The notes beneath the pieces are model-generated. The model had not been told where the DNA came from and made no database searches. It worked only from the letters and a program-made list of their open reading frames with translations. The translations under genes and the position numbers were made by a program. DNA of 64,000 bases. Source: an uncultured Eubacteriales bacterium. Its GTDB lineage: Bacteria > Bacillota > Clostridia > Peptostreptococcales > Anaerovoracaceae. This document shows, piece after piece, positions 1 to 64,000 of the stretch. Location of the stretch: the NCBI GenBank assembly GCA_902790905.1, contig CADATO010000007.1:3734-67733 (forward strand). Direction: 5' to 3'. Numbering within the stretch: position 1 is the stretch's first letter; every line of letters starts with the position of its first letter.

Positions 1-14
1 CAGAGATTACAAGG

Positions 15-923
15 ATGCCCATCAGGACGATCCGCCTCAAGCATTTACAGGAGTGGGCGTATGGTCTGATCAAGGCGCACGACCTCACAAGGAAAGAGTT
101 TGCTAATGTATGCACCTGGATCAAGCAGATGCTGGAGTATGCAGAGCAGGAGGAACTGATTGATAAGAATCCGTACCGATTGCTAAAGATCACAAATCTG
201 AATGTGTTCCGGCAAATCGAAACGAAACCGGACGAGAACAGAGTGCTGTCGCCTGAGATGGAACTGGCGCTGTATCAGAAGTGCTGGGATCTGTATTCGA
301 AAGAACACTATCCCGTGAACCGCACGATCCCGCTAGCCATCATCCTGCTGTTTCAGGCGGGACTGAGACCCTGTGAGGTGTGTTCCTTGCGGTATGCGGA
401 TATCGTGGATGGGGAACTCGTTGTTAAACGCTATTACTCCGAGAAAGAGGATCTCGTCAGAGAGAATCGCACCAAGGCAGGGCATGGTCCAAGGCGCATC
501 CCGCTGACCAACCTGGCACAGGGCATCATACGGACGATCCGTGAGGATTGCGAAGAGGAACCGCAGGAAGGGGACTACATCTTTGTGATAGACGAGCAGC
601 AGATGCACGGCTTTTACAACCGGATGCGCAAGACATTCCCTCTGATCTGCAAAGATCTCGGCATACCGGACAACACGCTCTATGCGGGGCGGAGGACGTT
701 TGTTTCTTCCTTGCTTGATGACAATGTCAACATCAAGACGATCCAGAACTATGTAGGCCACAAGGACGCCAAAACCACTCTCAATCACTACTGTTTTGAC
801 AGGTCAGGGAAGCAGCATCGCATCGAGCAGCTTGAGAACGCGCGGCTGGGATTATCCCTTGCGGATGTGATCCCTGATGAATCAAAATCTGTACCCACTG
901 TACCCAAATCCGAAGCCATATAA
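15..923 (+). CDS. Tyrosine-type site-specific recombinase/integrase. The frame stays open back to base 3, so the N-terminus is probably cut by the window edge.
   Basis: 302-aa ORF. It has a core-binding-like N-part and a catalytic C-part (GLRPCEV Arg region, YAGRRTF, C-terminal VGHKDAKTTLNHY with the Tyr nucleophile region). It ends 35 nt from the 3' end of a tRNA-Ser gene. Confidence 0.85.
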   Translation: MPIRTIRLKHLQEWAYGLIKAHDLTRKEFANVCTWIKQMLEYAEQEELIDKNPYRLLKITNLNVFRQIETKPDENRVLSPEMELALYQKCWDLYSKEHYPVNRTIPLAIILLFQAGLRPCEVCSLRYADIVDGELVVKRYYSEKEDLVRENRTKAGHGPRRIPLTNLAQGIIRTIREDCEEEPQEGDYIFVIDEQQMHGFYNRMRKTFPLICKDLGIPDNTLYAGRRTFVSSLLDDNVNIKTIQNYVGHKDAKTTLNHYCFDRSGKQHRIEQLENARLGLSLADVIPDESKSVPTVPKSEAI

Positions 924-950
924 AAACCCCGAGACCGTTGAGATCTCGGG
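921..950 (-). terminator. Hairpin with a T-run on the minus strand, downstream of tRNA-Ser
   Basis: cccgaga (928-934) pairs with tctcggg (944-950). On the minus strand the stem is followed by TTTTTA. Confidence 0.55.
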
Positions 951-957
951 AAAATGA

Positions 958-1045
958 TGGCGGAGGGCATGGGACTCGAACCCACGAGGCTGTTACACCC
1001 TACTCGCTTTCCAGGCGAGCTCCTTAGCCACTCGGTCAACCCTCC
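958..1045 (-). tRNA. tRNA-Ser (anticodon GGA), class II with a long variable arm and encoded CCA
   Basis: The reverse complement reads GGAGGGT..CTCGC-CTGGAAA-GCGAG..GTGGGTTCGAGTCCCAT-GCCCTCC-G-CCA. It has a 7-bp acceptor stem, an anticodon loop CUGGAAA, a canonical T-loop and a long extra arm. Confidence 0.85.
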
Positions 1046-1291
1046 GTGCTAATTGCGTGTTACGCGATATGGATGCTCTTTTCAGAGCCGTATACTAATC
1101 TAACATATAGAGCAGGGATTTTCAAGGAAAATATTTATGGACACAATAAACAAAATCAAAAAATGTATCTTGTATACAAGGAGCGATTCTGCTATACTCA
1201 CTTTAGTTTTTATATCCATATGGATCTGATATGGAAATACGAAAGCGTAAATATCTCTCCTTAAATAAGTGATAATAGATAAAACCGTAAG

Positions 1292-1325
1292 AAAAAAGCC
1301 GGAGATCCATCCTCCGGCTTTTTTC
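1292..1325. terminator. Bidirectional intrinsic terminator downstream of nadE
   Basis: gccggag (1298-1304) pairs with ctccggc (1312-1318). The stem is flanked by an A-run upstream and a T-run downstream. Confidence 0.7.
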
Positions 1326-1329
1326 GTAT

Positions 1330-3273
1330 TTAGAGCGATTCCGCTTCTTTGAGCCATAGTGTCATGCACGCATCGCTGGGCATCATCAGGCCGCCGCGCG
1401 GCGACAGGGAGATGGGCCCCACCAGCGGGCCGTCCGGGGAACAGGACCGCTTGAACTGGCTGACGAAGAACCGGCGCAGGAAGGTAACGAGCCATTTTTT
1501 GATGGTGGCGTCGTCGTAGGTGCCGAGCCCGGTGTCGACAGAGGGTTCATTGCCGGCCGCTTCGCCGAACGCGATCTTTGCGAGTTCGTAGATGTCACGC
1601 GGGCTTCTGCCGTAGCGCATCATGTGATACAGGAAGAAGTCGTGCAGCTCGTACGGGCCGATGATGTCTTCGGTCTTCTGCGTGATGTTGCCGGACTTGT
1701 CGGCAGGGAGCAGCTCGGGGCTGATCGGGTTGTGCAGGATCTGGTCGAGGATCTCGCCGGCTTTGCCGCCCAGTTTGTTGGCGTAGCCGCGGACGATGAA
1801 TCGCACCAGCGTCTTGGTCACGCTGCCGTTCACGCCGTACATCGACATGTGGTCGCCGTTGTAGGTGCACCAGCCAAGCGCCAGTTCGGACAGATCGCCC
1901 GTGCCGATGACCAGGCCGTTGACCATGTTCGCATAGTCCATGATGACCTGCGTACGCTCTCTGGCCTGCGCGTTCTCGTAGACGACATTCATATTGGACG
2001 GGTCGTGCCCGATGTCCTTCAGGTGCTGGGTGGTCGCCTCGGCGATGCTGATGGTCTTCGTGGTGATGCCGAGGGTCTCCATCAGGTCGGTCGCCAGGTT
2101 TTTCGTGTTGTCGCTGGTGCCGAGGCCCGGCATGGTGATGCCGTGGATGCCGGTGCGGGGCAGGCCCATGATATCAAATGCAGTCGTGCAGACGAGCAGG
2201 GCAAGCGTGCTGTCGAGCCCGCCGCTGATGCCGATGACGACATTCTCGCTGCCGATGTGCTTCATGCGCGTGACGAGCGCCATCGCCTGGATCATCGCAA
2301 TGTCCTGACCATCGCCTGTCTTGGGAAGGAAGGGATGCGGATCGACGCTGCGGCAGATGTCCGCAGGTCTTTCTTCGATCAGGCACTCGACTACGCCGCC
2401 GATTTCTTCCGGCGGGATCGTGTCGTGAAAGCGCGGGTAGACCTGTCTGTCGCGGTCCAGCGCATCGACGTCGATGTCCGCGGTGCAGCTTGCACCGGTG
2501 AGGGAGTATTTTTCTCCTTCCGCCAGAACGGCGCCGGCTTCGCAGATGAGCGTTTCTCCTCCAAAGACGACATCGGTCGTGGATTCGCCAAACCCGCTGT
2601 TGGTCACAGCGTAAGCGCACATCAGGCGCTCGCTGAGCCCGCGGATGTTTTCTCTTCTGTTGGCGTTCTTGTGGTAGCCTTCTGTGCAGGCGGTGATGTT
2701 GACGATGAGCTGCGCACCCTGCACCGCCAGGCTGGTGCTCGGCGGAATGGGTACGAACATGTCTTCGCAGAGTTCTGCTCCGACGGTGACGCTCTCGCCG
2801 CTCTTCTCATCGATCAGGCGGACCAGGCAGTTGAGGGGGATATCCTCGTCGCCGATCCGGACTTCATCGGTATCCAGGTCGTAGGTGGAACGGAACCATC
2901 TCTTCTCGAAAAAGGCTTCGTACTCCGGCAGGAATGTCTTGGTGAAGACCGTGACGATCTCGCCGCCCTGATAGCAGACCGCGCAGTTGTACAGCCCGCC
3001 GCCGATCTTCAGCGGTGCGCCGACGATGGTCAGCAGATCTTCCGGCAGTTCCTCCGCCAGCTCTGCCAGTGCAGCCTTCGCCGCGGTCTGGAGCGTTTTG
3101 CTCGCGAAGAGATCGCCGCAGGTGTAACCGGTCAGATACAGTTCGGGGAAGGCGAGGATCTTGACACCTTCCTTGTCAGCTTCGCCGGCTGTGGCCAGGA
3201 TCTGTTCCTTATTGAAGGCAACGTCCGCGACTTTGACAACGGGACTTGCCATTTTGACTCTCCAAAGATTCAT
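1330..3273 (-). CDS. nadE: Glutamine-dependent NAD+ synthetase (long form: CN-hydrolase domain plus NAD synthase domain)
   Basis: 647 aa. The N-terminal nitrilase-like part contains LAFPELYLTGYTCGDLF. The C-terminal PP-loop ATPase part contains VIGISGGLDSTLAL. An AAGGAG RBS lies upstream of the ATG at 3273. Confidence 0.9.
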   Translation of the reverse strand: MNLWRVKMASPVVKVADVAFNKEQILATAGEADKEGVKILAFPELYLTGYTCGDLFASKTLQTAAKAALAELAEELPEDLLTIVGAPLKIGGGLYNCAVCYQGGEIVTVFTKTFLPEYEAFFEKRWFRSTYDLDTDEVRIGDEDIPLNCLVRLIDEKSGESVTVGAELCEDMFVPIPPSTSLAVQGAQLIVNITACTEGYHKNANRRENIRGLSERLMCAYAVTNSGFGESTTDVVFGGETLICEAGAVLAEGEKYSLTGASCTADIDVDALDRDRQVYPRFHDTIPPEEIGGVVECLIEERPADICRSVDPHPFLPKTGDGQDIAMIQAMALVTRMKHIGSENVVIGISGGLDSTLALLVCTTAFDIMGLPRTGIHGITMPGLGTSDNTKNLATDLMETLGITTKTISIAEATTQHLKDIGHDPSNMNVVYENAQARERTQVIMDYANMVNGLVIGTGDLSELALGWCTYNGDHMSMYGVNGSVTKTLVRFIVRGYANKLGGKAGEILDQILHNPISPELLPADKSGNITQKTEDIIGPYELHDFFLYHMMRYGRSPRDIYELAKIAFGEAAGNEPSVDTGLGTYDDATIKKWLVTFLRRFFVSQFKRSCSPDGPLVGPISLSPRGGLMMPSDACMTLWLKEAESL

Positions 3274-3427
3274 GGTATCTCCTTATTCATATTACGGGTG
3301 CCGCACAGCGCGGGTTTTCACAAATACGATTATACTCTCTGCGATGCCAATTTAAAAGAAAAAGCCGAATCGCCCGCAGACAGCGGCGATTCTTGCTATG
3401 AAATCCGCTCTGCAATATAATAATTGT

Positions 3428-5569
3428 ATGAAAATACGTCGGATCGGGATAGCACTGCTGGTAATGATGGTTGTATGCGGGACCCTGTGGGGGACCGGTT
3501 TTTCTGTGCTGCCGGAAGCTTCGGCGGCAGGCACTGTCTATGCCGATGCGGAGGAGGAATCGCTCGGCCAGGTCTCTCTGATCCTGACCAGTGATATGCA
3601 TGATCACATCCAGCCGGTCGTATGGACACAGGGTGGGGAAACGACTGCAACGGGCGGCTTTGCACCGGTCAAGACGCTCATCGACCAGATTCGTTCGGAA
3701 TGGCCGGATTCGCTGGTGCTCGATGCAGGCGGATTCAGCATGGGGACTTCCTACCAGACAATCGAACCGGCAGAAGCGCCGGCGCTCATGCTCATGGGCC
3801 AGATGGATTATGATGTCACCACACTGGGCGCCCATGAATATGGATTCGGCCCGGACGGCCTGACGGATATGCTGAATGCAGCGCAGGCGGGCGGCCAGGA
3901 GACCGTAATCAAAAGCGCTTACGATGAAACAACGAAAACAAACAAGACCGTGACGACCGAGGGCTGGGATATGCCGGCGGTCGTGGGCAGCAACATAGAC
4001 TGGGATGCCGCGCTTGCAGATGAACTGCTGGCGGAGAATGCAGGGGTGCTCCGCGCTGCGTTTGACAGATACGGCGTACAGGACTATGTGATCATCCGCC
4101 GCGGCGGGATCCGGATCGCTGTCTTCGGGCTGATGGGATATGATGCCGTCGCGCAGGTGCCGGACAGCGGTGTTGTCTGGCAGGATCCGGTCGACTATGC
4201 AAAACAGGTTGTCAGCGAGATCGAGAGCAACGGCGAAGCCGATATGATCATCTGCCTTTCGCAGGGCGGGATGACAGAAGACGGCGGTGAAGACGCGGCG
4301 CTCGCGGAGGCGGTGCCCGGGATCGACGTGATCCTGTCCGGCAATGCAAAGGCGGCCAGCGAAGCACCGGTGACGGTCGGCACGACAACGATCGTCTCGG
4401 TCGGCTGTGATGCGCAGTACGTGGGGCATCTGGTGCTCGACCGGACTTCGGAAGGCTATGTCAATCCGGTCTTCGAACTGCTGCCGGTAGACGGCTCTGT
4501 CTCCGGGGATGCAGCGATTCAGACGGCTGCGGATGCCTATAAAAAAGATATCGACAGCGCCTTCTTCTCGAAATATGGGTATACCGGAGAGCAGGTGCTT
4601 GCAAACAACGAGGCTGCCTTTACACCGATCAGCAGTTTTGGCAGTCAGCCCGGCGAGGAATCGCTTGCCAACCTCATCGCAGACGCCTATGCCTATGCGG
4701 TGCGCACGGCAGAGGGGGACGCCGAACCGGTTGATGTGGTGATCGTGCCTGCAGGGGCGGTCCAGGCCTCGGTCGATGAAGGGCCTGTCACAGCTGCCGA
4801 AGCGTACGATGTCCTGTCGATGGGAACGGGACCGGACGGGCTCCCCGGCTATCCGCTGGTGAGTTTTTACCTGACGGGGAAAGAGCTCAAAACCCTGGCG
4901 GATGTCGACATCTCTGTCGGGCAGGATGACCCGGCGGCGCGGATGTATTTCAAAGGCCTTGTGTACAGCTTTAATACGCACCGGATGATCTACAACCGCA
5001 CGATGGACCACCGGCTCATGGCGGAAGACGGCTCCCTGACAGAGCTGGATAAGAAAAAACTCTACCGCGTTGTGACGGACCTGCATACCGCGGAAACGCT
5101 CAAACAGACTGCCGGCGGTTCCAAGGGCATGCTCTCCGTTGTCCCGAAGGATGCGGAGGGGCATACGGTCATCGAGTTTGACCGCTGTATTGTGCCGGCC
5201 GATGAAAACGGCGGCGAGATGAAGGCGTGGTATGCGCTGGCATCCTATATCGACGCGTTTGAGGGGGATGTTGTTCCGGCAGCATATCATGAGCCACTGG
5301 GGCGCAAGACGGATAAGACCAGTCTGTCTCCGGTACAGCTGTTCAAGCAGCCGAACAGGTTCAGTGCGGCGCTCGCCTTCCTGATCCTGCTGCCGATCGT
5401 CATCGTCATCCTGATCATCGTGCTGTACCGCCGCCACAGACATGTCCAGCGCGGATACAAGCGCAGCATGTTTGGCAGTGCGGCCTTCCGGCCGAACGGC
5501 GGCAAGCCCGTATTCAAGGGGAAAAAGATCAACCGCAAAAAGCTCCACAAGTGGACAGGTCGCTATTAG
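3428..5569 (+). CDS. Membrane-anchored bifunctional metallophosphoesterase/5'-nucleotidase family protein. The ORF also allows an upstream ATG at 3398.
   Basis: A signal peptide begins at MKIRRIGIALLV. Metallophosphoesterase motifs are LTSDMHDH and LGAHEYGFG. There is a 5'-nucleotidase-like C-domain, then a C-terminal TM helix (LILLPIVIVILIIVLY) with a basic tail. Confidence 0.75.
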   Translation: MKIRRIGIALLVMMVVCGTLWGTGFSVLPEASAAGTVYADAEEESLGQVSLILTSDMHDHIQPVVWTQGGETTATGGFAPVKTLIDQIRSEWPDSLVLDAGGFSMGTSYQTIEPAEAPALMLMGQMDYDVTTLGAHEYGFGPDGLTDMLNAAQAGGQETVIKSAYDETTKTNKTVTTEGWDMPAVVGSNIDWDAALADELLAENAGVLRAAFDRYGVQDYVIIRRGGIRIAVFGLMGYDAVAQVPDSGVVWQDPVDYAKQVVSEIESNGEADMIICLSQGGMTEDGGEDAALAEAVPGIDVILSGNAKAASEAPVTVGTTTIVSVGCDAQYVGHLVLDRTSEGYVNPVFELLPVDGSVSGDAAIQTAADAYKKDIDSAFFSKYGYTGEQVLANNEAAFTPISSFGSQPGEESLANLIADAYAYAVRTAEGDAEPVDVVIVPAGAVQASVDEGPVTAAEAYDVLSMGTGPDGLPGYPLVSFYLTGKELKTLADVDISVGQDDPAARMYFKGLVYSFNTHRMIYNRTMDHRLMAEDGSLTELDKKKLYRVVTDLHTAETLKQTAGGSKGMLSVVPKDAEGHTVIEFDRCIVPADENGGEMKAWYALASYIDAFEGDVVPAAYHEPLGRKTDKTSLSPVQLFKQPNRFSAALAFLILLPIVIVILIIVLYRRHRHVQRGYKRSMFGSAAFRPNGGKPVFKGKKINRKKLHKWTGRY

Positions 5570-5582
5570 AAAGAGAAACCTT

Positions 5583-6194
5583 ATGAAACGAATCATTGCA
5601 GCAACCAGAAATGAAGGCAAAATCAGAGAAATGAACGCGATCACGGAAGAACTCGGGATCGCAATCATCTCGCGCGACGACGCGGGCGTACCGCCGGTTG
5701 AGATCGAAGAGACCGGCACAACGTTTGAAGAAAACTCCTACATCAAGGCGAAGGCCATCATGGAGATGACAGGGGAGCCTGCATTGGCAGATGACTCCGG
5801 GATTTGCTGCGACTATCTGGGCGGCGCACCCGGCGTGCAGTCGGCCCGCTGGTCCGGCGGCGACGATGAAGACAACAATGCCAAACTGGTCCGGCTGACA
5901 GAGCCTGTCCCGCCGGAAGAGCGCATCGCCCGGTATGTGTGCGTGATGACACTCGTTTATCCGGACGGGGAAACCCTCCGCGCACGCGGGGAGGTCGAAG
6001 GCATGATCATCACAGAGCCCCGCGGCGACGGGGGCTTCGGATACGATCCGTACTTTGTGCCGCGCGGGGAAGGCGTGGCGCCGGGGGAGACCCGCACCTT
6101 TGCGGAATTCCCGGCGGAAGAGAAGAATGCCATCAGCCACCGCGGCCGCGCGCTGCAGGAGATGGCCCGTCTGCTGCGAGAGCGCAGCAAGTAG
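5583..6194 (+). CDS. rdgB: Non-canonical purine NTP pyrophosphatase (RdgB/HAM1 family)
   Basis: MKRIIAATRNEGKIREM... FGYDPYF ... AEEKNAISHRGRAL. The in-frame upstream extension to 5442 overlaps the preceding gene and has no homology. Confidence 0.9.
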   Translation: MKRIIAATRNEGKIREMNAITEELGIAIISRDDAGVPPVEIEETGTTFEENSYIKAKAIMEMTGEPALADDSGICCDYLGGAPGVQSARWSGGDDEDNNAKLVRLTEPVPPEERIARYVCVMTLVYPDGETLRARGEVEGMIITEPRGDGGFGYDPYFVPRGEGVAPGETRTFAEFPAEEKNAISHRGRALQEMARLLRERSK

Positions 6195-6226
6195 AATACT
6201 GACGTAATACAGGGGAACATGTTAGT

Positions 6227-7048
6227 ATGAGCAGCCGTTTGTTTCGCATGATCACACTGGGGATCCGGCAGTTCCGCGATCCGTACTACCAGGGCTTCGC
6301 TGCGCAGATCGCTTTTTACTATCTGCTGTCGCTGGTCCCGATGGTCATGCTGTTGTCACAGCTTATGATGTCGATCTTTCAGACCACCATTGCCGATGCG
6401 GTGGGCTGGCTTTTGGATGCCATCGGCGGTGCGTATTCGGATGAAGTCAGAGATCTTCTGACCTACCGTTCCGCGGGTGCCCTGAACATCGTCTATGCGG
6501 TCATCGCACTCTGGGCGGCTTCCCGCGCACAGTTCGCGCTGACCCGTATCATGAACTTTACGCTGACAGAAGGCCGCTCTACCGGCAATGGCTATTGGCG
6601 TGAGCGATTCCGCTCCATGTTCACGATGACACTCATGCTGCTGGCGATCATCGTGGCAGTCCTTGTCCTGGTTTACGGCGGCAGGCTGATCGAGCTGTTC
6701 TTCAAAGATCAGCGGATATGGCTGTGGATCCGCTGGCCGGTCGCGTTCGGGCTGTTCTTCCTGATTCTGAGTTTCATCTACAAGATCCTCCCGACGGAGC
6801 GCATTCCGTACAAGCAGGTGATCCCCGGCAGCATCTTTGCCGCGGTCGGGCTGGTGCTCGTCACCTGGCTGTACTCGCTGTACCTAAACGGCATGGCGCA
6901 GTACGACATCGTCTACGGTGCGCTGGCCAATATCGTCGCGCTGATGTTCTGGTTCTACTTCATGGCCTGGGTGCTTTGTCTGGGCGTTCTGTTCAACAAA
7001 GTCCTGCAGGATACGAAGGGACATCAGGGTCACGTGATGTTCAGATAG
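6227..7048 (+). CDS. YihY/BrkB (ribonuclease BN-like) family membrane protein
   Basis: 273 aa and multi-TM. It starts with a family-typical RDPYYQGFAAQIAFYYLLSLVPMVMLL and ends with the LMFWFYFMAWVLCLG motif. Confidence 0.8.
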   Translation: MSSRLFRMITLGIRQFRDPYYQGFAAQIAFYYLLSLVPMVMLLSQLMMSIFQTTIADAVGWLLDAIGGAYSDEVRDLLTYRSAGALNIVYAVIALWAASRAQFALTRIMNFTLTEGRSTGNGYWRERFRSMFTMTLMLLAIIVAVLVLVYGGRLIELFFKDQRIWLWIRWPVAFGLFFLILSFIYKILPTERIPYKQVIPGSIFAAVGLVLVTWLYSLYLNGMAQYDIVYGALANIVALMFWFYFMAWVLCLGVLFNKVLQDTKGHQGHVMFR

Positions 7049-7068
7049 CACAACAGAGCGATTCCTGT

Positions 7069-7097
7069 TTGACAACACACACGGAATCGCTTATATT
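7069..7097 (+). promoter_or_regulatory. SigA-type promoter candidate for the ABC transporter operon
   Basis: TTGACA (7069-7074), 17-nt spacer, TATATT (7092-7097). It is embedded in the inverted repeat agcgattcc/ggaatcgct. Confidence 0.45.
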
Positions 7098-7181
7098 ATC
7101 GGTATGAGTTAGCATATGCTAACCAAATGGAGCATTTCCGCAACTTTACGTATAGATCAACAAGCAAGAAAGAAGGACAAC

Positions 7182-7880
7182 ATGTATCTCGAACTGAATA
7201 CGATCTGCAAATCCTTTGGCAGAGGCGAGACGCGCGTGCAGGTCCTGCACGATGTGTCGCTCGGCCTCGAAAAAGGAGAACTATGTGTGCTGCTGGGTCC
7301 GTCCGGCTCCGGCAAATCCACGCTGCTCAACATCCTAGGCGGCATCGAGGAGGCCGACAGCGGTCAGGTCATCATCAACGGTGACCGGATGGAAAACATG
7401 AAGGAAAAACAGCTTTCGGTCTACCGCCGCAAGCACCTCGGGTATGTTTTCCAGTCCTACAACCTGATCCCCAACCTGACGGTGCGCGAGAACATCGAAG
7501 TCGGCGCGTATCTCGGCGATGATCCGCTCGACATCGATACGCTTCTGCACGACCTCGGGCTCTGGGAACACCAGCACAAGATCCCCAACCAGCTCTCCGG
7601 CGGGCAGCAGCAGCGCACCTCCATCGGGCGGGCGATCGTCAAGAACCCCGATGTGCTGCTCTGCGATGAGCCGACCGGCGCCCTGGACTACAGCACGTCC
7701 AAGGAGATCCTCCGCCTCATCGAGGAGGTCAACGCGAAGTACCGCAGCACGGTGGTGCTGGTCACGCACAACGACGCACTGAAAGGCATGGCGGACAGGG
7801 TCGTGCGGCTCAAGGACGGCCGGATCCTCTCCGACACGAAGAACGATGTGCGCATCCCCGCGGCAGAACTGGAATGGTAA
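7182..7880 (+). CDS. ABC transporter ATP-binding protein (MacB/FtsE-like)
   Basis: Walker [10 protein letters not shown], signature LSGGQQQR and Walker [12 protein letters not shown]. The ATG at 7182 is preceded by AGAAGGA. The ORF-track start at 7116 lacks an RBS. Confidence 0.9.
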
Positions 7881-7895
7881 AGGGGGCGTGCAGCA

Positions 7896-10289
7896 ATGTT
7901 AAGAAAGAATGACAGCGGCGCCAGAGCGGTCCGCCGTGACCCGCTGAAGAAGCGGATCTGGCGCGACATCCGCCGCGACTGGGGGAAGTATCTGGCGATC
8001 TTCCTGTTCCTGACGGTCTTTATCGGCTTTGAGTCCGGCTACATCATCGCGGACACCAGCATGCAGATCGCGTACCACGACGGCATGACAAACTGCCACG
8101 TAGAGAGCGGTCACTTTGTGATGCAGGAGGAAGCTAACGAGGACCTGTTGGATAAGATCGAGCGGGAAGAGGTGGCCGTTTCAGAACAGTTCTATCTGGA
8201 CAAAGCATCCAACGGAACCGACACGATCCGTATCTACAAGATGCGCGAAGAGGGCGGCGTGAACGAGGCGTGCCTGCTGGACGGGGCGTTTCCGGAAGCA
8301 GACGATGAGATCGCGATCGACCGGCTGTATGCGGAGAACAACGGCATCGGCATCGGCGATGAGATCAGAGCCGGCGGCAGCACCCTGACCGTGTGCGGGC
8401 TGGTCGCATTGCCGGACTACAGCTGCCTGTACAAGAACAACTCCGATATGATGTTCAACGCCAACCATTTCTCGGTCGGGCTGGTCACGGAGGAGGGATT
8501 TGACGGGCTCGGCACCGGCGGCCTTTCGTACTGCTATGTCTGGTACAACGACGACCGGTCGCTCGACCTGAAGGAACGCAACGAAAAGGCAGAGGACATC
8601 AAGGACGTGATCGTGCGTGACATCGGCAGAACGGGCAACATGCTCGACGATTTCGTGCAGAACGACGACAACAACGCGATCCAGTTCGCGGGAGACGACA
8701 TGAGCGATGACAAAGCGATGTTCTCGGCGATGCTGTATATCATCGTGCTGGTGCTGGCGTTCATCATGGCGATGCTTGCGAAGAGCACGCTGGAACAGGA
8801 ATCGCAGGCGATCGGCACGCTTCGCGCTTCCGGGTACACCCGCAGCGAGCTTGTCCGCCACTACATGACGGCGCCGCTGATCGTCTCTCTGATTGCTGCC
8901 CTGCTCGGCAATGTTCTGGGCTACACCGCGATGAAATGGGTCGTCGTGCGCATGTACTACAACAGCTACTCACTGCCGGACTATGTAACGGTCTGGAGCG
9001 CGGAGGCGTTCATCAAGACGACGCTGGTGCCGCTCGCACTGGTTGCGCTGGTGACCTGGTTCGTGCTGCACAGAGCGCTGAAGATCCCGCCGCTGCAGTT
9101 CCTGCGCGGGGAGCTCAAACATTCCAAGAAGAACAAGGTCATGCACTTAAAGCGCGGCTCCTTCATGACCAGATACCGGGAGCGCGTGCTCTTCCAGAAC
9201 ATCCCGTCGTACATCGTGCTGGTGCTGGGCATCTCCTTTGCGGGATTGCTCCTGTACTTCGGCCTCGGCATGCAGCCGCTGATGGATCACTTTAAGGAGA
9301 ACGTCCTCACGAGCCAGATCGCAGAGTATCAGTACGTCCTTCGTGCACCGGTCGAAGTGGAGGATGAACAGGCGGAGAAATACAGCGCGGCGACGCTGGA
9401 GCAGCCGGGGTACGGCGAAGAGATCATGCTGTTCGGCATTGAAGAGGACTCGGACTATCTGACCGATGCAGAAATGCCGGATAACGGGCAGGCGAAGGAA
9501 GACGTGCGCGAGGATGGCGCTTTCGTGCCCGGCTGGGTGACGGACCGCGCGGCGGCAGAGATGGAGGACAAACCGGCCTTCAAGGTGCTCGCTTCCGAAG
9601 GATATATGGAGAAGTACCAGTGCGAGGTCGGCGACATCATCCGCCTGCAGGAAAAGTATGAAGACAGGACCTACCGCTTTGAGATCGTCGGGACGTATCA
9701 GTACGATGCGGCGCTGGCGCTCTTCCTCGACAGGGAATCGCTCAATGCCTGCTTTGGCCGCGATGCGGATGCCTTCAACGGCTACTTCTCGGACGAAGAA
9801 CTGACGGAGCTCGACGAGGATGACATCGCCACCATCGTCCGCGAGAATGACCTGACCGCGATCGCCGATCAGCTCGAGGACAGCTTTGCCGAGATCTTCC
9901 CGATGTTCACCTGGTTCGCGGTTGTGATGTATCTGCTGCTGATGTACCTCCTCGGCCGTATGGTGATCGAGCGGAATGCGAAGAACATCTCCATGCTCAA
10001 GATCCTCGGCTACAACGACCGTGAGGTGAGCCGCCTCTACAACCATGCGACCGGCATTGTGGCAGTCGGCGCCGTGATCCTGACCATCCCGCTCGTCGAG
10101 ATGATCTTCCGCGTCATCTGGCGGTACGTCATGTTCGAACTGTCCGGCTGGCTGACCTTCTACGAACCGCCGTCGTTCTATCTGAAGATGGTCTGCTTCG
10201 GCATCGTTTCCTATGCGGCTGTGTATCTGCTGCAGATGCGCAAAGTCCGCAGGATCCCGATGGGAGAAGCACTCAAGAGTATGGAATAG
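7896..10289 (+). CDS. ABC transporter permease of the FtsX/MacB type, with a duplicated architecture (two TM blocks and two large extracytoplasmic domains)
   Basis: 797 aa. It lies immediately downstream of the ATPase and has hydrophobic blocks around aa 30-50, 280-400, 435-455 and 660-790. Confidence 0.85.
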   Translation: MLRKNDSGARAVRRDPLKKRIWRDIRRDWGKYLAIFLFLTVFIGFESGYIIADTSMQIAYHDGMTNCHVESGHFVMQEEANEDLLDKIEREEVAVSEQFYLDKASNGTDTIRIYKMREEGGVNEACLLDGAFPEADDEIAIDRLYAENNGIGIGDEIRAGGSTLTVCGLVALPDYSCLYKNNSDMMFNANHFSVGLVTEEGFDGLGTGGLSYCYVWYNDDRSLDLKERNEKAEDIKDVIVRDIGRTGNMLDDFVQNDDNNAIQFAGDDMSDDKAMFSAMLYIIVLVLAFIMAMLAKSTLEQESQAIGTLRASGYTRSELVRHYMTAPLIVSLIAALLGNVLGYTAMKWVVVRMYYNSYSLPDYVTVWSAEAFIKTTLVPLALVALVTWFVLHRALKIPPLQFLRGELKHSKKNKVMHLKRGSFMTRYRERVLFQNIPSYIVLVLGISFAGLLLYFGLGMQPLMDHFKENVLTSQIAEYQYVLRAPVEVEDEQAEKYSAATLEQPGYGEEIMLFGIEEDSDYLTDAEMPDNGQAKEDVREDGAFVPGWVTDRAAAEMEDKPAFKVLASEGYMEKYQCEVGDIIRLQEKYEDRTYRFEIVGTYQYDAALALFLDRESLNACFGRDADAFNGYFSDEELTELDEDDIATIVRENDLTAIADQLEDSFAEIFPMFTWFAVVMYLLLMYLLGRMVIERNAKNISMLKILGYNDREVSRLYNHATGIVAVGAVILTIPLVEMIFRVIWRYVMFELSGWLTFYEPPSFYLKMVCFGIVSYAAVYLLQMRKVRRIPMGEALKSME

Positions 10290-10337
10290 CGATTCCGCAT
10301 CTCCTACTTGAGAAACACAAACGGATACCGTATAATG

Positions 10338-10371
10338 AAACAGGCTCGTGACCCCCATGAGTCTGTTTTTG
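10338..10371 (+). terminator. Intrinsic terminator of the ABC operon
   Basis: aaacaggctc (10338-10347) pairs with gagtctgttt (10359-10368) with one G-U pair. The stem is followed by a T-run. Confidence 0.6.
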
Positions 10372-10424
10372 TGAGAACAGCATTGCCTGCGCGGCAGTGC
10401 GTAAGATAAAAGGAGATAATTGCA

Positions 10425-11795
10425 ATGCGTTATGACGTGATGATCATCGGTGCCGGCCCCGGCGGTATCTTCTCGGCGTACGAACTGGCGGAGAAGCATC
10501 CGGAGCTTAAGATCGCGGTGTTTGAGACCGGACATACTTTGGAGAAACGCAAATGCCCCATCGACGGCAAGAAGATCAAAAGCTGCATCAACTGCCCGAC
10601 CTGTGCGATCATGAACGGGTTTGGCGGTGCGGGCGCTTTCTCGGACGGCAAATACAACATCACCAACGACTTCGGCGGCACCCTCTACGAGTACATCGGC
10701 AGGGACAAGGCCATCGAGCTGATGGAATACGTCGATGACATCAACTGCAAGTACGGCGGTGCGAGCACGAAGATGTACAGCACGGCAGGGACTTCCTTCA
10801 AGAAGATCTGCATGCAGAACAAGCTGACCCTGCTCGACGCCTCGGTGCGCCACCTGGGCACGGACATCAACTACATCGTGCTGGGCAACCTCTACAACGA
10901 ACTGAAGGACAAGGTGGACTTTTACTTTGATACGCCGGTCGACCGCATCGACAAGCTGGAAGACGGCTACTGCGTGCGCTGTGCGAAGGGGCTCTTTGAA
11001 GGCAAATACTGCATCATCTCCGTCGGCCGCAGCGGCAGCAAGTGGATGGAGCATGTCTGCGAGGACCTGGGCATCGAGACCAGTTCCAACCGCGTCGACC
11101 TCGGCGTGCGCGTGGAGATCCCGGCGGTCATTTTCGACGACATCACGGACGAACTCTACGAGAGCAAAATCGTCTACCGCACGGAGAAGTTTGAGGACAA
11201 CGTCCGTACCTTCTGCATGAACCCGCACGGCATCGTCGTCAACGAGAACACCAACGGCATCGTCACGGTCAACGGGCACAGTTTTGAGGATGAGAGCCGC
11301 AAGACGGACAACACCAACTTCGCGCTGCTCGTCTCCAAGCACTTCTCGCTGCCGTTCAAAGACAGCAACGGCTACGGCGAGAGCATCGCGCGCCTGTCCA
11401 ACATGCTGGGCGGCGGTGTCATCGTGCAGCGGTTCGGCGACCTCGAGCGCGGCCGCAGAAGTACCGAAAAGCGCATTCTCGAGTGCACGGTCCAGCCGAC
11501 ACTGGCGGCGACCCCGGGCGATCTCAGTCTGGTCCTGCCCAAGCGCATCCTCGACGGCATCATCGAGATGATCTACGCCCTCGACAAGATCGCGCCGGGC
11601 GTGGCGAACGACGATACGCTCCTGTACGGCGTGGAAGTCAAGTTCTACAACATGGAAGTCAAGCTCGACGAGAACCTGATGACCAAGCACGAAGGTCTGT
11701 ACGTCATCGGCGACGGCAGCGGCGTCACACACTCGCTGTCCCATGCATCCGCCAGCGGTGTCTACGTGGCGCAGCATATCGCGGCATCGCTGTAA
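10425..11795 (+). CDS. FAD-dependent dehydrogenase family protein (COG2509-like)
   Basis: 456 aa with an N-terminal dinucleotide fold YDVMIIGAGPGGIF and a C-terminal GLYVIGDGSG motif. Confidence 0.7.
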   Translation: MRYDVMIIGAGPGGIFSAYELAEKHPELKIAVFETGHTLEKRKCPIDGKKIKSCINCPTCAIMNGFGGAGAFSDGKYNITNDFGGTLYEYIGRDKAIELMEYVDDINCKYGGASTKMYSTAGTSFKKICMQNKLTLLDASVRHLGTDINYIVLGNLYNELKDKVDFYFDTPVDRIDKLEDGYCVRCAKGLFEGKYCIISVGRSGSKWMEHVCEDLGIETSSNRVDLGVRVEIPAVIFDDITDELYESKIVYRTEKFEDNVRTFCMNPHGIVVNENTNGIVTVNGHSFEDESRKTDNTNFALLVSKHFSLPFKDSNGYGESIARLSNMLGGGVIVQRFGDLERGRRSTEKRILECTVQPTLAATPGDLSLVLPKRILDGIIEMIYALDKIAPGVANDDTLLYGVEVKFYNMEVKLDENLMTKHEGLYVIGDGSGVTHSLSHASASGVYVAQHIAASL

Positions 11796-11816
11796 ACAGC
11801 TGATCGAAAAGAGTAT

Positions 11817-11854
11817 CAAAAGAGCCGCTCGTTTTCGGAACGGGCGGCTTTTTA
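11817..11854. terminator. Bidirectional terminator between convergent genes
   Basis: 9-bp stem agccgctcg (11823-11831) pairs with cgggcggct (11841-11849). A-rich and T-rich runs flank it. Confidence 0.7.
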
Positions 11855-11877
11855 GTCCTGTCTGTTTTGCATCCATA

Positions 11878-13059
11878 CTATGCGGTGATGACGCGCGCGC
11901 TGATGATGCCGTCGATCGATTCGAGCTGCTGGCACTGTTCCTCTGTGACGATATCGTCGAGGTCCATCATCGTGCATGCATAGGCGCCCTTGCTCTTGTT
12001 GGTCATGTCGCGGATGTTGATGTTGAACATGGAGAATGCGGTGGTGACCTGTGCGATCATTGAGGGCAGGTTGCGGTTGAGGATCACGATCCTGCAGGCG
12101 GCTTCCGGATTGAGTTTGCCCATCGAGATGGACGGGAAGTTGACACTGTTGGTGATGTTGCCGTTTTCCAGGAAGTCGACGAGCTGGTCGCCCGCCATGA
12201 CGGCGCAGTTGTCCTCCGCTTCCGACGTGCTGGCCCCGAGGTGCGGGATGGAGATGACGTTCTCCATGCTGAGCAGCCGGTCTGTCGCAAAGTCGGTGAC
12301 GTATTTGCGGATGTGGCCTTCCGCGAGTGCTTCACACAGCGCATCTTCGCTGACCAGCGTGTTGCGTGCGAAGTTCAGGAACACGCAGCCGTCTTTCATC
12401 TGGTCGATACGGCGGCTGTCGATCATGCCCTTGGTGCTGTCGTTGACCGGCACATGGATGGTCACGTAATCGCTCTTGTTGAGCAGAATGGACAGATCCT
12501 TGATCACCGGAATGGTGTTGGAAAGCGCATGGGCAGCGGTCAGGGTGATGTAGGGGTCATACCCCATGACATTCATGCCGAGCTGCTGCGCTGCATTCGC
12601 GACGAGAACGCCGATCGCGCCGAGGCCGATGACGCCAAGCGTCTTGCCTTTGATCTCGGTGCCCGCAAACTGACCCTTGCCTTTTTCGACGGCCTTGAGC
12701 ACATCTTTCACGTCGTTGTCGTCTGCCAGCGAGGCTTCCCAACGCATGGCATCCAGCAGGTTGCGGGAGCTCATCAGCATGGCACCGATGACGAGTTCCT
12801 TGACGGCGTTCGCGTTCGCGCCGGGCGTGTTGAAGACAACGATGCCTTCCTCCGCGCAGCGGTCGAGCGGGATATTGTTGACGCCGGCGCCGGCTCTGGC
12901 GATGGCGATCAGTTTTTCCGGGAATTCCATGCTGTGCAGGTCCGCACTGCGGACGATGACGGCGCTGGCTTCATTGATATCTTCAACGATCGTATAGTCA
13001 TCGGGCAGATTCTGCAGGCCCGCCTTCGAGATCTTGTTGAGCGTTGCGATCTTTCTCAT
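11878..13059 (-). CDS. serA: D-3-phosphoglycerate dehydrogenase with a C-terminal ACT domain
   Basis: 393 aa. NAD-binding motif GVIGLGAIG, 2-hydroxyacid dehydrogenase catalytic region, and an ACT-like tail (RIVILNRNLPSMIAQVT). Confidence 0.85.
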   Translation of the reverse strand: MRKIATLNKISKAGLQNLPDDYTIVEDINEASAVIVRSADLHSMEFPEKLIAIARAGAGVNNIPLDRCAEEGIVVFNTPGANANAVKELVIGAMLMSSRNLLDAMRWEASLADDNDVKDVLKAVEKGKGQFAGTEIKGKTLGVIGLGAIGVLVANAAQQLGMNVMGYDPYITLTAAHALSNTIPVIKDLSILLNKSDYVTIHVPVNDSTKGMIDSRRIDQMKDGCVFLNFARNTLVSEDALCEALAEGHIRKYVTDFATDRLLSMENVISIPHLGASTSEAEDNCAVMAGDQLVDFLENGNITNSVNFPSISMGKLNPEAACRIVILNRNLPSMIAQVTTAFSMFNINIRDMTNKSKGAYACTMMDLDDIVTEEQCQQLESIDGIISARVITA

Positions 13060-13254
13060 TGGGTGTTGATCCTTTCTTTCTTACTGTGTGTCATTCCAGC
13101 CGCATACCGAAGGGCTGAAACCGTTGAAACCCTTGCGATTACCGCACATTATATCACTTTACCCAGTTAGCGTAAAGTGGTATAATATTCAACGTTATAC
13201 ATATTAGGAAAGACGGTTGAATAAGCTGTAGCTGCCCCGAATAGGAGTCGGTTA

Positions 13255-14622
13255 TTGGAAAGGTGCAAGAAAACTGCAAAGCATCATAGTATCACCGCTG
13301 CATTGCTTGCGGTTCTGCTGATGCTCCTGTCTGGAATGCAGACAGGGGTTGTTTTTGCGGCGTCTGAACCGCCTTCCACGCAGTGCGATGCGGTCTACAT
13401 GTATGATCAGAATACCGGAGAAGTCCTGTATGAAAAAAATGCGGACAAGACCATGACACCGGCCAGCACAACGAAGATCATGACGGCGGCGCTCGTGCTG
13501 GAGAATGTGGATGATCTGGATGCCGTTGTCACGGTGCCAGGTGAGGCGGTTTTCTGGATTGGCAGCCATATGGCCTTAAAGACAGGCGAGCAGCTTACCG
13601 TCAGGCAGCTGCTGAGTGCCTTGATGGTCTGTTCGGCGAATGATGCGGCACGTGTTTTGGCCATCTATGTAGCCGGAAGTCAGGATGCCTTTGTGGATAT
13701 GATGAATGCGAAGGCACAGGAGATCGGCGCTTACCATACCCACTACCTCAACCCGAACGGCTATACAGAAAGCTGGGATCACTGTACGACGGCGAGAGAT
13801 CTGGGGATCATTGTGGACTATGCGTTCACAGTGGATGGCTTTGCCGATCTGGTGAGCCTGCCGTCTGTATCGATCCCCGCGACCAATAAAAGTGAAGCGA
13901 GATACTATAGAAATACCAACCTGCTGCTCTGGGATACGCGGCCGTCTCTGACGATGTACGACGGCTCTGCCCGTGCGCCAAAGTACGACGGGGCATTCGG
14001 CGTGAAGACCGGTATGATGGGAAGAGCGGGACACTGCCTGGTCGCAGGTGCCGAACGGGACGGCACGCGGCTGATCGTGGTCTGCCTGAAGGGAAGCAAT
14101 GGGGACGACCGTTTTGAAGACAGTATTGCACTGTTTGACTGGGCCTTTGCCAACTACGAGACCCGTCAGCTGGTGCAGCCAGGTATGGAGTGCGGCACGG
14201 TGAAAGTAAGAGGCGGCGACCCGATGGAGGTGCAGGCTTACTGCGAGGACGGTGTTGCGGTGACAAGGGATCTGTCGATCGAAGGCTCCAACCAGTTTGA
14301 GATCGTCCCGTACACGACTGTGGAAGCGCCTTTGAAAGCCGGCGACAAGGTCGGCTATATCCGTTATACTGCGACAAATGGTGAACAGGCGAAGGTGCCG
14401 CTGACAGTCCGGGAGGATGTTCCGGAAGGCGGATTCTGGACAAAGTACTTCATCACGAACGAGGAATTCCGTACGATCGCTGTGATAGCCGCTTTGTGCG
14501 CCGTGGTCATTGTGCTGCTGGGAGTTGTGCTCGTGCGCAGCGTAAGAAAGAAGACCAGAGCAAAGCGTCAGTCCGCAGCACAGAAAGAAACAACAGATGA
14601 GAATACAGGCAATGCAGAATAA
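13255..14622 (+). CDS. Serine-type D-Ala-D-Ala carboxypeptidase (PBP5/DacB-like), copy 1, TTG start
   Basis: Signal peptide, SxxK motif ASTTKIMT, SxN motif CSANDAA, KTG motif (VKTGMM), C-terminal TM and a charged tail. AGGAG lies 7 nt upstream of the TTG. Confidence 0.85.
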   Translation: MERCKKTAKHHSITAALLAVLLMLLSGMQTGVVFAASEPPSTQCDAVYMYDQNTGEVLYEKNADKTMTPASTTKIMTAALVLENVDDLDAVVTVPGEAVFWIGSHMALKTGEQLTVRQLLSALMVCSANDAARVLAIYVAGSQDAFVDMMNAKAQEIGAYHTHYLNPNGYTESWDHCTTARDLGIIVDYAFTVDGFADLVSLPSVSIPATNKSEARYYRNTNLLLWDTRPSLTMYDGSARAPKYDGAFGVKTGMMGRAGHCLVAGAERDGTRLIVVCLKGSNGDDRFEDSIALFDWAFANYETRQLVQPGMECGTVKVRGGDPMEVQAYCEDGVAVTRDLSIEGSNQFEIVPYTTVEAPLKAGDKVGYIRYTATNGEQAKVPLTVREDVPEGGFWTKYFITNEEFRTIAVIAALCAVVIVLLGVVLVRSVRKKTRAKRQSAAQKETTDENTGNAE

Positions 14623-16015
14623 AAGGGCACGGCGATTACTCGCCGCGGTCGTGACAGTCCTGCTGGCAGTCATGCTCGCAGGCATGCAGACAGTTGCATC
14701 GTTTGCGGCATCCGCGCCGCCGGAAACACAATGCGACGGAGTCTTGCTGTACGACCAGAAGACCGGCGAAGTGCTGTATGAGAAGAATGCGGATGAGCCG
14801 ATGACACCCGCCAGCATCACCAAGATCATGACGGCGGTCCTTGTGCTGGAGAATGTTGAGAACCTCGATGAAGAGGTGACGATCACGGAAGAGATGCTCT
14901 TCCCGCTCGGCAACAACATGGATCTGCAGGTGGGGGAAGTGCTGACGGTGCGGCAGCTGCTGAACGTGCTGCTCGTCTACTCCGCCAATGATGCCGCAGT
15001 CGCACTGGCCGTTCATGTAGGCGGCAGCGAGCAGGCGTTTGTCGACATGATGAATGCCAAGGCGGCGGAGATCGGCGCGGAGCATACGCACTATCTCTGC
15101 CCGAACGGGTTCTCGGAGAGCTGGGACCATGTCACGACCCCGCGGGATCTCAAGATCATCGCGGATTATGCGTGCGGCGTGGAAGGTTTTACGGACATCA
15201 CGTCGCAGTCTTCCGTCAAGGTGCCCGCGACCAACAAGCATGAAGCGCGGGAATACAAAAGCACGAATCAGCTCCTCTATGATGATGAGACGACCATCTA
15301 TGTGAACGGCGAGGAGCGCACGCCGAAATACGACGGCGTCTTCGGCATCAAGACCGGCATGATGGGCAATGCCGGGTACTGCCTGGTGGCGGGATGCGAG
15401 CGGGACGGCATGCGTCTGGTTGCTGTCTGCCTGCGCGGCGACGGCGAACTGGACCGCTTTGAGGACAGCATCGCGCTGTTCGACTGGGCCTACGCCAACT
15501 ATGAGACCGTGCAGCTTGTCGAGCCCGGTATGAAGTGCGGCAAGGTGAAGGTCCGCGGCGGCCACAAGGTGAAGATGAATGCCTACTGCGAGGAAGGTGT
15601 TCTCGTGACGCGGGACATCAGCGGCGGTGCAGCCGGCGCTGACGGGACTGCGGAAGATGGCGGCAATGAAGAGGATTACGAGATCGTTCTGTATGAGGAT
15701 GTGGAAGCGCCTCTCGCGGCGGGCGATCAGGTCGGCTATATTTCCTATGTAAAAGCTGACGGTACGGAAGCGCAGGCGCCGGTGGTGGTCCGTGAGGACG
15801 ACCGGGAAGGCGGTCCCTGGACGAAGATCTACATCAGTGATTTCCACTTCTGGGCGGGCGTGATCATGGTCGCGATCGTGGCGGTGCCGCTGCTGCTCGG
15901 CAGCCTCGCGCGCCGCAAAAAAGGTAGACGCGGACAGACCCGCAGCCAGCGCTATGCACAGACAAGCAGTGCCGGCGGCCGCCGCAGAACCCAGAAGAAG
16001 CGGCGCCGGAGATAA
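14597..16015 (+). CDS. Serine-type D-Ala-D-Ala carboxypeptidase (PBP5/DacB-like), copy 2, tandem paralog
   Basis: It has the same motif set (ASITKIMT, YSANDAA, IKTGMM), a C-terminal TM and a very basic tail. Its start overlaps the end of copy 1. Confidence 0.85.
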   Translation: MRIQAMQNKRARRLLAAVVTVLLAVMLAGMQTVASFAASAPPETQCDGVLLYDQKTGEVLYEKNADEPMTPASITKIMTAVLVLENVENLDEEVTITEEMLFPLGNNMDLQVGEVLTVRQLLNVLLVYSANDAAVALAVHVGGSEQAFVDMMNAKAAEIGAEHTHYLCPNGFSESWDHVTTPRDLKIIADYACGVEGFTDITSQSSVKVPATNKHEAREYKSTNQLLYDDETTIYVNGEERTPKYDGVFGIKTGMMGNAGYCLVAGCERDGMRLVAVCLRGDGELDRFEDSIALFDWAYANYETVQLVEPGMKCGKVKVRGGHKVKMNAYCEEGVLVTRDISGGAAGADGTAEDGGNEEDYEIVLYEDVEAPLAAGDQVGYISYVKADGTEAQAPVVVREDDREGGPWTKIYISDFHFWAGVIMVAIVAVPLLLGSLARRKKGRRGQTRSQRYAQTSSAGGRRRTQKKRRRR

Positions 16016-16066
16016 GGCGGCGCAGGCGCTGCATGCACAGAGCGATTCCATGAAAGGGAACACGCG

Positions 16067-18145
16067 TTGAAAAAAGACAGCAATCCTGGAGTGAAATACA
16101 GAGAACCGGAAGAGGCGCAGGCCATGGCCGACGAACGGCTGCCAGGGCGGGAAGACCTGCCGCGCCACATCCGTGAGAACCTGAAAAAACTGCCCGACAA
16201 ACCCGGCGTCTACCTGCACCGGGACAAGATGGGCACCATTATTTACGTGGGCAAGGCGATCTCGCTGAAGAACCGGGTGCGCCAGTATTTTCAGTCCAAG
16301 AAGAACATGGATGCCAAGGTGCGCGCCATGGTGGGGCACATCGCGGACTTTGAGTACATCGTCTGCGGCAGCGAGATGGAGGCGTTCATCCTCGAGAACA
16401 ACCTCATCAAGCAGCACCAGCCGAAGTACAACATCCTGCTGCGGGACGACAAGACCTACCCGTACGTGAAGATCACCACCAACGAAGAGTGGCCGCGGCT
16501 ACTGAAGACGAGGCTCGTGGGCAAGGACAAGGCGAAGTACTTCGGGCCGTACTCGGACGTCGGGGCGGTCAACGATGTGATCCGTCTGCTGAACGATGTG
16601 TTCGTGCTGAAAAGGTGCGCGACGCCGTCGTTCAAGCCGGGGGCAAAGCCGTGCCTCAACTACCACATCGGCAAGTGCGAGGGCATCTGCCTGGGCAATG
16701 TGGACCACGATGCGTACATGGAGCGCGTCGAAAAGGCGGCGGCGTACTTCTCCGGCAAGGACCGTTCGGTGGAGCATTATCTGAAGAAGCTCATGCTCGA
16801 GGCCTCGGAATCGCTTGATTTTGAGACGGCGGCCAAGTACCGCGACCGCCTGCTCGCCGCACAGGCGCTGCGGGAGGGACAGCGCGTCACACTGAAGCAG
16901 GACGTCGACCTCGATGCGGTCCTGACGGTCGGCCCTTCGCACATGGCGGTCTTCTTCGTGCGCGACGGCAAACTGTCCGGCCGCGAAGTCTTTGATATCC
17001 AGGCGGAGGATGCAGACAGCGCAGGTGAACGCACGGGCGCCTTTATCCAGCAGTACTACGGCGCGATGACGGACGGCCCGGCGGAGATCCTGGTTGCGGA
17101 CATGCCGGAGGACGCGGCGCTGATCGAGGCATTCCTGTCCGAGACGTGGCACCGCAAAGTGCACCTGCTCAAGCCCGAGCGCGGGGAGAAGCGGGCGCTG
17201 CTGGCACTGGCCACAGGCAACCGTGATGCGATGCTCCGTAACATGGAGGGACGCGACGAACGCAACCGCAAGAAGGAAGACCGTCTGAAGGGCAGGCTGG
17301 TCGCCCTCTTTCAGGATATGGATACCCAGCCGGACTGGATGCGCATGCCGGAGGCGGAAACGCTGGCGGAAGACAGTGTGCCAACGCCGCCGGACAGGCT
17401 GTTCCGGGTCGAGGCGTACGATATCTCCAACACCAACGGCATCGATACCGTGGCGGCGATGGTCGTCTTCCGCGGGCTCAAGCCGGACCGCAGGGCGTAC
17501 CGGAAGTTCAAGATCCGCACGGATATGCCGGGCGATGACTACGCGGCGATGCAGGAGGTGCTGTACCGGCGCTTCAAGCGTGCGCTGGCGGGCGACCCCG
17601 GCTTTAAGGAACTGCCCGATCTGCTCGTGATCGACGGCGGCAAGGGCCACCTGCATGCGGCACGGCAGATCCTGGCGGCGCTCCAGCTGGAGATTCCGGC
17701 GGTCGGCGCAGTCAAGGACGACCACCACAGAACGCGCGGGCTTGTCTACGTGCCGCAGCGGACCGCGGGAAAGACCGCATCCGGCGCGGAAATCGATGGC
17801 AGCGCTTCCGTGGTACGGGAGGCGGCCACCGACCCGCTTGCGAATACAAAAGAAATCGATCTGCGGCAGGAACCTTTCCTGTTCAGTTATATCGGCACCA
17901 TGCAGGAGGAAGTGCACCGGTTCGTCATCGAGTACCACCGGAAGATCCGCGACACCAAGTCGCTGGTGTCGGTATTGGATGAGATCCCGGGCATCGGGCC
18001 GAAAAAACGCACCGCCCTGCTGCGGCAGTTCGGCAGCGTCGAGGCGGTGAAGGGCGCTTCCGAGGAAGAACTGCAGGAAACGCCGGGTATCACAAAAGCC
18101 AATGCGACGGCAATCCGGAACTTCTTTACCGGACGCGCTCATTAG
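16067..18145 (+). CDS. uvrC: Excinuclease ABC subunit C. The start is either TTG at 16067 or ATG at 16124.
   Basis: GIY-YIG N-terminus (LPDKPGVYLHRDKMGTIIYVGKA...NRVRQYF), a UVR domain, an endonuclease domain and a C-terminal (HhH)2 region (IPGIGPKKRTALLRQFGS). Confidence 0.9.
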   Translation: MKKDSNPGVKYREPEEAQAMADERLPGREDLPRHIRENLKKLPDKPGVYLHRDKMGTIIYVGKAISLKNRVRQYFQSKKNMDAKVRAMVGHIADFEYIVCGSEMEAFILENNLIKQHQPKYNILLRDDKTYPYVKITTNEEWPRLLKTRLVGKDKAKYFGPYSDVGAVNDVIRLLNDVFVLKRCATPSFKPGAKPCLNYHIGKCEGICLGNVDHDAYMERVEKAAAYFSGKDRSVEHYLKKLMLEASESLDFETAAKYRDRLLAAQALREGQRVTLKQDVDLDAVLTVGPSHMAVFFVRDGKLSGREVFDIQAEDADSAGERTGAFIQQYYGAMTDGPAEILVADMPEDAALIEAFLSETWHRKVHLLKPERGEKRALLALATGNRDAMLRNMEGRDERNRKKEDRLKGRLVALFQDMDTQPDWMRMPEAETLAEDSVPTPPDRLFRVEAYDISNTNGIDTVAAMVVFRGLKPDRRAYRKFKIRTDMPGDDYAAMQEVLYRRFKRALAGDPGFKELPDLLVIDGGKGHLHAARQILAALQLEIPAVGAVKDDHHRTRGLVYVPQRTAGKTASGAEIDGSASVVREAATDPLANTKEIDLRQEPFLFSYIGTMQEEVHRFVIEYHRKIRDTKSLVSVLDEIPGIGPKKRTALLRQFGSVEAVKGASEEELQETPGITKANATAIRNFFTGRAH

Positions 18146-18222
18146 GCGATTCCGCATGCAAAAGGTTGCGGGATTGCGGCGGATAGGGTAAAATCCAGAT
18201 ATAAATCGATGGGAGGAATATA

Positions 18223-18567
18223 ATGGCGAATAAAAAAGTCAGCAGTAAAAAGAAAAAGAGCCAGCCGAGAGGGCAGCAGAATGCCCAGAAGAAGGCGGCT
18301 CCGAAGAAAGAGGAAGTGCGCGACGTCGTCACCCTGGAGTTCGATGACGGCAAGGAGCAGGCGTGCTTCATAGAAGGCATCTTCGACTGCGGCGGCCAGG
18401 ACTATATCGCACTGGTGCCGGATGACAAGTCGGGCGATGTCTACATCTATAAGTACATCCAGATCGACGAGGAAAACTACCGTCTGGAGGATGAAGCGGA
18501 CGAAGAAAAGTTCGCTGCAGCGGTACGCGAGTACGAAGATATTGTTGGGTATAAAAGAGAGGCGTAA
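18223..18567 (+). CDS. DUF1292 family protein with a Lys-rich N-terminal extension
   Basis: 114 aa. The core VTLEFDDGKEQACFIEGIFDCGGQDYIALVPDD fits the DUF1292 pattern. RBS GGGAGGA. Confidence 0.7.
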   Translation: MANKKVSSKKKKSQPRGQQNAQKKAAPKKEEVRDVVTLEFDDGKEQACFIEGIFDCGGQDYIALVPDDKSGDVYIYKYIQIDEENYRLEDEADEEKFAAAVREYEDIVGYKREA

Positions 18568-18581
18568 GCCGGAGGTGAACC

Positions 18582-18860
18582 ATGACTGATCAGAAAGACG
18601 AAAAAGAATATCTGACCTTGTCCTTTGACGACGGCGAAGACGTCGAATACGAAGTGCTTGGCGTGATTGATGTAGAAGAGAAGACCTACATTGTCATGGT
18701 GCCTGAGACCGATCAGGACAGCATCGAGATCTTTGGTCTCGAAGACGTGGATGACGATCCGGAGACGGAAGAAATCATCATGATCGATGACGACGAAGAA
18801 TACATGAAGGTCGTCAACGCGCTGCGCGACATGGGTTTCTCCATCGAGATGGACGAGTAA
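18582..18860 (+). CDS. DUF1292 family protein
   Basis: 92 aa. LTLSFDDGEDVEYEVLGVIDVEEKTYIVMVPE plus an acidic tail. RBS GGAGGTG. Confidence 0.75.
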   Translation: MTDQKDEKEYLTLSFDDGEDVEYEVLGVIDVEEKTYIVMVPETDQDSIEIFGLEDVDDDPETEEIIMIDDDEEYMKVVNALRDMGFSIEMDE

Positions 18861-18893
18861 TCGCTTCGTAAGACCATCCGCAGAAGCAAGGTA

Positions 18894-18935
18894 AAAAAAG
18901 AAGCACCGTCGCCGGACCTGGCGAGGTGCTTTTTC
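18894..18935. terminator. Bidirectional terminator between DUF1292 and the lysozyme gene
   Basis: aagcacc (18901-18907) pairs with ggtgctt (18925-18931). An inner stem tcgcc/ggcga is present. An A-run lies upstream and a T-run downstream. Confidence 0.7.
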
Positions 18936-18966
18936 ATTGCGTATCTTGTCAGGGCAGGGGGAGACC

Positions 18967-19848
18967 TTACAGCTCCTGCAGGTCTTCATAGGAGCCGTTG
19001 AATACATCAAGATCGATGTACGGCTCCTCGCCGCTGTATCCCTCCAGCTGCCCTTCATAGGAGTACTGGCAGAACAGCCACGGATTGCCGTCCGGCAGGG
19101 TGGCAGGCAGACTGTGGTCGGCGATCCAGATCGGATTGTCGTAGACGCCTGCGATGTATTTGGTGTAGAGGTATGTCGTGGTGTAGATGATCGGCTGCTT
19201 GCCGTATTGCTCTTCGAGTGCTGCAAGGATCGGGTCGAGCGTTTCCCGGAAATGCGTCTGCGAAGGCGGTTCATTGAGGAATTCGTCATACAGCTCAATG
19301 TCGACGACCGGCGGCAGGGCATCTTTATCTTTGGGAACGGTGCTGATAAAGCTGGCCGCCTGTTCGGAGCCCGGCGTACGGAAACTCATGAAGTGGTACG
19401 CGCCGTAGCGCATGCTGTCGCAGTGTTTGGCTGCCTTCCAGTTCTCCTGGAATTTCTGGTCCACCCAGGAATTGCCTTCCGTGGCTTTGATGAAGACAAA
19501 CTGGATGCCCTGTTCGTTGAGCATGTCAAAGTCTATCTCGCCCTGGTAGTTGGACACGTCTACGCCCTGGGTATAGACGACTTCCTCCGCCTGTTCTTCG
19601 CTGAGCGGAACGTCGATCAGCGGCCTGATTGTGGAGGCGGGGCTGCCACCATGCACCAGGATGATGATCAGAAGGATGAGAACGCCGGCAGCAGCCAGCG
19701 CAAGCCAGCGCGCGCGCTTCGGGTTCTCTGTGAAAAGGCGCTGCAAAAGACCGTCTGCAAAGGTGCTTCCGGCACCTCTGGTGCGCCGGTTGGCGGTGCG
19801 GCGGGACTTGCCGGATGATGCAGTTCTCTTCCTTACTTCGCGTTTCAT
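18967..19848 (-). CDS. Glycoside hydrolase family 25 lysozyme (muramidase) with an N-terminal membrane anchor
   Basis: 293 aa. After a basic N-terminus and a TM helix comes GVDVSNYQGEIDFDMLNEQGIQFVFIKATEG, typical of GH25. Confidence 0.8.
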   Translation of the reverse strand: MKREVRKRTASSGKSRRTANRRTRGAGSTFADGLLQRLFTENPKRARWLALAAAGVLILLIIILVHGGSPASTIRPLIDVPLSEEQAEEVVYTQGVDVSNYQGEIDFDMLNEQGIQFVFIKATEGNSWVDQKFQENWKAAKHCDSMRYGAYHFMSFRTPGSEQAASFISTVPKDKDALPPVVDIELYDEFLNEPPSQTHFRETLDPILAALEEQYGKQPIIYTTTYLYTKYIAGVYDNPIWIADHSLPATLPDGNPWLFCQYSYEGQLEGYSGEEPYIDLDVFNGSYEDLQEL

Positions 19849-19933
19849 ATCGACATGATAACAAAAATATGTGATTGTAGCAAAAAATCAGTTTGCATGC
19901 CGTCTCCAAGTGTGCTATATTAAATGAGTGCTT

Positions 19934-20020
19934 GCGGATGTGGCGGAATTGGCAGACGCGCACGGTTCAGGTCCGTGTGAATGCAAGTTCATGGGGGTTC
20001 GAATCCCTTCATCCGCACCA
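19934..20020 (+). tRNA. tRNA-Leu (anticodon CAG), class II, encoded CCA
   Basis: GCGGATG acceptor, anticodon arm cacgg-TTCAGGT-ccgtg, long variable arm, T-loop GGTTCGAATCC, CATCCGC-A-CCA 3' end. Confidence 0.85.
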
Positions 20021-20023
20021 AAG

Positions 20024-20053
20024 AAAAAAGAACGGCTTTAGCAGTTCTTTTTT
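20024..20053. terminator. A/T-rich bidirectional hairpin terminator after tRNA-Leu and after the convergent minus-strand gene
   Basis: aaaaaagaac (20024-20033) pairs with gttctttttt (20044-20053). Confidence 0.5.
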
Positions 20054-20077
20054 CTTTTTTGTAACAAAGGGATTCGA
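20051..20077 (-). other. tRNA 3'-end-like fragment (T-arm plus acceptor strand only); not a complete tRNA
   Basis: The minus strand reads CCGTCAGGGTTCGAATCCCTTTGTTAC. It has a canonical GGTTCGAATCC T-loop, but no matching 5' half, D arm or anticodon arm. Confidence 0.4.
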
Positions 20078-20106
20078 ACCCTGACGGCGCGAGCCATTTT
20101 GCGTAG

Positions 20107-20478
20107 TTAGTCTGCGACGTTGATCCAGACGGTGATGACCGCCAGCGCAACGAGGATGTTCGTCTTGGGCATGCCGTTCAGCGCGATACCCTCCGGGTCT
20201 GCGCCGCCTTTGTGCGCGCGCACGGTCACATCGTCGTACATGAAGGCCATGTAGTCCTTGACCATCTGCTCGTCCACTTCTTCGGGACTGGGCACATAGA
20301 CATCGATGTCCAGCCGCACCTGTCCTTTCTTATCCAGAATGCCGTGGATCTCGCTCATGCCGGCCATGCAGCAGTGGTGCATCGCATCCGCCAGTGCTTT
20401 TTTGACTGCGTTGTTGGTGTCGGCGCCGTGGACGTCGACGCCCTGCCCGATCTCGATATTGTATCTTTTGAAAGCCAT
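20107..20478 (-). CDS. Lin0512-family conserved hypothetical protein
   Basis: About 123 aa starting MAFKRYNIEIGQGVDVHGADTNNAVKKALADAMHH, as I recall for the Lin0512_fam pattern. AAGGAG lies 6 nt upstream of the ATG at 20478. Confidence 0.55.
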   Translation of the reverse strand: MAFKRYNIEIGQGVDVHGADTNNAVKKALADAMHHCCMAGMSEIHGILDKKGQVRLDIDVYVPSPEEVDEQMVKDYMAFMYDDVTVRAHKGGADPEGIALNGMPKTNILVALAVITVWINVAD

Positions 20479-20704
20479 TAGCAACTCCTTTGGATCTGAT
20501 AATATGTGTGTTTCATGGAATCGCTCTGCCGGGGCGATTCCTTTTTCATTTTATACCCGCTGTACCGCCGATGCAAACGGATGTATTTTTGGTGTATAAC
20601 GGTTGTAAAAAGGATGCATCGTGTGATAATGGAGATACAGGATTTAAACCGCTTAACCGCTGCGCTAAAAGCAGACACAGCATGCGCGAGGAAGGAGAAA
20701 CCCG

Positions 20705-21550
20705 ATGATGACTGTGGAAGAAATGAAGGCGAAGAAGAAAGCATTGGGGCTCAGCAATGCGAAGATCGCAGAACTCTCCGGTCTGCCGATCGGTACTGTG
20801 CAGAAAGTTTTTTCCGGGGAAACAAAGGCGCCGCGCTTTAAGACGCTCGCCGCGATCGAGGCGGTGCTGCAGAGTGTGGGGCAAGGGATGGCAACCGGTT
20901 CCAAAGTGGCCGAGGAGGCTTTTTCGTATCAGGTTTCTGAAAAAGATGTGAATATGCCTGCGGGTAAACGGCAGGGCGAGTTCACTTTGGAGGACTACTA
21001 TAATATGCCGGAAGACTGGCGGGGCGAGCTGATCGATGGATGCCTCTATCAGCTCAATGCACCGAGCCTTCCGCATCAGCATTATACTGCGATGATGTAC
21101 CATGAGGTCATGAAGTGTAAAGAGGAGCATGGCATGCCCTGCTGGCCGTTCATGTCCCCGGCCGGAGTGCAGCTCGACCGGGACGAAAAGACATTCCTGC
21201 TGCCGGATTTCCTGATTGTCTGTGATCCGGAAAAGGTCATTCGGCGCTGCGTTTACGGTGCGCCGGACTTTGTGGCGGAGGTGCTGTCGCCGTCTACGCG
21301 CAAGAGGGACCGTACATTGAAAGCATACAAGTATGCGAATGCCGGCGTGAGAGAGTACTGGATGATCGACGAAGACGGCGGGACGGTCGTGGTCTATGAC
21401 TTTGAACACGATGCGCCGACTAAGATTTACTCGATCCATGACGAAGTGCCCATCGGCATCAGTGATGGGCTGTGCGTCATCGATTTTGGGAAGCTCACGG
21501 ATCAGATCAAAGGCTTTGTTTCGGAAACGCCTCCTCCCGGGTGGGAGTAA
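20705..21550 (+). CDS. Fusion protein: N-terminal XRE-type HTH domain plus C-terminal Uma2 (DUF820) PD-(D/E)xK endonuclease domain
   Basis: The HTH is LGLSNAKIAELSGLPIGTVQKVFSG. Uma2 hallmarks are ELIDGCLYQLNAPSLPHQ, PDFLIVCD, APDFVAEVLSPSTRKRDRTLKAYKYANAGVREYWMID. Confidence 0.75.
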   Translation: MMTVEEMKAKKKALGLSNAKIAELSGLPIGTVQKVFSGETKAPRFKTLAAIEAVLQSVGQGMATGSKVAEEAFSYQVSEKDVNMPAGKRQGEFTLEDYYNMPEDWRGELIDGCLYQLNAPSLPHQHYTAMMYHEVMKCKEEHGMPCWPFMSPAGVQLDRDEKTFLLPDFLIVCDPEKVIRRCVYGAPDFVAEVLSPSTRKRDRTLKAYKYANAGVREYWMIDEDGGTVVVYDFEHDAPTKIYSIHDEVPIGISDGLCVIDFGKLTDQIKGFVSETPPPGWE

Positions 21551-21606
21551 ATGATCCGTTTGGGTTATATGGAATTGTCAGAATACAAGGTCTACTTGTT
21601 TATTTG

Positions 21607-21635
21607 TTGACACTGGTCTAAGGCGGTGATATATT
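21607..21635 (+). promoter_or_regulatory. SigA-type promoter with extended -10, driving riboswitch 1
   Basis: TTGACA (21607-21612), 17-nt spacer containing TGa, TATATT (21630-21635). Confidence 0.65.
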
Positions 21636-21654
21636 CGTTGCGCAAATCTTAATA

Positions 21655-21842
21655 CTTTGCAGTGCAGACGGTAACAGTCTGATAATAGGGAACCAGGTGC
21701 AAATCCTGGACGATCCGGTCACTGTGAATGGGGAGTGTCCCGAGAGATACCATTGGGCATGTACCAGCGCCAGCCGGCGCCGCGGCATGTTTGAGAAGGT
21801 TCGGGCTACACGATGATCCATGAGTCAGGAAACCTGCTGCAG
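21655..21842 (+). promoter_or_regulatory. Cobalamin (B12) riboswitch aptamer, copy 1
   Basis: Conserved core AATAGGGAACCAGGTGCAAATCCTGG...CCGGTCACTGTGAA...GGGA... and B12 box GAGTCAGGAAACCTGC (21822-21837). P1 is ctttgcag/ctgca. Called by eye and not checked with a covariance model. Confidence 0.85.
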
Positions 21843-21921
21843 CGTGAGATTGGAATTGCTTCCGGAGAAAGCGCGTCCAACGATACAAGACGTTCTTACG
21901 TTGTTATCATGTGTCAATGAG

Positions 21922-21955
21922 CCTGCTTTCCGCGCAATGAGAAAGCAGGTTTTTT
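21922..21955 (+). terminator. Riboswitch 1 expression-platform terminator
   Basis: cctgctttc (21922-21930) pairs with gaaagcagg (21941-21949), followed by TTTTTT. It lies 68 nt before the start codon. Confidence 0.75.
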
Positions 21956-22023
21956 CATGGCGGAACCTTTTTCAGGAGTTTTCCGGAAGAATACGTTGTT
22001 GTTCTAGTTAGAAAGGAAAGGTA

Positions 22024-25000
22024 ATGAAAAAAGGTATTAGGAGAGTCATAGTGCTCCTTCTGGCACTGTCGATGGTCTTCACCACGACGGGCCTGCCTGC
22101 CTTTGCGGATACATCTGCATCCGGAGGTGCAGTTGCGACCGTACAGGGCACGGAGGATGCCACGCTCGAAAGTGTGCTGGAAAGAATCGGCGCTCTTTCC
22201 AATGATCCGAGGAACTTTACTGCTGACGATCAGGAAAGTATTGAAGCACTGTTTGCTGACTACAACGCTCTAAGCGCGGAGGATCAGGCGACCGTCGACA
22301 ATACGTTCCAGCATCCATCCGGCGATGGTCAGTCGTACGGCCGCATCCTTGAAGCGGCCCTTTGGACAGTGCGTTCGTTCAATACGGATACGAGCACAAC
22401 GCTCGCGAACGGAACCTATACCACAACGACAGAAAGAGCTGTCAGCTCCGTTTCGGACAAAGGCAAGAGCGATTCGAGCCGTACGAGGAACTGGTGGGTC
22501 GAGAGCGTTGTCGTAGAGAATGGTCAGGCCAAGGCTTATATTTATGTAACGTCCGGTGCGGCAACGGCAAGCAAACTGACCAGTTATCCGAGCGTATGGA
22601 TCGGCGGCAAGAGCGTCGAGAGAGATGAGAATAACAACTACGAGATCCCGGTGGACCTGAATGGAAGAACGTATTTTGGCGGTGTCTCCAGCAGCATGCC
22701 CAGACCCATTATGTATGCGCTGGACACCACGATTGAAGAACCTGCTGCGGAGGAGGATGCGGATTACAGCGTGGTAGATGCTGCGATAGCTGCGATCCCG
22801 GCTGACCTGAGCATTTATACAGATGAGAGCGTACAGGCACTGAACGCAGCAGTCGATGCAGTCGTACGCGGCAAGAAGGCTTCTGAACAGGACGCTGTCG
22901 ATGCTATGGCGGCAGCAATCAATGCCGCGATTGCTGCGCTGGAGGAAAAGACTCCTGCGCCGTCAGATGAAACCGTCTACACAGGCGACGACATCGAATT
23001 CAGCCATACAGGCAAAGACTTTGAACTGGTTGCGTGCGATAAAGTGATCGTTTCTGACACCGGCGCTGTTGCGGAAATCAAGCTTCAGTTCCCGGATCAA
23101 ATCGGTATTGAGCGCATCGCGCAGACAACTAAGGAGCCGACTGATACATCGCATGATCTGCAGTTCAAAAGCGACAGCCAGAAAATCGCGACAGTAATGG
23201 TTCCTGTTACGCTTGGTGAAGAAACCTCGCTATACGCTCTGGACGACGAGTTTGGAGAATGGTGGAATACTAAAATCACGGTCAATGTCACTGCACAGCA
23301 GCCTGACACACCTGAGGTCACGGAGCTCGAGATCGAGAATGAACAGGCTATGTTCAAGGCTGTCAGCGCTTCTCTTGAGACATATTCGGACGGCAGCCGC
23401 GTTCTCGTGTTCGCGCTGTCCAGCACAGGTTATATCGGTCTTTACAAAGGAACATACCCCGAAGCCGTTCAGGATAAAGATGCGATCGTCGCTGCGCTTG
23501 AGGCAAACGAGAGCACAGATAAGACCATCGTTTATCAGAAGAATGCAGACGGCAAATACGAGTTCCGCATCCCGCTGGATGAGGGACAGACATACATCCC
23601 GCTGATCTCAGTGTCGGCGAGAGGTTTCCAGAACCGTGCGACACAGCCCATCGAAGAGAAAGGCTTCTACGCCCGTCAGATTGAATTGCGCAATGACGGG
23701 ACAAAAATGTGGCTGGGCGACTACAATGAGACGACCGAGTTCACGCTGTCCACAGAACTGGAAGATTTCAAAGCTGAGACAGCTGTTTCTACCACCATCA
23801 AGGGTGGCCCTGTAAATAACAACTACAGTGTTGTGCCTACGATCACAATGCTGGATGGGACTTATGACTCTGTCACCTACCCGTCTGTTGTGAACAACGC
23901 AGTCAGCACTAAGACTGCAGCTCTCGAAGACGGCAAGTTCGTCATCAATATGGAGAATGCGCCGAACAAGAAGGCGTTCCAAGATAAGACGCCGCTGACA
24001 TTCACGTTCCATGTCGCAGAAGATGCTCCTTATGCGGAGGCGGGTACTGACGTAGAGCGTACGGTGACGTTCGACCAGATTGCCAAGACCGTTACCGTTG
24101 AAGGCACCGCACTGACGCCGAAGACAGAGCCTGTACTGGCGGACGGTACGTACACCGCCACAAAGGTGTCCACAGATGTCACCACAGATGCCAGTGGTAT
24201 GATCATGGTCACAAAGGCGACCGTTGTCATCAAAGACGGTCAGGCGACCGCCATCGTCACCATGAAGGGCACAGGCGCTGACAGACTTTATATCTCGGAT
24301 ACGGCGACAAAAGACACGATTATTAGTGAGGCGGTAGCGGAAGAGGCAAAAGAGATCGATGGTCAGTTCTCCAACCTCATCGGCTGTTACAATATGGAAG
24401 GTGAGAGCGCTTACAGCTTCTGGCCCATCCCGATCGAGCTTGGTACACCTAAAATCTACGCAGCCCGTTCCGCAAGCCATTTCAACAAGTGGGATACACC
24501 CCGCGAAAAATATTTCTACGTGCATGACTTCCAGATCGACGCAGCTGACCTTGTGCGCGTCAGTGATTCCACAGACATCATGTCGCCCGAAATCGACGCG
24601 GAGGTGCTCGTCAATCAGTTCTACGTGAACAATGGCATTTCCAGCAATCATGCAGGTGTCATCAAGGCAAAGAACGCAAATGTCACGGTGCCGTATTATG
24701 ATGGCGACACCAAGATTTCGAGCTTCAATTTCAAGCGTCCTGATGCGAGCGAGTATGTATCGGGCTGGTTCATCGACAACGATGGTCTGAACATGCTTAC
24801 AAGCAACAGCAAGAAGAAGGTCCGGTACCCCGGCTTTACGAGCGCGTTCTCGATGTCGAGTACAAAACGCGATGCCGGTGGGACATTCACAGCAACGCTG
24901 AAACTGTATCCTGCGGGCACGAATTACTATGAATACGATGCATCGGGTGTGCATTATTACACAGATTCCGATCATACCACTCCGGCAGAACCGGTTTTCG

Positions 25001-27957
25001 AGAAAACATTCACGGTTACAGTCGAAGAGAAGCCGCAGATCGATTTCAATGTGGGTGTTACCGTCACCGACCAGAAGAGCGGGGATGCGATTGCCGAACC
25101 GGTGATCACCGTGACCGATGAGTCGGATGACAGCGTTGTGACCCCCAATGAGGATGGCACATACAAGCTCAATGCATTGAAGAAGTATACCGTAGCTGCT
25201 TCTGCCGACGGATACGTCGCCCAGGGTGGTGCCGCGCAGGCAACCAAGACGGGATTCTGTCCCTCCAAGGAGGGTGAGATCGTATCTCTCAAGCTTCTGA
25301 AAGAAAGTGAAGCGTCCCACACCTTGACATTCAGTTTCACCGATCAGTTCGGTGAGGCGGTCGTCAATCCTGCCGTCAAGGTGACGAAATACGGCACAAC
25401 AGAAGAGGTGGCTGCGAACGCAGACGGTTCTTATACGCTGTGGGACAGCGAGGAGTACCGTTACGAGGCCACGGCTGAAGGTTATAAAACCGAGACAGGT
25501 TATCTCAGGCTGACGGAAGACAGTGCTGAAAGTGTCAAGATGAATAAGTACCTGTCCGAGTATAAGGTGACTTATACGATCAGGGATCAGGTCACAGACG
25601 AGGTGATTGAGAACCCCACACTTGTTCTCACGAACAATACGGATGGAACGACCATTCCGCAGAACGAGGACGGCAGCTTCACAGTGCCGGCTGACAAGAG
25701 CATTACGTGCGTTGCCAGCAAAGAAAATTACCAGAGTGAAGAATTCACGACGGTTACAGACTCTAGCATCAATTTCGAGCCTGAGATCAAGTACTCTTTC
25801 TCCCTGGAGCACAGTTACAAATGGCAGCTCGCTGACGAAATCAGTGCTGCGCAGGAGTATGCTGTCGGCATGGTCGAGTCTGACAAACCCGGCGAATGGG
25901 AGACGGGTTCCAAGGCTGCTCTGGAAGCGGCAATCAAAGACGCGCAGACCGCTCACGATAAAGCGGATGCGACGGAAGAGGATTTTGAAGAAGCGCTGAA
26001 GACCTTGAAAGCCGCTGAAAAGGCTGCTGCAAATGCGCAGCACTGGTTTGAGGCGAACGTGACTGTCCGTGTGAACAAGACACCGGGCAAAGAGGCGGAA
26101 CTCTACAAGTTCAAGGTGAGCGGCGAAGCCAGCAAGACCTATAAATATGCGGAACCGGCAAAAGTCGGAAAGCAGGTCTCCTTCATCGACGTGCTCGTTG
26201 CACTGCACGAGGAGATCTACGGAGATGCGTTCAAAGCAGAACCGACCAAGTACTTTGACTCTCAGAACGTTGGCTTCTACTATATTGGAAAGTTGTTCGA
26301 GCTGGGCAACTACTATCAGTTTGCTGTCAATGGCGAAAGCACTGGTAGTTACCAGAACTGCATCGTGAAGGATGGCGATGTGCTCGACGTATCGTTGCTG
26401 CAGAGGACCAATGACATCTTCCTGGCATTCGATCAACTCGAGGCGAAGACTAAGGCTGGCAGCGAATACACCACCACATTGCATGAAGGTGTGTCTGCCC
26501 AGAAACCTGCCGAGGGTTATACCGTTACGTATGCGGATGCGGAAGGACATGAGGTTTCCGGTGTCACCGACGCAGAGGGCAACCTTACCGTTACATTTGA
26601 GTATGATGGTGAATATACCATTAAGAGCGTTGTGACGGAAGACGCATCCAAAACGCTTGTGCAGCCGTATCAGAAAGTCACAGCCGATCAGGCTGCCGAC
26701 TACACAGCAGTAGACAAGGCGATTGCGTCGATCCCCGAGGATCTCAGCCCGTACACCGAAGTGACAGTGCAGGCTGTCAATGATGCGGTTGCAGCAGTTG
26801 ACCGCACGAAGACAGCATCCGATCAGGCTGACGTTGATGAAATGGCGAAGGCAATCGAAGACGCAGTCGCTGCATTGAAGGAACAGCCGGTTAAATTCTC
26901 TTATGATGGACAGGATGTAAGCTTCATCAATAAAGCCGGCTCCCAGTTTGGTATGCTGACTCCTCAGGATGGGACAACTGTCTCAATCAGTGGGAATAAT
27001 GTGGTCATCCATTATGTTCCGAAGAACAAGACGACATATGGAGGATTCAACTGGGGTTCTGTCGATATGCTCAAATATGGCGATGGGACTGTCAATCCGG
27101 GCTACGACGTGGCGTTCAATGATGATGGAACGATGGATCTGACTGTCAGCAAGGACTATTGCGGATATGCGCATCCTATCGCTGTGGTCAAGAGAAGTTT
27201 CTCAAAGAACACATGGACGAGTGCTGATCAGTATTATTTAGCGATTCCCGCACTTAAGTATTTTGATGCGGACTACAGTGCTGTCGAAGCAGCGAAGGCG
27301 AAGGTGCCGGCTGATCTGAGCATCTACACGGATGCAAGTGCACAGGCTGTTGTGAAGGCAGTAGCAGCTGTCATCGGAGGCAAGAAAGCCGATGAGCAGG
27401 CAGCAGTCGATGCAATGGCGCAGGCAATCGAAGACGCCGTTGCAGCTCTGAAAGTAAAAACAGGCTGGCAGCAGGAAGGCGGCAACTGGCATTACTATAG
27501 CAATGGCAGAATGCTGAAAAATGCCTGGGCTAAGGCAAATCAGGGCTGGTGCTGGATGGACGCCAATGGCAATTGGGTAAAGAATCAGTGGGTTCGTAAT
27601 AATGGAACCTGGTATTACATCAAGTCCAGCGGCTATATGGCAGCCAATGAATGGGTCAAGTCCGGCGGCAAGTGGTATTACACAAAAGCCAGTGGTGCTA
27701 TGGCAGCCAATGAATGGGTCAAGTCCGGCGGCAAGTGGTACTACGTAAAAACAAGCGGCGTTATGGCGGCGAATGAATGGGTTAAATCCGGCAGCCAGTG
27801 GTATTACATGAAAGCCAATGGCAGCATGGCAGCTGGTGAGTGGATCAAACCCGACGGAAACTGGTATTACTTGAAGTCAAACGGCGCCATGGCGACCGGA
27901 CGGCAGACAATCAACGGAAAGACGTATACATTTAACGCTTCCGGGAAACTGCTCTAA
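22024..27957 (+). CDS. Giant secreted multi-domain cell-surface protein (1977 aa) with C-terminal choline-type cell-wall-binding repeats. The proposed function, not demonstrated, is corrinoid capture.
   Basis: Signal peptide (..LPAFA/DT). Three FIVAR-like helical repeats, a ~265-aa module shared with the 860-aa protein, three PEGA/CarboxypepD_reg-like repeats, a DUF4430/transcobalamin-beta-like segment, and about 8 GW..G.WYY repeats at the C-terminus. It is the first gene after a B12 riboswitch. Confidence 0.9.
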   Translation: MKKGIRRVIVLLLALSMVFTTTGLPAFADTSASGGAVATVQGTEDATLESVLERIGALSNDPRNFTADDQESIEALFADYNALSAEDQATVDNTFQHPSGDGQSYGRILEAALWTVRSFNTDTSTTLANGTYTTTTERAVSSVSDKGKSDSSRTRNWWVESVVVENGQAKAYIYVTSGAATASKLTSYPSVWIGGKSVERDENNNYEIPVDLNGRTYFGGVSSSMPRPIMYALDTTIEEPAAEEDADYSVVDAAIAAIPADLSIYTDESVQALNAAVDAVVRGKKASEQDAVDAMAAAINAAIAALEEKTPAPSDETVYTGDDIEFSHTGKDFELVACDKVIVSDTGAVAEIKLQFPDQIGIERIAQTTKEPTDTSHDLQFKSDSQKIATVMVPVTLGEETSLYALDDEFGEWWNTKITVNVTAQQPDTPEVTELEIENEQAMFKAVSASLETYSDGSRVLVFALSSTGYIGLYKGTYPEAVQDKDAIVAALEANESTDKTIVYQKNADGKYEFRIPLDEGQTYIPLISVSARGFQNRATQPIEEKGFYARQIELRNDGTKMWLGDYNETTEFTLSTELEDFKAETAVSTTIKGGPVNNNYSVVPTITMLDGTYDSVTYPSVVNNAVSTKTAALEDGKFVINMENAPNKKAFQDKTPLTFTFHVAEDAPYAEAGTDVERTVTFDQIAKTVTVEGTALTPKTEPVLADGTYTATKVSTDVTTDASGMIMVTKATVVIKDGQATAIVTMKGTGADRLYISDTATKDTIISEAVAEEAKEIDGQFSNLIGCYNMEGESAYSFWPIPIELGTPKIYAARSASHFNKWDTPREKYFYVHDFQIDAADLVRVSDSTDIMSPEIDAEVLVNQFYVNNGISSNHAGVIKAKNANVTVPYYDGDTKISSFNFKRPDASEYVSGWFIDNDGLNMLTSNSKKKVRYPGFTSAFSMSSTKRDAGGTFTATLKLYPAGTNYYEYDASGVHYYTDSDHTTPAEPVFEKTFTVTVEEKPQIDFNVGVTVTDQKSGDAIAEPVITVTDESDDSVVTPNEDGTYKLNALKKYTVAASADGYVAQGGAAQATKTGFCPSKEGEIVSLKLLKESEASHTLTFSFTDQFGEAVVNPAVKVTKYGTTEEVAANADGSYTLWDSEEYRYEATAEGYKTETGYLRLTEDSAESVKMNKYLSEYKVTYTIRDQVTDEVIENPTLVLTNNTDGTTIPQNEDGSFTVPADKSITCVASKENYQSEEFTTVTDSSINFEPEIKYSFSLEHSYKWQLADEISAAQEYAVGMVESDKPGEWETGSKAALEAAIKDAQTAHDKADATEEDFEEALKTLKAAEKAAANAQHWFEANVTVRVNKTPGKEAELYKFKVSGEASKTYKYAEPAKVGKQVSFIDVLVALHEEIYGDAFKAEPTKYFDSQNVGFYYIGKLFELGNYYQFAVNGESTGSYQNCIVKDGDVLDVSLLQRTNDIFLAFDQLEAKTKAGSEYTTTLHEGVSAQKPAEGYTVTYADAEGHEVSGVTDAEGNLTVTFEYDGEYTIKSVVTEDASKTLVQPYQKVTADQAADYTAVDKAIASIPEDLSPYTEVTVQAVNDAVAAVDRTKTASDQADVDEMAKAIEDAVAALKEQPVKFSYDGQDVSFINKAGSQFGMLTPQDGTTVSISGNNVVIHYVPKNKTTYGGFNWGSVDMLKYGDGTVNPGYDVAFNDDGTMDLTVSKDYCGYAHPIAVVKRSFSKNTWTSADQYYLAIPALKYFDADYSAVEAAKAKVPADLSIYTDASAQAVVKAVAAVIGGKKADEQAAVDAMAQAIEDAVAALKVKTGWQQEGGNWHYYSNGRMLKNAWAKANQGWCWMDANGNWVKNQWVRNNGTWYYIKSSGYMAANEWVKSGGKWYYTKASGAMAANEWVKSGGKWYYVKTSGVMAANEWVKSGSQWYYMKANGSMAAGEWIKPDGNWYYLKSNGAMATGRQTINGKTYTFNASGKLL
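27463..27954 (+). repeat. About 8 tandem ~60-nt coding repeats encoding cell-wall-binding (CW_binding_1 / choline-binding-type) repeats
   Basis: Repeated peptide G(Y/A/V)MAANEWVKSGGKWYY(T/V)K.SG. Two units share a near-identical stretch gcagccaatgaatgggtcaagtccggcggcaagtggta. Confidence 0.85.
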
Positions 27958-27971
27958 CTGTTAGAAATGTG

Positions 27972-27997
27972 CAGGAGGCCGGCAATCCGGTCTCCTG
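27972..27997 (+). terminator. Stable hairpin after the giant gene; the T-tract is weak, so termination may be partial
   Basis: 11-bp stem caggaggccgg/ccggtctcctg with a 4-nt loop. No clear U-run follows it. Confidence 0.45.
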
Positions 27998-28005
27998 TCA
28001 CTACG

Positions 28006-28034
28006 TTGACATGAACTTGAAAGATTGATATATT
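28006..28034 (+). promoter_or_regulatory. SigA-type promoter with extended -10, driving riboswitch 2
   Basis: TTGACA (28006-28011), 17-nt spacer containing TGa, TATATT (28029-28034). The architecture is the same as the promoter at 21607. Confidence 0.65.
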
Positions 28035-28053
28035 TTTGGCGTATGACTAACTC

Positions 28054-28239
28054 CTTTGCAGTGCGGACGGTCTCCGTCCAGTAATAGGGAACCAGGTGCA
28101 AGTCCTGGACGATCCGGTCACTGTGAACAGGGAGTGCCCCTGAAAATACCATTGGACAAAGCTGCCGCTTTATGCGGCGGATTGTCTGAGAAGGTTCGGG
28201 GAGTGCTTTGATCTGTAAGTCAGGAAACCTGCTGCAAAG
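28054..28239 (+). promoter_or_regulatory. Cobalamin (B12) riboswitch aptamer, copy 2
   Basis: P1 is ctttgcag (28054-28061) pairing with ctgcaaag (28232-28239). Core AATAGGGAACCAGGTGCAAGTCCTGG..CCGGTCACTGTGAA. B12 box AAGTCAGGAAACCTGC. It is highly similar to copy 1. Confidence 0.85.
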
Positions 28240-28308
28240 AAGGATTGGAATCGCTTCCGCAGAAAGCAAGCCCAATGATACAATGCAAGTCATTGATTAA
28301 TGTGAGGG

Positions 28309-28346
28309 ACCCTGCTTTCTGTCATTCAGAATAGAAGGGTTTTTTC
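28309..28346 (+). terminator. Riboswitch 2 expression-platform terminator
   Basis: Bulged ~12-bp stem accctgctttctg / cagaatagaagggt followed by TTTTTT. agaaagca at 28261-28268 could pair with tgctttct (28313-28320) as an antiterminator. Confidence 0.65.
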
Positions 28347-28366
28347 ATAAAGGGGGATAGCTAGAC

Positions 28367-30949
28367 GTGAATAATCATTGTTACAAAAGAATTGCTGCTG
28401 TGTTCTTAGCCATCGCCATGGTCATGACACAGAGTCTTTTTGTGTTTGCTGATACGGATCCGGCTGCATCCGCACAGGAAGACAACACGCAGGTCACAGA
28501 ACCGGTCGTCGAGGAAACCGTTGCGGAAGAAGAGCCGGTTGTTCCCGAGACCGTGCCGGAGGAGACAGAAACACCTGCCGAAGAATCCGCAGAGCCCGCA
28601 GCTGAGGAAGAGACTTCTGCGACTGAAGTTGCCGAAGAAGCTGCGCCTGCAGCGGCGGAGGGGACCGTGGCAGCGGAAGAAAATACGGAATCCGGGAAGG
28701 CGGCTGAAGAGGCAGATCAACCAGCTGCGAAGAAAGCGGACGATACCAATAAAACGGATCTTGAGATCACGAACAAGACCGGGATGTTCAAAGCCGTCAG
28801 CGCGTATCTGATTACGGAGAACGGACAGGAGTACCTGGTGATGGCATTGTCCAGCACCGGCTACCATGAATTGTGCAAGGGCACATACGAACAGGCCGTC
28901 GCTGGCGGTGACGGAAGCAAGGACAAAGGAAATACCTGGGTTCATGGTGAAACGAATAAGGATGGAAAGCTGGAGTTCAAAATCCCGCTCAGTGCGGGCG
29001 AGTCATATGTCCCCTGCGTGGCAGTATCAGCTACATACTATACAAACTATTTGAATGGATGGAACAGCCTGGAAAGAGCTTTCTATCCGAGACAGTTCAC
29101 GATCGACAGAGCGGCGAAGACGCTGGTAACAGGCGATTACGATGAGACAGCCGCCTTTGCGGTCACATCAAACGTTGCAGACTTCAAAGCGGAGGCTGCT
29201 GCCTCGACACATATCGTCGGCGGTCCGAACTCCAACAACTACAATGTCGCACCGGTATTGACGATGCAGGACAACACCTATGATTATGTATTCTATCCGG
29301 CACTCGTCGGCGGTGAGATTGATGAGCTGGGCGGCGAAGCAGGGCTGGAGAATGGGCAGTTCGAGATCTCGCTGTTGAACGCCCCAACTTTGGAAGTGTT
29401 CAAAGATAAAACTCCGATCGAGATGATGTTCCATGTTGCGGCGAATGCGCCTTATGAAGAGGCGGGGGACAGTGTCCTGAGATACGTGACGATCGATAAG
29501 ATGGCAAAGACAATCACCATCACAGGTGACCCGCTGACACCGAAAAAGGAACAGACGGATCCTGCCGATCCATCCAAGCCGGACACCCCGTCCAAACCGG
29601 GCACCCCGTCCAAGCCGGATAAACCTGCAAAACCGGACAAACCTTCCGGCGGGGACAGCTCCCAGACGGATAAGAAGGAATACGCGGATAAGACCGATGG
29701 ACAGACATCGGCTGTCAATGCCAGCACGACACTGAAAGACGGCGAATACACACCGGACTCTTTCAGCTGGTCCGGCGGCACAAACAGAGTCAGCATCTCT
29801 TGTCCGAAGATCACTGTGAGAAACGGGCAGGCATATGCGACGATCGTATTTACCAGTTCGAGTTTCGACCAGCTCAGAGCGAACGGCAGCACGTATTATA
29901 AGCAGGGCGGCGGCAATTCAACATTTGTCATCCCCGTCAACCTCAACGCGAACAACACCATCATCGGCAGAACAACGGCCATGAGCCAGCCGCACTGGAT
30001 TGAGTACACGATCTACGTCGGCAAAGCGGAGTCCGCGGAAGATGCTGCCAAGGTGCAGGCAGCCAAAAAAGAAGCTGCAGAGGCCAAACTCAAGATGAGC
30101 GACACAGCCCCGACCATTATCGGCCTCAAGACCAAGGATGGGAAAGAGGCGAAGAGCGACACCTCGTATGCCAAGTATTTCAAGATCTTTGAATATGAGC
30201 AGGGGGTCAAATTAATCTCCATCGACATTTCGCAGGACACCGAGCTCCACAAGGAGTATACGGAGAATGCGGAAAAGGCGGTTGCGGACAGTGAGAAGGA
30301 AGAAACTGTCGAGTATGATGACGACGGTAATGTCATCACCAAGTCGCCCAACGAATATACAGAAGCACTGTACAAGAACAACATCGTCAATTACCTGCTT
30401 GTCCCGGAAGACTTCGAGGTGCCGGCAGGGCTTGATAAGGAATACATCATTGTAACAGTTCCGGCTGAGAAGACTTTCATGGCCTCCCCGGAAGCGATCA
30501 AGATGATGGAGGACCTGAAGTGTCTGGATGCGGTTTCGCTGCTCGGCATGGATGAAAAGGACGTCAAATCCGAAACGCTTGAAAAAGCACTGAAGGACGA
30601 TACTGTAAAACTTGCCGGTGACCTGGAAAAACCGGACTACCAGAAGGTTGTCAAGGATAAAACAGATCTGGTCATTCTGCCGGGCGATGTGCTGCCGGAA
30701 GAGATCAAGAAGGACGCCAAAGACAAGGATAAACTGACAGAAGAAGCCAAAGAGATGCAGAAAAACCTTGAAAAGCTGGAAAGCCGCTTCACGACTCTTG
30801 ACGCACCGGTCATTATCGACCGCTCCGCACAGGAGAAGGATGAACTGGCGCAGGCGGAATGGATCAAGGTGTATGGCGCACTCTACGGCTGCGAGGAGCA
30901 GGCGGATAAGATCTTTGACGAACTGGTGAAAAAGGCGGATAAGGAATGA
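28367..30949 (+). CDS. Secreted 860-aa multi-domain protein: acidic linker, the module shared with the giant protein, a P/K-rich spacer, a beta-sandwich-like module, and the N-lobe only of a BtuF/FecB-type binding protein. GTG start.
   Basis: Signal peptide (..SLFVFA/DT), E/A/P-rich region, shared module at 28757-29548, DPSKPDTPSKPGTPSKPDKPAKPDKP spacer. The C-terminal ~280 aa align with the first half of the downstream SBPs (APTIIGL.., LLVPEDFEVP, PDY, EWIKVYGALYGCEEQA). It is the first gene after riboswitch 2. Confidence 0.85.
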   Translation: MNNHCYKRIAAVFLAIAMVMTQSLFVFADTDPAASAQEDNTQVTEPVVEETVAEEEPVVPETVPEETETPAEESAEPAAEEETSATEVAEEAAPAAAEGTVAAEENTESGKAAEEADQPAAKKADDTNKTDLEITNKTGMFKAVSAYLITENGQEYLVMALSSTGYHELCKGTYEQAVAGGDGSKDKGNTWVHGETNKDGKLEFKIPLSAGESYVPCVAVSATYYTNYLNGWNSLERAFYPRQFTIDRAAKTLVTGDYDETAAFAVTSNVADFKAEAAASTHIVGGPNSNNYNVAPVLTMQDNTYDYVFYPALVGGEIDELGGEAGLENGQFEISLLNAPTLEVFKDKTPIEMMFHVAANAPYEEAGDSVLRYVTIDKMAKTITITGDPLTPKKEQTDPADPSKPDTPSKPGTPSKPDKPAKPDKPSGGDSSQTDKKEYADKTDGQTSAVNASTTLKDGEYTPDSFSWSGGTNRVSISCPKITVRNGQAYATIVFTSSSFDQLRANGSTYYKQGGGNSTFVIPVNLNANNTIIGRTTAMSQPHWIEYTIYVGKAESAEDAAKVQAAKKEAAEAKLKMSDTAPTIIGLKTKDGKEAKSDTSYAKYFKIFEYEQGVKLISIDISQDTELHKEYTENAEKAVADSEKEETVEYDDDGNVITKSPNEYTEALYKNNIVNYLLVPEDFEVPAGLDKEYIIVTVPAEKTFMASPEAIKMMEDLKCLDAVSLLGMDEKDVKSETLEKALKDDTVKLAGDLEKPDYQKVVKDKTDLVILPGDVLPEEIKKDAKDKDKLTEEAKEMQKNLEKLESRFTTLDAPVIIDRSAQEKDELAQAEWIKVYGALYGCEEQADKIFDELVKKADKE

Positions 30950-32154
30950 GTAGAACAAAAAGAATAATCGCAGCGCTGCTGGTGCTGTGCATGGTACTGT
31001 GTTTCGGCCTGACAGCATGCAGCAGCGATGGCACGGACTCCTCTGCAGCGGTTCCGGAAGGATCTGCCGCATCTGCGGATCCGACACAGACAGATATGAC
31101 TTCCGCACCGGAGATCGAAGGGCTGACCTTCGAGTCGGAGCTGGAACGGGAGTATGCGACCCAGTTCAATGTGTTCCGCTACGAAGGCGGCTACAAGTAC
31201 TTCCACATCGTGGACGGCGACGACTTCCTGCTGGTCCCGGAGGATGGAGACGTGCCGGAAGATCTGCCGGAGGATGTAACGGTCCTGCAGGCGCCGGTCG
31301 AGAACATTTATCTGGCGGCAACTGCACAGATGGCGCTTTTCGTCAGCATGGGCGGCGAAGATTCGCTGCGTATGACATCCCTTAAGCAGGATGGCTGGAC
31401 GTTTGACGAGCCGAAAAAACTGCTGGATGACGGCGCGCTTCTCTTTGCCGGCAAATACAGCGAACCCGACTACGAAATGTTGATCGACGAGAACTGCGAG
31501 CTGGCAATTGAGTCAACAATGATATATCATACTCCTGAGGTCAAGGAGATGATCGAAGAGCTGGGCATTCCGGTCCTGGTGGACCATTCCAGCTATGAAA
31601 GCAACCCGCTGGGCCGTATGGAATGGATCAAATTCTACGGGGAACTGATCGGCAAAGAAGAGGAAGCCAAGGCGTTCTACGATGAGCAGAAGGCCAAGGT
31701 GGAAGCACTGGAAGACTTTGAGAATACCGAAAAGACAGTCGCGTTTTTCTACATCTCCACAGACGGCAAGGCGATGGTCAGAAGAGGGGATGACTATATC
31801 CCGGCGATGATCGAGATGGCCGGTGCAAGATACATCTTTAAGGATGTGGATGACGGCTCCGGTAAGCAGACCATCCCGATGACCATGGAAGCTTTCTACG
31901 ACATTGCGAAGGATGCGGACTATATCGTATACAACGCTTCGATCGACAGCTCGGTCAAGACGCTGGACGATCTTCTGGCTAAGGATCCGGTCATCAAGGA
32001 GATGAAAGCGGTCAAAGAAGGGAACTGCTGGTCTTCCGGCGGTGCGATGTATCAGCGGACGGATATTGCCGGTGATATGATCCTGGACTTCCATACGCTG
32101 TTTACTTCGGATGATCCGGAATCCGAGCTGAATTACATCACAAAACTCAAATAG
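30946..32154 (+). CDS. ABC-transporter substrate-binding lipoprotein, Peripla_BP_2 (BtuF/FecB) type, copy 1
   Basis: Lipobox GLTAC, then APEIEGLTF.. and both lobes of a class III SBP (..EWIKFYGELIGKEEEA..). ATGA overlap with the preceding gene. Confidence 0.85.
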   Translation: MSRTKRIIAALLVLCMVLCFGLTACSSDGTDSSAAVPEGSAASADPTQTDMTSAPEIEGLTFESELEREYATQFNVFRYEGGYKYFHIVDGDDFLLVPEDGDVPEDLPEDVTVLQAPVENIYLAATAQMALFVSMGGEDSLRMTSLKQDGWTFDEPKKLLDDGALLFAGKYSEPDYEMLIDENCELAIESTMIYHTPEVKEMIEELGIPVLVDHSSYESNPLGRMEWIKFYGELIGKEEEAKAFYDEQKAKVEALEDFENTEKTVAFFYISTDGKAMVRRGDDYIPAMIEMAGARYIFKDVDDGSGKQTIPMTMEAFYDIAKDADYIVYNASIDSSVKTLDDLLAKDPVIKEMKAVKEGNCWSSGGAMYQRTDIAGDMILDFHTLFTSDDPESELNYITKLK

Positions 32155-32166
32155 TAAAGAAGTATT

Positions 32167-33240
32167 ATGAGTCAGGGAAAAGAAATGCAGAATACGGGTG
32201 CCGCGGGGAGTTTTCGTCAGGAAAACTTCCGGCGGCGCAGTCGCTATATAACGGTATTCGCAGTACTGGCAATCGCCTTCTGCGTGATTATCGTGATCAA
32301 CATCAATTCGGGGAATGTCAACATCCCCATTTCGCGGATCCTGGATATACTGTTCACCAGAGACGGAGATCCGAAAGAAGTCGATATCATCTGGACGATC
32401 CGGCTGCCCCGGATCCTGATGGCGGCCATGCTGGGCGGCGCTCTTAGCCTGTCCGGCTTTTTGCTGCAGACATTCTTTGAGAACCCGATCGCGGGTCCGT
32501 TCGTCCTCGGTATTTCGTCGGGCGCAAAGATGGTCGTCGCCTTCACGATGATCTACAGCATGAGCCTCGGCTACACGATGTCGTCCTACACGATGATCGG
32601 GGCAGCCTTCATCGGCTCGCTGATGTCCATCGGCTTCATATTGCTGGTGGCGCGGCGGATCAAGAATATGGCGGCACTGCTCGTCGCCGGCATCATGATC
32701 GGCTATATCTGTTCAGCTGTCACGGACTTCATCGTCACATTCGCGAGCGACAGCGACATCGTCAACCTGCACGGCTGGTCTCTTGGCAGCTTCTCCGGCA
32801 TGAGCTGGAGCAACGTGCATATCACGGTCGTCGTGGTCGGCATGACGCTGGTGCTGACGTTCCTGTGCTCCAAGCCCATCGGCGCGTACCAGCTGGGCGA
32901 AGCGTATGCGCAGAGCATCGGCGTCAACATTAAGTTCTTTAGAATCGCTCTGATCCTGCTTTCGAGCATCTTCTCGGCCACGGTCACAGCGTTCGCGGGC
33001 CCGATCTCCTTTGTCGGCATCGCGGTACCGTTCCTGATCAAAGGGGCGCTTGGCACCTCCAAGCCCATCGTCGTCATCCCGGCGACCTTTGTGGGCGGCG
33101 GCGTGTTCTGTATGTTCTGCGACCTGATTGCAAGACTGGCCTTTGCACCGCTGGAACTCAACATCAGCACCGTCACGTCGATCTTCGGCGCGCCGGTTGT
33201 GATTTACATGATGATCAACAGACGGAGGGGCATGAAATGA
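32167..33240 (+). CDS. ABC-transporter permease, FecCD/BtuC family
   Basis: 357 aa with about 9-10 TM segments. Family-typical IWTIRLPRILMAAMLGGALSLSG and GAPVVIYMM near the C-terminus. Confidence 0.88.
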   Translation: MSQGKEMQNTGAAGSFRQENFRRRSRYITVFAVLAIAFCVIIVININSGNVNIPISRILDILFTRDGDPKEVDIIWTIRLPRILMAAMLGGALSLSGFLLQTFFENPIAGPFVLGISSGAKMVVAFTMIYSMSLGYTMSSYTMIGAAFIGSLMSIGFILLVARRIKNMAALLVAGIMIGYICSAVTDFIVTFASDSDIVNLHGWSLGSFSGMSWSNVHITVVVVGMTLVLTFLCSKPIGAYQLGEAYAQSIGVNIKFFRIALILLSSIFSATVTAFAGPISFVGIAVPFLIKGALGTSKPIVVIPATFVGGGVFCMFCDLIARLAFAPLELNISTVTSIFGAPVVIYMMINRRRGMK

Positions 33241-34337
33241 GTGAGAAATATTTCGAGCTTTCCAACCTCTCTGTTGGATATAACAAGAAAACACTTATCC
33301 ACGACATCTGTCTGGATATCAAGAAGGGCGAGATCGTCACCCTGATCGGGCCGAACGGCGCCGGCAAGTCGACGATCTTAAAGAGTATCACGAGACAGCT
33401 CGAGATCATCGGCGGCAAGGTCCTGTTCGACAGCAAGGAGATCCGGTCGATTTCGTACAAGGATCTGTCCACCCGCATGGCGGTCGTGCTGACGGATCGC
33501 CTCAAGACAGAGCTGCTGACCTGCCACGACATCGTCGCCACAGGCCGCTATCCGTACACTGGGCGGCTGGGCATCCTCTCGCACGAGGATGAGGAAAAGG
33601 TCGATAATGCGCTGCGGGCGGTCAATGCGCTCGATCTGGGCAACCGCGACTTCAATGCGATTTCGGACGGGCAGAAACAGCGCGTCCTGCTGGCAAGAGC
33701 CATCTGTCAGGAACCGGAGATCATCATCCTCGATGAGCCGACCTCCTTCCTGGACATCCGCTACAAGCTGGAACTGCTGAGCATCCTCGGGCGCATGGCC
33801 AAGCAGAACTGCATCACCATCATCATGACGCTGCACGAGATCGATCTGGCGCAGAAGATTTCCGACAAGATCGTCTGCGTTTCCGGCGACCACGTCACAA
33901 GATACGGCTCGCCGCAGGAGGTCTTCCGGGAAGACATCATCCGGGATCTGTACAACATCGACAACGGTTTCTTCGACCCGATGTTCGGTTCGATCGAACT
34001 GATGAAACCGTCCGGGGAAACACCGGAAGTCTTCGTTATCAGCGCGGGCGGGACAGGCATTCCCGTGTTCCGCGAACTGCAGAAGACCAACACAGCATTT
34101 GCGGCAGGGATTCTCTACGAGAACGATATGGACTACCAGCTCGCCAGACTGCTGGCCTGCGAGGTGGTCACGGAAAAACCTTTCGAGGCGATCAGCGATG
34201 CCGCCTTCGACAGAGCGAAAGCACTGATCGACAGCTGCAGCCGTGTCATCAACGCGGGCCTTCACATCGGCACGCAGAACAGCCGCATGCAGGCGCTGCT
34301 GGACTACGCGAAGGAGACAGGCAAACTGGAGATGTAG
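33237..34337 (+). CDS. ABC-transporter ATP-binding protein (BtuD/FecE-like) with an extra ~110-aa C-terminal domain
   Basis: Walker A GPNGAGKST, signature SDGQKQR and Walker B IIILDEPTSFLD. An unassigned extension follows from about aa 258. ATGA overlap with the permease gene. Confidence 0.88.
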   Translation: MSEKYFELSNLSVGYNKKTLIHDICLDIKKGEIVTLIGPNGAGKSTILKSITRQLEIIGGKVLFDSKEIRSISYKDLSTRMAVVLTDRLKTELLTCHDIVATGRYPYTGRLGILSHEDEEKVDNALRAVNALDLGNRDFNAISDGQKQRVLLARAICQEPEIIILDEPTSFLDIRYKLELLSILGRMAKQNCITIIMTLHEIDLAQKISDKIVCVSGDHVTRYGSPQEVFREDIIRDLYNIDNGFFDPMFGSIELMKPSGETPEVFVISAGGTGIPVFRELQKTNTAFAAGILYENDMDYQLARLLACEVVTEKPFEAISDAAFDRAKALIDSCSRVINAGLHIGTQNSRMQALLDYAKETGKLEM

Positions 34338-34346
34338 GAGGGACCT

Positions 34347-35156
34347 ATGGCACAAGACAAAGCGATCCTGGTCGTCAGTTTCGGCACCAGCTACAAAGAG
34401 ACAAGAGAAAAAACCATCGGCGCCATCGAAAAAGCGATCGGCGCCGCCTATCCGGACTGGGAGGTGCGCCGCGCCTTCACGTCCGGTTTTATTATGAAAA
34501 AGATCCTGCGCGAGGAGGGGCTTAAGATCAGCAACGTCGAGGAATCGCTCCGCCAGATGGCCGAAGACGGCATTAAAGACGTGATTGTCCAGCCGACCCA
34601 TATGATGAACGGCGGCGAATACGACAAACTCATTGGACAGTGCCAGGCCGTGCAGGACCAGTTTGAAGGATTCCGTGTCGGCGCACCGCTGCTGACCGAC
34701 GCAGGGGACTTTGAACAACTTGCGGAAGCGATTACAAAAGCGACGGAAGCCTGCGATGACGGGCAGACGGCGATCTGTTTCATGGGGCACGGCACGAATG
34801 CGGAGTCCAATGCGGTCTATACGGAACTGCAGAACACCCTGCAACGAGCCGGGCACGACCACCATTACATCGGCACCGTAGAGGCCACGCCTTCGCTGGA
34901 GGATCTTCTGGCGGCTGTGAAAGCAGAGCCGATATACAAAAGGGTCGTCCTGCAGCCGCTGATGGTCGTCGCCGGCGATCATGCGATCAACGACATGGCG
35001 GGCGATGAAGAGGACAGCTGGAAGAGCTCTTTTGCGGCAGCCGGATATGATGTACACTGTATTCTGGAGGGTCTGGGGGAGAACCCGGACGTGCAGCAGA
35101 TGTATGTGCGGCATGTGGCCGATGCGATGAGACGGTTGGAAGAGGAATCGAAATGA
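34347..35156 (+). CDS. cbiK: Sirohydrochlorin cobaltochelatase (anaerobic pathway)
   Basis: 269 aa. KAILVVSFGTSY N-terminus, FMGHGT motif, no signal peptide. Confidence 0.85.
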   Translation: MAQDKAILVVSFGTSYKETREKTIGAIEKAIGAAYPDWEVRRAFTSGFIMKKILREEGLKISNVEESLRQMAEDGIKDVIVQPTHMMNGGEYDKLIGQCQAVQDQFEGFRVGAPLLTDAGDFEQLAEAITKATEACDDGQTAICFMGHGTNAESNAVYTELQNTLQRAGHDHHYIGTVEATPSLEDLLAAVKAEPIYKRVVLQPLMVVAGDHAINDMAGDEEDSWKSSFAAAGYDVHCILEGLGENPDVQQMYVRHVADAMRRLEEESK

Positions 35157-36334
35157 CAGAGCGCAGAACGACATCACGGAATGGATATCGGAACAGACGG
35201 ACGGTGTGGGCGGTCCTGCTCATGGTGCTGCTGTGCACCGCACTGCTCGCAGGGTGCGGGCAGAAGAACGCGGAGGCCGATGGCGGCGCACCGGAGATCG
35301 AAGGGCTGACATTTGACCACGAGATGGAACTCGCGTATGCGGACCAGTTTCATGTATACTATTATAATGACGATTATGAGGTCATCACCGTCGAGGGCGG
35401 CGAGGACTACATGCTGATTCCGGAAGGCGGGGAGATCCCGGCCGGGACGCCGGAAGAGATGGTTGTCATCGAAAAGCCGGTGGACAATATCTATCTGGCG
35501 GCATCCTCTGCGATGGCGCTGTTCAAGTCGATGGATGCGCTGGATACCATTGCCTTCTCCGGCACAAAGGCGGATGACTGGTATATCGAAGAGGCGGCGG
35601 AGGCCATGAACAGCGGCAAGATCGCCTTTGCCGGCAAGTACAGCTCTCCGGACTACGAGATGCTGCTCGATGAAGGGTGCGATCTGGCCATCGAGTCGAC
35701 CATGATCACCCACGCGCCGGAAGTCAAAGAAAAAATCGAAGAACTCGGTATCCCGGTCTTCGTGGATCACTCCAGCTACGAGAGCCACCCGCTCGGCAGG
35801 GTCGAGTGGATCCGGCTTTACGGTGTCCTGACCGACCACGAAGAGCAGGCGGATGCGTTCTTCAATGAGCAGGCGAAGATCATCGAAGAGATGGCGGACA
35901 TCGAAGACACCGGCAAGACAGTGGCGTTCTTCTTTGTGAACTCCAACGGGCAGGTCGTGGTGCGTGCTGGCGATGACTACATCCCGCACATGATCGACAT
36001 CGCGGGCGGTGAATACATCTTCCCGGATCTGGTCAACGAGGACAGCGAGATGGCTTCAATGAAGATTTCCATGGAGGAATTCTACGCCGGCGCGGTGGAT
36101 GCGGATTATCTTATCTACAACGCTTCGATCGAGAGCCCGCTCACGAGCCTCGACCAGCTCTACGACAAGTCGGATGCCTTCAGGGAATTCAAGGCCGTCA
36201 AGGAAGGCCACGTCTACACAACGGATAAATACCTGTATCAGGCGACGGACATCACCGGCGAACTCATCCGCGACATCCACACGATGCTGACGGAGGACGG
36301 CGGCGAGATGACGTTCCTGACCAAGGTCGAATAG
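35153..36334 (+). CDS. ABC-transporter substrate-binding lipoprotein, Peripla_BP_2 (BtuF/FecB) type, copy 2 (paralog of 30946-32154)
   Basis: Lipobox LLAGC, then APEIEGLTFDHEMELAYADQF.., collinear with copy 1 throughout. ATGA overlap with cbiK. Confidence 0.85.
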   Translation: MTERRTTSRNGYRNRRTVWAVLLMVLLCTALLAGCGQKNAEADGGAPEIEGLTFDHEMELAYADQFHVYYYNDDYEVITVEGGEDYMLIPEGGEIPAGTPEEMVVIEKPVDNIYLAASSAMALFKSMDALDTIAFSGTKADDWYIEEAAEAMNSGKIAFAGKYSSPDYEMLLDEGCDLAIESTMITHAPEVKEKIEELGIPVFVDHSSYESHPLGRVEWIRLYGVLTDHEEQADAFFNEQAKIIEEMADIEDTGKTVAFFFVNSNGQVVVRAGDDYIPHMIDIAGGEYIFPDLVNEDSEMASMKISMEEFYAGAVDADYLIYNASIESPLTSLDQLYDKSDAFREFKAVKEGHVYTTDKYLYQATDITGELIRDIHTMLTEDGGEMTFLTKVE

Positions 36335-36366
36335 GAATCGCTTCTCAGGATTATGAGGACGAAGCA

Positions 36367-37581
36367 ATGAGTCAGTTTAAACACTACGTCCGCAGCGGCA
36401 ACAAGAACCTGCGGATGGGCTATACAACAGGGACCTGCGCGTCACTGGCGGCGGGCGCGGCGGCGCGGTATGCGCTGACCGGCGAAGTGCCGGCCGAGAT
36501 CTCGGTGATGACGGTCAAGGGGATCCCGGTCACGCTCGAGCCGCACGCAAGCAGGCATGGGCTGATTGTCCCTGCAGCCGAAGGGGCGGCCGGCAGCGGG
36601 GAGAGTCTTTTCACATCGGACGGCGATGAGAAGACATTCTCCGTGTCCGTGATCAAGGATGCCGGCGACGACGCGGATGCGACGAACGGGATCGAAGTCT
36701 GGGCGTCTGTCACGCTGACAGAGGTGCCCGGCATCGAGATCGACGGCGGCTTCGGTGTCGGCCGAGTCACGAAGCCGGGGCTTGACCAGCCGGTCGGCAA
36801 TGCGGCGATCAACAGCACGCCGCGGCGCATGATCCGGCAGATGGTGGAAGAAGCCATCGAAGAATATGGATATGAAGGCGGCGCGAAGGTCATCATCTCG
36901 ATCCCCGAGGGCATCGAGACGGCGAAGAAGACCTTCAACCCGATGCTCGGCATCGAGGGCGGCATCTCCGTCATCGGCACGAGCGGCATCGTGGAGCCGA
37001 TGAGCGAGCAGGCGCTGGTGGACACCATCGAGGTGACACTGCGGCAGGCGCTCAGCGATTCCAGGGACGTCATCCTGACACCGGGCAACTACGGGGAGCG
37101 ATTCCTCATGAAGGAACAGTTTGACCGCTACGGCATCCCCGTCGTCAAATGCTCCAACTTCCTCGGCGAAGCGCTCGACTGCGCGGCTGTAGAGGGAGCG
37201 GAGACAGTCCTGCTGGTCGGCCACATCGGCAAGCTCAGCAAGGTGGCGGCAGGCGTGATGAACACGCACTCCAGGTATGCGGATGCAAGGCGGGAAGTCT
37301 TCACGGCACATGCGGTGCTGGCGGGGGCGGACAGAGACCTCTGCGCGGCGCTGATGGAGGCATCGACAACCGATGCCTGCCTTGATCTTCTGGAACAGGC
37401 GGGCCTCAAGGAAGCGGTCATGGAGCGGATTTTGAAGGAAATCCAGGCGCATCTGGAACACCGGGTGCGGGAGGCATACCGCATCGGCGCGGTCGTGTTC
37501 TCCAACGAGCACGGACTGCTCGGTATGACGGATACGGCGCGCACCATCATCGAGGAGTGGGACAGCAAATTCACTGACTGA
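36367..37581 (+). CDS. cbiD: Cobalt-precorrin-5B (C1)-methyltransferase
   Basis: 404 aa with the LRMGYTTGTCASLAA motif typical of CbiD. Confidence 0.88.
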   Translation: MSQFKHYVRSGNKNLRMGYTTGTCASLAAGAAARYALTGEVPAEISVMTVKGIPVTLEPHASRHGLIVPAAEGAAGSGESLFTSDGDEKTFSVSVIKDAGDDADATNGIEVWASVTLTEVPGIEIDGGFGVGRVTKPGLDQPVGNAAINSTPRRMIRQMVEEAIEEYGYEGGAKVIISIPEGIETAKKTFNPMLGIEGGISVIGTSGIVEPMSEQALVDTIEVTLRQALSDSRDVILTPGNYGERFLMKEQFDRYGIPVVKCSNFLGEALDCAAVEGAETVLLVGHIGKLSKVAAGVMNTHSRYADARREVFTAHAVLAGADRDLCAALMEASTTDACLDLLEQAGLKEAVMERILKEIQAHLEHRVREAYRIGAVVFSNEHGLLGMTDTARTIIEEWDSKFTD

Positions 37582-37647
37582 ACGGCGGCAGCACATGGCT
37601 GCCTGAACAGATAGAAGAGTACAACTAGTTAAAACGGAGGAAATCAA

Positions 37648-38403
37648 ATGATTCATTTTGTAGGAGCGGGCCCCGGGGGGGTTGATCTGATCACAGTACG
37701 CGGACAGAGACTGCTGCAGGAAGCGGACTGCATCATCTTTGCGGGCAGCCTCGTCAACCCGGCACTGCTCGATATGGCCAAAGAAGGGTGCATCATCCAC
37801 GACAGCGCGAAGATGACGCTGGAAGAAGTCATCGACGTCATGGTGGAGATGGAATCGCAGAACAAGACGACTGTCCGTCTGCACACCGGCGACCCGTGCC
37901 TGTACGGCGCGATTCGCGAGCAGATGGATGTTCTGGACGAGAAGGGCATCGCCTATGACGATACCCCGGGCGTCTCGAGTTTCTGCGGCGCGGCGGCTGC
38001 CATCAACGCGGAGTACACACTCCCCGATGTCAGCCAGAGCGTCATCATCACCCGCATGGCGGGCAGAACGCCGGTCCCGGAAAAAGAGAACATGAAGAGC
38101 CTTGCGGCGCATCAGGCGACGATGGTCATCTTCCTGTCCTCCTCGCTGCTCGACGATGTCCAGAAGGAACTGCTGGAAGGCGGCTATCCGGAAGACACCC
38201 CGGCGGCAATCGTCTACAAGGCGACCTGGCCGGATGAAAAGAGCGTCCGCTGCACCGTCGGCACGCTGGCGGAGACGGCCAGAAAGGAAAACATCACGCG
38301 CACCGCACTGATCATGGTGGGCGGATTCCTCGGCACGAAGTACGACCGCAGCAAACTGTATGATCCGTCCTTTACCACGGGGTACAGGGAGGCAACCAAA
38401 TGA
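37648..38403 (+). CDS. cbiF: Cobalt-precorrin-4 C11-methyltransferase
   Basis: 251 aa with a tetrapyrrole methylase fold (IHFVGAGPGGVDLITVRG). Confidence 0.88.
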   Translation: MIHFVGAGPGGVDLITVRGQRLLQEADCIIFAGSLVNPALLDMAKEGCIIHDSAKMTLEEVIDVMVEMESQNKTTVRLHTGDPCLYGAIREQMDVLDEKGIAYDDTPGVSSFCGAAAAINAEYTLPDVSQSVIITRMAGRTPVPEKENMKSLAAHQATMVIFLSSSLLDDVQKELLEGGYPEDTPAAIVYKATWPDEKSVRCTVGTLAETARKENITRTALIMVGGFLGTKYDRSKLYDPSFTTGYREATK

Positions 38404-39497
38404 GACTGGCACTCATCGCCTTCTCCGATACGGGGGAGGCGCTTGCCAACAGAATAGCGGAAGGGCTGTCCGGAATGCAGCGCGAAGAAGGTGGCGCAGC
38501 AGAGATGATCTGCGAAGTGAGCCGCTGCCCGCGCGACACGAAACTGGCGGTCTGGACGAAGACGCACTTTGATGCGGCGGACGGGCTGGTCTTTGTCGGG
38601 GCTGCGGGCATCGCGGTCCGGGCGATCGCGCCGTATGTGAAGTCCAAGGCGACAGACCCGGCGGTCGTGGTCGTGGACGAGCTGGGGCAGTATGCCATCT
38701 CGCTGCTGTCCGGGCATCTTGGCGGCGGCAACGAACTGACACTCCGCATCGCGGAGGCATCCGGCGCCGCGCCTGTCATCACGACGGCCACCGATATCCA
38801 CGGGCAGTTCGCGGTGGACGACTGGGCTAGAACGCAGGGCCTGCGCGTCCATAACAAAGCGATGATCAAGGAGGTCTCTTCCGAGGTCCTGCGCGGGGAA
38901 ACCATCCCGTTCATTTCGGCGCACACGGTGCTGGGCAATGCGCCGGCAGGGATCGCAGAAGGAAAGACCGATCCGCGGCCGGAGGGGACAGATACGCCCG
39001 CCATCACACTGGCGGTCCAGAAGAGCGGCGCCGCGGCAAGACCGCACACGCTGGTCCTGGTCCCGCAGGCGGTCTGCATCGGTATCGGATGCCGCAAGGG
39101 CATCGCGCAGGAAGCCATCGAAGAGGCCTGGCAGGCATTCCTCGAGGAGAACGCGATCTTTGAAGAGGCTGTCTGCACCGCTGCGACGATCGATCTGAAA
39201 AAGAATGAAGCGGGGCTGCTTGCGTTCTGCAAGGTGCACGACTGGCCGCTGCGCATTTACTCGGCGGACCAGCTGATCGAAGCACCGGCCGTACCGGGCG
39301 GCTATACGCCCTCCGCCTTCGTGGAACAGACCACCGGCGTTGCGAATGTCTGCGAACGCTGTGCGGTGTACGCGGCGGAAGAGATGGGTGTGCAGGAGGA
39401 AGCGCTGGGACATCCCAGACTGCTTGTCCGCAAAACCGCGCATAACGGTGTGACGCTTGCGGCGGCTGTGCGGCCGCTGGCGCTGTACTGGAAATAG
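38400..39497 (+). CDS. cbiG: Cobalt-precorrin-5A hydrolase
   Basis: 365 aa at the CbiG position, with family-like N- and C-domains (GIGCRKG.. segment). ATGA overlap with cbiF. Confidence 0.8.
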   Translation: MRLALIAFSDTGEALANRIAEGLSGMQREEGGAAEMICEVSRCPRDTKLAVWTKTHFDAADGLVFVGAAGIAVRAIAPYVKSKATDPAVVVVDELGQYAISLLSGHLGGGNELTLRIAEASGAAPVITTATDIHGQFAVDDWARTQGLRVHNKAMIKEVSSEVLRGETIPFISAHTVLGNAPAGIAEGKTDPRPEGTDTPAITLAVQKSGAAARPHTLVLVPQAVCIGIGCRKGIAQEAIEEAWQAFLEENAIFEEAVCTAATIDLKKNEAGLLAFCKVHDWPLRIYSADQLIEAPAVPGGYTPSAFVEQTTGVANVCERCAVYAAEEMGVQEEALGHPRLLVRKTAHNGVTLAAAVRPLALYWK

Positions 39498-39512
39498 AAA
39501 AAGGAGATATCA

Positions 39513-40250
39513 ATGGGAGCAAAGAAAGTATACGCCGTCGGCATCGGGCCGGGCGGTGAAGCCTATATGACAGCACAGGCGCGCGCCGCCATGGAAGCGG
39601 CGGACGTCATCTGCGGCTACACGGTCTACGTGGATCTGGTCAAGCCGCTCTATCCGGACAAGGAAACCTACACGACGACCATGATGAAAGAGATCGACCG
39701 CTGCCGCTGGGCGATGGAGCAGGCGGACGCGGGCAGAACGGTCGCCATGGTCTGCAGCGGGGACGCGGGCGTCTACGGCATGGCAGGCCTTCTGATCCAG
39801 ATGACCGAGCAGTTCCCGGAAGTCGAGGTCGAAGTGGTCCCCGGCATCACGGCGGCACTGTCCGGTGCGGCGATCCTGGGCGCTCCTGTCGGGCATGACT
39901 TCTGTGTCATTTCCCTGTCCGACCTTCTGACACCGTGGGAGGTGATCGAGGAGAGACTGGATGCGGCCGGCAGAGGCGACTTCAACGTTGTCCTGTACAA
40001 CCCGCGCTCCAAAAAGAGGGTGCACCTTCTTGACAGAGCCTGCGAGATCATCGGCAAATACCGCAGCCCGGAGACGGTCTGCGGCTGGGCGAAGAACATC
40101 GGCCGCGAAGGCGAAGAGAAGAAGATCGTGACCCTGGCGCAGCTGCCGGCTGAGCCGATCGATATGTTCACAACGGTCTTCATCGGCTCGTCCAACACCA
40201 AAGTCTACGGTGACCAGATGGTGACGCCGAGGGGGTACGAGAAGAAGTGA
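39513..40250 (+). CDS. cbiH: Cobalt-factor III / precorrin-3B C17-methyltransferase
   Basis: 245 aa with a tetrapyrrole methylase fold (VYAVGIGPGGEAYMT). Confidence 0.85.
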   Translation: MGAKKVYAVGIGPGGEAYMTAQARAAMEAADVICGYTVYVDLVKPLYPDKETYTTTMMKEIDRCRWAMEQADAGRTVAMVCSGDAGVYGMAGLLIQMTEQFPEVEVEVVPGITAALSGAAILGAPVGHDFCVISLSDLLTPWEVIEERLDAAGRGDFNVVLYNPRSKKRVHLLDRACEIIGKYRSPETVCGWAKNIGREGEEKKIVTLAQLPAEPIDMFTTVFIGSSNTKVYGDQMVTPRGYEKK

Positions 40251-40990
40251 GAATCGCATTATTCAGCGGTACAACGGAAGGCCGCGAACTGTCCCTTTCC
40301 CTCGCTGCGGCGGGGCATGCCGTGACCGTCTTTGTGGCGACGGAATACGGGACAGAAGAGCAGGGCGAACACGCCGGCATCGAAGTCAGAGAAGGGCGGA
40401 TCGACCGGGAGGAAATGAACGGCATCCTGCCTGCCTTTGCGTGCTGCATCGACGCCACCCATCCGTATGCCCGCGTAGTGACGGACAATCTGCGCGCCGC
40501 TGCGGAGGAAGCAGGCGTCCCGTACTACCGCCTCAAACGGGCGGAGAGTCATCTGGAAGAGGACGATCCGGTCATCACGGTGGCGACGACGGAAGAAGCG
40601 GCTGCGGTGATCGCCGGGATCGACGGCAACATCCTGCTCAGCACGGGTGCAAAGGAAGTCGGCAAGTACGCACCGGCCGGTCCGGAGCGTCTGTATCCGC
40701 GGGTCCTCCCTTCCGTGCAGAGCATCGAAGCCTGCGAGGCAGCCGGTGTTCCGCACCGCAACATCATCGCGATGCAGGGTCCTTTCACACAGGAGATGAA
40801 CGAAGCGACGATCCGCCAGTACAACATCTGTGCGCTTGTCACTAAGGACGGCGGCAAGGCGGGCGGATTTCGTGATAAGATAGAAGCTGCCAGGAATACG
40901 GGGATCCGCGTGGTCCTGATCGGCCGCCCCGAAGAAGAGGGGCTGAATGCGGCGCAGATCCTGGCGGCGCTTGAAGGAGAAGAGAAATGA
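40247..40990 (+). CDS. cbiJ: Cobalt-precorrin-6A reductase (GTG start overlapping the cbiH stop)
   Basis: 247 aa. MRIALFSGTTEGRELS.. with CobK/CbiJ-like organisation. Confidence 0.8.
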   Translation: MRIALFSGTTEGRELSLSLAAAGHAVTVFVATEYGTEEQGEHAGIEVREGRIDREEMNGILPAFACCIDATHPYARVVTDNLRAAAEEAGVPYYRLKRAESHLEEDDPVITVATTEEAAAVIAGIDGNILLSTGAKEVGKYAPAGPERLYPRVLPSVQSIEACEAAGVPHRNIIAMQGPFTQEMNEATIRQYNICALVTKDGGKAGGFRDKIEAARNTGIRVVLIGRPEEEGLNAAQILAALEGEEK

Positions 40991-42216
40991 AGATCACGAT
41001 CGTGGGTCTTGGCGGCGGCACACCGGAGACACTGACCATACAGGCGCGCGAGGCACTGCTTGGCGTCGGCTGTATCATCGGTGCGAAGCGGCTTTTGGAA
41101 TCGCTGCCGGAGGGCTGCACGGACAATACGGCTGCGGCCATCACCGCGGCGGACATCCTGTCGGCTGTACAGGCATACGAAACGCAGGCAGGCGCGGAGC
41201 AAAACCCTGCGGTGGCAGTTGTGATGAGCGGCGATACGGGATTTTATTCCGGCACAAAGAAGCTGCTCCCGCTGCTCAAAGAGAACGGATATGATACGGA
41301 GGTCCTCCCCGGGCTGTCGAGTGTGCAGATGCTGGCGGCACGTCTCGGGCGGACCTGGCAGGACTGGGAACTGGTCTCGGCGCACGGGCTCGATGTGAAA
41401 CTGCCCGGGGCGGCGATGAGCGGCCGGCCGACCTTCTTCCTGACAGACAGCACGTTTACCCCGGCGGTGATCGCGCAGCAGCTCACTGCGGCAGGACTCG
41501 GGGATCTGGGCTTTGCGGTCGGGGAAGAATTGTCCTATCCCGATGAGATAATCACGGTCACGACGGCGGCGGAAGCGGCCGGAATGACCTTTGCACCGCT
41601 GTCGGTCGCGCTGACCGACGCGATCGAAAAGAGCCCGTACAGAGCGGGTGGTCTGCCGGATGACCTGTTCATCCGCGGCGAAGTGCCGATGACCAAGCGC
41701 GACATCCGCGCGGCGGTCCTTTCACGGCTCGCCGTGAAAGAGGACGATGTCCTGTGGGACATCGGCGCCGGGACCGGCAGCTGCTCTGTGGAAATGGCCC
41801 TGGCGGCGCCGCGCGGCGCGGTCTATGCGGTGGAATGCGTGGACGAGGCCTGCAGGCTGATCATGCAGAACAGAGAGCGATTCCATGTGTGGAACCTCGC
41901 CCTCACACAGGCCAAGGCACCCGACGGACTCGCGGACCTGCCTGCCCCGGATGCGGTCTTTATCGGCGGCACAAGGGGGCAGCTGGATGGCATCCTGGAC
42001 GTTGCCATCGCGAAGAACCCGGCTGTGCGCATCGTGACAACAGCCATTGCGCTCGAGTCGCTGCAGCGTGCACAGGAAGCGCTGAGCGCGCGCGGGTATG
42101 AACTGGATATTACCCAGATCCAGGTGAGCCATGCGAAGAAAGCGGGCAGCCTGCATCTGATGATGGCCGAGAACCCGATCTATCTGATCGCGGCGCAGCG
42201 GCCGGTTGAAGAATAA
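40987..42216 (+). CDS. cbiET: Fused cobalt-precorrin-7 C5-methyltransferase / cobalt-precorrin-6B C15-methyltransferase (decarboxylating)
   Basis: 409 aa. The N-terminal half is a tetrapyrrole methylase. The C-terminal half is a SAM-MTase (VLWDIGAGTGSCSVE). Confidence 0.85.
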   Translation: MKITIVGLGGGTPETLTIQAREALLGVGCIIGAKRLLESLPEGCTDNTAAAITAADILSAVQAYETQAGAEQNPAVAVVMSGDTGFYSGTKKLLPLLKENGYDTEVLPGLSSVQMLAARLGRTWQDWELVSAHGLDVKLPGAAMSGRPTFFLTDSTFTPAVIAQQLTAAGLGDLGFAVGEELSYPDEIITVTTAAEAAGMTFAPLSVALTDAIEKSPYRAGGLPDDLFIRGEVPMTKRDIRAAVLSRLAVKEDDVLWDIGAGTGSCSVEMALAAPRGAVYAVECVDEACRLIMQNRERFHVWNLALTQAKAPDGLADLPAPDAVFIGGTRGQLDGILDVAIAKNPAVRIVTTAIALESLQRAQEALSARGYELDITQIQVSHAKKAGSLHLMMAENPIYLIAAQRPVEE

Positions 42217-42228
42217 GACGGAGAATCT

Positions 42229-43662
42229 ATGCTGGAACTGCTGGTCGCAGCCGCTTCCTCTGGGAGCGGCAAAACAATGGTCACGTGCGGACTTCTGGCC
42301 CTCATGCAGAGAGAGGGTCTGCTTCCGTGCGCCTTTAAATGCGGCCCGGACTATATCGATCCGATGTTCCACCGCTCGGTGCTGGACATCGAAAGCCACA
42401 ACCTGGACCTGTTCCTCTCGGATGAGGACTATGTCCGGGAGAGCTACCGTGCGCACGCGCAGGGGCATCACGCGGTGATCGTGGAAGGCGTCATGGGGTA
42501 TTACGACGGCGTCGGCGGAAAGACCACGCAGGCATCCGCCTGGCACCTTGCGGATACGCTGGATCTGCCGGTGCTGCTGGTGGTGCGCCCGAAGGGAATG
42601 GGCCTGACCGCGGCGGCGCAGGTCAAAGGCATGACGGCGTTCCGCACCCCGCATCACATCCGCGGCGTGCTGCTCAACGAGTGCTCGCCGATGCTTCTTG
42701 CGACGATGCGGGAAGTCATTGAAAAAGAAACCGGCATCCCGGTGGTCGGCTGCCTGCCGCCCCTTAAGGATGCGGCGGTCGAGAGCCGCCATCTCGGGCT
42801 GTATACGGCCGGCGAAGTGGAGGATCTGCGTGCCCGGATCGACCGGATCGCGGATGCGCTGGCGGAGAACATCGATATGGATCTGTTCCGGTCGCTGTTC
42901 ACGCGGGAAACGCCCGGGGACGGCGCGGCTGCAGGAGGCGAATCCGTTTGCGGGGATGCGCCTGTATGCCAGGCAGCAGAGCAGGGCGCGGACAAACCGA
43001 AGATCGCGGTGGCCGATGACGAAGCCTTCTGCTTCATGTACCGGGAGTCCCTCGAAGCCTTCGAAAAGGCGGGCGCAGAACTGGTGCACTTCAGTCCGGT
43101 CGCGGATGCAGCGCTGCCCGAAGGGGTGAGCGGCCTGTATCTGCCCGGCGGCTATCCGGAACTGCACGGCAGGGCGCTGGCTGCCAACGAGACGATGAAA
43201 GCCTCGATCCTGGCGGCGGCGAAGAATGGCATGCCCATCGTGGCGGAATGCGGCGGCTTCATGTACCTGCAGGAATCGTTGCAGGATATGGACGGTGCGG
43301 ACTGTGCGATGACGGGTCTGCTTAGAGGAAACAGCGAAAAGAAAGACCGCCTGGTGCGGTTTGGATACGCGCAGATGACAGCGGAAAAAGACAGCCTGCT
43401 GCTGCGTAAGGGGGAGACTTTCCCCATTCATGAGTTCCACTACTGGGATACGACTAACAACGGCACGGACTGCAGCGCGGTCAAGCCGGTATCGGGGCGC
43501 AGCTGGCAGTGTGCGATCACCGGGCCGGCACTGTTTGCGGGGTTCCCGCATCTGTACTTTGCGGCCCATCCGGTCCTGGCAGAGCGGTTTGTCGCAGCAG
43601 CGGCAGCCTTTGGATGCGGGACGGCACAGGCTTCCGAAACACCGGAAGGAGGCCGTGCATGA
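42229..43662 (+). CDS. cbiA: Cobyrinate a,c-diamide synthase
   Basis: 477 aa. P-loop AAASSGSGKT plus a C-terminal GATase-like domain (AECGGFMYL). Confidence 0.88.
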   Translation: MLELLVAAASSGSGKTMVTCGLLALMQREGLLPCAFKCGPDYIDPMFHRSVLDIESHNLDLFLSDEDYVRESYRAHAQGHHAVIVEGVMGYYDGVGGKTTQASAWHLADTLDLPVLLVVRPKGMGLTAAAQVKGMTAFRTPHHIRGVLLNECSPMLLATMREVIEKETGIPVVGCLPPLKDAAVESRHLGLYTAGEVEDLRARIDRIADALAENIDMDLFRSLFTRETPGDGAAAGGESVCGDAPVCQAAEQGADKPKIAVADDEAFCFMYRESLEAFEKAGAELVHFSPVADAALPEGVSGLYLPGGYPELHGRALAANETMKASILAAAKNGMPIVAECGGFMYLQESLQDMDGADCAMTGLLRGNSEKKDRLVRFGYAQMTAEKDSLLLRKGETFPIHEFHYWDTTNNGTDCSAVKPVSGRSWQCAITGPALFAGFPHLYFAAHPVLAERFVAAAAAFGCGTAQASETPEGGRA

Positions 43663-44630
43663 TCATAGCTTTTGCGATGGTCTGCGGTCTGCTGCTGGAC
43701 TTCCTGCTGGGAGATCCGGCCTGGCTGACCCATCCGGTCGTGCTGATCGGAAAGTTCATCGACAAACTGGAAAAAGCGCTCAGGAAGCGATTCCCCGCCA
43801 CGGATAAAGGCGAACGCAAGGCGGGCACGATCGAGGTCATCCTGGTCCTGCTGGCAGTCGCGGTCATCACCGGCGGCGTCTGCTGGGCGGCGTGGAAGAT
43901 CCATCCGGCGCTCGGCATGGCGGTCCAGATCATCTGGTGCTGGCAGGCTGTGGCGGTGAAGGATCTGCGGGTCGAGAGCATGCGCGTCTACCATGCGCTG
44001 ACGCCTGAGACGGATCTGCCGAAAGCACGCGAGCGGGTCGGCTGGATCGTTGGGCGCGACACGGATGTGCTGGACGCGGAAGGCGTCACGAAGGCGGCCG
44101 TGGAGACGATCGCGGAGAACTTCTCCGACGGTGTGGCGGCACCGCTCTTCTATATGGCGATCGGCGGCGCACCGCTTGCGATGGTGTACAAAGCGGTCAA
44201 CACGATGGACAGCATGCTGGGATATAAGAATGAAAAATATCTCTGGTTTGGCCGGACGGCGGCGAAGCTGGATGATGCGGCAGGGTATCTGCCGGCGCGG
44301 CTTGCGGCGATGTTCTTCATCGCGGGGAGCTGGCTGAGCGGTTTCTCGGCGAAAGGTGCATGGCGCATCTGGAAACGCGACCGCCGCAACCATGCCAGTC
44401 CCAACGCGGCGCAGACCGAGTCGGCCTGTGCGGGGGCGCTTGGCATCCGGCTGGCGGGGCCTGCGACTTACTTTGGAGAAGTTTACGAAAAGCCGTACAT
44501 CGGCGATCCGGACCGGCCTGTTGAGGCGGAGGACATCCCGCGGACCAACCGGATCATGTATGCGGCCAGCATTCTGGCGCTGCTGGTATTTGCAGGCGTG
44601 AGACTGGGCATTGCGGCATTGCTTATTTAA
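43659..44630 (+). CDS. cbiB: Adenosylcobinamide-phosphate synthase (membrane protein)
   Basis: Starts MIIAFAMVCGLLLDFLLGDPAWLTHPVVLIGK (the GDP..HPV signature). ATGA overlap with cbiA. The ORF-track start at 43509 is an overlap artefact. Confidence 0.88.
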   Translation: MIIAFAMVCGLLLDFLLGDPAWLTHPVVLIGKFIDKLEKALRKRFPATDKGERKAGTIEVILVLLAVAVITGGVCWAAWKIHPALGMAVQIIWCWQAVAVKDLRVESMRVYHALTPETDLPKARERVGWIVGRDTDVLDAEGVTKAAVETIAENFSDGVAAPLFYMAIGGAPLAMVYKAVNTMDSMLGYKNEKYLWFGRTAAKLDDAAGYLPARLAAMFFIAGSWLSGFSAKGAWRIWKRDRRNHASPNAAQTESACAGALGIRLAGPATYFGEVYEKPYIGDPDRPVEAEDIPRTNRIMYAASILALLVFAGVRLGIAALLI

Positions 44631-44639
44631 GGACAGAGC

Positions 44640-45710
44640 ATGAAAACAACGATAGACATCAAACGACAGCATGGCGGCGACCTCGATACGTTCCGCGAAC
44701 GGTACGGCAGAGCGCCGCTGGACTATAGCTCCAACGTCAGCCCGCTCGGGGTGCCGGAGGAGATCAAACAGGCGATCGCAGAGGCGGCGGCGGAAGTGGA
44801 CCGGTATCCGGACCCGCTTTGCCGTACGCTGACGGAAAAGATCGCGCAGGAAGAAGGCGTCCCTGCAGAGTGGGTGCTCTGCGGTGCCGGTGCGGCCGAT
44901 GTGATTTTCCGCGCGGTCGCAGCCATCAACCCGGCGAATACGCTGCTGCCGGTGCCTTCTTTCTCAGAGTATGAACACGCGCTGGAGCAGGTGCCGGGGC
45001 GGGTGGATTATTTCCCGTCCATGGAATGGAACGGCTTCCGGCTCGTCCAGACGTTCCTCGACAGGATCGATGACAGCGTCGACCTGGTGATGCTCTGCGA
45101 GCCGAACAATCCGACCGGCGTGCTGGACCACAAACAGTATCTGAACAGGGTGTTTGAGGCATGCGAACAGCACGATGCCTGGCTGATCGTCGATGAAAGT
45201 TTCCTCGATATGACGGAGGATGCAGAGGAGATGACGATGACGCCGCAGCTGGGAGAAGACCGCAAGCTGCTGATCATCCGCTCCTTCACGAAGATGTATG
45301 CGATGGCGGGTGTGCGGCTCGGGTACTGCCTGTGCGGCTCCGCAAAACTGCTTGCCGGCATGCGGGAGCAGGGACCGCCGTGGGGCGTTTCCCATATCGC
45401 ACAGAAGGCAGGCCTTGCGGCGTTTGAGGCAGGTGCGTACAAGGAACGCGTCCTGGAGATGGTCCGGGCAGAAAAACCGTATCTGTATGAAGGGCTTCGC
45501 AGTCTTGGGCTGTATGTGCTGCCCGGCGCAGCAAATTACCTGTTTTTCAAGGGCCCTTTGAAACTGCCGGAACTTTTGTCGGAGAAGGGGATCCTGATCC
45601 GCGACTGCAGCAACTACCGCGGCCTCGGCGGCGGCTGGTACCGGATCGCAGTCAGAACACACGAAGAGAATGAACAGCTGCTCGCGGCGATGCGGGAGGT
45701 ATGTCAGTGA
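44640..45710 (+). CDS. cobD: L-threonine-O-3-phosphate decarboxylase (class I/II aminotransferase fold)
   Basis: 356 aa. N-terminal HGGD motif, SFTKMYAMAGVRLGY PLP-lysine region. Position between cbiB and cbiP. Confidence 0.85.
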   Translation: MKTTIDIKRQHGGDLDTFRERYGRAPLDYSSNVSPLGVPEEIKQAIAEAAAEVDRYPDPLCRTLTEKIAQEEGVPAEWVLCGAGAADVIFRAVAAINPANTLLPVPSFSEYEHALEQVPGRVDYFPSMEWNGFRLVQTFLDRIDDSVDLVMLCEPNNPTGVLDHKQYLNRVFEACEQHDAWLIVDESFLDMTEDAEEMTMTPQLGEDRKLLIIRSFTKMYAMAGVRLGYCLCGSAKLLAGMREQGPPWGVSHIAQKAGLAAFEAGAYKERVLEMVRAEKPYLYEGLRSLGLYVLPGAANYLFFKGPLKLPELLSEKGILIRDCSNYRGLGGGWYRIAVRTHEENEQLLAAMREVCQ

Positions 45711-47260
45711 AGAAAACACGCAACATCATGGTGCAGGGGACCATGTCCAATGCCGGCAAGAGCGTACTGTGCGCAGCGCTTTGCCGCATCTTCAAACAGG
45801 ACGGGTACAAGGTGGCACCGTTCAAAAGCCAGAACATGGCGCTCAACAGCTATATCACAAAGGACGGGCTCGAACTCAGCCGCGCGCAGGTCATGCAGGC
45901 CGAGGCGGCGGGCATTGAGCCGGACATCCGCATGAACCCGATCCTGCTCAAGCCGTCCAGCGACACCGGCAGCCAGGTCATCATCCACGGCGAGGTGCGC
46001 GGGCAGATGGCAGCGGCGGATTACTATGAATTCAAGAAAGGCCTGATGCCGGCGGTGCGCGAGTCGTACGATGCGCTGGCGGAAGACTACGATATCATCG
46101 TCATCGAAGGCGCCGGAAGCCCCGCGGAGATCAACCTGCGGGAGAACGACCTCGTCAACATGGGCCTTGCAGAGGAACTCGACGCACCGGTCCTGCTGGC
46201 CGGCGACATCGACCGCGGCGGTGTATTCGCCCAGCTCTACGGCACGGCGGCGCTCCTGACCGAGTCCGAACGCGCAAGACTCGAAGGCTTTGTCATCAAC
46301 AAGTTCCGCGGCGACGTGGACATCCTGCGCCCGGGCCTGAAGCAGCTGGAAGACCTGTCCGGCATTCCGGTCCTCGGCGTTGTCCCGTACATGACGCTCG
46401 ACATCGACGATGAGGACTCGCTGTCCCCGCGTCTTGAGCGCAAAGAAGCGGACGTCAAGCCGCTGGAGGTGGCGGTCATCCGTCTGCCGAGACTGTCGAA
46501 TTTTACCGATCTGACCCCTCTGGAATCGCACCCGCTGATCGGTGTGCGCTATGTGGACACCGCGGGCGATCTGAAAGACCCGGACCTGATCATTCTGCCC
46601 GGCACGAAGAGCACGATCGCGGACCTCATCTGGATGCGCGAGAGCGGTCTTGAAGCGGCGATCCTCAAGCGCCATGCATCCGGCACACCTGTGCTCGGCA
46701 TCTGCGGCGGCTACCAGATGATGGGCGGCGAACTGCGCGACCCGGAAGGGACAGAGGGCATCATTCCCGAAGCGCGCGGCATGGGCATCCTGCCGACCTC
46801 GACCGTTTTCACGTCGGCCAAGACGAGAACGCGCGTGCATGCAAAGACGGAAGCGCTCCCGTTCTCCGGCTGTGAGATCGACGGCTATGAGATCCACATG
46901 GGGAAGACCACAGTGAACGGCAGTCCGTTCTGCCGGATCACCGAACGCGCCGGCACGGAGGCTGCAGATGGCAGCACCGGCAAGGAAGCGCCGGCTGGGA
47001 TCGTCCCGCATCTCGATATGGACGGCTGCGGCACGGACCACGCCTGGGGCACCTATCTGCACGGGCTCTTTGACAGCGGCGAAGTGACGGAGCGGCTGGC
47101 CGCTTACCTGTGCGAGCGGAAGGGCATTCCTTACGAAAGCGCCGCACCGGTGTCACGGCTCGAGTATGTGCAGCACCAGTACGACATTCTGGCGGACGGC
47201 GTGCGGGCTGCGCTGCCGATGGATAAGATCTACGCAATCATGGACAAATACATGCGCTGA
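45701..47260 (+). CDS. cbiP: Cobyric acid synthase
   Basis: 519 aa. IMVQGTMSNAGKS P-loop and a C-terminal GATase (GICGGYQMMG). Confidence 0.9.
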   Translation: MSVKKTRNIMVQGTMSNAGKSVLCAALCRIFKQDGYKVAPFKSQNMALNSYITKDGLELSRAQVMQAEAAGIEPDIRMNPILLKPSSDTGSQVIIHGEVRGQMAAADYYEFKKGLMPAVRESYDALAEDYDIIVIEGAGSPAEINLRENDLVNMGLAEELDAPVLLAGDIDRGGVFAQLYGTAALLTESERARLEGFVINKFRGDVDILRPGLKQLEDLSGIPVLGVVPYMTLDIDDEDSLSPRLERKEADVKPLEVAVIRLPRLSNFTDLTPLESHPLIGVRYVDTAGDLKDPDLIILPGTKSTIADLIWMRESGLEAAILKRHASGTPVLGICGGYQMMGGELRDPEGTEGIIPEARGMGILPTSTVFTSAKTRTRVHAKTEALPFSGCEIDGYEIHMGKTTVNGSPFCRITERAGTEAADGSTGKEAPAGIVPHLDMDGCGTDHAWGTYLHGLFDSGEVTERLAAYLCERKGIPYESAAPVSRLEYVQHQYDILADGVRAALPMDKIYAIMDKYMR

Positions 47261-47307
47261 GGAATTGGCAAAAGGAGCATCTCTGCGCTTGCAAAGGAGT
47301 AATAGAT

Positions 47308-48018
47308 ATGGCATACGAATACGAACATGTAAAGCCCGCTGATATCGAAGCGACCAGCATGAAGATCATCGGCGAGGAACTCGCGGAGAAAGGCATCGTT
47401 CTCTCTGAAGAGGAATCGCCCGTCATCAAGCGCGTCATCCACACCACGGCGGACTTCGACTATGCGGAGAACCTGTATATCAGTGAGGGCGCGGTGGCGG
47501 CGGCCAGAGAAGCGCTGCTGCAGGGTGCACGCATCGTGACGGACACCAACATGGCGCTGTCCGGCGTCAGCAAACCTGCGCTCGGCAAGGTGGGCGGCTC
47601 GGCGGTCTGCTACATGGCGGATCCGGACGTGGCTGCGGCGGCAAAAGAGAACGGCACGACCCGCGCGGTTGCCTCCATGGAGCACGCGGTCACCGAGATG
47701 ATCGGGATGCTGCCGGCGGGGAAGGTGGTGCATCTGCCGCTGGTATTCGCAGTCGGGAACGCGCCGACGGCGCTGATCAAGCTGTCCGAGATGATGCGCG
47801 CAGGGCTGCGGCCGGCACTCATCATCGGCGTCCCGGTCGGCTTTGTCAACGTGGTGGAAAGCAAAGAGGAAGTGATCGAAGTCTGCAAAGAGTTCGATGT
47901 GCCGGCGATCGTGGCGCGCGGCCGCAAGGGCGGCAGCAATGTGGCGGCGGCGATCTGCAATGCGCTGCTGTACGCCGCGACGGATCACCTGGACCCGGCG
48001 AGCCGGAAGTGGCTGTAG
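47308..48018 (+). CDS. cbiC: Cobalt-precorrin-8 methylmutase
   Basis: 236 aa. CbiC/CobH-like (IKRVIHTTADFDY, FAVGNAPTAL). Confidence 0.88.
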   Translation: MAYEYEHVKPADIEATSMKIIGEELAEKGIVLSEEESPVIKRVIHTTADFDYAENLYISEGAVAAAREALLQGARIVTDTNMALSGVSKPALGKVGGSAVCYMADPDVAAAAKENGTTRAVASMEHAVTEMIGMLPAGKVVHLPLVFAVGNAPTALIKLSEMMRAGLRPALIIGVPVGFVNVVESKEEVIEVCKEFDVPAIVARGRKGGSNVAAAICNALLYAATDHLDPASRKWL

Positions 48019-48052
48019 AGCGATTCCGCAAAGAAAAACAAGTTGTTCTGCC

Positions 48053-48085
48053 AGAGGAGACTGCATGCAGGCTCCTCTTTTCTTG
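48053..48085 (+). terminator. Intrinsic terminator ending the cbi operon
   Basis: agaggag (48053-48059) pairs with ctcctct (48072-48078), with an inner ctgc/gcag stem. TTTTCTT follows. Confidence 0.7.
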
Positions 48086-48221
48086 CCGTTTTTGAGCAGG
48101 GAATTCTGAGGAAGCGTAAATTATTTTGAATGAGTTGGAATATTCTATTTATTACATCGGGAATTGTGATAAAATGGTTCATATATTTAACAGAATCCAA
48201 ATGTGAAAGGAGAAGAGAAGA

Positions 48222-49244
48222 ATGGCAAAGAACCTTGATTGGGACAACCTGGGATTTGCATATCGTGAGATCGACTACCGCGTTGTCGCGAGATATACAG
48301 AAGGAGCATGGAGCGATCTGCAGATCATCACCGATCCGTCGGTCCATATGTCGGAATGCGCTGCTGTCCTGCAGTACTCCCAGACTGTATTTGAAGGTCT
48401 GAAGGCATACAGAACAGAAGACGGCCGCCTGGTCACCTTCCGTCCCGATATGAACGCACAGAGACTGATGGACAGCGCCGACAGACTGGTCATGCCGAAG
48501 GTCCCCGAAGAGATGTTCGTCAAAGCAGTGGATATGCTGGTCAAAGCGAACGCTGACTGGGTACCGCCCTACGGCACCGGCGGCACACTGTACATCCGTC
48601 CGTTTATCTTCGGCAATGGCCCGACGATCTCGATCCATCCGGCGCCGGAATTCGAATTCCGCGTGATTGGTATGCCGGTCGGCCCGTACTTCAAGAACGG
48701 CATGAAGCCGATCGTCATCAAGGTTTCCGACCGCGACAGAGCGGCGGCGCATGGCACCGGCGACATCAAGGCCGGCCTGAACTACGCAATGAGCCTGTAT
48801 CCGGGTGAACAGGCAGTGGCGGAAGGCTTTGCCGAGAATATGTATCTGGATTCGGCGACCCGTACGTATGTCGAAGAGACCGGCGGTGCGAACTTCCTGT
48901 TCGTCACGAAGGACGGCACGATCGTCACACCGAAGTCCGACAGCATCCTGCCCTCCATCACCAGACGCAGCCTGATGTACGTCGCTGAGAATATCCTCGG
49001 CATGAAGGTCGAGCATCGTCCTGTGCCGTTTGAAGAGGTCTCCGAGTTCGCGGAAGCAGGCGTCTGCGGCACCGCTGCGGTCATCTGTCCGATCGGAAAG
49101 ATCAACGATCACGGCAAGGAAATCTGCATCCCGTCCGGTATGGATGCAGCCGGCCCCGTCATCCAGAAACTGTACGACACCCTCACCGGTATCCAGATGG
49201 GCACCATCGAAGGTCCGGAAGGCTGGGTCCACGAAGTTAAATAA
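48222..49244 (+). CDS. ilvE: Branched-chain amino acid aminotransferase
   Basis: 340 aa, class IV aminotransferase pattern (VFEGLKAYR.., GTGGTLYIRPF, GDIKAGLNYA). Confidence 0.88.
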   Translation: MAKNLDWDNLGFAYREIDYRVVARYTEGAWSDLQIITDPSVHMSECAAVLQYSQTVFEGLKAYRTEDGRLVTFRPDMNAQRLMDSADRLVMPKVPEEMFVKAVDMLVKANADWVPPYGTGGTLYIRPFIFGNGPTISIHPAPEFEFRVIGMPVGPYFKNGMKPIVIKVSDRDRAAAHGTGDIKAGLNYAMSLYPGEQAVAEGFAENMYLDSATRTYVEETGGANFLFVTKDGTIVTPKSDSILPSITRRSLMYVAENILGMKVEHRPVPFEEVSEFAEAGVCGTAAVICPIGKINDHGKEICIPSGMDAAGPVIQKLYDTLTGIQMGTIEGPEGWVHEVK

Positions 49245-49337
49245 TTGAAATGTTAAACCTTGCGGGGCGGCCTTTTGGCTGCCCCGCATTGCATATGCGC
49301 AGCGATGCGCAGGTAAGAAAAGAAAGGAAGAGAGACA

Positions 49338-50108
49338 ATGGCAAACATGAGACTTTGGGAGATCATCGATGAACTGAAGAGCCCGGCTTACAAATGGGTC
49401 AACCTGATGCATGTGCTGAGCCCCGAGACACCGCACTGGTTCGGTTTTGAGCCGCTGCAGGGAGAGTTGCTCTTCGACTATCTGGAAGGCACACCGGATG
49501 ATAAGATGGCGCCGATGCGCTGCCACCAGTGGAGCGTGGCCAGCCAGTACGGCACCCACACCGATGCGCCGATCCATTTCCATGCGGACGGCCGTGACCT
49601 GTCCGAGATCACCGAAAAAGAACTGATGATGCCGCTTGTCGTCATCGATAAATCCAAAGAATGCGCGGAGAACCCCGATTTCATCCTGACCATTGATGAC
49701 ATCAAGGCGTGGGAAGAAGAGTACGGCAAGATCCCGGAAGGCGCATTCGTCGCATTCCGTTCCGACTGGTACAAGAAGGCGGATCTGGAGAACAAAGACG
49801 AAAACGGACAGCCGCATTACCCCGGCTGGGATGTCGAAGCCATCAAGTGGCTGGTTGAAGAGAGAAACATCGCCAGCATCGGCCACGAACCGGCTGACAC
49901 CGACCCCGCGACCGTGACCACCAAAGAAGATGCGTATCCGTATCCGGGCGAGCAGTACATTCTGGCTGTCGACCGTTATCAGATCGAAGTCATGGCGCAC
50001 CTCGATGAAGTGCCGCCGGTCGGCTCGATGATCCTGGTCGGCTTCCCGAAGCTGAAGGACGGCACCGGCTATCCGACGAGAGTCTACGCGATCTGCCCGG
50101 TAGAATAA
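49338..50108 (+). CDS. Cyclase family protein (kynurenine formamidase-like metal hydrolase)
   Basis: 256 aa with the QYGTHTDAPIHF motif (HxGTHxDxPxH type). Confidence 0.75.
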   Translation: MANMRLWEIIDELKSPAYKWVNLMHVLSPETPHWFGFEPLQGELLFDYLEGTPDDKMAPMRCHQWSVASQYGTHTDAPIHFHADGRDLSEITEKELMMPLVVIDKSKECAENPDFILTIDDIKAWEEEYGKIPEGAFVAFRSDWYKKADLENKDENGQPHYPGWDVEAIKWLVEERNIASIGHEPADTDPATVTTKEDAYPYPGEQYILAVDRYQIEVMAHLDEVPPVGSMILVGFPKLKDGTGYPTRVYAICPVE

Positions 50109-50165
50109 GCGATTCCATGAGAGCGGTTCCCGCCGCGGAATCGCACAGCAGTAAAGGAGAAACAA

Positions 50166-50774
50166 ATGGCATTAGTATTTGACGAACAGCTGTCCCGTCT
50201 GCAGAAACCGGACAGAGCAGAGATGACCGACGAAGAATATGCGGTCTTTGATAAAAACGTGGAAGTCATGATGGAGAACTGGGGGTTCATCAACAACCTG
50301 TTCAAGGTGCTGCCCCTCAACGCCAAAGAGTACATCGGCTTCCTCAACTTCAAGGGGTCGCTCTTCAACGACACCTGCTACCTGACGGATGCGCAGAAGG
50401 AGATGATCGGCATCGTCGTATCGTCGTACAACTGCTGTGCATACTGCCTGCAGTCCCACGGCGACAACCTGCGCGGTATGTGGAAAAACGCATCTCTTGT
50501 TGACCGGCTTTCCGGCAACTTCCGCGCCTGTAAGGACGAACTGTCCAGAGAGGACTATGCGCTCTGCGAGTACGCCTGGTATGTGACGGCTCATCCGCGC
50601 GACATCGATCAGGAACAGGTCGACAAGCTCAGAGATGCTGGCTTTGACGATCATCAGATCCTCGAGGCGGCATTCGTAGCCGGCTTCTTCAACTACACGA
50701 ATCGCTGGGTCAGCACAATCGCACCGGTCATCAACCCCGGTCACTACAAGCATAACCGCGACTTCGACAAGTAG
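50166..50774 (+). CDS. Carboxymuconolactone decarboxylase / AhpD-like peroxidase-related family protein
   Basis: 202 aa with a CxxC-type centre (SSYNCCAYCLQSHG). Confidence 0.7.
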   Translation: MALVFDEQLSRLQKPDRAEMTDEEYAVFDKNVEVMMENWGFINNLFKVLPLNAKEYIGFLNFKGSLFNDTCYLTDAQKEMIGIVVSSYNCCAYCLQSHGDNLRGMWKNASLVDRLSGNFRACKDELSREDYALCEYAWYVTAHPRDIDQEQVDKLRDAGFDDHQILEAAFVAGFFNYTNRWVSTIAPVINPGHYKHNRDFDK

Positions 50775-50856
50775 AGCCTGACGCAGCACGGCGGACCGGC
50801 ATCCGTGGCAGGTCCTCGTCGCAGGCGGGCATCTGCGCTCGCTCAGAAAGAAACGA

Positions 50857-50917
50857 AAACCCCGGACAAACTCGCAGCTTACGCTGCTCAGACAGTGTCC
50901 GGGGTTTGGTTTCTTTT
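50857..50917. terminator. Bidirectional terminator between convergent genes
   Basis: aaaccccggaca (50857-50868) pairs with tgtccggggttt (50896-50907). T-run downstream and A-rich run upstream. Confidence 0.65.
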
Positions 50918-50987
50918 TGCTTCACTTCGCTGGTGCCCGCAGCTGCTCCTGCGGAATAGCCACGGATGCCGGTCCGCCGTGCTTGCG

Positions 50988-52976
50988 TTACGCCCTAAAC
51001 AGGTACGCGGCTTCGAATCCTTCGCGGATAGCTGTTGCGATCCGGCCGCCCTGCCGCGCGTCGCCGACAGTGCAGACATTGTCGAAGGCGTCTTTGAACG
51101 CGTTCACGAGTTCCGTGCGCGGGGTGACGCCCATCGCCAGGATGACGGCGTCAGCGCTGAGGTCGCGGGTTTCGCCGGTGGTCGTATCTTCTACGGTGAC
51201 ATAGCCCGGCTCATTCTCGGCCGGCATCCTGACTGCCGTCAGTTTGTGGCCGGGGAAGAGACCGGGGTCATACGGGGTGATGCGGCTCATTTCGTCGTTC
51301 AGGATCGCCGGGAAGACGCCGGGGCCGAGGGCAGGCAGCATCTCGACGATGTCCAGCTTGCGGCCGTTGCCGAGGAGGAACTCCGCTGTCTCAAGGCCGG
51401 TCAGGCCGGAGCCGATGACGACCGCTTTCTGTCCCTCGCGGATGACCGCTTTGCCGGTGATGACATCTTCGGCAGTCACGGCAAAGCCACTTTCCATACC
51501 TTCCGCCAGCCCTTCGATTGGCGGAATCAGCGGCGCGGCGCCGCAGGCGACGATGACACCGGCCGCATCCGGCAGTGCCGTTTTGACGGTTTCGGGGGTC
51601 GCTTCGGTCTCAAAACGGACCTCCACGCCGAGCGCTGCGAGCTGCGAGCCCATGGAGGCTGCCATCTTCGTGATCTTATCTTTAAGCGGCGGCTTGTCCG
51701 CGATGTTGAGCGTGCCGCCAAGGGTGTCGCTCTTTTCAAAAATGACGGGTTTGAATCCGCGCTCCGCCAGCGTGATGGCGGCCTGCATGCCGGCAGGACC
51801 GCCGCCGATCACAGCGACGGGCGCGCCTTTGCTGCTTCTGTGCAGGGCGGGGAAGTCGATCTCGCGGGCTGTGCGCGGATTGACGGCGCAGCGGATCGGC
51901 AGGCCACCGCCGAGCACGCGTTCTCTGCAGTAGAGGCAGCCGATGCACTTGCGGATGAGTTCCGGTGTGCCGGCTTTGGCTTTATTCATGAACTCCGGAT
52001 CGGCGAGCTGCGAGCGGCCGAGGCCGACAAAGTCGCAGACGCCTTCTTCGAGGAGCGATTCCGCGAAATCAGGATCCTTGATCGTGTTGGTCGCGATGAC
52101 CGGGATGGACAGCGCTTCTTTGTACGCCTTTGCGACGTGCTTCTTCCAGCCGGGCTGGTAGGAGAACGGTTCGCAGTTGGCGTCGCCGTTGCGGGCGCTG
52201 CCGTTGCTGATGTTGATGGCGTCGATGCCGCAGGATTCCAGATACTTCGCGATCTCGATGCCTTCCTCCAGGCTGAGGAACCCTTCGACCGGGGTCATCT
52301 CGTCGCCGCACATGCGCACGAGGATGGGGAACTTCGGGCCGAGTTCTTTCCGGATGCCCGCAATGATCTCCGCGATGAAGCGGCAGCGGTTTTCGACGCT
52401 TCCGCCGTATTCGTCCGTGCGGCGGTTGTAGTATTTGCTGAAGAACTGCGCGATGAGGTACCCGTGCGCCCCGTGGAGTTCGACCGCATCGTAGCCCGCC
52501 TTCTTGCAGCGGACCGCAGCAGCGATGAACTTGTCTTCAATGCGCTTGATGTCCTCGAGAGTCATCTCCTTCGGAACGGGGCGGCCGTCCGCGATGGGCA
52601 CTGCGCTCGGGGCAAGGTTGTCTCTGCCCGTGAATGCAGGATTGGAAGTTGCACCGCCGTGGTGGATCTGCGCCACGATGCGGCAGTCGTACATGTGGAC
52701 GGCGTCGGTCAGCTCCTCCAGTGCGGAGATGTGGTAGTCCCTCGCGGCGCGCAGGTTGTGGATCGAAGGAATGCTGTCGATGTCGTCAACACCGGTGTAT
52801 TCGTTGATGATCATCCCGATGCCGCCTTTGGCGCGCTCCTGGTAGTAACGGATCTGCCGCGGGGTGGGCAGACCGTCCTTGTCGGCCATGTCGGTCGCCA
52901 TGGGCATCATGACGCCGCGGTTTTTGATCGTCATCGAGCCGATCCTGCCTTCTTCAAACAGTTTTTCGTAAGCCAT
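50988..52976 (-). CDS. Enoate-reductase / 2,4-dienoyl-CoA-reductase-like flavoenzyme (OYE-type FMN domain, Fe-S motif, FAD/NAD(P) domain)
   Basis: Starts MAYEKLFEEG with AAGGAG upstream. It has a TIM-barrel OYE region, the CIGCLYCRE cysteine cluster, and VAVIGGGPAGMQAA and AVVIGSGLTGLE dinucleotide folds. Confidence 0.8.
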   Translation of the reverse strand: MAYEKLFEEGRIGSMTIKNRGVMMPMATDMADKDGLPTPRQIRYYQERAKGGIGMIINEYTGVDDIDSIPSIHNLRAARDYHISALEELTDAVHMYDCRIVAQIHHGGATSNPAFTGRDNLAPSAVPIADGRPVPKEMTLEDIKRIEDKFIAAAVRCKKAGYDAVELHGAHGYLIAQFFSKYYNRRTDEYGGSVENRCRFIAEIIAGIRKELGPKFPILVRMCGDEMTPVEGFLSLEEGIEIAKYLESCGIDAINISNGSARNGDANCEPFSYQPGWKKHVAKAYKEALSIPVIATNTIKDPDFAESLLEEGVCDFVGLGRSQLADPEFMNKAKAGTPELIRKCIGCLYCRERVLGGGLPIRCAVNPRTAREIDFPALHRSSKGAPVAVIGGGPAGMQAAITLAERGFKPVIFEKSDTLGGTLNIADKPPLKDKITKMAASMGSQLAALGVEVRFETEATPETVKTALPDAAGVIVACGAAPLIPPIEGLAEGMESGFAVTAEDVITGKAVIREGQKAVVIGSGLTGLETAEFLLGNGRKLDIVEMLPALGPGVFPAILNDEMSRITPYDPGLFPGHKLTAVRMPAENEPGYVTVEDTTTGETRDLSADAVILAMGVTPRTELVNAFKDAFDNVCTVGDARQGGRIATAIREGFEAAYLFRA

Positions 52977-53042
52977 CTTCTTTCTCCTTATCACGTGACG
53001 CTGCACTGGTTATCGCGGTATGCCGCGTTGCCCGCATTCGCG

Positions 53043-54227
53043 CTAGCAGTTGCCGCGCAGGATGCTGTTGTCGATGCTCTTCAGCACTTCCGGGTCGATC
53101 GTCTTCAGGCCTTCGATGAGCGCATCGATGTCTTCTTTTGTATTGAACACGCCCGGGCTGATCCGGATCGTGCCGTCATACTTTTTATTATCGAGATGCC
53201 GGTGGATGAGCCCGGCGCAGTGGTGTCCGGCCCGCACGGCGATGTCGCACTGATGATCGAGGATCGCCGCCACCTCGTTGGCGCGGAAACCCTCCTTATT
53301 GATGCTGATCACACCCGCCTGCATGGCACCCGGCGGGGCTTTGTAGATGGTGATGCCGTCGACTTCCGCAAGCCGTTCCAGCAGATAGTCGACCAGTGCG
53401 GACTCAATCTGCCAGGGGTCGACCGTCTTCAGCCATTCCAGCGATGCCGCGAGTCCGCAGATGGCGACGCTGTCCATGCTGGCGCACTCGAGTTTTTCGG
53501 GCATGTGGCGCGGCATCTCCGGATCCTCCGACTTGATGCCGTTGCCGCCGGCGAGGACAGGCTCGAGATCGACACCGTTTTTGATATACAGGCCGGCGAT
53601 GCCGAACGGTCCGTAGACGGTTTTGTGGCCGGCGAAGGTGATGCAGTCCGCCTTGAGCTGCGAGAATCGCATCCGCACCAGCCCCAGCGCCTGTGAGGCG
53701 TCGAGCAGCGTGAACGCACCGTACGCTTTGGCGCACAGAAAGATCTCCCGCGCGGGGAGGACGTAGCCGGTCACATTGCTGACCGCGGAGACGGCGACAA
53801 AGTCCGGCGGGGTCTGCCGGAAGAGCGATTCCGTGGCATTGAGATCGATCGACAGATTGTCCGCGAGCGGCAGTTCCAGCACCTTGATGCCGTACTTTTT
53901 CTTCATAAGATGCAGCGGCCGCAGCACTGCATTGTGCTCGTACGGGGACACGTAGGCGACCATGCCTTCTTTCCACGGCTGCCCCTGGATCACCTGATTG
54001 AGCGCGATGGTGACAGACGGCGTCAGGGCGACTTCCGCCTGGCCTCTTGCATCGATCAGGCTCAGCAACGCGGTCTTGACATCCTTGACCATGGCCGTTG
54101 CTTCACGGGCCGCTTTGTAGGCGCCGCGTCCCGCATTGACCGCCGCGGTCCGCGCAAAATGATCCATCGCTTCGTAAACGCATTCCGGTTTCGGGAATGT
54201 TGTGGCACCATTATCCAGGTAAATCAA
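53043..54227 (-). CDS. Class V aminotransferase-fold PLP enzyme (cysteine desulfurase / selenocysteine lyase-like), TTG start
   Basis: 394 aa. MIYLDNGATTFPKP N-terminus and FAGHKTVYGPFG PLP-lysine motif. Confidence 0.8.
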   Translation of the reverse strand: MIYLDNGATTFPKPECVYEAMDHFARTAAVNAGRGAYKAAREATAMVKDVKTALLSLIDARGQAEVALTPSVTIALNQVIQGQPWKEGMVAYVSPYEHNAVLRPLHLMKKKYGIKVLELPLADNLSIDLNATESLFRQTPPDFVAVSAVSNVTGYVLPAREIFLCAKAYGAFTLLDASQALGLVRMRFSQLKADCITFAGHKTVYGPFGIAGLYIKNGVDLEPVLAGGNGIKSEDPEMPRHMPEKLECASMDSVAICGLAASLEWLKTVDPWQIESALVDYLLERLAEVDGITIYKAPPGAMQAGVISINKEGFRANEVAAILDHQCDIAVRAGHHCAGLIHRHLDNKKYDGTIRISPGVFNTKEDIDALIEGLKTIDPEVLKSIDNSILRGNC

Positions 54228-54403
54228 AGCAAACTCCTGTCTTTCCTGCGGTTAAGTATGCATTTATGGAATAGTTTACATCATTATAGCACAGTGCGCG
54301 GAAGGTGGCGCAGGCAGCGGGTTGCGTTTCGCGCGAAAAACAATATAGTTAAGGATAAGAAAACAAAACCACAGCCTTGCGGCGGACGGCAAGAGAGGAA
54401 CGC

Positions 54404-54691
54404 ATGAACGCACACAGCGAAAAGGTATACAACGTCATGGTCTATCTGGGATATCCGGAGGACTTCGCAACGCTGATCGCCCGGGAGATGTCGACGGAAT
54501 ACACGGCGGGGCGCATCATCGCGTACTTCGGCAGGGCGGGCAGACCGCCGCTCGAGGAGGTGGCCGATGAGATGCTCGCGATCCAGGCTGACCGGGACAA
54601 GTTTGTGGACAAGCATATCAACCAGTATGCGCAGGAAGTCATCAACCGCATGTACGCGGAGCGGCGCATGGAAGAAGATGACGACGAATGA
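54404..54691 (+). CDS. Small hypothetical protein with an acidic C-terminus
   Basis: 95 aa from the ATG preceded by AGAGAGGA. I recognise no family. Confidence 0.5.
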   Translation: MNAHSEKVYNVMVYLGYPEDFATLIAREMSTEYTAGRIIAYFGRAGRPPLEEVADEMLAIQADRDKFVDKHINQYAQEVINRMYAERRMEEDDDE

Positions 54692-54755
54692 TAAGGCAGT
54701 CTGTCTGACCGCCGCGGAATCGCTCTTTGCTGTCATGCGGAGGGCGTTTTTTTAT

Positions 54756-54784
54756 TTGACAGTGCCCGCGTGCAGCGGTAGAAT
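54756..54784 (+). promoter_or_regulatory. SigA-type promoter candidate for radA
   Basis: TTGACA (54756-54761), 17-nt spacer, TAGAAT (54779-54784). Confidence 0.5.
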
Positions 54785-54877
54785 AAAAACGAACATAAGT
54801 TCTTTTTTGAAGCAACGGAACGGGCGCAGATCAACAGCGCGCATATGGAACGGCAGCACGGCTGCCCGGGTGAGAGA

Positions 54878-56284
54878 ATGGCGAAGAAAGCAAAGGTTGT
54901 ATATGTCTGCAATGAATGCGGATTTGAAAGTCCCAAGTGGATGGGGCAGTGCATCTGCGGCGCCTGGAACTCGATGTTCGAGCAGAAGGTGACAGAGGAT
55001 GCGGTGGATGACAAACGCCGGCGCGGCGGTGCGGCGAGCGGGGCGGCAGGCGGAAAGCGTGCCAGGGCCATCCCGCTGAAGTCCGTGGATGCGGCGCCGC
55101 ACAAGGACCGGATCGATACCGGCATCGCGGAGTTCAACAGGGTGCTCGGCGGCGGGCTCGTGCCCGGCTCGCTGACGCTGATCTCCGGTGAACCGGGCAT
55201 TGGCAAGTCGACGCTGATCATGCAGGCGGCGGCGAATTTTGCCGCGCGGATCGGCAAGGTGCTGTACGTCTCCGGTGAGGAGTCGGAGGAGCAGATCAAG
55301 ATGCGCGCAGACCGCATCTGCGGCGAGATGAACGACGATCTGCTCGTATTGGCCGAGACGTCGCTCGACCAGGTCGAGGCGGTCGTCGAAGAGGAGGCCC
55401 CCGGCTTTATCATCATCGACTCGATCCAGACCATGTTCATGGCGGATATCGATGCGGCGCCCGGGAGCATCTCACAGGTGCGCGCCTGCGGCAACGCGCT
55501 GATGCGCATCGGCAAGTCCCACAACATCCCGGTATTCATCGTCGCGCACGTCACCAAGAGCGGTGATCTGGCCGGGCCGAAGATCGTGGAGCACCTCGTG
55601 GACTGCGTGCTCAGCATCACGGGCGAACGCAATGCGGAGCTCAGGATCCTCCGGTCGTATAAGAACAGATTCGGCACGACGAGCGAGATCGGCGCTTTTG
55701 AGATGGCGGAGAACGGACTCATCGAGATCGCGGATCTGTCAAAGCGGTTCCTGCAGGGCGCGGACGAGCGCGCGGAAGGGGCAATGATCGGTGCCGCGTA
55801 TGAAGGTACGCGCCCGTTGCTCTTCGAAGTGCAGGCGCTGGCGGCGACGACCAACATGAACTATCCCCGCAGGACCTCGATTGGCTTTGACTACGGGCGT
55901 CTCAATATGATCCTGGCGGTGCTGGAGCGCCGCGTCGGACTCCGTCTGTCGGATCAGGATGTCTACGTGAATGTCGTCGGCGGGCTGCATCCGGACGGCA
56001 CCAGCACGGACCTGTCGGTCGCGATGGCGGTGTGGTCGTCTGTAAAGGGCATCGTCTGGGACAAAGATATGATGGCCATCGGCGAGATCGGCCTGACCGG
56101 CGATCTGCGGCCGGTGCAGAATGCGGAGAAGATCGTCCGCGAGGCGGTCCGCATGGGCTTCCGGCAGATCCTGCTGCCGGCGTCGCAGGCGGATACGATC
56201 CGCGAGGCGCTGCAGGGAAAAGGCGCGGGGCCGGATGTGAAGATCACAGGCGTCCGCAGACTGACGGATATCCTTCATAGATAA
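54878..56284 (+). CDS. radA: DNA repair protein RadA/Sms
   Basis: N-terminal zinc finger (YVCNECGFESPKWMGQCICGAWNS), Walker A GEPGIGKST, KNRFG motif and a Lon-like C-domain. Confidence 0.92.
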   Translation: MAKKAKVVYVCNECGFESPKWMGQCICGAWNSMFEQKVTEDAVDDKRRRGGAASGAAGGKRARAIPLKSVDAAPHKDRIDTGIAEFNRVLGGGLVPGSLTLISGEPGIGKSTLIMQAAANFAARIGKVLYVSGEESEEQIKMRADRICGEMNDDLLVLAETSLDQVEAVVEEEAPGFIIIDSIQTMFMADIDAAPGSISQVRACGNALMRIGKSHNIPVFIVAHVTKSGDLAGPKIVEHLVDCVLSITGERNAELRILRSYKNRFGTTSEIGAFEMAENGLIEIADLSKRFLQGADERAEGAMIGAAYEGTRPLLFEVQALAATTNMNYPRRTSIGFDYGRLNMILAVLERRVGLRLSDQDVYVNVVGGLHPDGTSTDLSVAMAVWSSVKGIVWDKDMMAIGEIGLTGDLRPVQNAEKIVREAVRMGFRQILLPASQADTIREALQGKGAGPDVKITGVRRLTDILHR

Positions 56285-56326
56285 AGTGCGGGCATGTGCG
56301 CCTGCACCCACGATCGGCAGTATGCT

Positions 56327-56352
56327 AAAAGAGAGGCGTTCGCCTCTCTTTT
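56327..56352. terminator. Bidirectional terminator between radA and the histidine kinase gene
   Basis: aaaagagaggc / gcctctctttt perfect stem with a 4-nt loop. Confidence 0.8.
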
Positions 56353-56380
56353 CATTATCCGTATATTCAGCCGTGGCGGC

Positions 56381-57898
56381 TTATCCGCGCTTGTGGATGC
56401 GCCGCTTGCGGTCATCCGGGTGGATGTTGATGGGCCGCGTGTCGCGGGGGACTTTCCCGACGACCGGCTCCGGTTCTTCCGCCAGCGGCAGCTCGAACCA
56501 GAACGTCGTGCCTTTGCCGACCTTGCTCTCTGCGCCAAAGCGCGCCTTGTGGAGCGTCAGGATCTCGCTGACGATCGACAGGCCGAGCCCGGAGCCCTTG
56601 GTGGCCCGGACGTGGTTGGTGCTGGACTTGTAGTAGCGCTCCCAGATATGGGCCAGTTCGTCCGGTTTGATGCCTGCACCGTGGTCGACGACCTCGAAGT
56701 GAATCTTGTTATTCCAGCGGCGGATGTTGAGCAGGATCTGCTTGTCCGCGCCGCAGTATTTGATGGCATTGGTCAGGAAATTGGAGATGACCTGTTTGAT
56801 CTTATCCTCATCGCCGACCACCATATAGTTTTCTTTGCATTCGATGCGGATATCATACCCGTTCGCTTCGAGCAGCCGGTACGGGTTGGCGATGGATTCG
56901 GTCGCTGCCAGAATATCGAAGGGAGCGATGTTCAGCTCCATCGTGCCGGCCTGCATCTGCGAGAGGACCATCATGTCGTTGACAAGGGTATTCAGCCGGT
57001 TGGCTTCGTCGATGATGACCTGGACGTGCGCGTTGCGCTTCTCCGGTTTGTCGCCGGAGATGTCGCGGATCATCTCCGCATAGGAGCGGATCATGGTCAG
57101 CGGGGTGCGCAGGTCATGCGAAACGTTCGCGAGCAGGTCCTTCTGCAGCGCTTCCGCCTTGCTCAGCTCGTAGGATGTCTGATTGAGCGTTTCCGAAAGT
57201 TCCCGGATCTCCGAGAAACCCTTCTGATCCACTTCGAAAACCGTCCCGTATTCGCCCTCCGCCATCTTTTTGGCGGTCGCGGTGATCCGTCTGATCGGCC
57301 GTGTCATGCGGGCGGTCAGCCAGTAGGCCAGCAGGATCGCCAGCCCGAGCGCGATCGCGAAGATGTACAGGAACTGGTTCTGCAGGATCGCAACGGTGGA
57401 CCGGATCGGATACAGCGGGGTGATGACATACAGCGTTGTGTAGTTGTTATCGTCCAGATACGTCGCAAACACATAGGTGCGCTTCTGGTTGAGTTCGTTG
57501 ACTTCTGTAAAGGTGTAGGAGTCTTTCCCGTTGCCGGCGGCGGTCTTCAGTCCGTTTCGCGCATCGGCGATCTCATTGCCGTAAGCCAGCGTCTCGATGG
57601 AGGGGTAGAGCATCTTGTCTCCCGCGTCGAGACGGACATAGACGTCGTTGTCTTCCGTAATCTGGTTGGCGAGCGTGGTGAACCCGTCCCTGTTGTCCGC
57701 CTGGTACAGCTGCACGAGCTGGTTGGCGGATTCCTGTGTGCGCCGGATCTTCATCTCCTCGTAATAATTGTTGAGGAAGAAGATCTGCAGGAACCAGATG
57801 AGTATCAGAAGAATGGCTGTAAATCCGAGGAAATACATCCATACCCGAAACCGTATGCTTCTGAAATCAAAGCCGCTATTCTTCAAATTTGTATCCAA
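56381..57898 (-). CDS. Sensor histidine kinase (two TM segments, HAMP, HisKA, HATPase_c)
   Basis: 505 aa. H-box LLANVSHDLRTPLT, N-box and the G-boxes DHGAGI and GSGLGLSIV. Confidence 0.88.
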   Translation of the reverse strand: MDTNLKNSGFDFRSIRFRVWMYFLGFTAILLILIWFLQIFFLNNYYEEMKIRRTQESANQLVQLYQADNRDGFTTLANQITEDNDVYVRLDAGDKMLYPSIETLAYGNEIADARNGLKTAAGNGKDSYTFTEVNELNQKRTYVFATYLDDNNYTTLYVITPLYPIRSTVAILQNQFLYIFAIALGLAILLAYWLTARMTRPIRRITATAKKMAEGEYGTVFEVDQKGFSEIRELSETLNQTSYELSKAEALQKDLLANVSHDLRTPLTMIRSYAEMIRDISGDKPEKRNAHVQVIIDEANRLNTLVNDMMVLSQMQAGTMELNIAPFDILAATESIANPYRLLEANGYDIRIECKENYMVVGDEDKIKQVISNFLTNAIKYCGADKQILLNIRRWNNKIHFEVVDHGAGIKPDELAHIWERYYKSSTNHVRATKGSGLGLSIVSEILTLHKARFGAESKVGKGTTFWFELPLAEEPEPVVGKVPRDTRPINIHPDDRKRRIHKRG

Positions 57899-58553
57899 CT
57901 CCCCGTACTGTCACGATGTGGTCCCGGTAGGGGCCGAGGTTGTTGCGCAGATTCTTGATATGCGTGTCGATGGTGCGGTCTTCTCCGAAGAAGTCGTACC
58001 CCCAGATGTCCTGCAGCAGCGTGTCGCGCGACAGGGCCAGGTTTTTATTCTCGACCAGGTAGAACAGCAGATCGTATTCTTTCGGCGTCATCTCGACCTT
58101 CACCCCGTCCACTTCGACGGTGCGCGCCGGGATATTGATCTTGAGCCCGCCGAAGGCGATCTCGTCTGTCGGTCCCTGTGTCTGCGCCTGTGCGTTGTGG
58201 CGGGTGACGACCGCGTTGATGCGCGCCATCAGTTCCTTCGGGCTGAAGGGTTTGGTCACATAGTCGTCGATGCCCAGCTCAAAGCCGAACAGCTTGTCGT
58301 ATTCCTCGCTGCGCGCAGAGAGCATGATGACAGGGATGTCTTTTGTTTTCTTTATTTCTTTGCAGGCGGAGAAGCCGTCGAGGCGCGGCATCATGATGTC
58401 CATGACCAGGATATCGTAATCGCTCTCCCGGCACTTGCTGACCGCCTCCATACCGTCGGCTGCTTCATCTACTTCATAATCATTGAATTCGGCGTACTCG
58501 CGGATGACCTCCCGGATCATCGGCTCATCGTCGACCACCAGCAATCTGTACAT
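57876..58553 (-). CDS. OmpR-family response regulator
   Basis: Starts MYRLLVVDDEPMIREV with GGAGG upstream. Receiver domain plus a winged-helix domain (..VRGVGYKFEE). It overlaps the kinase start. Confidence 0.9.
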   Translation of the reverse strand: MYRLLVVDDEPMIREVIREYAEFNDYEVDEAADGMEAVSKCRESDYDILVMDIMMPRLDGFSACKEIKKTKDIPVIMLSARSEEYDKLFGFELGIDDYVTKPFSPKELMARINAVVTRHNAQAQTQGPTDEIAFGGLKINIPARTVEVDGVKVEMTPKEYDLLFYLVENKNLALSRDTLLQDIWGYDFFGEDRTIDTHIKNLRNNLGPYRDHIVTVRGVGYKFEE

Positions 58554-58758
58554 CGGGTACCTCCATTTCCGGTTCTGACCAATATTGTAGCACAGAAGAG
58601 AGGGCATTGTCATGCAACCGCCGATGCGCATCCGCTGCAAATAGAAATAATACCCAATAGTTGTTGGTTTTTTGACAATTTGTTAATATTTTGCATAAAT
58701 GGGATTGACATGCCATTGCAGTAGTGGTACATTATTAAAATTTATTATTGCGACTTTT

Positions 58759-58787
58759 TTGACAACTGTTGATGGGTAGTATATAAT
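58759..58787 (+). promoter_or_regulatory. Consensus SigA promoter for carD
   Basis: TTGACA (58759-58764), 17-nt spacer, TATAAT (58782-58787). Confidence 0.6.
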
Positions 58788-58817
58788 ACACACTAGGGAG
58801 GAATCTGAGGGGGTATT

Positions 58818-59291
58818 ATGTATAGTATAGGCGATAAAATCGTGTACCCGATGCACGGGGCCGGTGTCATTGACAGGATAGAAGAAAAGACGATCCTTGG
58901 GGAAGACCGGCAGTACTATGTGCTGCAGGTTTCTTCTAATGATATGAAAGTGATGATACCGGTGGACAAATGCGAAGAAGTGGGGATTCGCAACATCATC
59001 GAAGAAGAGGAAGTCGACGGGGTGATGAAAGTACTTTCCGGACCGTCCACAGAGATGTCGGACAACTGGAATCGCCGTAACCGCGAAAACATGGAGCATC
59101 TGCGGACCGGAGACATCAAAGAGGTCGCGGGGGTCGTCCGCAATCTGCTGCGGGTGGAAAGAGAAAAGCCCCTGTCGACCGGTGAAAAGAAATTGCTGAC
59201 CAACGCCAGACAGATCCTGACGAGCGAGCTGGTGCTCGTGCTAGGGCGCGCGGAGTCAGATGTGCAGGATATGATCGAACAAGCCGTTTGA
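58818..59291 (+). CDS. carD: CarD/CdnL-family RNA-polymerase-binding transcription regulator
   Basis: 157 aa. MYSIGDKIVYPMHGAGVIDRIEEK..YYVL matches the CarD_TRCF N-domain pattern. Confidence 0.88.
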   Translation: MYSIGDKIVYPMHGAGVIDRIEEKTILGEDRQYYVLQVSSNDMKVMIPVDKCEEVGIRNIIEEEEVDGVMKVLSGPSTEMSDNWNRRNRENMEHLRTGDIKEVAGVVRNLLRVEREKPLSTGEKKLLTNARQILTSELVLVLGRAESDVQDMIEQAV

Positions 59292-59474
59292 CCTGGACAT
59301 AGAAGACCGGAACATAAAAATAGTAGTCTGTGCTGAAGGTGCAGGCTATTTTTTTATGCTGTTTTCACCAATTCTTCAAGAATAAGTGATATGATGGATA
59401 ACACACAATGAAACTGGGGGAGTAGCGACATTTCCCGCATTGTGGAGTATGACACGAAAGGAGGTGAAAGAGAG

Positions 59475-60578
59475 ATGCTGAATAAGATTTTTCGCGGTGT
59501 ACTGACACTGGTCGGCGGCGTGGTCGGCTATGCATTGTTCATGCTGACGCGTTTTCTGGTGGAACGGAGCGGGAGTACCTTTTTTGACGACATGACACAG
59601 GGAAAACTTGCTTTGTGTATGATCGTATACGTCCTTATTTTTGCCTTTATTTTCTTTATGATCGTTCCGCTCATCAACCGGCAGGGTAAGAAAATGGCAA
59701 AGGGCATCGAGAGCGACCTGCAGAACACATCGTCCGGTGAAGTTGTTATGGGGACGGTGGGACTGCTCATCGGTCTGGTGCTCGCCTATCTGCTGTCCAA
59801 TCTGTACGGGCTGATCAGAGTGCCGTATGTACCGGTCATCCTGTCGATCATCACCTATGCGATTCTTGCTTACATAGGTGCGATCATCGGCAAACGGCAG
59901 GGGCTCGCCTTTATCACAAGCCTCAATCTGCCGAGAACGTCAAGACAGGGCGGCGGTGAGCGCAAAGGCAAACAGTCTGCAACGCCGAAGATCCTGGATA
60001 CCAGCGTCATCATCGACGGCCGTATCCTGGACATCATGGAGACCGGTTTTCTGGAAGGTCCGATCGTGATCCCGGAATTCGTACTGGTCGAGCTGCGGCA
60101 CATTTCCGACTCCAGCGATTCGCTGAAGAGAAACCGCGGCAGACGTGGCCTTGATGTACTCAACAAGATCCGCGACGACTACGGCGTGGAGATCTACGAC
60201 ACGAACGGCGACAAGTCCCTCGAGGAGATCCCCGAGGTGGACGTCAAACTGCTCAAGCTGGCGCAGCGCATGGACGGCAAGGTCGTGACCAACGACTACA
60301 ACCTGAACAAGGTCGCCGGGATCAAAGGGGTAGAAGTACTCAACATCAATGAACTGGCGAATGCGCTCAAGCCGGTGGTCCTTCCGGGCGAGAAGATGAA
60401 TCTGTTCCTCGTCAAGGAAGGAAAGAACAGCGGGCAGGCGCTCGCTTATCTGGACGACGGCACCATGATCGTTGTCGAAGAAGGCAGAAAGTACATCGGC
60501 AAGAACGCGGATGTCATCGTGACCAGCGTTCTGCAGACGTCGGCGGGAAGAATGATCTTTGCCAAGCCGGCCCGCTAG
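59475..60578 (+). CDS. PIN/TRAM domain membrane protein (YacL-like)
   Basis: ATG preceded by AAAGGAGGTG. N-terminal TM helices, a PIN domain (KILDTSVIIDGRI..), and a C-terminal TRAM-like beta region. Confidence 0.8.
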   Translation: MLNKIFRGVLTLVGGVVGYALFMLTRFLVERSGSTFFDDMTQGKLALCMIVYVLIFAFIFFMIVPLINRQGKKMAKGIESDLQNTSSGEVVMGTVGLLIGLVLAYLLSNLYGLIRVPYVPVILSIITYAILAYIGAIIGKRQGLAFITSLNLPRTSRQGGGERKGKQSATPKILDTSVIIDGRILDIMETGFLEGPIVIPEFVLVELRHISDSSDSLKRNRGRRGLDVLNKIRDDYGVEIYDTNGDKSLEEIPEVDVKLLKLAQRMDGKVVTNDYNLNKVAGIKGVEVLNINELANALKPVVLPGEKMNLFLVKEGKNSGQALAYLDDGTMIVVEEGRKYIGKNADVIVTSVLQTSAGRMIFAKPAR

Positions 60579-60589
60579 AGAGGCAGAGT

Positions 60590-61282
60590 ATGCAGCAGAA
60601 CTATCAGACAGGGGCCGTCATTCTGGCGGCAGGCAAAGGCACCCGGATGGGCGGCGCGGTACCAAAACAGCATCGGCTGCTCCAAGGGGAACCCATGTAT
60701 ATGGCAAGTGTGCGGACCTTTGCGGCAGTGCCGGCGATCAGTGAGATCGTAGTAGTGGCAGACCGTGCGCACCTGCAGGAAGTAAGAGCGACGGTTGAAA
60801 AGGTCTTTGACGGGGATGTATCTTCTGAAAGACTGGCTGCCATCGTCGTAGAAGGCGGTGCAGAAAGACCGGACTCTGTCATGGCAGGCCTTACGGCTCT
60901 TGGCAGAGATATCCGCTACGCACTGGTGCATGACGGTGCCAGACCTTATGCAACAACTGACCTGATTGCGCGCGTTGCCGAGGCGGCAGCAAAGTTCGGC
61001 GCGGCAGTTCCCTGCATCCGGCCGCGCGATACCATCCGCACGGCGGAGAAGACGCTGGACCGTTCTGCGCTGTATCTGGTGCAGACCCCGCAGGGGTTCC
61101 GCAAGGATGTACTGATGTCCGCTTATGAGCAGGCCGCTCAGAACGGCTTCGCAGGGACGGACGATGCATCCTACGTGGAGCAGCTGGGAATCATTCCCCA
61201 TCTTGTGGAAGGGGAACCTGGCAACCTTAAGATTACCATCCCGGAAGATCTGCCGGAACAGGAGGCTGATAACGAATGCTGA
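60590..61282 (+). CDS. ispD: 2-C-methyl-D-erythritol 4-phosphate cytidylyltransferase
   Basis: 230 aa. [14 protein letters not shown]-terminus and VHDGARP motif. Confidence 0.9.
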
Positions 61283-61806
61283 TCGGACCTGATACATTGC
61301 GGACTGGCATCGGCTATGATGTGCACCGCTTTGCAGAATCGCCGGACAAGGCGGCTGCAGATGGCAGCGCGGGAACGATCCGTCTCGGCGGGGTCGACGT
61401 GCCGTATCACAGGCAGCTGCTGGCGCATTCCGACGGAGATGTGCTGCTGCATGCCGTGATGGATGCGCTGCTCGGCGCTGCGGGGCTTGGCGATATCGGG
61501 GAGCGATTCCCTGACACGGACCCTGCCTATAAGGGTGCGGACAGCCTTGGGCTTCTGCGCGAAGTGGCGCGCATGCTCAAAGAGAAAGGCTATGCGGTCT
61601 GCAACATCGATGCGACGCTGATCGGCCAGGAACCGAAGATCGCCCCTTATAAAAAGGATATGGCGGCAGCCATTGCGGCGGCGGCCGGGATCCGTCCGGA
61701 GCAGGTCAACGTCAAAGGCACCACCACCGAAAAGCTGGGGTTCACCGGCCGGAAAGAGGGGCTGGCGGCAGAGGCTGTCTGCCTGCTCTTCAAAGAGACA
61801 GACTAA
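61276..61806 (+). CDS. ispF: 2-C-methyl-D-erythritol 2,4-cyclodiphosphate synthase
   Basis: 176 aa. GIGYDVHRF..., [20 protein letters not shown]. Confidence 0.9.
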
Positions 61807-61831
61807 TAAACAAGAGGAGAGAATACATATT

Positions 61832-63556
61832 ATGAGAATGTCGAAGATGCACTTCAAAACACTGCGTGAAGTACCGGCGGAGGCGGAGATCCCGAGCCAT
61901 ATCCTGCTGACGCGAGCGGGCATGATCCGCAAACTGGTCTCCGGGGTATACGGCTTCATGCCGCTCGGCTGGCGTACGCTCCGCAAGATCGAGCAGATCG
62001 TGCGCGAGGAGATGGACGCTGCCGGCTCGCAGGAGATCCTGATGTCGGCGCTGCAGCCGTCTGAACTGTGGGAGGAATCCGGCCGCTGGTATCAGTACGG
62101 ACCGGAGTTGTTCCGCCTGAAAGACCGTAACGACAGACAGTTCTGCCTGGGCCCAACGCACGAGGAAATCTTCACGGATATCGTCCGCTCGGATATCAGT
62201 TCCTGGCGTCAGCTGCCGCAGAACCTGTACCAGATCCAGCACAAGTACCGCGATGAAGCACGTCCGCGTTTCGGTCTGATGCGCAGCCGTGAGTTCATCA
62301 TGAAGGATGCGTATTCGTTCGATCTGGACGAGGCGGGACTGGATAAGAGCTACCAGGATATGTACGACGCGTACACGAAGGTCTTCACCCGCTGCGGGCT
62401 GACCTTCCGTCCGGTCGAGGCGGACAGCGGTGCGATCGGCGGCAGTAACTCGCACGAGTTCACGGCGCTCTCCGAAGTCGGTGAGAGCGAGATCGCGTAC
62501 TGCGAGAACTGCGACATGGCGGCGACCAGCGAGCGCGCAGCCTGCGTCGACGAAGTGCCCGCAGACGAAGAGATGCTGGCCATGGAAAAAGTCCACACGC
62601 CCGGCACCAAGACGATCGAGGAAGTGTGCGATTTCCTGAAGCTCCCCAAAGAGAAGTCCATCAAGGCGCTCCTCTTTGTAACCTATGATGAAAACTACGA
62701 GCAGAACGGCTACGTGGCGGCGTTCATCCGCGGCGACCGTGAGCTCAATATGACCAAGCTGATCAATGCGCTGGACATCCCGGAGCATGCGATCGAGTTC
62801 GCAGATGAGAAGGCGATGGGCGCTGTCACAGGCGCAGTCGGCGGGTTCACCGGTCCGGTCGGTCTGCACGACTGCACGATCGTCGTCGACAGCGAACTGC
62901 CGGCACATAAGAACATGTGCGCAGGCGCCTGTGAAGAGGACCACCATCTGATCAATGTCAACTACGGACGTGACTACGAAGGCGACATCGTCACGGATCT
63001 GAAGCTCCTCAAGGAAGGCGATCCGTGCCCCTGCTGCGGCAAGCCCGTCAAGTATGCGCGCGGCATCGAAGTCGGCCAGGTCTTCAAACTCGGCACCAAG
63101 TACTCCAAGGCGATGGGCGCGACTTACAAAGATGACAACCAGCAGGATCATGACATCGTCATGGGCTGCTACGGCATCGGCGTGACCCGCACCATGGCGG
63201 CGATCGTAGAGCAGCATCACGACGACAACGGCATCATCTGGCCGATGGCGGTGGCACCGTATCACGTCATCATCACGCTGGTCAAGCAGGACGATGAGGT
63301 GCAGGCGGGTGTCGCGGAATCGCTCTATCAGGAGCTCACCTCCAAGGGTGCGGAAGTCCTGCTCGACGACCGCAAAGAGCGCCCCGGCGTCAAGTTCAAG
63401 GATGCGGATCTGATCGGCATCCCGGTGCGCATCACCGTCGGCAGAGATGCGGCGGACGGCGTGGTCGAGTTCAAGGAACGCGCTAAGGAAGAAAACGAAA
63501 AGATCACTGCGGAAGAAGCGGCGGCCAAAGCGCTGGCGCTGATCGCAGCGAAGTAG
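61832..63556 (+). CDS. proS: Proline--tRNA ligase (bacterial type with an editing insertion)
   Basis: Starts MRMSKMHFKTLREVPAEAEIPSHILLTRAGMIRKL with GAGGAGAG upstream. Class II motifs (FRDEARPRFGLMRSREF). C-terminal anticodon-binding domain. Confidence 0.92.
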   Translation: MRMSKMHFKTLREVPAEAEIPSHILLTRAGMIRKLVSGVYGFMPLGWRTLRKIEQIVREEMDAAGSQEILMSALQPSELWEESGRWYQYGPELFRLKDRNDRQFCLGPTHEEIFTDIVRSDISSWRQLPQNLYQIQHKYRDEARPRFGLMRSREFIMKDAYSFDLDEAGLDKSYQDMYDAYTKVFTRCGLTFRPVEADSGAIGGSNSHEFTALSEVGESEIAYCENCDMAATSERAACVDEVPADEEMLAMEKVHTPGTKTIEEVCDFLKLPKEKSIKALLFVTYDENYEQNGYVAAFIRGDRELNMTKLINALDIPEHAIEFADEKAMGAVTGAVGGFTGPVGLHDCTIVVDSELPAHKNMCAGACEEDHHLINVNYGRDYEGDIVTDLKLLKEGDPCPCCGKPVKYARGIEVGQVFKLGTKYSKAMGATYKDDNQQDHDIVMGCYGIGVTRTMAAIVEQHHDDNGIIWPMAVAPYHVIITLVKQDDEVQAGVAESLYQELTSKGAEVLLDDRKERPGVKFKDADLIGIPVRITVGRDAADGVVEFKERAKEENEKITAEEAAAKALALIAAK

Positions 63557-63584
63557 GTTTATACCGGAGCATCCAAGCAACGGC

Positions 63585-64000
63585 ATGAAACAGGATCTGC
63601 AGCAACAGCAGAATTATGAAATGAACAAGCAGCAGGAGGGCCGTGCATCACGCGGGGCCCTCTTGTGGCAGTTGTTTGCGTCCTTTTTCAAGATCGGTCT
63701 GTTCACGATCGGCGGGGGCCTTGCGATGATCCCGCTGCTCGAGCGGATCGCGGTCAAAGAGAAAAAGTGGTTTGATGAAGAGGAAATGATGGACTGCCTG
63801 GCGCTGAGCCAGTCGCTGCCCGGCGTCGTAGCGGTCAATATGGCCACGTATACCGGCAAGCGCAAAGGCGGCTTTGCGGGGGCGCTGGCGGCGACGCTCG
63901 GGGTCATCCTGCCTTCCTTCCTCATTATTATCCTGATCGCGAACATCCTGCTGCACGTGGGAGACAATCCGTACGTGACCGGGGCGTTCACCGGGATCAA
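63585..64000 (+). CDS. Chromate transporter (ChrA/CHR) family protein, 3'-truncated by the window end
   Basis: My own translation of the + frame from the ATG at 63585: ..LWQLFASFFKIGLFTIGGGLAMIPLLERIAVKEKKWFDEEEMMDCLALSQSLPGVVAVNMATY.. is the CHR signature. It is absent from the ORF track because no stop lies inside the window. Confidence 0.75.
   Translation, partial: MKQDLQQQQNYEMNKQQEGRASRGALLWQLFASFFKIGLFTIGGGLAMIPLLERIAVKEKKWFDEEEMMDCLALSQSLPGVVAVNMATYTGKRKGGFAGALAATLGVILPSFLIIILIANILLHVGDNPYVTGAFTGI

Follow-up and report, generated by a model that had tools for sequence, protein, structure and literature searches.

The locus presented here is read by analogy with the Isd system, a heme relay built on NEAT domains. 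NEAT domains that lack the YxxxY motif, such as IsdH-N1/N2 and IsdB-N1, bind proteins and not heme. For corrinoids, extracellular capture in Gram-positive bacteria is termed 'entirely uncharacterized' in a 2026 review (PMC13616437), which agrees with a preliminary description of this DNA, where Firmicutes are said to have no known wall-anchored capture proteins. The window analysed here, a 64,000-nucleotide stretch of DNA from an uncultured Clostridia bacterium, encodes two secreted proteins, A and B, each preceded by a cobalamin riboswitch. The analysis argues that these genes probably belong to a regulon by which a Gram-positive anaerobe acquires corrinoids. Its extracellular layer, best read as an Isd-like corrinoid relay, would be new to the literature; no publication describing such a relay was found.

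All features lie on the + strand. Two cassettes of promoter, B12 aptamer and terminator had been read from the letters, and each part is borne out. Promoter 1 (21607..21635) is TTGACA-17-TATATT and promoter 2 (28006..28034) has the same hexamers; both carry an extended −10 TG and agree with 11 of 12 consensus positions. The proposed covariance-model check of the leaders against RF00174 (gathering score 31.5) returned 97.4 bits (E 4.6e-23) for aptamer 1 (21643..21855) and 101.1 bits (E 4e-24) for aptamer 2 (28042..28250), both over the full model length. ViennaRNA folds an intrinsic terminator hairpin followed by U6 in each expression platform, GCCUGCUUUC...GAAAGCAGG at 21921..21955 and a second at 28309..28345; a pattern scan overlooked both solely because their loops exceed 8 nt. 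By the standard mechanism of this class, low intracellular corrinoid would let RNA polymerase pass both terminators. The first transcript would yield protein A, kept on the wall by its eight choline-binding repeats, and the second protein B, with three NEAT-related domains and an N-lobe-only SBP, coupled to importer and cbi genes.

Protein A (22024..27957, 1977 aa) starts with a signal peptide (aa 1-28, AFA/DT) that, as described, resembles that of B (aa 1-28, VFA/DT), and it contains neither LPXTG nor a further TM segment. Its C-terminal anchor (27469..27954) matches PF01473 (E 9e-22), PF19127, PF19085 and the PDB structures of LytA, CbpF and Cpl-1, and a direct count by reading gives eight repeats of ~20 aa in aa 1816-1977, in agreement with the account of a secreted protein with about eight choline-type wall repeats. 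Elsewhere in A, domain analysis places five or six predicted beta-sandwich domains related to NEAT, set among helical and Ig-like spacers. Copy 1, NL1 (aa 124-246, 22393..22761), follows a helical N-terminal domain (aa 44-97, 22153..22314) and is placed by a family HMM match and by hhalign between NL families. Copy 2, X1 (aa 309-428, 22948..23307), also matches a family HMM, and hhalign relates it to NL1 at 93% and to NL_B of protein B at 91%, figures obtained from an X1 alignment of three rows only. Copies 3 and 4, identified by similarity to B and by domain matches, make up the module shared with B (MODa aa 431-558, MODb aa 562-693; 23314..24102). Copy 5, NL2 (aa 704-848, 24133..24567), is of A's copies the nearest to canonical NEAT, with a Pfam NEAT match under cut-off (E 0.002, 18.6-18.9 bits). 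A domain of unknown type (aa 858-1003) and about three prealbumin/CarboxypepD_reg-like spacers (aa ~1005-1270) occupy 24595..25833, where PF13715 reaches 27.7 bits, under cut-off. The X2 domain (aa 1624-1743, 26893..27252) is seen again in related loci; at 64.6% in hhalign against MODa, its membership of the NEAT-like superfamily is borderline.

The segment at aa 1343-1469 of A (26050..26430) had been likened to DUF4430. The Pfam search gives no PF14478 match in A even at E<=10, and a word-indexed search of the segment finds no DUF4430. An exhaustive search returns 57 relatives, ten of which were scanned, all ten without PF14478, and the family profile matches no transcobalamin, intrinsic-factor or DUF4430 structure. 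None of the sequence tests applied supports the DUF4430 identity, and with it the sole argument from a known B12-binding fold fails; the segment appears to represent a separate small family of surface-protein domains.

Protein B (28367..30949, 860 aa) starts at a GTG behind a GGGGGA Shine-Dalgarno sequence, continues from its signal peptide into an acidic linker (aa 29-125) and has no anchor. Its version of the shared module (MODa aa 130-255, MODb aa 252-386; 28754..29524) consists of two beta-sandwich domains. That A and B have a ~265-aa module in common is confirmed, since A aa 424-702 and B aa 121-395 are 46% identical (E 2e-63). The claim that the window has no other copy of it is true at high similarity only. 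The module is a tandem of two diverged copies of one beta-sandwich domain, and profile comparison finds further copies in NL1, X1 and NL2 of A and in NL_B of B (aa 453-564, 29723..30058), five in A and three in B overall.

These comparisons unite NL_B, NL1, NL2, MODa, MODb and X1 in one superfamily; hhalign scores the NL2-type family at 99.0% (E 6e-18) with MODa and at 95.9% (E 5.5e-9) with NL_B. As judged by profiles, this superfamily is distantly related to NEAT and does not have the iron-binding tyrosine. Ten of 21 NL2-type members match Pfam NEAT (best E 3.4e-7), one of them, P0118, scoring 36.1 bits where the cut-off is 32.8. The family profile also matches the NEAT structure 4H8Q over its full length (E 4e-4); the window's own domains all fall under the Pfam cut-off. 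This remote homology independently supplies a mechanistic precedent for a relay. The Fe-ligand Tyr of YxxxY is missing in 21/21 NL2-type members, which retain the second Tyr. The loss fits a tetrapyrrole ligand that needs no protein axial ligand. It is also compatible with a protein-binding role, as the YxxxY-less domains of IsdH and IsdB illustrate, and some of the domains may bind proteins rather than free corrinoid.

The missing tyrosine, known from the Isd literature as a trait of protein-binding NEAT domains, favours an account in which A and B, as receptors or adhesins, recognise material that carries corrinoids (corrinoid-binding proteins, vesicles or producer cells), much as IsdH-N1/N2 and IsdB-N1 bind hemoglobin, and only the SBP binds the cofactor. 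The very large multi-domain build of these proteins, with spacers and a wall anchor, is adhesin-like, and the models are as similar to generic tandem Ig adhesins and receptors (SiiE, KIR) as to anything else. The AlphaFold2 model of B's shared module (pLDDT 92.4) has no significant neighbour in the PDB, its best hit being a generic tandem Ig (E 2.6e-3), with IsdH/IsdB at only E 6e-3 to 5e-2; the NL_B model (pLDDT 85.8) likewise has no significant PDB neighbour (best E 0.14; NEAT at TM about 0.33-0.40). Neither model matches BtuJ, BtuH, BtuG, BtuK, BtuF or transcobalamin. Yet the motifs sMF, WYD and M-S-x-x-H...Y are strongly conserved and pocket-like, the last being near-invariant in NL_B together with D-G-x-Y, W-S-G-G and C (alignment A3). 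Moreover, the conserved core in gut species is short: the gene just ahead of the SBP gene encodes one or two NEAT-like domains with NL_B and the half-SBP, an order that suggests a ligand hand-off chain more than an adhesin. No partner protein is consistently encoded nearby. A pure receptor role is judged unlikely.

B ends, as described, in half of a BtuF-like protein, an N-lobe-only class III SBP domain (aa 576-856, 30092..30934). It aligns solely to SBP1 aa 53-249 and SBP2 aa 44-241, the latter being the N-terminal extension and N-lobe up to the inter-lobe helix. Its end point is constant in more than 250 homologs, all without annotation, and 24 of 120 homologs have a TM anchor after it. The glutamate of the 'PDYE' motif, which full SBPs use for docking through the N-lobe, is never present and is replaced by K, A, R or Q, so docking of the half-SBP on the permease itself appears unlikely. 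It may work near the membrane as an adaptor or hand-off step towards the full SBP.

The stop codon of B overlaps the start of SBP1 as ATGA, which upholds the reported coupling. SBP1 (30946..32154, lipobox LTAC, Peripla_BP_2) is followed by a BtuC-like FecCD-family permease (32167..33240, PF01032, E 4.6e-73), an ABC ATPase with a C-terminal extension (33237..34337, PF00005), a cytoplasmic CbiK cobalt chelatase (34347..35156, PF06180, E 4e-83, matched from residue 5) and the second lipoprotein SBP2 (35153..36334, lipobox LAGC, Peripla_BP_2). A secreted CbiK-domain protein is present in the same operon type. The preliminary description had the lipoprotein SBP, FecCD permease and ATPase after B right; it closed the locus at 36334, and the operon runs to 48018. 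Its tightly packed remainder (36367..48018), with gene names inferred from Pfam families, encodes in order CbiD, TP_methylase, CbiG, TP_methylase, CbiJ, TP_methylase, a CobB/CobQ-type amidase (CbiA family), CobD/CbiB, a class I/II aminotransferase, a second CobB/CobQ-type amidase and CbiC. Intergenic gaps are −10 to +66 nt through CbiC, save for one overcalled start. B is thus the first gene of a 19.6-kb operon with the whole anaerobic cbi pathway from CbiK to CbiC.

Because the organism encodes this pathway, exogenous scavenging is not obviously needed. A and B could serve the producer's own corrinoid economy, through surface retention or recapture of cobamides or late intermediates (privatisation) or as a remodelling chaperone; recapture and remodelling are suggested by co-transcription with de novo synthesis genes, by the CbiK and CbiD carried by many related loci and by the secreted CbiK-domain protein. 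Many other loci, however, consist of a B-type gene and SBP-FecCD-ATPase alone, with no biosynthesis genes nearby, and such a role would still require corrinoid binding, which makes it a variant of the relay reading and not a true alternative; we consider it quite unlikely.

Among solved structures, the SBPs have their nearest relatives in heme/siderophore binders and not in BtuF (Lmo2184, 4e-8; IsdE, 3e-4). Together with the NEAT homology, this would fit a system like Isd that handles heme, or some other tetrapyrrole that is not a corrinoid, and is under B12 control by chance. Such a system is very improbable, as the operons are headed by cobalamin riboswitches in dozens of species, the transporter is embedded in cbi operons beside CbiK and CbiD, and the heme-iron tyrosine is missing. 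In addition, A and B lack LPXTG, no sortase or heme oxygenase occurs among the Pfam-scanned window genes, and the ATPase, with its C-terminal extension, belongs to the corrinoid type, its best NCBIfam match being 'corrinoid ABC transporter ATPase' (NF007082, E 1.6e-61, near full length, under cut-off).

The recurrence of this arrangement was followed in 53 module-encoding loci, each from a different GTDB species. In 19 loci a same-strand riboswitch lies no more than 300 nt ahead of the module ORF, and in 9-10 it lies 1-6.5 kb upstream within the same-strand gene string. In a further 8-9, of the Blautia/Ruminococcus type, the module gene is not itself behind a riboswitch and stands back-to-back with one controlling NL-NL-NL-halfSBP, SBP, FecCD and ATPase. 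Upstream sequence reaches at least about 6.4 kb in 29 loci, and each of these has a riboswitch match within about 6.5 kb of the gene, including one (L026) that scores 22 bits by our own covariance model, whose E-values are rough, and is confirmed at the Rfam threshold; in one Eggerthellaceae locus, a riboswitch at the Rfam threshold lies immediately upstream. B-type proteins, combining NL and half-SBP, have more than 268 homologs, all unnamed or 'hypothetical', and the order riboswitch, B-type gene, Peripla_BP_2, FecCD, ABC recurs in four of four independently chosen contigs. A further 80 metagenome loci, mostly labelled human gut and themselves redundant close orthologs, were retrieved by the NEAT-like domain alone. 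In 70 of them a riboswitch on the same strand lies 0.9-4.4 kb upstream (median 1.1 kb), and nine of the other ten are too short upstream; the loci show the same architecture. The proposed comparative test, which asked for a systematic tie of module homologs to B12 riboswitches or btuFCD, thus came out in its favour.

The absent annotation of A and B homologs would suit the notion that both are unrelated to corrinoids, with an incidental riboswitch position or artefactual ORFs (a frameshifted SBP, a shadow ORF). Conservation already contradicts this hardly credible view: the arrangement repeats across more than 50 species and across hundreds of contigs, the constant end of the half-SBP, sometimes with its own TM anchor, argues against a frameshift, the module and NL_B models fold at high confidence, and choline-binding repeats and signal peptides are intact.

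The extracellular corrinoid-scavenging layer first proposed therefore keeps its regulatory and genetic parts, namely the linkage to riboswitches and importers in dozens of species, and loses the DUF4430 argument. From this association we infer that A and B bind corrinoids and pass them to the SBPs. By analogy with Isd and NEAT, the beta-sandwich domains would bind cobamides or cobinamide-type precursors outside the cell, and the ligand would move inward, first from A to B, then to the lipoprotein SBP and on to the permease and ATPase. The arrangement is spread across many rumen and human-gut Clostridia, and its two unannotated secreted proteins currently make the best candidate for a B12-capture system in Gram-positive bacteria.

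Rfam, run on the whole window, detects only two cis-regulatory RNAs, both of them cobalamin riboswitch aptamers. Aptamer 1 (21643-21855, + strand) and aptamer 2 (28042-28250, + strand) each match RF00174 at full length (model positions 1-189), and with 97.4 and 101.1 bits, respectively, both leaders lie far above the 31.5-bit gathering score of the covariance model. The same promoter, TTGACA-17-TATATT with an extended −10 TG, stands ahead of each aptamer on the + strand (starting at 21607 and 28006) and matches 11 of 12 consensus positions at both sites; the 7 kb scanned contain no other such site. GC-rich hairpins followed by U6 (21921-21955 and 28309-28345, + strand) start 66 and 59 nt past aptamers 1 and 2. 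RNA folding recovered both of these terminators, which a pattern scan limited in loop length had missed. The expression platforms of both riboswitches are of the terminator type and are predicted to be able to switch expression. These results confirm that the two promoter-aptamer-terminator cassettes of the preliminary description are real and lie where it had placed them.

The first ORF after cassette 1 encodes protein A (22024-27957, + strand, 1977 aa), and the first after cassette 2 encodes protein B (28367-30949, + strand, 860 aa), which has a GTG start behind GGGGGA. The stop codon of B overlaps the start of a lipoprotein SBP gene as ATGA, and a FecCD permease, an ABC ATPase, CbiK and a second lipoprotein SBP follow in that order; overlap and gene order bear out the coupling of B to importer genes that had been noticed earlier. 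Beyond the second SBP, the operon genes include CbiD, CbiG, CbiJ, CobD/CbiB, an aminotransferase and CbiC, together with three tetrapyrrole methylases and two CobB/CobQ-type amidases. Intergenic gaps in the B operon range from −10 to +66 nt, except at one overcalled start, and the operon extends to 48018. This gene content and tight spacing indicate that riboswitch 2 heads a 19.6-kb operon and that the organism is a de novo corrinoid producer. The neighbors on either side are unrelated, with UvrC, a GH25 lysozyme, a tRNA and an HTH-Uma2 protein upstream and RadA and others downstream.

Some gene calls in the window deserve comment. The CbiB ORF as listed (43509-44630) starts with GTG and shares 154 nt with the CbiA-type amidase gene before it; its Pfam match starts at residue 58, so the true start is probably further downstream. 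An antisense ORF of 980 aa (23608-26550, − strand) lies wholly within gene A and is most likely a shadow ORF of this GC-rich (57%) genome, since all homology evidence is on the + strand. In a 963-aa ORF with a GTG start (50805-53696), Pfam finds nothing at E ≤ 1e-5, and the NEAT-related domain of A and B is absent. Two tRNA genes are present, at 961-1045 (− strand) and 19934-20017 (+ strand), one of them 1.6 kb upstream of riboswitch 1.

A class III SBP, a FecCD permease and an ABC ATPase are encoded in one riboswitch-controlled operon (Peripla_BP_2, PF01497, 3e-35 and 6e-38; FecCD, PF01032, 5e-73; ABC_tran, PF00005, 1.5e-30), an arrangement shared with BtuFCD-type importers. Riboswitch control and the cbi context point to a corrinoid as the substrate. 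The best family match of the ATPase is a corrinoid ABC transporter ATPase, below the family cut-off. In contrast to BtuFCD, the locus has two paralogous lipoprotein SBPs (SBP1 and SBP2) and a third, N-lobe-only copy fused to B, its ATPase has a C-terminal extension, and a PDB search gives the SBPs no detectable sequence match to solved BtuF; their nearest solved relatives are heme and siderophore SBPs, IsdE among them. The ATPase (33237-34337, 366 aa) aligns over its whole length with NCBIfam NF007082, "corrinoid ABC transporter ATPase". Its extension of ~110 aa is kept in all related loci, and PF27219 (MJ0874) is found in its homologs.

Proteins A and B have similar signal peptides, both terminating in FA/DT, as a reading of the two proteins confirmed. 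Neither has an LPXTG or (S/N)PXTG motif or a further hydrophobic segment. The C-terminus of A consists of eight choline-binding repeats, counted by direct reading (PF01473, 76.6 bits against a cut-off of 20.5), which match PDB entries of the LytA/CbpF/Cpl-1 type down to 1.5e-60; the estimate of about eight choline-type wall-binding repeats was thus accurate. Such tandem ~20-aa GW/YY repeats also occur in streptococcal and clostridial surface proteins that bind choline (LytA, CbpF, PspA, toxin CROPs), but everything N-terminal of the anchor differs.

The module common to both proteins aligns A aa 424-702 with B aa 121-395 at 46% identity (E 2e-63), and Pfam, NCBIfam and PDB sequence searches recognize nothing in it. 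An AlphaFold2 model built from an alignment of 21 sequences (pLDDT 92.4) shows two β-sandwich domains. A Foldseek search of this model against the PDB gives no match at E ≤ 1e-3; the weaker matches are to generic tandem Ig proteins (KIR, SiiE) and, weakly, to the two-NEAT units of IsdH and IsdB (E 6e-3 to 5e-2). Profiles of the module and of NL_B (the further B copy, aa 453-564), as well as whole B and SBP1, found no informative matches among PDB sequences. Profile comparison places the two module halves, MODa and MODb, in one superfamily with A aa 124-246, 309-428 and 704-848 and with NL_B. With independently built alignments, hhalign relates the family of NL2, another A copy, to MODa at 99.0% probability (E 6e-18) and to NL_B at 95.9% (E 5.5e-9). 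The superfamily thus has five copies in A, with a borderline sixth in the X2 domain (aa 1624-1743), three in B and none elsewhere in the window. The shared module was correctly identified; its supposed uniqueness in the window does not hold at the superfamily level, where A and B carry further copies. The helical spacers are not assignable to FIVAR (PF07554), the best match (E 0.0038, 18.3 bits) falling under the cut-off of 29.2.

Through its NL2-type branch this superfamily is tied to NEAT domains, of which it is probably a remote homolog. Pfam NEAT (PF05031) is matched at E ≤ 0.01 by 10 of 21 NL2-type members (best 3.4e-7), the homolog P0118 passes its cut-off (36.1 vs 32.8 bits), and the NL2-type profile matches the NEAT crystal structures 4H8Q/4H8P from end to end (E 4e-4). 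Within the window, A aa 704-848 reaches 18.6-18.9 bits (E 0.002), below the 32.8-bit gathering cut-off, and the remaining copies have no PF05031 match in Pfam. The NL_B model (pLDDT 85.8) has no significant PDB neighbor in Foldseek (best E 0.14) and weakly resembles the NEAT domain of IsdB (TM 0.40) and Hal (TM 0.33). Because the window copies fall below the PF05031 threshold and the NL_B model has no significant neighbor, the domains are called NEAT-related rather than NEAT members.

The alignment to 4H8Q/4H8P also bears on the ligand. The first tyrosine of the NEAT YxxxY motif, the heme-iron ligand on the last hairpin, is a variable N, G, D, K or Q in 21 of 21 NL2-type members, while the second is kept as W-Y-D and the lip motif as s-M-F. 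A heme system placed under B12 control is unlikely, given both the absence of this tyrosine and the cbi context. The loss of the tyrosine is in keeping with a ligand that brings its metal with axial coordination already in place. It fits equally well protein-binding NEAT domains, of which IsdH-N1 is one, and a receptor for corrinoid-bearing proteins or cells is for this reason the main rival to corrinoid capture. An equation of an H-x3-Y in NL_B with the Y-x3-Y of NEAT was discarded, since the hhalign register gives no confident mapping.

A segment of A (aa 1343-1469) had been likened to DUF4430 (PF14478), the family of the transcobalamin/intrinsic-factor β-domain. Pfam, word-indexed, HMMER and profile-against-PDB tests all fail to bear this out. 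Pfam gives no PF14478 match in A at E ≤ 10, and a word-indexed search with the segment returns nothing. An exhaustive HMMER search finds 57 relatives; the 10 scanned lack PF14478 and prove to be large surface proteins, in which SLH, SpaA or prealbumin-like domains occur. The family profile of the segment matches no transcobalamin, intrinsic-factor or DUF4430 structure in the PDB. The only likeness is a superficial end motif, ..VNG/VNN....GD.., and by these searches a DUF4430 identity appears unsupported.

The C-terminal 285 residues of B (aa 576-860), termed the half-SBP, do correspond to the half of a BtuF-like binding protein that had been described there. Their profile aligns solely to SBP2 aa 44-241 and SBP1 aa 53-249, a span made up of the N-terminal extension and the N-lobe and ending in the inter-lobe helix. 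The domain terminates at the same point in >250 homologs, some of which continue into a membrane anchor, and the SBP gene downstream of B has a lipoprotein signal of its own; both observations argue against a frameshifted or truncated SBP gene. Where SBP1 and SBP2 have the glutamate of their PDYE motif, 83 of 83 half-SBP rows aligned at this position have K, A, R or Q, and never E. This glutamate presumably corresponds to the N-lobe residue by which class III SBPs dock on the permease (Glu72 of E. coli BtuF), a putative mapping given that SBP1 and SBP2 have no sequence match to BtuF. In 24 of the best 120 B-type homologs, which combine NL_B and a half-SBP, a C-terminal TM anchor follows the half-SBP as a hydrophobic helix and then KKKQTKKR (P0094, P0103-P0139), placing the half-SBP at the membrane surface in those proteins. 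Window B, unlike them, has no such anchor.

The regulatory association extends well beyond this genome. The shared module is rare in a word-indexed protein search, which finds it in 20 proteins, all unnamed or "hypothetical", but a degenerate pattern, run against a single genome from each GTDB species, finds 53 loci in Lachnospiraceae, Oscillospiraceae, Blautia, Ruminococcus, Bilifractor, Anaerobutyricum, Lentihominibacter and two Eggerthellaceae, mostly from rumen or gut. The first seven loci (145 kb) contain, by Rfam, 11 cobalamin riboswitches; a covariance model of our own, built from twelve of the aptamers and run on all loci, gives 60 strong matches in 849 kb. A same-strand riboswitch lies ≤300 nt upstream of the module ORF in 19 of the 53 loci, where a rough estimate for a 300-nt strand-specific window expects one at random in ~1% of loci and 36% is observed. 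A riboswitch 1-6.5 kb upstream heads a same-strand gene string in 9-10 loci, and in 8-9 of the Blautia/Ruminococcus type the module gene is back-to-back with a riboswitch on the other strand that drives NL-NL-NL-halfSBP, SBP, FecCD and ATPase. Four loci have a riboswitch solely just downstream, and the remainder are mostly cut by contig ends. Given at least ~6.4 kb of upstream sequence, a riboswitch match is found within ~6.5 kb of the gene in 29 of 29 loci; one of these, L026, scores just 22 bits with our model, and Rfam finds a threshold-level riboswitch directly upstream of this Eggerthellaceae gene.

The same domain kit of NEAT-related domains, X2, helical spacers and half-SBP, mapped with window segments, recurs in many arrangements, always with SBP, FecCD and ATPase and often with CbiK. 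B-type proteins are far commoner than the module, with >268 found, some in clusters of 200-600 members and none with a functional name. Four of four contigs picked by length alone carry, in this order, a riboswitch, a B-type gene, Peripla_BP_2, FecCD and ABC genes. A metagenome scan for the NEAT-like domain alone, with 7 closely related sequences as query, covered 80 loci out of >401 relatives, mostly labelled human gut. A same-strand riboswitch lies 0.9-4.4 kb upstream in 70 of them (median 1.1 kb), and nine of the ten exceptions have ≤1.3 kb of upstream sequence; the commonest order is riboswitch, NEAT-like + NL_B + half-SBP, SBP, FecCD, ATPase. These 80 loci are redundant close orthologs, which makes the 53 species-level loci the better sample. 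The comparative test proposed in the preliminary description thus ties module and B-type homologs both to cobalamin riboswitches and to SBP-FecCD-ATPase genes.

Individual loci show further variation. The closest relative of the window, L004 (a contig of ENA ERZ4902655), is fully syntenic, with the order riboswitch, A-like, riboswitch, B-like, SBP, FecCD, ATPase, CbiK, SBP, CbiD. Its large genes are split into many short ORFs, probably by assembly frameshifts, and such breakage would leave these proteins under-represented in protein databases. In nine Blautia/Ruminococcus-type loci (L005, L032, L036, L043, L045, L046, L051, L052, L053) the module gene is not behind a riboswitch; it diverges from the riboswitch-led NL-NL-NL-halfSBP, SBP, FecCD, ATPase operon, and a second riboswitch-led operon with CbiK converges on it. 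The metagenome loci L106 and L107 agree in gene order and almost so in their domain scores; a riboswitch of 137 bits lies at 5846-6034 in L106, whereas the 7 kb of sequence upstream in L107 contain none at E ≤ 0.001. Loci L044, L020 and L007 belong to Blautia glucerasea, Bilifractor porci and Lachnospiraceae FE2018, respectively. In L059 and L060 a second cobalamin riboswitch (1410-1597), situated 4 kb ahead of the B-type operon, is followed by genes for two proteins without Pfam match (419 and 196 aa) and a Na+/alanine symporter-family gene, and in the Blautia locus L039 a Clostridiales-1 sRNA (RF01699, 8239-8346) adjoins the module gene. The first gene after the riboswitch in L061 (589-2466; also L062, 424-2301), upstream of the B-type gene and SBP-FecCD-ABC, encodes a protein of 625 aa. 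Behind a signal peptide ending in FAFA/DT, this protein has an X2-like domain (..DLGMFSP..) and a helical domain, then CbiK chelatase in full and, at the C-terminus, a domain of the Ig/fn3 kind; operons of this type thus seem to include a chelatase-fold protein of class II that is secreted. In L001 (3112-4971), the gene between those of the ATPase and of the stand-alone module protein P0004 encodes an LRR_5 protein of 619 aa whose N-terminal domain is X2-like. It may parallel BtuL, a receptor-L-domain (LRR-like) lipoprotein of a Bacteroides B12 locus (PMC13616437).

A comparison with known systems shows that the window system resembles two designs: the Isd relay in fold family, transporter class and topology, and the Bacteroides capture layer in regulation and proposed purpose. 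The Isd/NEAT heme relay of Firmicutes (IsdH/B/A/C to IsdE to IsdF; IsdX2 and Hal of B. anthracis) likewise uses secreted or wall-held proteins with several NEAT-type β-sandwiches, whose genes accompany those for a class III lipoprotein SBP and FecCD permease. Isd systems are iron-regulated, by Fur, whereas cobalamin riboswitch control and a cbi-operon setting belong to the window system. Isd proteins are anchored by sortase through LPXTG; here choline-binding repeats, a TM helix or no anchor are found, and a Pfam scan of window genes finds neither a sortase nor an IsdG-type heme oxygenase. The window domains also differ in lacking the YxxxY iron-ligand tyrosine, in remaining under the Pfam NEAT threshold and without a significant Foldseek match to NEAT, and in the fusion of an N-lobe-only SBP domain to the last β-sandwich.

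In Bacteroides, BtuG, BtuH, BtuJ (DUF4465) and BtuK are accessory extracellular proteins that stand, with a B12 transporter, behind cobalamin riboswitches (PMC13616437). Two riboswitch-plus-promoter units per locus are again found, and a multi-step capture and hand-off logic is what we propose for the window. However, the Bacteroides proteins are Gram-negative outer-membrane lipoproteins that feed the TonB-dependent BtuB and have measured B12 affinities, whereas the window proteins are wall-bound or secreted, would feed a lipoprotein SBP, and are ones for which we infer corrinoid binding. BtuH was discovered with the help of a B12 affinity probe. No Pfam or PDB sequence match connects A, B or the module profile with BtuG/H/J/K (PDB 8P98, 7BIZ, 9I2L, 9S6C), and none of these is among the top 50 Foldseek matches of the module and NL_B models, whose search against the PDB gives no fold kinship with BtuF or transcobalamin either. 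Propeller and jelly-roll proteins are likewise missing among the Pfam, PDB-sequence and Foldseek matches. On these comparisons, the window system is a member of neither the Isd/NEAT nor the Bacteroides BtuG/H/J/K systems. A 2026 review describes Gram-positive extracellular cobamide capture as "entirely uncharacterized" and mentions only BtuH and BtuJ homologs there (PMC13616437), and our literature search turned up no account of B12-regulated proteins in Firmicutes that are NEAT-like or anchored to the wall.

The regulon and architecture are near certain. What the analysis shows directly are the aptamers with their terminators, the secretion signals, the wall anchor of A, the translational coupling of B to its SBP, the NEAT-related multi-domain architecture and the conserved linkage to a class III SBP/FecCD/ABC importer. 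The model proposed here is a relay for cofactor capture at the cell surface, built from new domain families together with a half-SBP module that is also new, in which the β-sandwich domains would bind corrinoids outside the cell and relay them inward, the half-SBP acting as a membrane-proximal hand-off module. Two pieces of background underlie this model: cobalamin-riboswitch regulons are narrow, and the Isd relay moves heme from NEAT domains to IsdE, a class III SBP. That the NEAT-related domains capture corrinoids is, in our judgement, reasonably probable; retention of the producer's own corrinoids would be a variant of the same idea. More tentative, and slightly on the doubtful side, is the wider reading that the NEAT fold has been re-used for cobamides and that in gut and rumen Clostridia an Isd-like relay serves corrinoids rather than heme. 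There, in Blautia, Lachnospiraceae, Oscillospiraceae and some Eggerthellaceae, wall-bound or secreted NEAT-derived domains that have lost the iron-binding tyrosine would capture corrinoids extracellularly, and the novel N-lobe-only SBP domain would hand them to BtuF.

Gut communities are shaped by corrinoid competition, and extracellular capture machinery is known only for Bacteroidota. The window locus and several hundred related loci point to a concrete, testable answer to whether Gram-positive bacteria capture cobamides outside the cell, and with domain boundaries defined, expression of the domains and titration with B12 are feasible. Unannotated secreted proteins emerge from these loci as a large family, present in abundant genera of the human gut, Blautia among them. 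If the wider reading is true, these proteins would be a Gram-positive counterpart of Bacteroides BtuG/H/J/K built from unrelated parts, and a major, so far invisible player in gut B12 competition. Should the domains bind corrinoids, the cofactors of NEAT domains would extend to a second class, the half-SBP would be established as a new kind of hand-off module, and genome-based predictions of B12 scavengers in gut and rumen would need revision.

Follow-up and report, generated by a model that had tools for sequence, protein, structure and literature searches.

A two-domain module with a NEAT-like predicted fold in cobalamin riboswitch-controlled surface proteins, and its possible role in extracellular corrinoid acquisition

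What is the function of a protein module that occurs in two neighboring secreted proteins of an uncultured Eubacteriales bacterium, each encoded behind its own cobalamin riboswitch? Competition for corrinoids (the vitamin B12 family) moulds gut and rumen communities, and to our knowledge machinery for capturing cobamides at the cell surface has so far been described only in Bacteroidota (BtuG, BtuH, BtuJ, BtuK). Extracellular cobamide capture by Gram-positive Firmicutes was recently stated to remain "entirely uncharacterized" (2026 review, PMC13616437), and our literature search yielded no publication that connects NEAT-like domains, or surface proteins of Gram-positive bacteria, with the capture of B12.

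The locus lies in a stretch of 64,000 nucleotides, hereafter the window. An open reading frame for a giant protein and one for a protein of 860 aa each have their own promoter-like site, cobalamin riboswitch and terminator:
21607-21635, + strand: promoter-like site of the giant gene (TTGACA-17-TATATT with TG extension; 11/12 matches)
21643-21855, + strand: cobalamin riboswitch aptamer 1 (Rfam RF00174, 97.4 bits, E 4.6e-23, full model length)
21922-21956, + strand: terminator hairpin and U-tract of expression platform 1 (-19.8 kcal/mol, z -3.0)
28006-28034, + strand: promoter-like site of the second unit (TTGACA-17-TATATT with TG extension)
28042-28250, + strand: cobalamin riboswitch aptamer 2 (Rfam RF00174, 101.1 bits, E 4e-24)
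28311-28346, + strand: terminator hairpin and U-tract of expression platform 2 (-16.2 kcal/mol, z -2.8)
The promoter-like site of the giant gene ends 7 nt 5' of aptamer 1 and has the same hexamers as the second one. The arms of the first terminator hairpin (CCTGCTTTC...GAAAGCAGG, followed by TTTTTT) lie between aptamer 1 and the ATG at position 22024. With a riboswitch in the 5' leader, both genes belong to a cobalamin-riboswitch regulon.

The giant protein consists of a signal peptide, an N domain, the module, a second N domain, CarboxypepD_reg-like repeats, a region that we call gY, and choline-binding repeats:
22024-27957, + strand: giant surface protein, 1977 aa (open reading frame and domain scans)
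22381-22764, + strand: N domain 1, a divergent NEAT relative (aa ~120-247)
23293-24129, + strand: the module (aa 424-702; BLASTP, HMM and AlphaFold2)
23305-23733, + strand: D1, first domain of the module (AlphaFold2 pLDDT 95.8, Foldseek matches to NEAT, conserved columns and HMM boundaries)
23734-24129, + strand: D2, second domain of the module (all-beta, Ig-like in appearance, with GGPxxNNY; secondary structure and Ig-array matches)
24121-24582, + strand: N domain 2 (aa ~700-853; weak match to the D1 HMM, E 5e-4)
26896-27258, + strand: gY, possibly a third, very divergent D1-like domain (contains FGM... and VVIHYVPKN)
27412-27948, + strand: choline-binding (cell-wall-binding) repeats, the wall anchor (PF01473, PF19127, PF19085)
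The signal peptide (MKKGIRRVIVLLLALSMVFTTTGLPAFA) was read by eye from the sequence and, together with the C-terminal choline-binding repeats as retention device, marks the protein as located at the surface. A DUF4430/transcobalamin-like domain, suspected by eye at aa ~1330-1470, was unsupported by Pfam and was dropped.

The 860-aa protein is organized as signal peptide, acidic linker, module, Pro-rich linker, N domain and divergent binding-protein domain, and is followed by genes of a B12-type transport system:
28367-30949, + strand: 860-aa secreted protein (open reading frame and domain scans)
28727-29551, + strand: the module (aa 121-395; D1 about 28739-29149, D2 about 29150-29551)
29699-30049, + strand: N domain (aa ~445-561; motif TTAMSQPHWIEY; Pfam NEAT below threshold)
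30074-30946, + strand: C-terminal domain resembling class-III substrate-binding proteins, divergent (Peripla_BP_2 at E 1e-4, under the curated cut-off)
30946-32154, + strand: BtuF-like lipoprotein substrate-binding protein (PF01497, E 2.9e-35; lipobox LTAC)
32167-33240, + strand: BtuC/FecCD-type permease (PF01032, E 4.6e-73)
33237-34337, + strand: ABC ATPase (PF00005, E 1.5e-30)
34347-35156, + strand: CbiK cobaltochelatase, lacking a signal peptide (domain match and N-terminal sequence)
35153-36334, + strand: second BtuF-like lipoprotein substrate-binding protein (lipobox LAGC)
The hydrophobic leader of the 860-aa protein, ending at FVFA/DT, was likewise read by eye, and its C-terminal domain is homologous to the binding-protein fusions found in 45 loci of the survey described below.

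The original prediction held that a collinear paralogous module is present in both proteins, and this was borne out. Translation of positions 23323-24123 and 28757-29548 gave the peptides quoted for them, and BLASTP of the two whole open reading frames against each other returned a single strong collinear HSP (132/285 identical residues, 46%, E 2e-63) between aa 424-702 of the giant protein and aa 121-395 of the 860-aa protein, i.e., nucleotides 23293-24129 and 28727-29551, slightly beyond the extent first given. When every six-frame segment of the window was searched with a module HMM under --max, full-length matches came from these two open reading frames only (E 1e-102 and 1e-122). The claim that the two proteins alone share the module thus holds for the module as a whole; it is not all that they share, as the N domain is a second type common to both. 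Two further aspects had to be revised: the module is not a single unit but consists of two domains, D1 and D2, and it had been overlooked that both proteins contain further beta-sandwich domains akin to it, so that D1, N and possibly gY form a larger group.

Searches of Pfam, NCBIfam and the PDB gave no sequence-family match to the module, in line with the initial view that it belongs to no named family. A word-index protein search with a single module also returned nothing; this tool is too insensitive, as an exhaustive HMM search found 292 cluster representatives at E<=1e-3, 160 of them at E<=1e-30. Judged by these profiles, the module is a member of an unannotated protein family. All members are multidomain proteins, frequently with two or three copies. 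The anchoring devices seen in the family are choline-binding repeats, SLH domains, a TM helix and the fusion with a binding protein. Many homologs are conserved only up to profile position ~196 of the module. Within D1, 37 sequences with 32-46% identity to the reference sequence have 13 invariant and 12 nearly invariant columns, many of them polar or aromatic loop residues; the motifs in the giant protein are NxxxMFK, SSTGY, KGTY, EFxIP and FYxRQ. The module gave no tblastn match against plasmids, and there is hence no sign of plasmid carriage.

A survey with a closely related 7-sequence alignment as query found 75 module loci in rumen and gut Clostridia and Coriobacteriia (Lachnospiraceae, Oscillospiraceae, Blautia, Ruminococcus, Christensenellaceae, Eggerthellaceae). 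Riboswitches, called with a self-built covariance model and an Rfam recheck, were counted for the 66 loci whose module gene has an intact 5' end. A cobalamin-class riboswitch is present near 50 of these 66 genes: within 400 nt upstream in 33, further upstream on the same strand in nine, and adjacent but divergent in eight, so that 42 have one upstream on their own strand. All eight loci first tested with Rfam had a cobalamin riboswitch, and Rfam also found riboswitches missed by the self-built model in L014 (AdoCbl class), L036 and L038. Three matches of the covariance model were weak (25-27 bits); Rfam confirmed L065 and did not confirm L056, and L067, tallied without an Rfam recheck, was counted as unconfirmed like L056. 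About a quarter of the loci (16/66) have no confirmed riboswitch, and L015, L016, L031, L044, L066 and L071 have neither a confirmed riboswitch nor a B12-related neighbor in the available flank. In loci of the Blautia/Ruminococcus type the module gene is divergent from a riboswitch-controlled transport operon, and no riboswitch of its own was detected. Over all 75 loci, neighbors include homologs of BtuF-like binding proteins (44-45 loci), FecCD (BtuC-type) permeases (36), ABC ATPases (46) and CbiK (16). Module, N domain and binding protein are joined in one chain in 15 loci, other loci encode a chain of the order N-N-N-binding protein, and in some the module is joined to CbiK-like chelatase domains. 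The suggestion that the module is specific to a B12 system therefore agrees with the survey, both in the riboswitches beside 50/66 module genes and in the BtuFCD-type transport genes found in most loci.

AlphaFold2 predicted the module with high confidence (pLDDT 95.6 for the whole, 95.8 for D1 alone) as two domains. Foldseek with the whole two-domain model gave only low-TM tandem-Ig matches, which were uninformative, and D1 was therefore re-predicted alone. With this model of ~140 aa, which has helical insertions at residues 55-70 and 109-123, ranks 1-28 were all NEAT or Shp haem-binding domains, for example IsdB-N2 (3rtl, probability 0.98, target-normalised TM 0.45-0.55). The scores are weak (E 0.02-0.2, TM 0.37-0.55); the model is consistent with the eight-stranded, immunoglobulin-like beta-sandwich of NEAT domains. 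D2 appears in the model as an Ig-like beta-sandwich.

Sequence profiles point in the same direction, again at a distance. None of 37 D1 sequences matches Pfam NEAT (PF05031, gathering score 32.8 bits) at E<=1, nor does the whole module. The N domain, in contrast to D1, matches it below threshold in two of 15 sequences (best E 0.0025), and the N domain of one homolog, P0173, does so at 15.1 bits and E 0.032, covering 3-118 of the 119 profile positions; one N-containing homolog bears the UniRef name 'Iron Transport-associated domain-containing'. We take the N domain as a putative, divergent NEAT relative at sub-threshold similarity. D1 and N are linked by hhalign (68-70%, E 4-5e-5) and by reciprocal cross-matches of their HMMs (E about 5e-4 to 8e-4), which suggests that they are remotely related; N domain 1 of the giant protein matches the N domain of the 860-aa protein in BLASTP at E 0.003. 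The giant protein may carry a third, strongly divergent D1-like domain at gY (aa ~1625-1745), as hhalign gave 80% and E 1.5e-5 over 82 columns with an alignment cleaned of D1 sequences. An earlier hhalign value of 98% was discarded, as 184 of 274 jackhmmer domains overlapped D1 matches and the alignment was contaminated. The proposed relationship of D1 to NEAT thus combines a predicted fold with weak profile links.

In established NEAT structures the haem pocket is built, by strand order, from the beta1-beta2 loop and the penultimate strand. The invariant D1 residues N16, M20, F21, K22, R128 and Q129 sit in the corresponding parts of the model, with M20-F21-K22 conserved in the beta1-beta2 loop and F/Y-Y-x-R-Q in the penultimate strand, and they would by strand order map to the haem-pocket elements. 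NEAT domains have a lip 3-10 helix and, in beta8, the haem-iron ligand motif YxxxY; D1 contains no YxxxY. The original prediction proposed ligand binding or partner docking, and such a role would be consistent with the NEAT-like fold predicted for D1. The module did not turn out to belong to a well-known, unrelated family common outside B12 contexts, which would have spoken against the original prediction: the distribution is overwhelmingly B12-linked, and the likeness to NEAT is no objection, because NEAT domains themselves serve to capture tetrapyrroles.

Because the predicted fold of D1 is NEAT-like and its relatives stand beside B12 riboswitches and B12-type importers, the module probably belongs to a B12-scavenging system that has not been described before. 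On balance we think it likely that it is a two-domain extracellular unit of a family dedicated to corrinoid acquisition. Our best reading is that it forms the surface corrinoid-capture part of an Isd-like relay feeding a BtuFCD-type importer; we infer a corrinoid as ligand, its direct binding by D1, and its transfer in the direction of the importer. Several observations weigh against this reading: the weak Foldseek scores and profile links of D1, the module genes that lack a confirmed riboswitch or are divergent from the transport operon, the cbi pathway of the host, and the different folds of the known bacterial surface B12 binders.

There are three other explanations. First, the module could be a stalk, a spacer, a wall-spanning unit or a generic adhesin that presents the real binding domains, i.e., N, the binding-protein domain or CbiK-like domains, much as the PKD/Ig domains of BtuH2 hold its binding domain off the cell surface. 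The Foldseek matches of the whole module are only Ig-array proteins and adhesins (LILRB, KIR, SiiE), D2 is Ig-like in appearance, and the proteins that bear the module are long, multidomain, surface-located and equipped with further Ig-like repeats. We nevertheless find this explanation unlikely. Spacer domains are normally promiscuous among surface proteins, while about three quarters of the cases in this family are linked to B12 loci; the 13 invariant and 12 nearly invariant D1 columns, with their many polar or aromatic loop residues, also argue against a spacer, as do small proteins that hardly exceed the module (L016, 338 aa; P0030/P0032).

Second, the module could bind haem, another tetrapyrrole or a biosynthetic intermediate instead of finished corrinoids, as part of an Isd-like uptake system for haem or a precursor, the linkage to B12 genes being incidental. 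The NEAT-like fold of D1 would agree with this, as would the CbiK-like chelatase domains joined to the module in some loci and the weak match of adjoining binding proteins to IsdE (TIGR03659, E 2e-7, far under the cut-off). Yet a riboswitch stands directly upstream of 33 of the 66 module genes, and cobalamin and AdoCbl riboswitches respond to corrinoids. The operon in the window runs on into cbi genes, and an unsystematic look at the annotated neighborhood revealed nothing haem-related, such as a haem oxygenase or a Fur box. We consider this explanation very improbable.

Third, the module could be a docking or receptor unit, with the corrinoid held by the N domains and binding proteins; candidate targets would be a B12-carrier protein, a corrinoid-loaded protein of another cell or a relay partner. 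The NEAT superfamily has protein-binding members, for the N1 domains of IsdB and IsdH attach to haemoglobin rather than to haem, and IsdH-N1 is among the Foldseek matches of D1 (ranks 18, 20, 34, 46). In most fusions the module lies on the N-terminal side of the N and binding-protein domains or distal to them, and the N domain carries a strongly conserved Met/His/Tyr motif of its own (TTAMSQPHWIEY). However, the best matches of D1 are haem-binding NEAT domains (IsdB-N2, IsdH-N3, IsdA, IsdX2) and not haemoglobin-binding ones, the short invariant loops NxxxMFK and GGPxxNNY would rather suit a small-ligand site, and the bacteria are free-living rumen and gut commensals of many hosts, so that no single carrier protein is obvious as target. 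Docking deserves more weight than the two preceding explanations but is still doubtful.

Corrinoid capture, the preferred reading, gains in detail from a comparison with known systems. The NEAT proteins compared (IsdA/B/C/H of S. aureus, IsdX1/2 of B. anthracis, Hbp2 of Listeria, Shp of S. pyogenes; PF05031) resemble the present family in domain size (about 120-140 aa), in the predicted beta-sandwich fold, in the occurrence of several copies per secreted or wall-anchored protein, and in having genes for a class-III binding protein, FecCD permease and ATPase as neighbors. Induction by scarcity of the cargo, here presumably also a tetrapyrrole-type macrocycle, would be a further likeness. Unlike NEAT domains, D1 has no NEAT HMM match, contains the two helical insertions and is always followed by a D2 bearing GGPxxNNY. 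Unlike the Isd systems, control is by cobalamin riboswitches and not by Fur, there is no LPXTG/sortase anchoring (the giant protein ends in choline-binding repeats, the 860-aa protein in a binding-protein-like domain), and the relay domains are often in a single chain with the binding protein.

Bacteroides BtuG, BtuH, BtuJ and BtuK are likewise extracellular accessory proteins of riboswitch-controlled B12 uptake operons, and the role proposed here, corrinoid capture ahead of the membrane transporter, is the same. They differ in being outer-membrane lipoproteins that serve the TonB-dependent BtuB, while the present proteins occur in bacteria of Gram-positive type and would feed an ABC importer directly. 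The folds of BtuG (a seven-bladed beta-propeller), BtuJ (a DUF4465 jellyroll, PF14717) and BtuH (PDB 7BIZ) differ from the NEAT-like fold predicted for D1. As candidate relatives of the module all three were rejected. BtuH had no match in PDB sequence searches with the module, its profile or both whole proteins, and 7BIZ was absent from the top 50 Foldseek matches of module or D1; PF14717 was absent from Pfam scans (E<=0.1) of the two complete proteins and the two modules; and the model consists of two beta-sandwiches, with no propeller among the Foldseek matches. The PDB sequence searches gave only noise at E<=10, and none of BtuG, BtuH and BtuJ appeared in the top 50 of Foldseek. As in the module loci, surface cobamide-binding lipoproteins of Bacteroides occur as several paralogs per genome and may be fused (PMC13616437). 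The neighbors of the module, and in 15 loci its C-terminal fusion partner, are of the BtuF/BtuCD transporter type; the module itself is not a binding-protein fold and would constitute an extra upstream layer that has no counterpart in E. coli.

It is tempting to propose the following sequence of events. When intracellular B12 is low, both cobalamin riboswitches would cease to terminate transcription, and the cell would produce the giant protein, anchored to the wall by its choline-binding repeats, and by the same derepression the secreted chain in which the module is followed by an N domain and a binding-protein domain. D1, probably together with the conserved GGPxxNNY loop of D2, would then take up the corrinoid at the cell surface, and the related N domains would hand it on to BtuF-like binding proteins, from which the adjoining BtuC/FecCD permease and ATPase would bring it into the cell. 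Such a corrinoid relay would parallel the NEAT haem relay to IsdE/IsdF.

We consider it about as probable as not that this is the first Gram-positive extracellular cobamide-capture system, in which NEAT-derived D1 and N domains, and perhaps gY, relay B12 to a BtuFCD importer. Under that reading NEAT-derived domains would have been re-tooled from haem to corrinoids, in a relay that is often single-chain and is widespread among Clostridia and Coriobacteriia of the rumen and the human gut; besides BtuG, BtuH and BtuJ this would be a fourth way of capturing B12 at the surface, independent of them in structure. Corrinoid binding by D1 or N would widen the ligands of the NEAT fold from haem to B12, extend the relay logic of Isd to a vitamin, and allow several hundred giant surface proteins now called "hypothetical" in metagenomes from rumen and gut to be annotated better. 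The family offers concrete capture candidates with set domain boundaries and high-confidence models, as well as cultured carriers (Blautia intestinalis, Blautia intestinihominis, Lachnospiraceae bacterium FE2018 and Acetitomaculum ruminis). The present host itself is no obligate scavenger, since the full cbi pathway is encoded in the same operon, with cbiD...cbiC running 3' of the second BtuF-like gene to about 48 kb.

The peptides quoted in the original prediction for the two stretches are exact translations of the window DNA, and the collinear paralogy described there is borne out by a single strong BLASTP alignment of the complete ORFs, in which aa 424–702 of the giant protein (1977 aa, 22024–27957, plus strand) and aa 121–395 of the 860-aa protein (28367–30949, plus strand) are identical at 132 of 285 positions (46%, E 2e-63). 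The homology spans nt 23293–24129 and 28727–29551, slightly beyond the limits noted earlier, and these ORFs gave the sole full-length matches when all six-frame segments of the window were searched with a profile of the module, which within the window is therefore confined to them as had been claimed. The giant copy is 80% identical to the copy in another metagenomic protein vs. 47% to that of its neighbor, and two rumen Clostridiales MAGs carry copies that match the one in the 860-aa protein at 74% identity. As each copy is nearer to outside copies than to the other, the two belong to old, separately maintained subfamilies.

Searches of Pfam, NCBIfam, and PDB sequences returned nothing significant, consistent with the view that the module lies outside any named family. 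The profile search proposed earlier, run exhaustively as an HMM search over 1.84 billion cluster representatives, retrieved 292 proteins at E ≤ 1e-3 and 160 at E ≤ 1e-30, so the module is a real though unannotated family. Its members are 170 to 2400 aa long, many of them with two or three copies. The structure prediction that had also been proposed gave a confident AlphaFold2 model (23-sequence alignment, pLDDT 95.6, pTM 0.88), all-beta apart from two short helical inserts and composed of two domains, D1 (residues ~8–144) and D2 (~145–275), the latter apparently Ig-like. Many homologs match profile positions ~7–196 only, which makes D1 and the N-terminal half of D2 the conserved core. With the whole model Foldseek found only tandem-Ig arrays at low TM. 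That the module is a structural spacer is rather improbable. For D1 alone (predicted from 37 sequences, pLDDT 95.8), ranks 1–28 were occupied throughout by haem-binding NEAT or Shp domains (IsdB-N2, IsdH-N3, IsdA, IsdX2, Hbp2, Shp), with Foldseek probability up to 0.98 and target-normalized TM 0.45–0.55 but E of only 0.02–0.2. The model lends moderate support to a NEAT-like fold for D1. A docking or receptor function, like that of the haemoglobin-binding NEATs, could go with such a fold, although we consider it unlikely. The Bacteroides B12 binders BtuH (7BIZ), BtuJ, and BtuG were absent from the top 50 matches of both Foldseek lists.

The link to NEAT extends to the second domain type common to both proteins, N (motif TTAMSQPHWIEY), which has a sub-threshold match to Pfam NEAT (best E 0.0025). 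In P0173, a Lachnobacterium bovis protein named "Iron Transport-associated domain-containing" in UniRef, positions 3–118 of the 119 in the NEAT profile align with the N domain (E 0.032), which adjoins a D1-only domain. D1 and N are themselves related in profile–profile comparison (68–70%, E 4–5e-5, 76–78 columns) and cross-match reciprocally in HMM searches at about 5e-4 to 8e-4; their adjacency in P0173 is a third link. Another domain type, gY (giant aa ~1625–1745, window 26896–27258; consensus FGMF..PQEGTT..VVIHYVPKN.T.Y..HWG), is common in the same proteins (75 non-D1 copies across the loci and protein matches). It is weakly related to D1 (hhalign 80%, E 1.5e-5, GMF motif aligned) and looks like a remote relative of it; a figure of 98% was dropped because the alignment behind it was contaminated. 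Given these relations, the module proteins resemble strings of diverged NEAT-type domains. P0173 is a minimal member, with a signal peptide, D1 without D2, N, and a C-terminal transmembrane anchor in 336 aa; D1 can thus occur without D2, and the small size would make P0173 a handy construct for binding work.

The giant protein begins with a signal peptide and ends in choline-binding (cell-wall-binding) repeats, which mark it as a surface protein anchored to the wall. In the 860-aa protein, a signal peptide and acidic linker precede the module, and a Pro-rich linker, N, and a divergent class-III binding-protein-like domain follow it. The riboswitches upstream of both genes were confirmed as two full-length cobalamin aptamers in Rfam, within the following leaders:

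21607–21635, promoter 1, near-consensus TTGACA-17-TATATT with TG extension, 5' of aptamer 1
21643–21855, cobalamin riboswitch aptamer 1
21922–21956, hairpin and U-tract 3' of aptamer 1
28006–28034, promoter 2, same near-consensus TTGACA-17-TATATT with TG extension, 5' of aptamer 2
28042–28250, cobalamin riboswitch aptamer 2
28311–28346, hairpin and U-tract 3' of aptamer 2

The leaders look like two independent transcription-terminating OFF switches. They are homologous over their whole length (21560–22030 and 27958–28372), with identical promoter hexamers. Their DNA is apparently better conserved than the modules under their control (46% aa identity), and the regulatory cassette could have a history of duplication or homogenization separate from that of the coding regions. 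The 860-aa gene is followed by genes for a BtuF-like lipoprotein, a FecCD/BtuC permease, and an ABC ATPase, then by those for CbiK and another BtuF-like lipoprotein, and finally by the anaerobic cbi pathway, cbiD to cbiC. The very long same-strand string headed by riboswitch 2 (28042–48066) joins uptake genes (860-aa protein, two BtuF-like proteins, FecCD, ATPase) to the complete anaerobic cbi biosynthesis pathway; it looks like one unit, in which case the organism would turn on scavenging and synthesis together.

Scanning one genome per species gave 75 module-carrying loci, almost all from rumen or gut Lachnospiraceae, Oscillospiraceae, Blautia, Ruminococcus, Christensenellaceae, and Eggerthellaceae/Coriobacteriaceae. 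Of the loci tested first, 8 of 8 had cobalamin riboswitches in Rfam; a covariance model built from these was run over all loci, corrected by a second Rfam run, and tabulated against ORF starts. Among the 66 module genes with their 5' end inside the contig and at least 400 nt upstream, a riboswitch lies upstream on the same strand in 42 (within 400 nt in 33; operonic, at 1–4.6 kb, in nine) and is adjacent but divergent in eight (the Blautia/Ruminococcus type), while 16 have no confirmed riboswitch. Half of these 16 have binding-protein, FecCD, or ABC genes around them or a downstream riboswitch, and in six of those eight the contig breaks off within the transport or module-gene cluster that precedes the module gene. 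Against a general background of roughly one cobalamin riboswitch for every few hundred genes in a genome, the enrichment would be very large. The association also holds across riboswitch classes: in an Eggerthellaceae MAG (L014, 6904–7053) the module gene is preceded by an AdoCbl-class RF01482 element, not RF00174, which the home-built model had overlooked. Homologs of the neighboring genes recur among the 75 loci (BtuF-like 44–45, FecCD 36, ATPase 46, CbiK 16), and in 15 loci module, N, and binding protein form a single polypeptide, as in the 860-aa protein; other loci encode N-N-N-binding protein chains, and four fuse the module to a CbiK-like domain.

In the Isd relay, surface NEAT domains pass haem to IsdE and then IsdF. 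The anatomy here is parallel, but regulator and operon partners point to corrinoids; that the module binds haem or a precursor is very improbable. We favor, with some reservation, a surface relay of the NEAT/Isd type turned to vitamin B12, which probably captures corrinoids and feeds a BtuCD-type importer; we are more confident of the module's dedication to corrinoid acquisition, and the chances that D1 itself binds the corrinoid are about even. Regulation, localization signals, predicted fold, and linkage are what the data show; the ligand, its binding site, and the sequence of transfer are inferred. Under B12 limitation the cell would display the module proteins, and D1 would take corrinoid from the medium, probably through the conserved β1–β2 loop N-x-x-x-M-F-K and strand F/Y-Y-x-R-Q, whose place in the strand order is that of the haem pocket in NEAT domains. 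The GGPxxNNY loop of D2 may also take part, and the corrinoid would pass via N domains to BtuF-like lipoproteins and the importer. By function the closest known systems are the Bacteroides surface binders BtuG, BtuH, BtuJ, and BtuK, although the first three share neither sequence nor fold with the module. NEAT domains are closest by structure, but D1 fails the NEAT sequence test and stands apart by its inserts, the obligatory D2 partner (P0173 excepted), anchoring, and regulation. In the literature searched, no Gram-positive surface protein dedicated to B12 capture, NEAT-like or otherwise, was described, and a 2026 review calls extracellular cobamide capture by Gram-positive Firmicutes "entirely uncharacterized" (PMC13616437).

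The CbiK-like (cobaltochelatase-fold) domain is internal to large secreted module proteins of other genomes, in loci L036 (6447–10652; order N, module, CbiK, choline-binding repeats), L039 (979–5280; module, CbiK, module), L056 (3162–10469), and L067 (3456–10607), and may be another, extracellular tetrapyrrole-binding unit. The module gene has no detected riboswitch of its own in eight Blautia and Ruminococcus loci, including human-gut isolates (L043, L054, L055, L058, L061, L062, L068, L075); in all but L068 it runs divergently to an operon under riboswitch control that encodes N-N-binding protein, binding protein, FecCD, and ABC, and in L043, L054, L055, L061, and L075 it is faced on its other flank by a convergent CbiK-like gene, likewise under riboswitch control. 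In L065 (CAVDDP010000043.1) a confirmed cobalamin riboswitch lies directly 5' of a 1579-aa module protein; the label, Hallerella sp., is that of a Gram-negative Fibrobacterota genus, and mis-binning or horizontal transfer could account for the gene's occurrence there. In the window, an HTH-Uma2 (putative restriction endonuclease-like) ORF (20705–21550) and a tRNA gene (19934–20017) lie directly 5' of riboswitch 1, and G+C falls from ~0.58 to ~0.52 across 20–32 kb, the region of both surface-protein genes, which may reflect the composition of such repetitive genes or acquisition from elsewhere.

Follow-up and report, generated by a model that had tools for sequence, protein, structure and literature searches.

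The window analysed here, the whole stretch of 64,000 nucleotides, holds the gene of a predicted secreted, wall-bound mosaic protein of 1977 aa (Table 1). Upstream of this gene stands a cobalamin riboswitch aptamer, directly preceded by a sigma-70-like promoter, and a terminator-like hairpin sits between the aptamer and the start codon. Our hairpin scan had missed this hairpin because its loop limit was 8 nt. The beta-grasp domain under study is one module among many in the giant protein, flanked by helical linkers and Ig-like domains. In transcobalamin, an alpha/alpha-toroid forms half of the B12 site and sandwiches the ligand together with the beta-domain; no toroid-type Pfam match was found anywhere in the 1977 aa of the window protein. 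The operon behind a second cobalamin riboswitch likely supplies a candidate acceptor and importer, and thus a downstream route for captured corrinoid. Furthermore, the genome encodes the cbi biosynthesis proteins CbiK, CbiD and CbiG. An antisense ORF of 980 aa (23608-26550, minus strand) overlaps the segment; we rejected it as a gene and take it for a shadow frame, because Pfam recognises nothing in it, and strong homologues and a confidently predicted fold speak for the plus frame.

Table 1. Features of the riboswitch-led giant gene and its neighbours, in window coordinates.
Feature	Position	Strand	Evidence
Sigma-70-like promoter (TTGACA, 17 nt, TATATT, TG extension), directly before aptamer	21607-21635	+	Consensus scan, 11/12
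Cobalamin riboswitch aptamer, upstream of giant gene	21643-21855	+	Rfam RF00174, 97.4 bits, E 4.6e-23, full-length
Terminator-like hairpin, CCTGCTTTC / GAAAGCAGG, 10-nt loop, then TTTTTT	21922-21955	+	Read from sequence
Host gene, predicted secreted wall-bound mosaic protein, 1977 aa	22024-27957	+	ORF list and translation
Signal peptide, residues 1-28	22024-22107	+	Read from sequence (MKKGIRRVIVLLLALSMVFTTTGLPAFA|D)
Transcobalamin-beta-like beta-grasp domain (predicted), residues 1343-1463	26050-26412	+	HMM envelope, AF2, Foldseek, hhalign, conservation table
All-beta Ig-like partner domain (predicted), residues ~1464-1556	26413-26691	+	AF2, alignment, Foldseek
Choline-binding repeats, residues ~1797-1975	27412-27948	+	Pfam Choline_bind_1/2/3, E 1e-15 to 9e-22
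Second cobalamin riboswitch, heading downstream operon	28042-28250	+	RF00174, 101.1 bits
BtuF-like binding lipoprotein	30946-32154	+	Pfam Peripla_BP_2, E 2.9e-35
FecCD-type permease	32167-33240	+	Pfam FecCD, E 4.6e-73
ABC ATPase	33237-34337	+	Pfam ABC_tran, E 1.5e-30

A preliminary description of this DNA had singled out positions 26053-26403 (+), residues 1344-1460 of the ORF, as a DUF4430-like segment. Its quoted translation is correct letter for letter, and the layout of strands, a helix and a 'VNG...DGD' ending is present both in our AlphaFold2 model and in the hhalign alignment, where the 'FAVNG...VKDGDVLDV' ending pairs with the canonical DUF4430 ending 'VNG...lkDGD.I.W'. The segment model (mean pLDDT 94.0, pTM 0.89) has DSSP strands at 4-12, 20-27, 92-96 and 114-119 and the main helix at 48-60; a hairpin (72-76/80-85) lies between a helical segment and the next core strand. 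The model shows the core that defines the SLBB superfamily, a mixed sheet with one helix across it, and also the beta-hairpin insert after the helix that marks the transcobalamin-like clade, with a turn residue, G78, that is 87% conserved. In a Foldseek search of the PDB, the first 15 ranks went to transcobalamin, as chains or as isolated beta-domains, and to 3U7Z, a DUF4430 structure (prob 1.00, E 7e-4 to 6e-3), while generic beta-grasps (SAMP1, Urm1, ThiS, ubiquitin-like) appeared only at E>0.02. Similarity to these PDB matches is moderate, with TM 0.49-0.65, rmsd 3.6-5.3 A and 12-17% identity; the match to 5no0 has a TM of 0.65 normalised by target length, and 5np4 is a cyanocobalamin-bound structure. 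Topology and structural comparison, which the preliminary description had proposed as a check, support a transcobalamin beta-domain fold for the modelled segment. Six-frame translation of the window yields a single copy of the domain.

At the level of sequence, the presumed membership in DUF4430 (PF14478) did not hold. With hmmscan, neither the 117-aa and 126-aa segments nor a 267-aa stretch or the whole protein gave a PF14478 match at E<=10. The segment does not reach the gathering cut-off of 23.8 bits and, undetected as it is, does not belong to the family by Pfam's own criterion. Ten short homologues likewise had no PF14478 match at E<=10 and only sub-threshold Ig-like matches after the domain, and an NCBIfam scan of the segment, larger stretches and the whole protein found no relevant family. 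When the whole genome was searched with PF14478, contigs C17 (66.1 bits) and C6 (15.5 bits) were matched and the site of the segment was not. The canonical DUF4430 gene on C17 adjoins an alpha/alpha-toroid gene, and the divergent copy on C6 is weakly matched by both PF14478 and our family model.

What did stand of the DUF4430 identification is remote homology. Aligned by hhalign, the family profile matched the canonical DUF4430 profile with 96.2% probability (E 2.5e-9) across 67 columns spanning both the helix and the VNG...DGD end, and with 95.4% in local mode. In contrast, 100 column shuffles remained at <=0.9% probability (E 0.064 at best), and the reversed control gave E 0.024. PF14478 is also the only Pfam family matched by more than one member of the domain family, and the canonical DUF4430 profile in turn reaches haptocorrin 4kki at E 0.002. 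PDB sequence searches gave chance-level matches only with the segment, and with the family profile likewise, no transcobalamin sequence being found; the link to transcobalamin is therefore invisible to plain sequence-to-PDB searches. A GTP-binding protein and eL31 were among these chance-level matches. The segment belongs to a sister family of DUF4430 that is covered by no Pfam or NCBIfam model. Because of the hhalign match, the few members that PF14478 does match and the AlphaFold and Foldseek results, we assign the domain, on profile and model evidence, to the transcobalamin-like beta-grasp clade, in which it forms a divergent branch that lacks annotation.

This family is coherent and widespread. 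Among 1.84 billion representatives we found 53 homologues at E<=1e-3 (best 1.9e-65), with a conserved domain length of ~120 aa. The domain occurs in 79 of 401 genomes and 37 of 121 genera of the source's family, i.e., ~20% of species, and beyond it in no fewer than 12 further families of the class; its carriers include many gut and rumen Clostridia. D1389 at the start of the helix is invariant and H1395 near-invariant; V1385, G1400, F1403, Y1410, N1436 and D1452 are conserved as well. The family has a near-invariant motif, LD...H...YG..F...P..Y, that has no counterpart in canonical DUF4430, as well as an inserted helical segment, HxxxYGxxF. Two strongly conserved glycines, after strand 2 and before strand 3, and a conserved hydrophobic hairpin residue that stacks on the cobalamin base were described for the transcobalamin-like SLBB clade (PMC1796856). 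Our family has glycines at positions 35 (84%), 87 (65%) and 93 (56%), where the window protein has K, E and Q, respectively. In the hairpin and next to it, Y1410 (95%), position 72 (L/F), I1421 and F1425 (85%) are conserved as hydrophobic or aromatic residues.

The domain rarely comes alone. In 66 of 67 homologue domain copies it is followed by at least 95 residues, and these hold the Ig-like partner. Throughout the joint alignment G180 and G190 are invariant and D125 and Y192 near-invariant. A two-domain AlphaFold2 model (pLDDT 95.8, pTM 0.90), with strands of the partner region at 126-216, presents both domains as one unit. The Ig-like region has sub-threshold Pfam matches to MucBP, BIg21, Big_1 and CarboxypepD_reg, and Foldseek matches it to Ig-like domains. 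A fold search with the two-domain model returned Ig-like and transcobalamin-beta matches separately, but no solved structure that combines the two in this way. The modelled beta-grasp and Ig-like domains are predicted to form one cassette of ~215 residues.

We considered that the segment might simply be an ordinary DUF4430 domain missed by the Pfam model, with nothing distinct about it. The hhalign probability of 96% would fit this reading, as would the 6 of 55 family members that reach PF14478 in the Pfam scan (best E 6.1e-6), the C6 copy recognised by both models and an intermediate-looking form encoded in the relative L032. Still, it appears unlikely: PF14478 misses the other 49 of the 55, and in HMM searches the family members match one another (E 1e-25 to 1e-44) as a tight cluster of their own. 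It has its own motif and lacks the invariant tryptophan of the canonical 'SGW.Y.VNG' motif, and the Ig-like partner is found on nearly every copy. Moreover, a single protein can contain both types next to each other, a pattern that diverged paralogous families would give.

The domain is tied to B12 riboswitches roughly a hundredfold above chance. We surveyed 62 domain-bearing ORFs from 54 genomes and at least 13 families; a same-strand RF00174 match stands no more than 5.5 kb upstream of 42 of them, with ~0.3 expected. Within the source's family the figure is 30 of 44 ORFs (37 genera), where chance would give 0.26 (Poisson P ~1e-42), and 26 of the 30 matches exceed the gathering score; in 12 other families of the class it is 12 of 18, or 13 of 18 within 6.5 kb. 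Nineteen of the 62 ORFs have no RF00174 match nearby; for at least three of them a contig starts no more than 1 kb away, and eight are in genomes without any RF00174 match. A locus search with the single protein as query had returned two loci only. A homologue of 75% identity lies behind a riboswitch of the AdoCbl type, RF01482. Canonical DUF4430 shows the same habit, with a PF14478 copy within ~6 kb downstream of a cobalamin riboswitch in at least 23 of 43 sampled relatives' genomes. The domain of our family shares proteins or operons with canonical DUF4430, the alpha/alpha toroid and ECF-type genes (CbiQ, S-component); the operon of L032, for example, encodes toroid and PF14478 proteins.

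This company raises the question of whether the domain itself is what the riboswitch serves. It could be a structural, spacer or adhesive beta-grasp without a small-molecule ligand, and the riboswitch link would then be due to something else in the protein or operon that binds B12, for instance a NEAT-like module, a canonical DUF4430 domain or a beta-propeller. Operons with the domain often encode a canonical DUF4430 or propeller protein as well, which could do the binding, the domain is only one of the many modules of the window protein amid helical linkers and Ig-like domains, and D1389, H1395, G1400 and F1403 could be purely structural. We nevertheless regard this explanation as distinctly improbable. 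Small proteins led by a riboswitch, 273-470 aa long, are made up of a signal peptide, the cassette and fn3 repeats, with no other module in those of 336-469 aa; as they hold little beyond the cassette, regulation tracks the cassette and not other modules. In many genomes the domain is the protein's first module and starts 200-350 bp after the aptamer. In addition, its nearest folds belong to the ligand-binding transcobalamin clade and not to generic beta-grasps.

In the reading that we favour, residues 1343-1463 are probably a divergent transcobalamin-like SLBB domain in an Ig-fused, corrinoid-catching cassette. At low intracellular B12, the riboswitch would permit transcription of the giant gene, as aptamer and terminator suggest. 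The protein would then be secreted and held at the wall by its choline-binding repeats, which are recognisable as domains. The cassette may bind corrinoid from the medium, with the post-helix beta-hairpin and the C-terminal VNG...DGD strands as the presumed binding face, as in the transcobalamin beta-domain. Finally, the ligand could be handed to BtuF-like lipoproteins (30946-32154 and 35153-36334) and to the BtuCD-type importer, encoded nearby in the operon behind the second riboswitch. The preliminary description spoke of direct domain-level support for B12 binding, which is overstated, since the case is built on fold, remote homology and the riboswitch association of the family. For these same reasons we infer that B12 binding by the cassette is likely. 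Several points weigh against this reading: PF14478 misses the segment and the ten short homologues, the family profile retrieves no transcobalamin from the PDB by sequence, the structural similarity is moderate, the toroid and the canonical tryptophan are lacking, the family has its HxxxYGxxF insert, and 19 of the 62 ORFs show no RF00174 match nearby. We know of no bacterial family member or DUF4430 protein with experimental B12 binding. The transcobalamin beta-domain in isolation binds Cbl (PMC5599065), and B12 binding by transcobalamin-like SLBB domains of Gram-positive surface proteins was predicted in 2007 (PMC1796856).

A ligand other than complete cobamides, i.e., haem or another tetrapyrrole, cobalt or an incomplete corrinoid precursor, is very unlikely: haem was modelled in the transcobalamin-like beta/alpha pair Lsa1839/1840 of Latilactobacillus sakei beside an ECF transporter (bioRxiv 10.1101/864751), the PDB entry 3U7Z is labelled 'putative metal binding protein' by its depositors, the conserved H1395 could ligate a metal and the cbi genes of this genome make precursor salvage plausible, but the haem proposal is based on docking only, the riboswitches of 42 of the 62 ORFs are of the cobalamin/AdoCbl type and the neighbouring importers are BtuFCD-type or ECF/CbiQ-type.

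The corrinoid-catching cassette might even be self-sufficient, binding its ligand in monoderm bacteria without any alpha/alpha toroid, a possibility we consider rather doubtful. In that case the Ig-like domain, or the HxxxYGxxF insert with H1395, would supply the second half-site, and H1395 might perhaps act as cobalt ligand. In transcobalamin, the beta-domain holds cobalamin by its nucleotide side. As a beta-domain reads this side of the ligand, different cassettes could select different lower ligands. Wall-bound proteins of this kind would then serve as reservoirs outside the cell, selective and of high capacity, from which cobamides pass to BtuF-type lipoproteins.

Compared with known systems, the window domain most resembles the beta-domains of transcobalamin, haptocorrin and intrinsic factor (2bb5, 5no0, 5np4, 4kki, 2pmv), its best structural matches in the PDB, with which it shares the beta-grasp, the post-helix hairpin and the VNG...DGD-type C-terminal strand pair. 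The likeness is limited, however, to 12-17% identity and a TM of 0.5-0.65. The window domain differs by an additional helical segment behind the main helix and by its fused Ig-like domain; it has no toroid partner and is part of a bacterial wall-anchored giant, whereas transcobalamin-type proteins are soluble animal carriers. With PF14478 proteins, e.g., RUMGNA_00854 of Ruminococcus gnavus (3u7z), it has remote homology, fold and the riboswitch-adjacent habit in common, but it lies below Pfam detection, has no invariant W and brings its own HxxxYGxxF and Ig-like partner. With the wall-anchored Gram-positive proteins of the transcobalamin-like SLBB clade for which B12 binding was predicted (PMC1796856), the window protein shares the signal peptide and, in its model, the clade-defining hairpin insert, although that prediction drew on no riboswitch linkage and covered neither this sub-family nor the Ig-fused cassette.

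Functionally, the closest parallel may be the riboswitch-controlled surface capture of cobamides by BtuG, BtuH and BtuJ1/J2 of Bacteroides, which feeds a dedicated importer and in which BtuJ1 was described as an extracellular reservoir (PMC8941943; bioRxiv 10.1101/2025.07.01.662609; PMC13616437). The folds are unrelated, and the Bacteroides systems are diderm and work via the TonB-dependent BtuB, whereas the monoderm wall-bound protein of the window would feed a BtuF/BtuCD-type ABC importer. The giant-protein segment is, on sequence and model grounds, a strong candidate for extracellular B12 capture by these Clostridia. To our knowledge, next to nothing has been characterised of such capture of B12 or cobamides in bacteria that lack an outer membrane, and the surface binders known so far are from Bacteroides. 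Confirmed binding would matter for how gut communities compete for cobamides and for the proposed Gram-positive origin of animal B12 carriers. The ~215-residue cassette is a compact construct for the 2007 prediction and would aid the annotation of many 'hypothetical' giant surface proteins in gut and rumen Clostridia. In relatives, up to five cassettes stand in tandem.

By Pfam's criterion, the segment of the giant protein lies outside DUF4430, because PF14478 searches miss it. Its translation is identical to the peptide quoted in the preliminary description. However, hmmscan against Pfam left PF14478 unmatched even at E ≤ 10, whether with the 117-aa segment, a 126-aa version, a 267-aa stretch or the entire giant protein, so that the family membership suggested there did not hold up. 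A PF14478 search of the whole own genome returned a canonical copy on contig C17 (66.1 bits) and a low-scoring one on contig C6 (15.5 bits), with the segment absent from the matches, and the NCBIfam scan gave no relevant family. The fold itself had been recognized correctly from the sequence alone. An AlphaFold2 model from an alignment of 55 domains (mean pLDDT 94.0, pTM 0.89) features two N-terminal strands (4–12, 20–27), a main helix (48–60) followed by two short helices (62–71), a hairpin (strands 72–76 and 80–85) and last strands at 92–96 and 114–119. In a Foldseek search of the PDB, ranks 1–15 were transcobalamin full chains and isolated beta-domains together with the R. gnavus DUF4430 structure 3u7z, each at probability 1.00 (E 7e-4 to 6e-3), including cyanocobalamin-bound 5np4 and 5no0 (TM 0.65, normalized by target length). 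The structural similarity is moderate (TM 0.49–0.65, identity 12–17%); SAMP1, Urm1 and other generic beta-grasps rank lower (E > 0.02).

The segment defines a new family of domains of about 120 residues, as delimited by iterated HMM searches over homologues. A complete phmmer search of 1.84 billion representative proteins yielded 53 homologues at E ≤ 1e-3, four of them at E < 1e-50, and members score 1e-25 to 1e-44 against the family profile. Host proteins range from 118 to more than 2900 residues and carry the domain singly or as a tandem array of up to five copies. In the 55-domain alignment D1389 (giant-protein numbering) is invariant, and V1385, H1395, G1400, F1403, Y1410, N1436 and D1452 are nearly so; the consensus reads ..VT.LDVLVA.H...YG..F...P..YL.....G.I.K.FG.....GF.VN...P.......V.DGD....F.Y.D. 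Scanned individually, 6 of the 55 members matched PF14478 (best E 6.1e-6) and no other Pfam family appeared in more than one, while a Pfam scan of ten short family members left PF14478 unmatched.

Profile–profile comparison with canonical DUF4430, represented by PF14478-positive loci of related genomes, gave 96.2% probability (E 2.5e-9) over 67 columns between the beginning of the helix and the VNG...DGD end, and a local run of the same pair gave 95.4% (E 1.8e-8). In the controls, 100 column-shuffled canonical alignments reached at most 0.9% (best E 0.064) and the reversed alignment E 0.024. The canonical profile finds haptocorrin 4kki (E 0.002) and, at E of about 0.6–0.7, the transcobalamin beta-domain and intrinsic factor; sequence search with the new-family profile detected none of the three proteins. 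We regard the fold and homology of the segment to the transcobalamin/DUF4430 clade as highly probable. The domain might then simply be an ordinary DUF4430 overlooked by Pfam, a matter of classification, as intermediates exist in locus L032 of a relative and on C6, where a divergent copy matches both the family HMM (E 8.5e-6) and PF14478 (E 0.04) weakly. We consider this unlikely and argue for a distinct sister family of DUF4430, because the new family forms a separate HMM cluster, carries a private motif, has lost the canonical W and has a near-constant Ig-like partner.

This partner is an all-beta stretch C-terminal to the domain, in which separate motifs are conserved (D.YLYF...TD..G......G.Y). 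Of the 67 homologue domain copies taken, 66 are followed by at least 95 residues. The model of both domains (residues 1340–1559; pLDDT 95.8, pTM 0.90) suggests that they are held in a fixed mutual orientation. A fold search of the PDB found no equivalent two-domain arrangement; its hits were to Ig-like domains on their own or, over the first half, to transcobalamin. Since the partner region is nearly constant and the two-domain model confident, the working unit is a cassette of about 215 residues.

Features of the giant gene and its surroundings in the window
Feature	Position	Basis or remark
Sigma-70-like promoter	21607-21635	consensus scan
Cobalamin riboswitch aptamer upstream of giant gene	21643-21855	RF00174, full-length, 97.4 bits
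Terminator-like hairpin and T-run, 3' of riboswitch	21922-21955	missed by consensus scan because of its 10-nt loop
Giant protein, 1977-aa ORF	22024-27957(+)	ORF list, translation
980-aa ORF antisense to giant gene, overlapping segment	23608-26550(-)	Pfam scan, zero family matches
Cassette	26050-26691	
Segment, residues 1344-1460	26053-26403(+)	ORF list, translation
Second cobalamin riboswitch, at head of an operon	28042-28250	RF00174

The giant protein begins with a typical signal peptide, read from the sequence as MKKGIRRVIVLLLALSMVFTTTGLPAFA/D, and ends in choline-binding wall repeats (residues about 1797–1975; Pfam Choline_bind_1/2/3, E 1e-15 to 9e-22). Behind the second riboswitch follow genes for an 860-aa secreted protein, a BtuF-like lipoprotein, a FecCD permease, an ABC ATPase, CbiK, a second binding protein, CbiD and CbiG. 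The antisense ORF, lacking a Pfam match, was set aside as probably a shadow ORF. On C6, the divergent copy lies in a 1525-aa frame behind an RF00174 match (C6:24309-24499, 136 bits; locus L002, G000:C6:24309-28054); the frame represents a second riboswitch-led giant protein of the same genome.

Riboswitch linkage extends across the family. Within the window's taxonomic family, 79 of 401 species genomes (37 of 121 genera) carry the new domain family; in a class-wide sample, 24 of 399 genomes do so, of which 20 belong to 12 other families. We searched one genome per genus for RF00174 and counted an ORF as linked if a match lay at most 5.5 kb upstream on the same strand. In the window's family this held for 30 of 44 domain-bearing ORFs, the linked ones being spread over 26 of the 37 genera (26 of the 30 at or above gathering score; median riboswitch-to-domain distance 2.1 kb), against 0.26 expected under random placement (Poisson P about 1e-42). 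The 12 other families contributed 18 ORFs, of which 12 were linked (13 at 6.5 kb), the domain often starting only 200–350 bp past the aptamer. Among unlinked ORFs, at least three begin less than 1 kb from the contig start and eight are in genomes without any RF00174 match. Furthermore, one metagenomic contig has a homologue of 75% identity (L040 6001-6366) that stands behind the AdoCbl-type riboswitch RF01482 (2141-2290) rather than RF00174, so the survey undercounts linkage. This contig, with the closest public homologue, belongs to a MAG labelled Eggerthellaceae (Actinomycetota), which points to horizontal transfer or mis-binning.

Some riboswitch-led proteins of only 273–470 aa consist of a signal peptide or lipobox, the cassette and basic fn3 repeats, and regulation hence tracks the cassette itself. 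These small proteins, and a fold specific to the transcobalamin clade, make it quite improbable that the domain is a structural or adhesive module without ligand. In those of L033-L036 the C-terminal halves are very basic, K/R-rich fn3-like repeats, e.g., 'KISWKKVAGAKGYQVYRATSKNGTYKK', with neither choline-binding repeats nor LPXTG at their ends; the repeats may be a different wall-attachment device.

Established for the giant gene are the aptamer, secretion signal, wall-binding repeats, fold with remote homology, family-wide linkage and adjacent BtuF/BtuCD-type importer genes. The isolated transcobalamin beta-domain holds cobalamin so tightly that release takes extensive washing (PMC5599065), which makes a beta-type domain without toroid a plausible binder. 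Corrinoid binding is the predicted and, in our view, likely function of the cassette; "direct" domain-level support for B12 binding, as the preliminary description put it, is too strong a wording. We assume that the giant gene would be expressed at low B12 and that the cassette would bind corrinoid via the face of hairpin and C-terminal strands, in the manner of the transcobalamin beta-domain, and then hand it to BtuF-like lipoproteins. Another ligand (haem, cobalt or a precursor) seems very improbable given the B12-riboswitch control, although haem was put forward from docking for L. sakei Lsa1839/1840 (bioRxiv 10.1101/864751). The general idea is already known as a prediction, made in 2007 for transcobalamin-like SLBB domains of Gram-positive surface proteins (PMC1796856). 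New are a branch of the clade invisible to Pfam and NCBIfam, its fusion with an Ig-like domain in a confidently modelled two-domain unit, its spread over at least 13 families of the class, and riboswitch linkage put in numbers.

Cassette and canonical DUF4430 also meet within one protein (G026, G025, L037). By hand count from tables, at least 23 of 43 relatives' genomes have a canonical PF14478 copy linked to a riboswitch. On C17 of the own genome, unlike most such copies in relatives, there was no riboswitch among the matches listed. There, a 436-aa membrane-anchored protein (L001 1486-2796(-)) carries the canonical domain (66 bits) at its C-terminus, and the adjoining protein (L001 2-1552, minus strand), secreted and longer than 517 aa, by eye appears alpha/alpha-toroid-like; the two would be a classic split "transcobalamin-like" pair. 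In L032 (900-6875), a riboswitch is followed by a 273-aa lipoprotein with an intermediate-type domain, a 535-aa protein with toroid (SQHop_cyclase_C-like) and PF14478, CbiQ and an ECF S component, i.e., a complete transcobalamin-like capture system with ECF importer. In two genera (L033, L035), a 595-aa secreted protein that combines a PQQ_2/BamB-type beta-propeller with an fn3 domain (L033 1266-3053, L035 1190-2980) stands between the riboswitch and the small cassette protein. BtuG, a B12 binder of Bacteroides, is likewise a beta-propeller, and the 595-aa protein may by analogy be a comparable partner.
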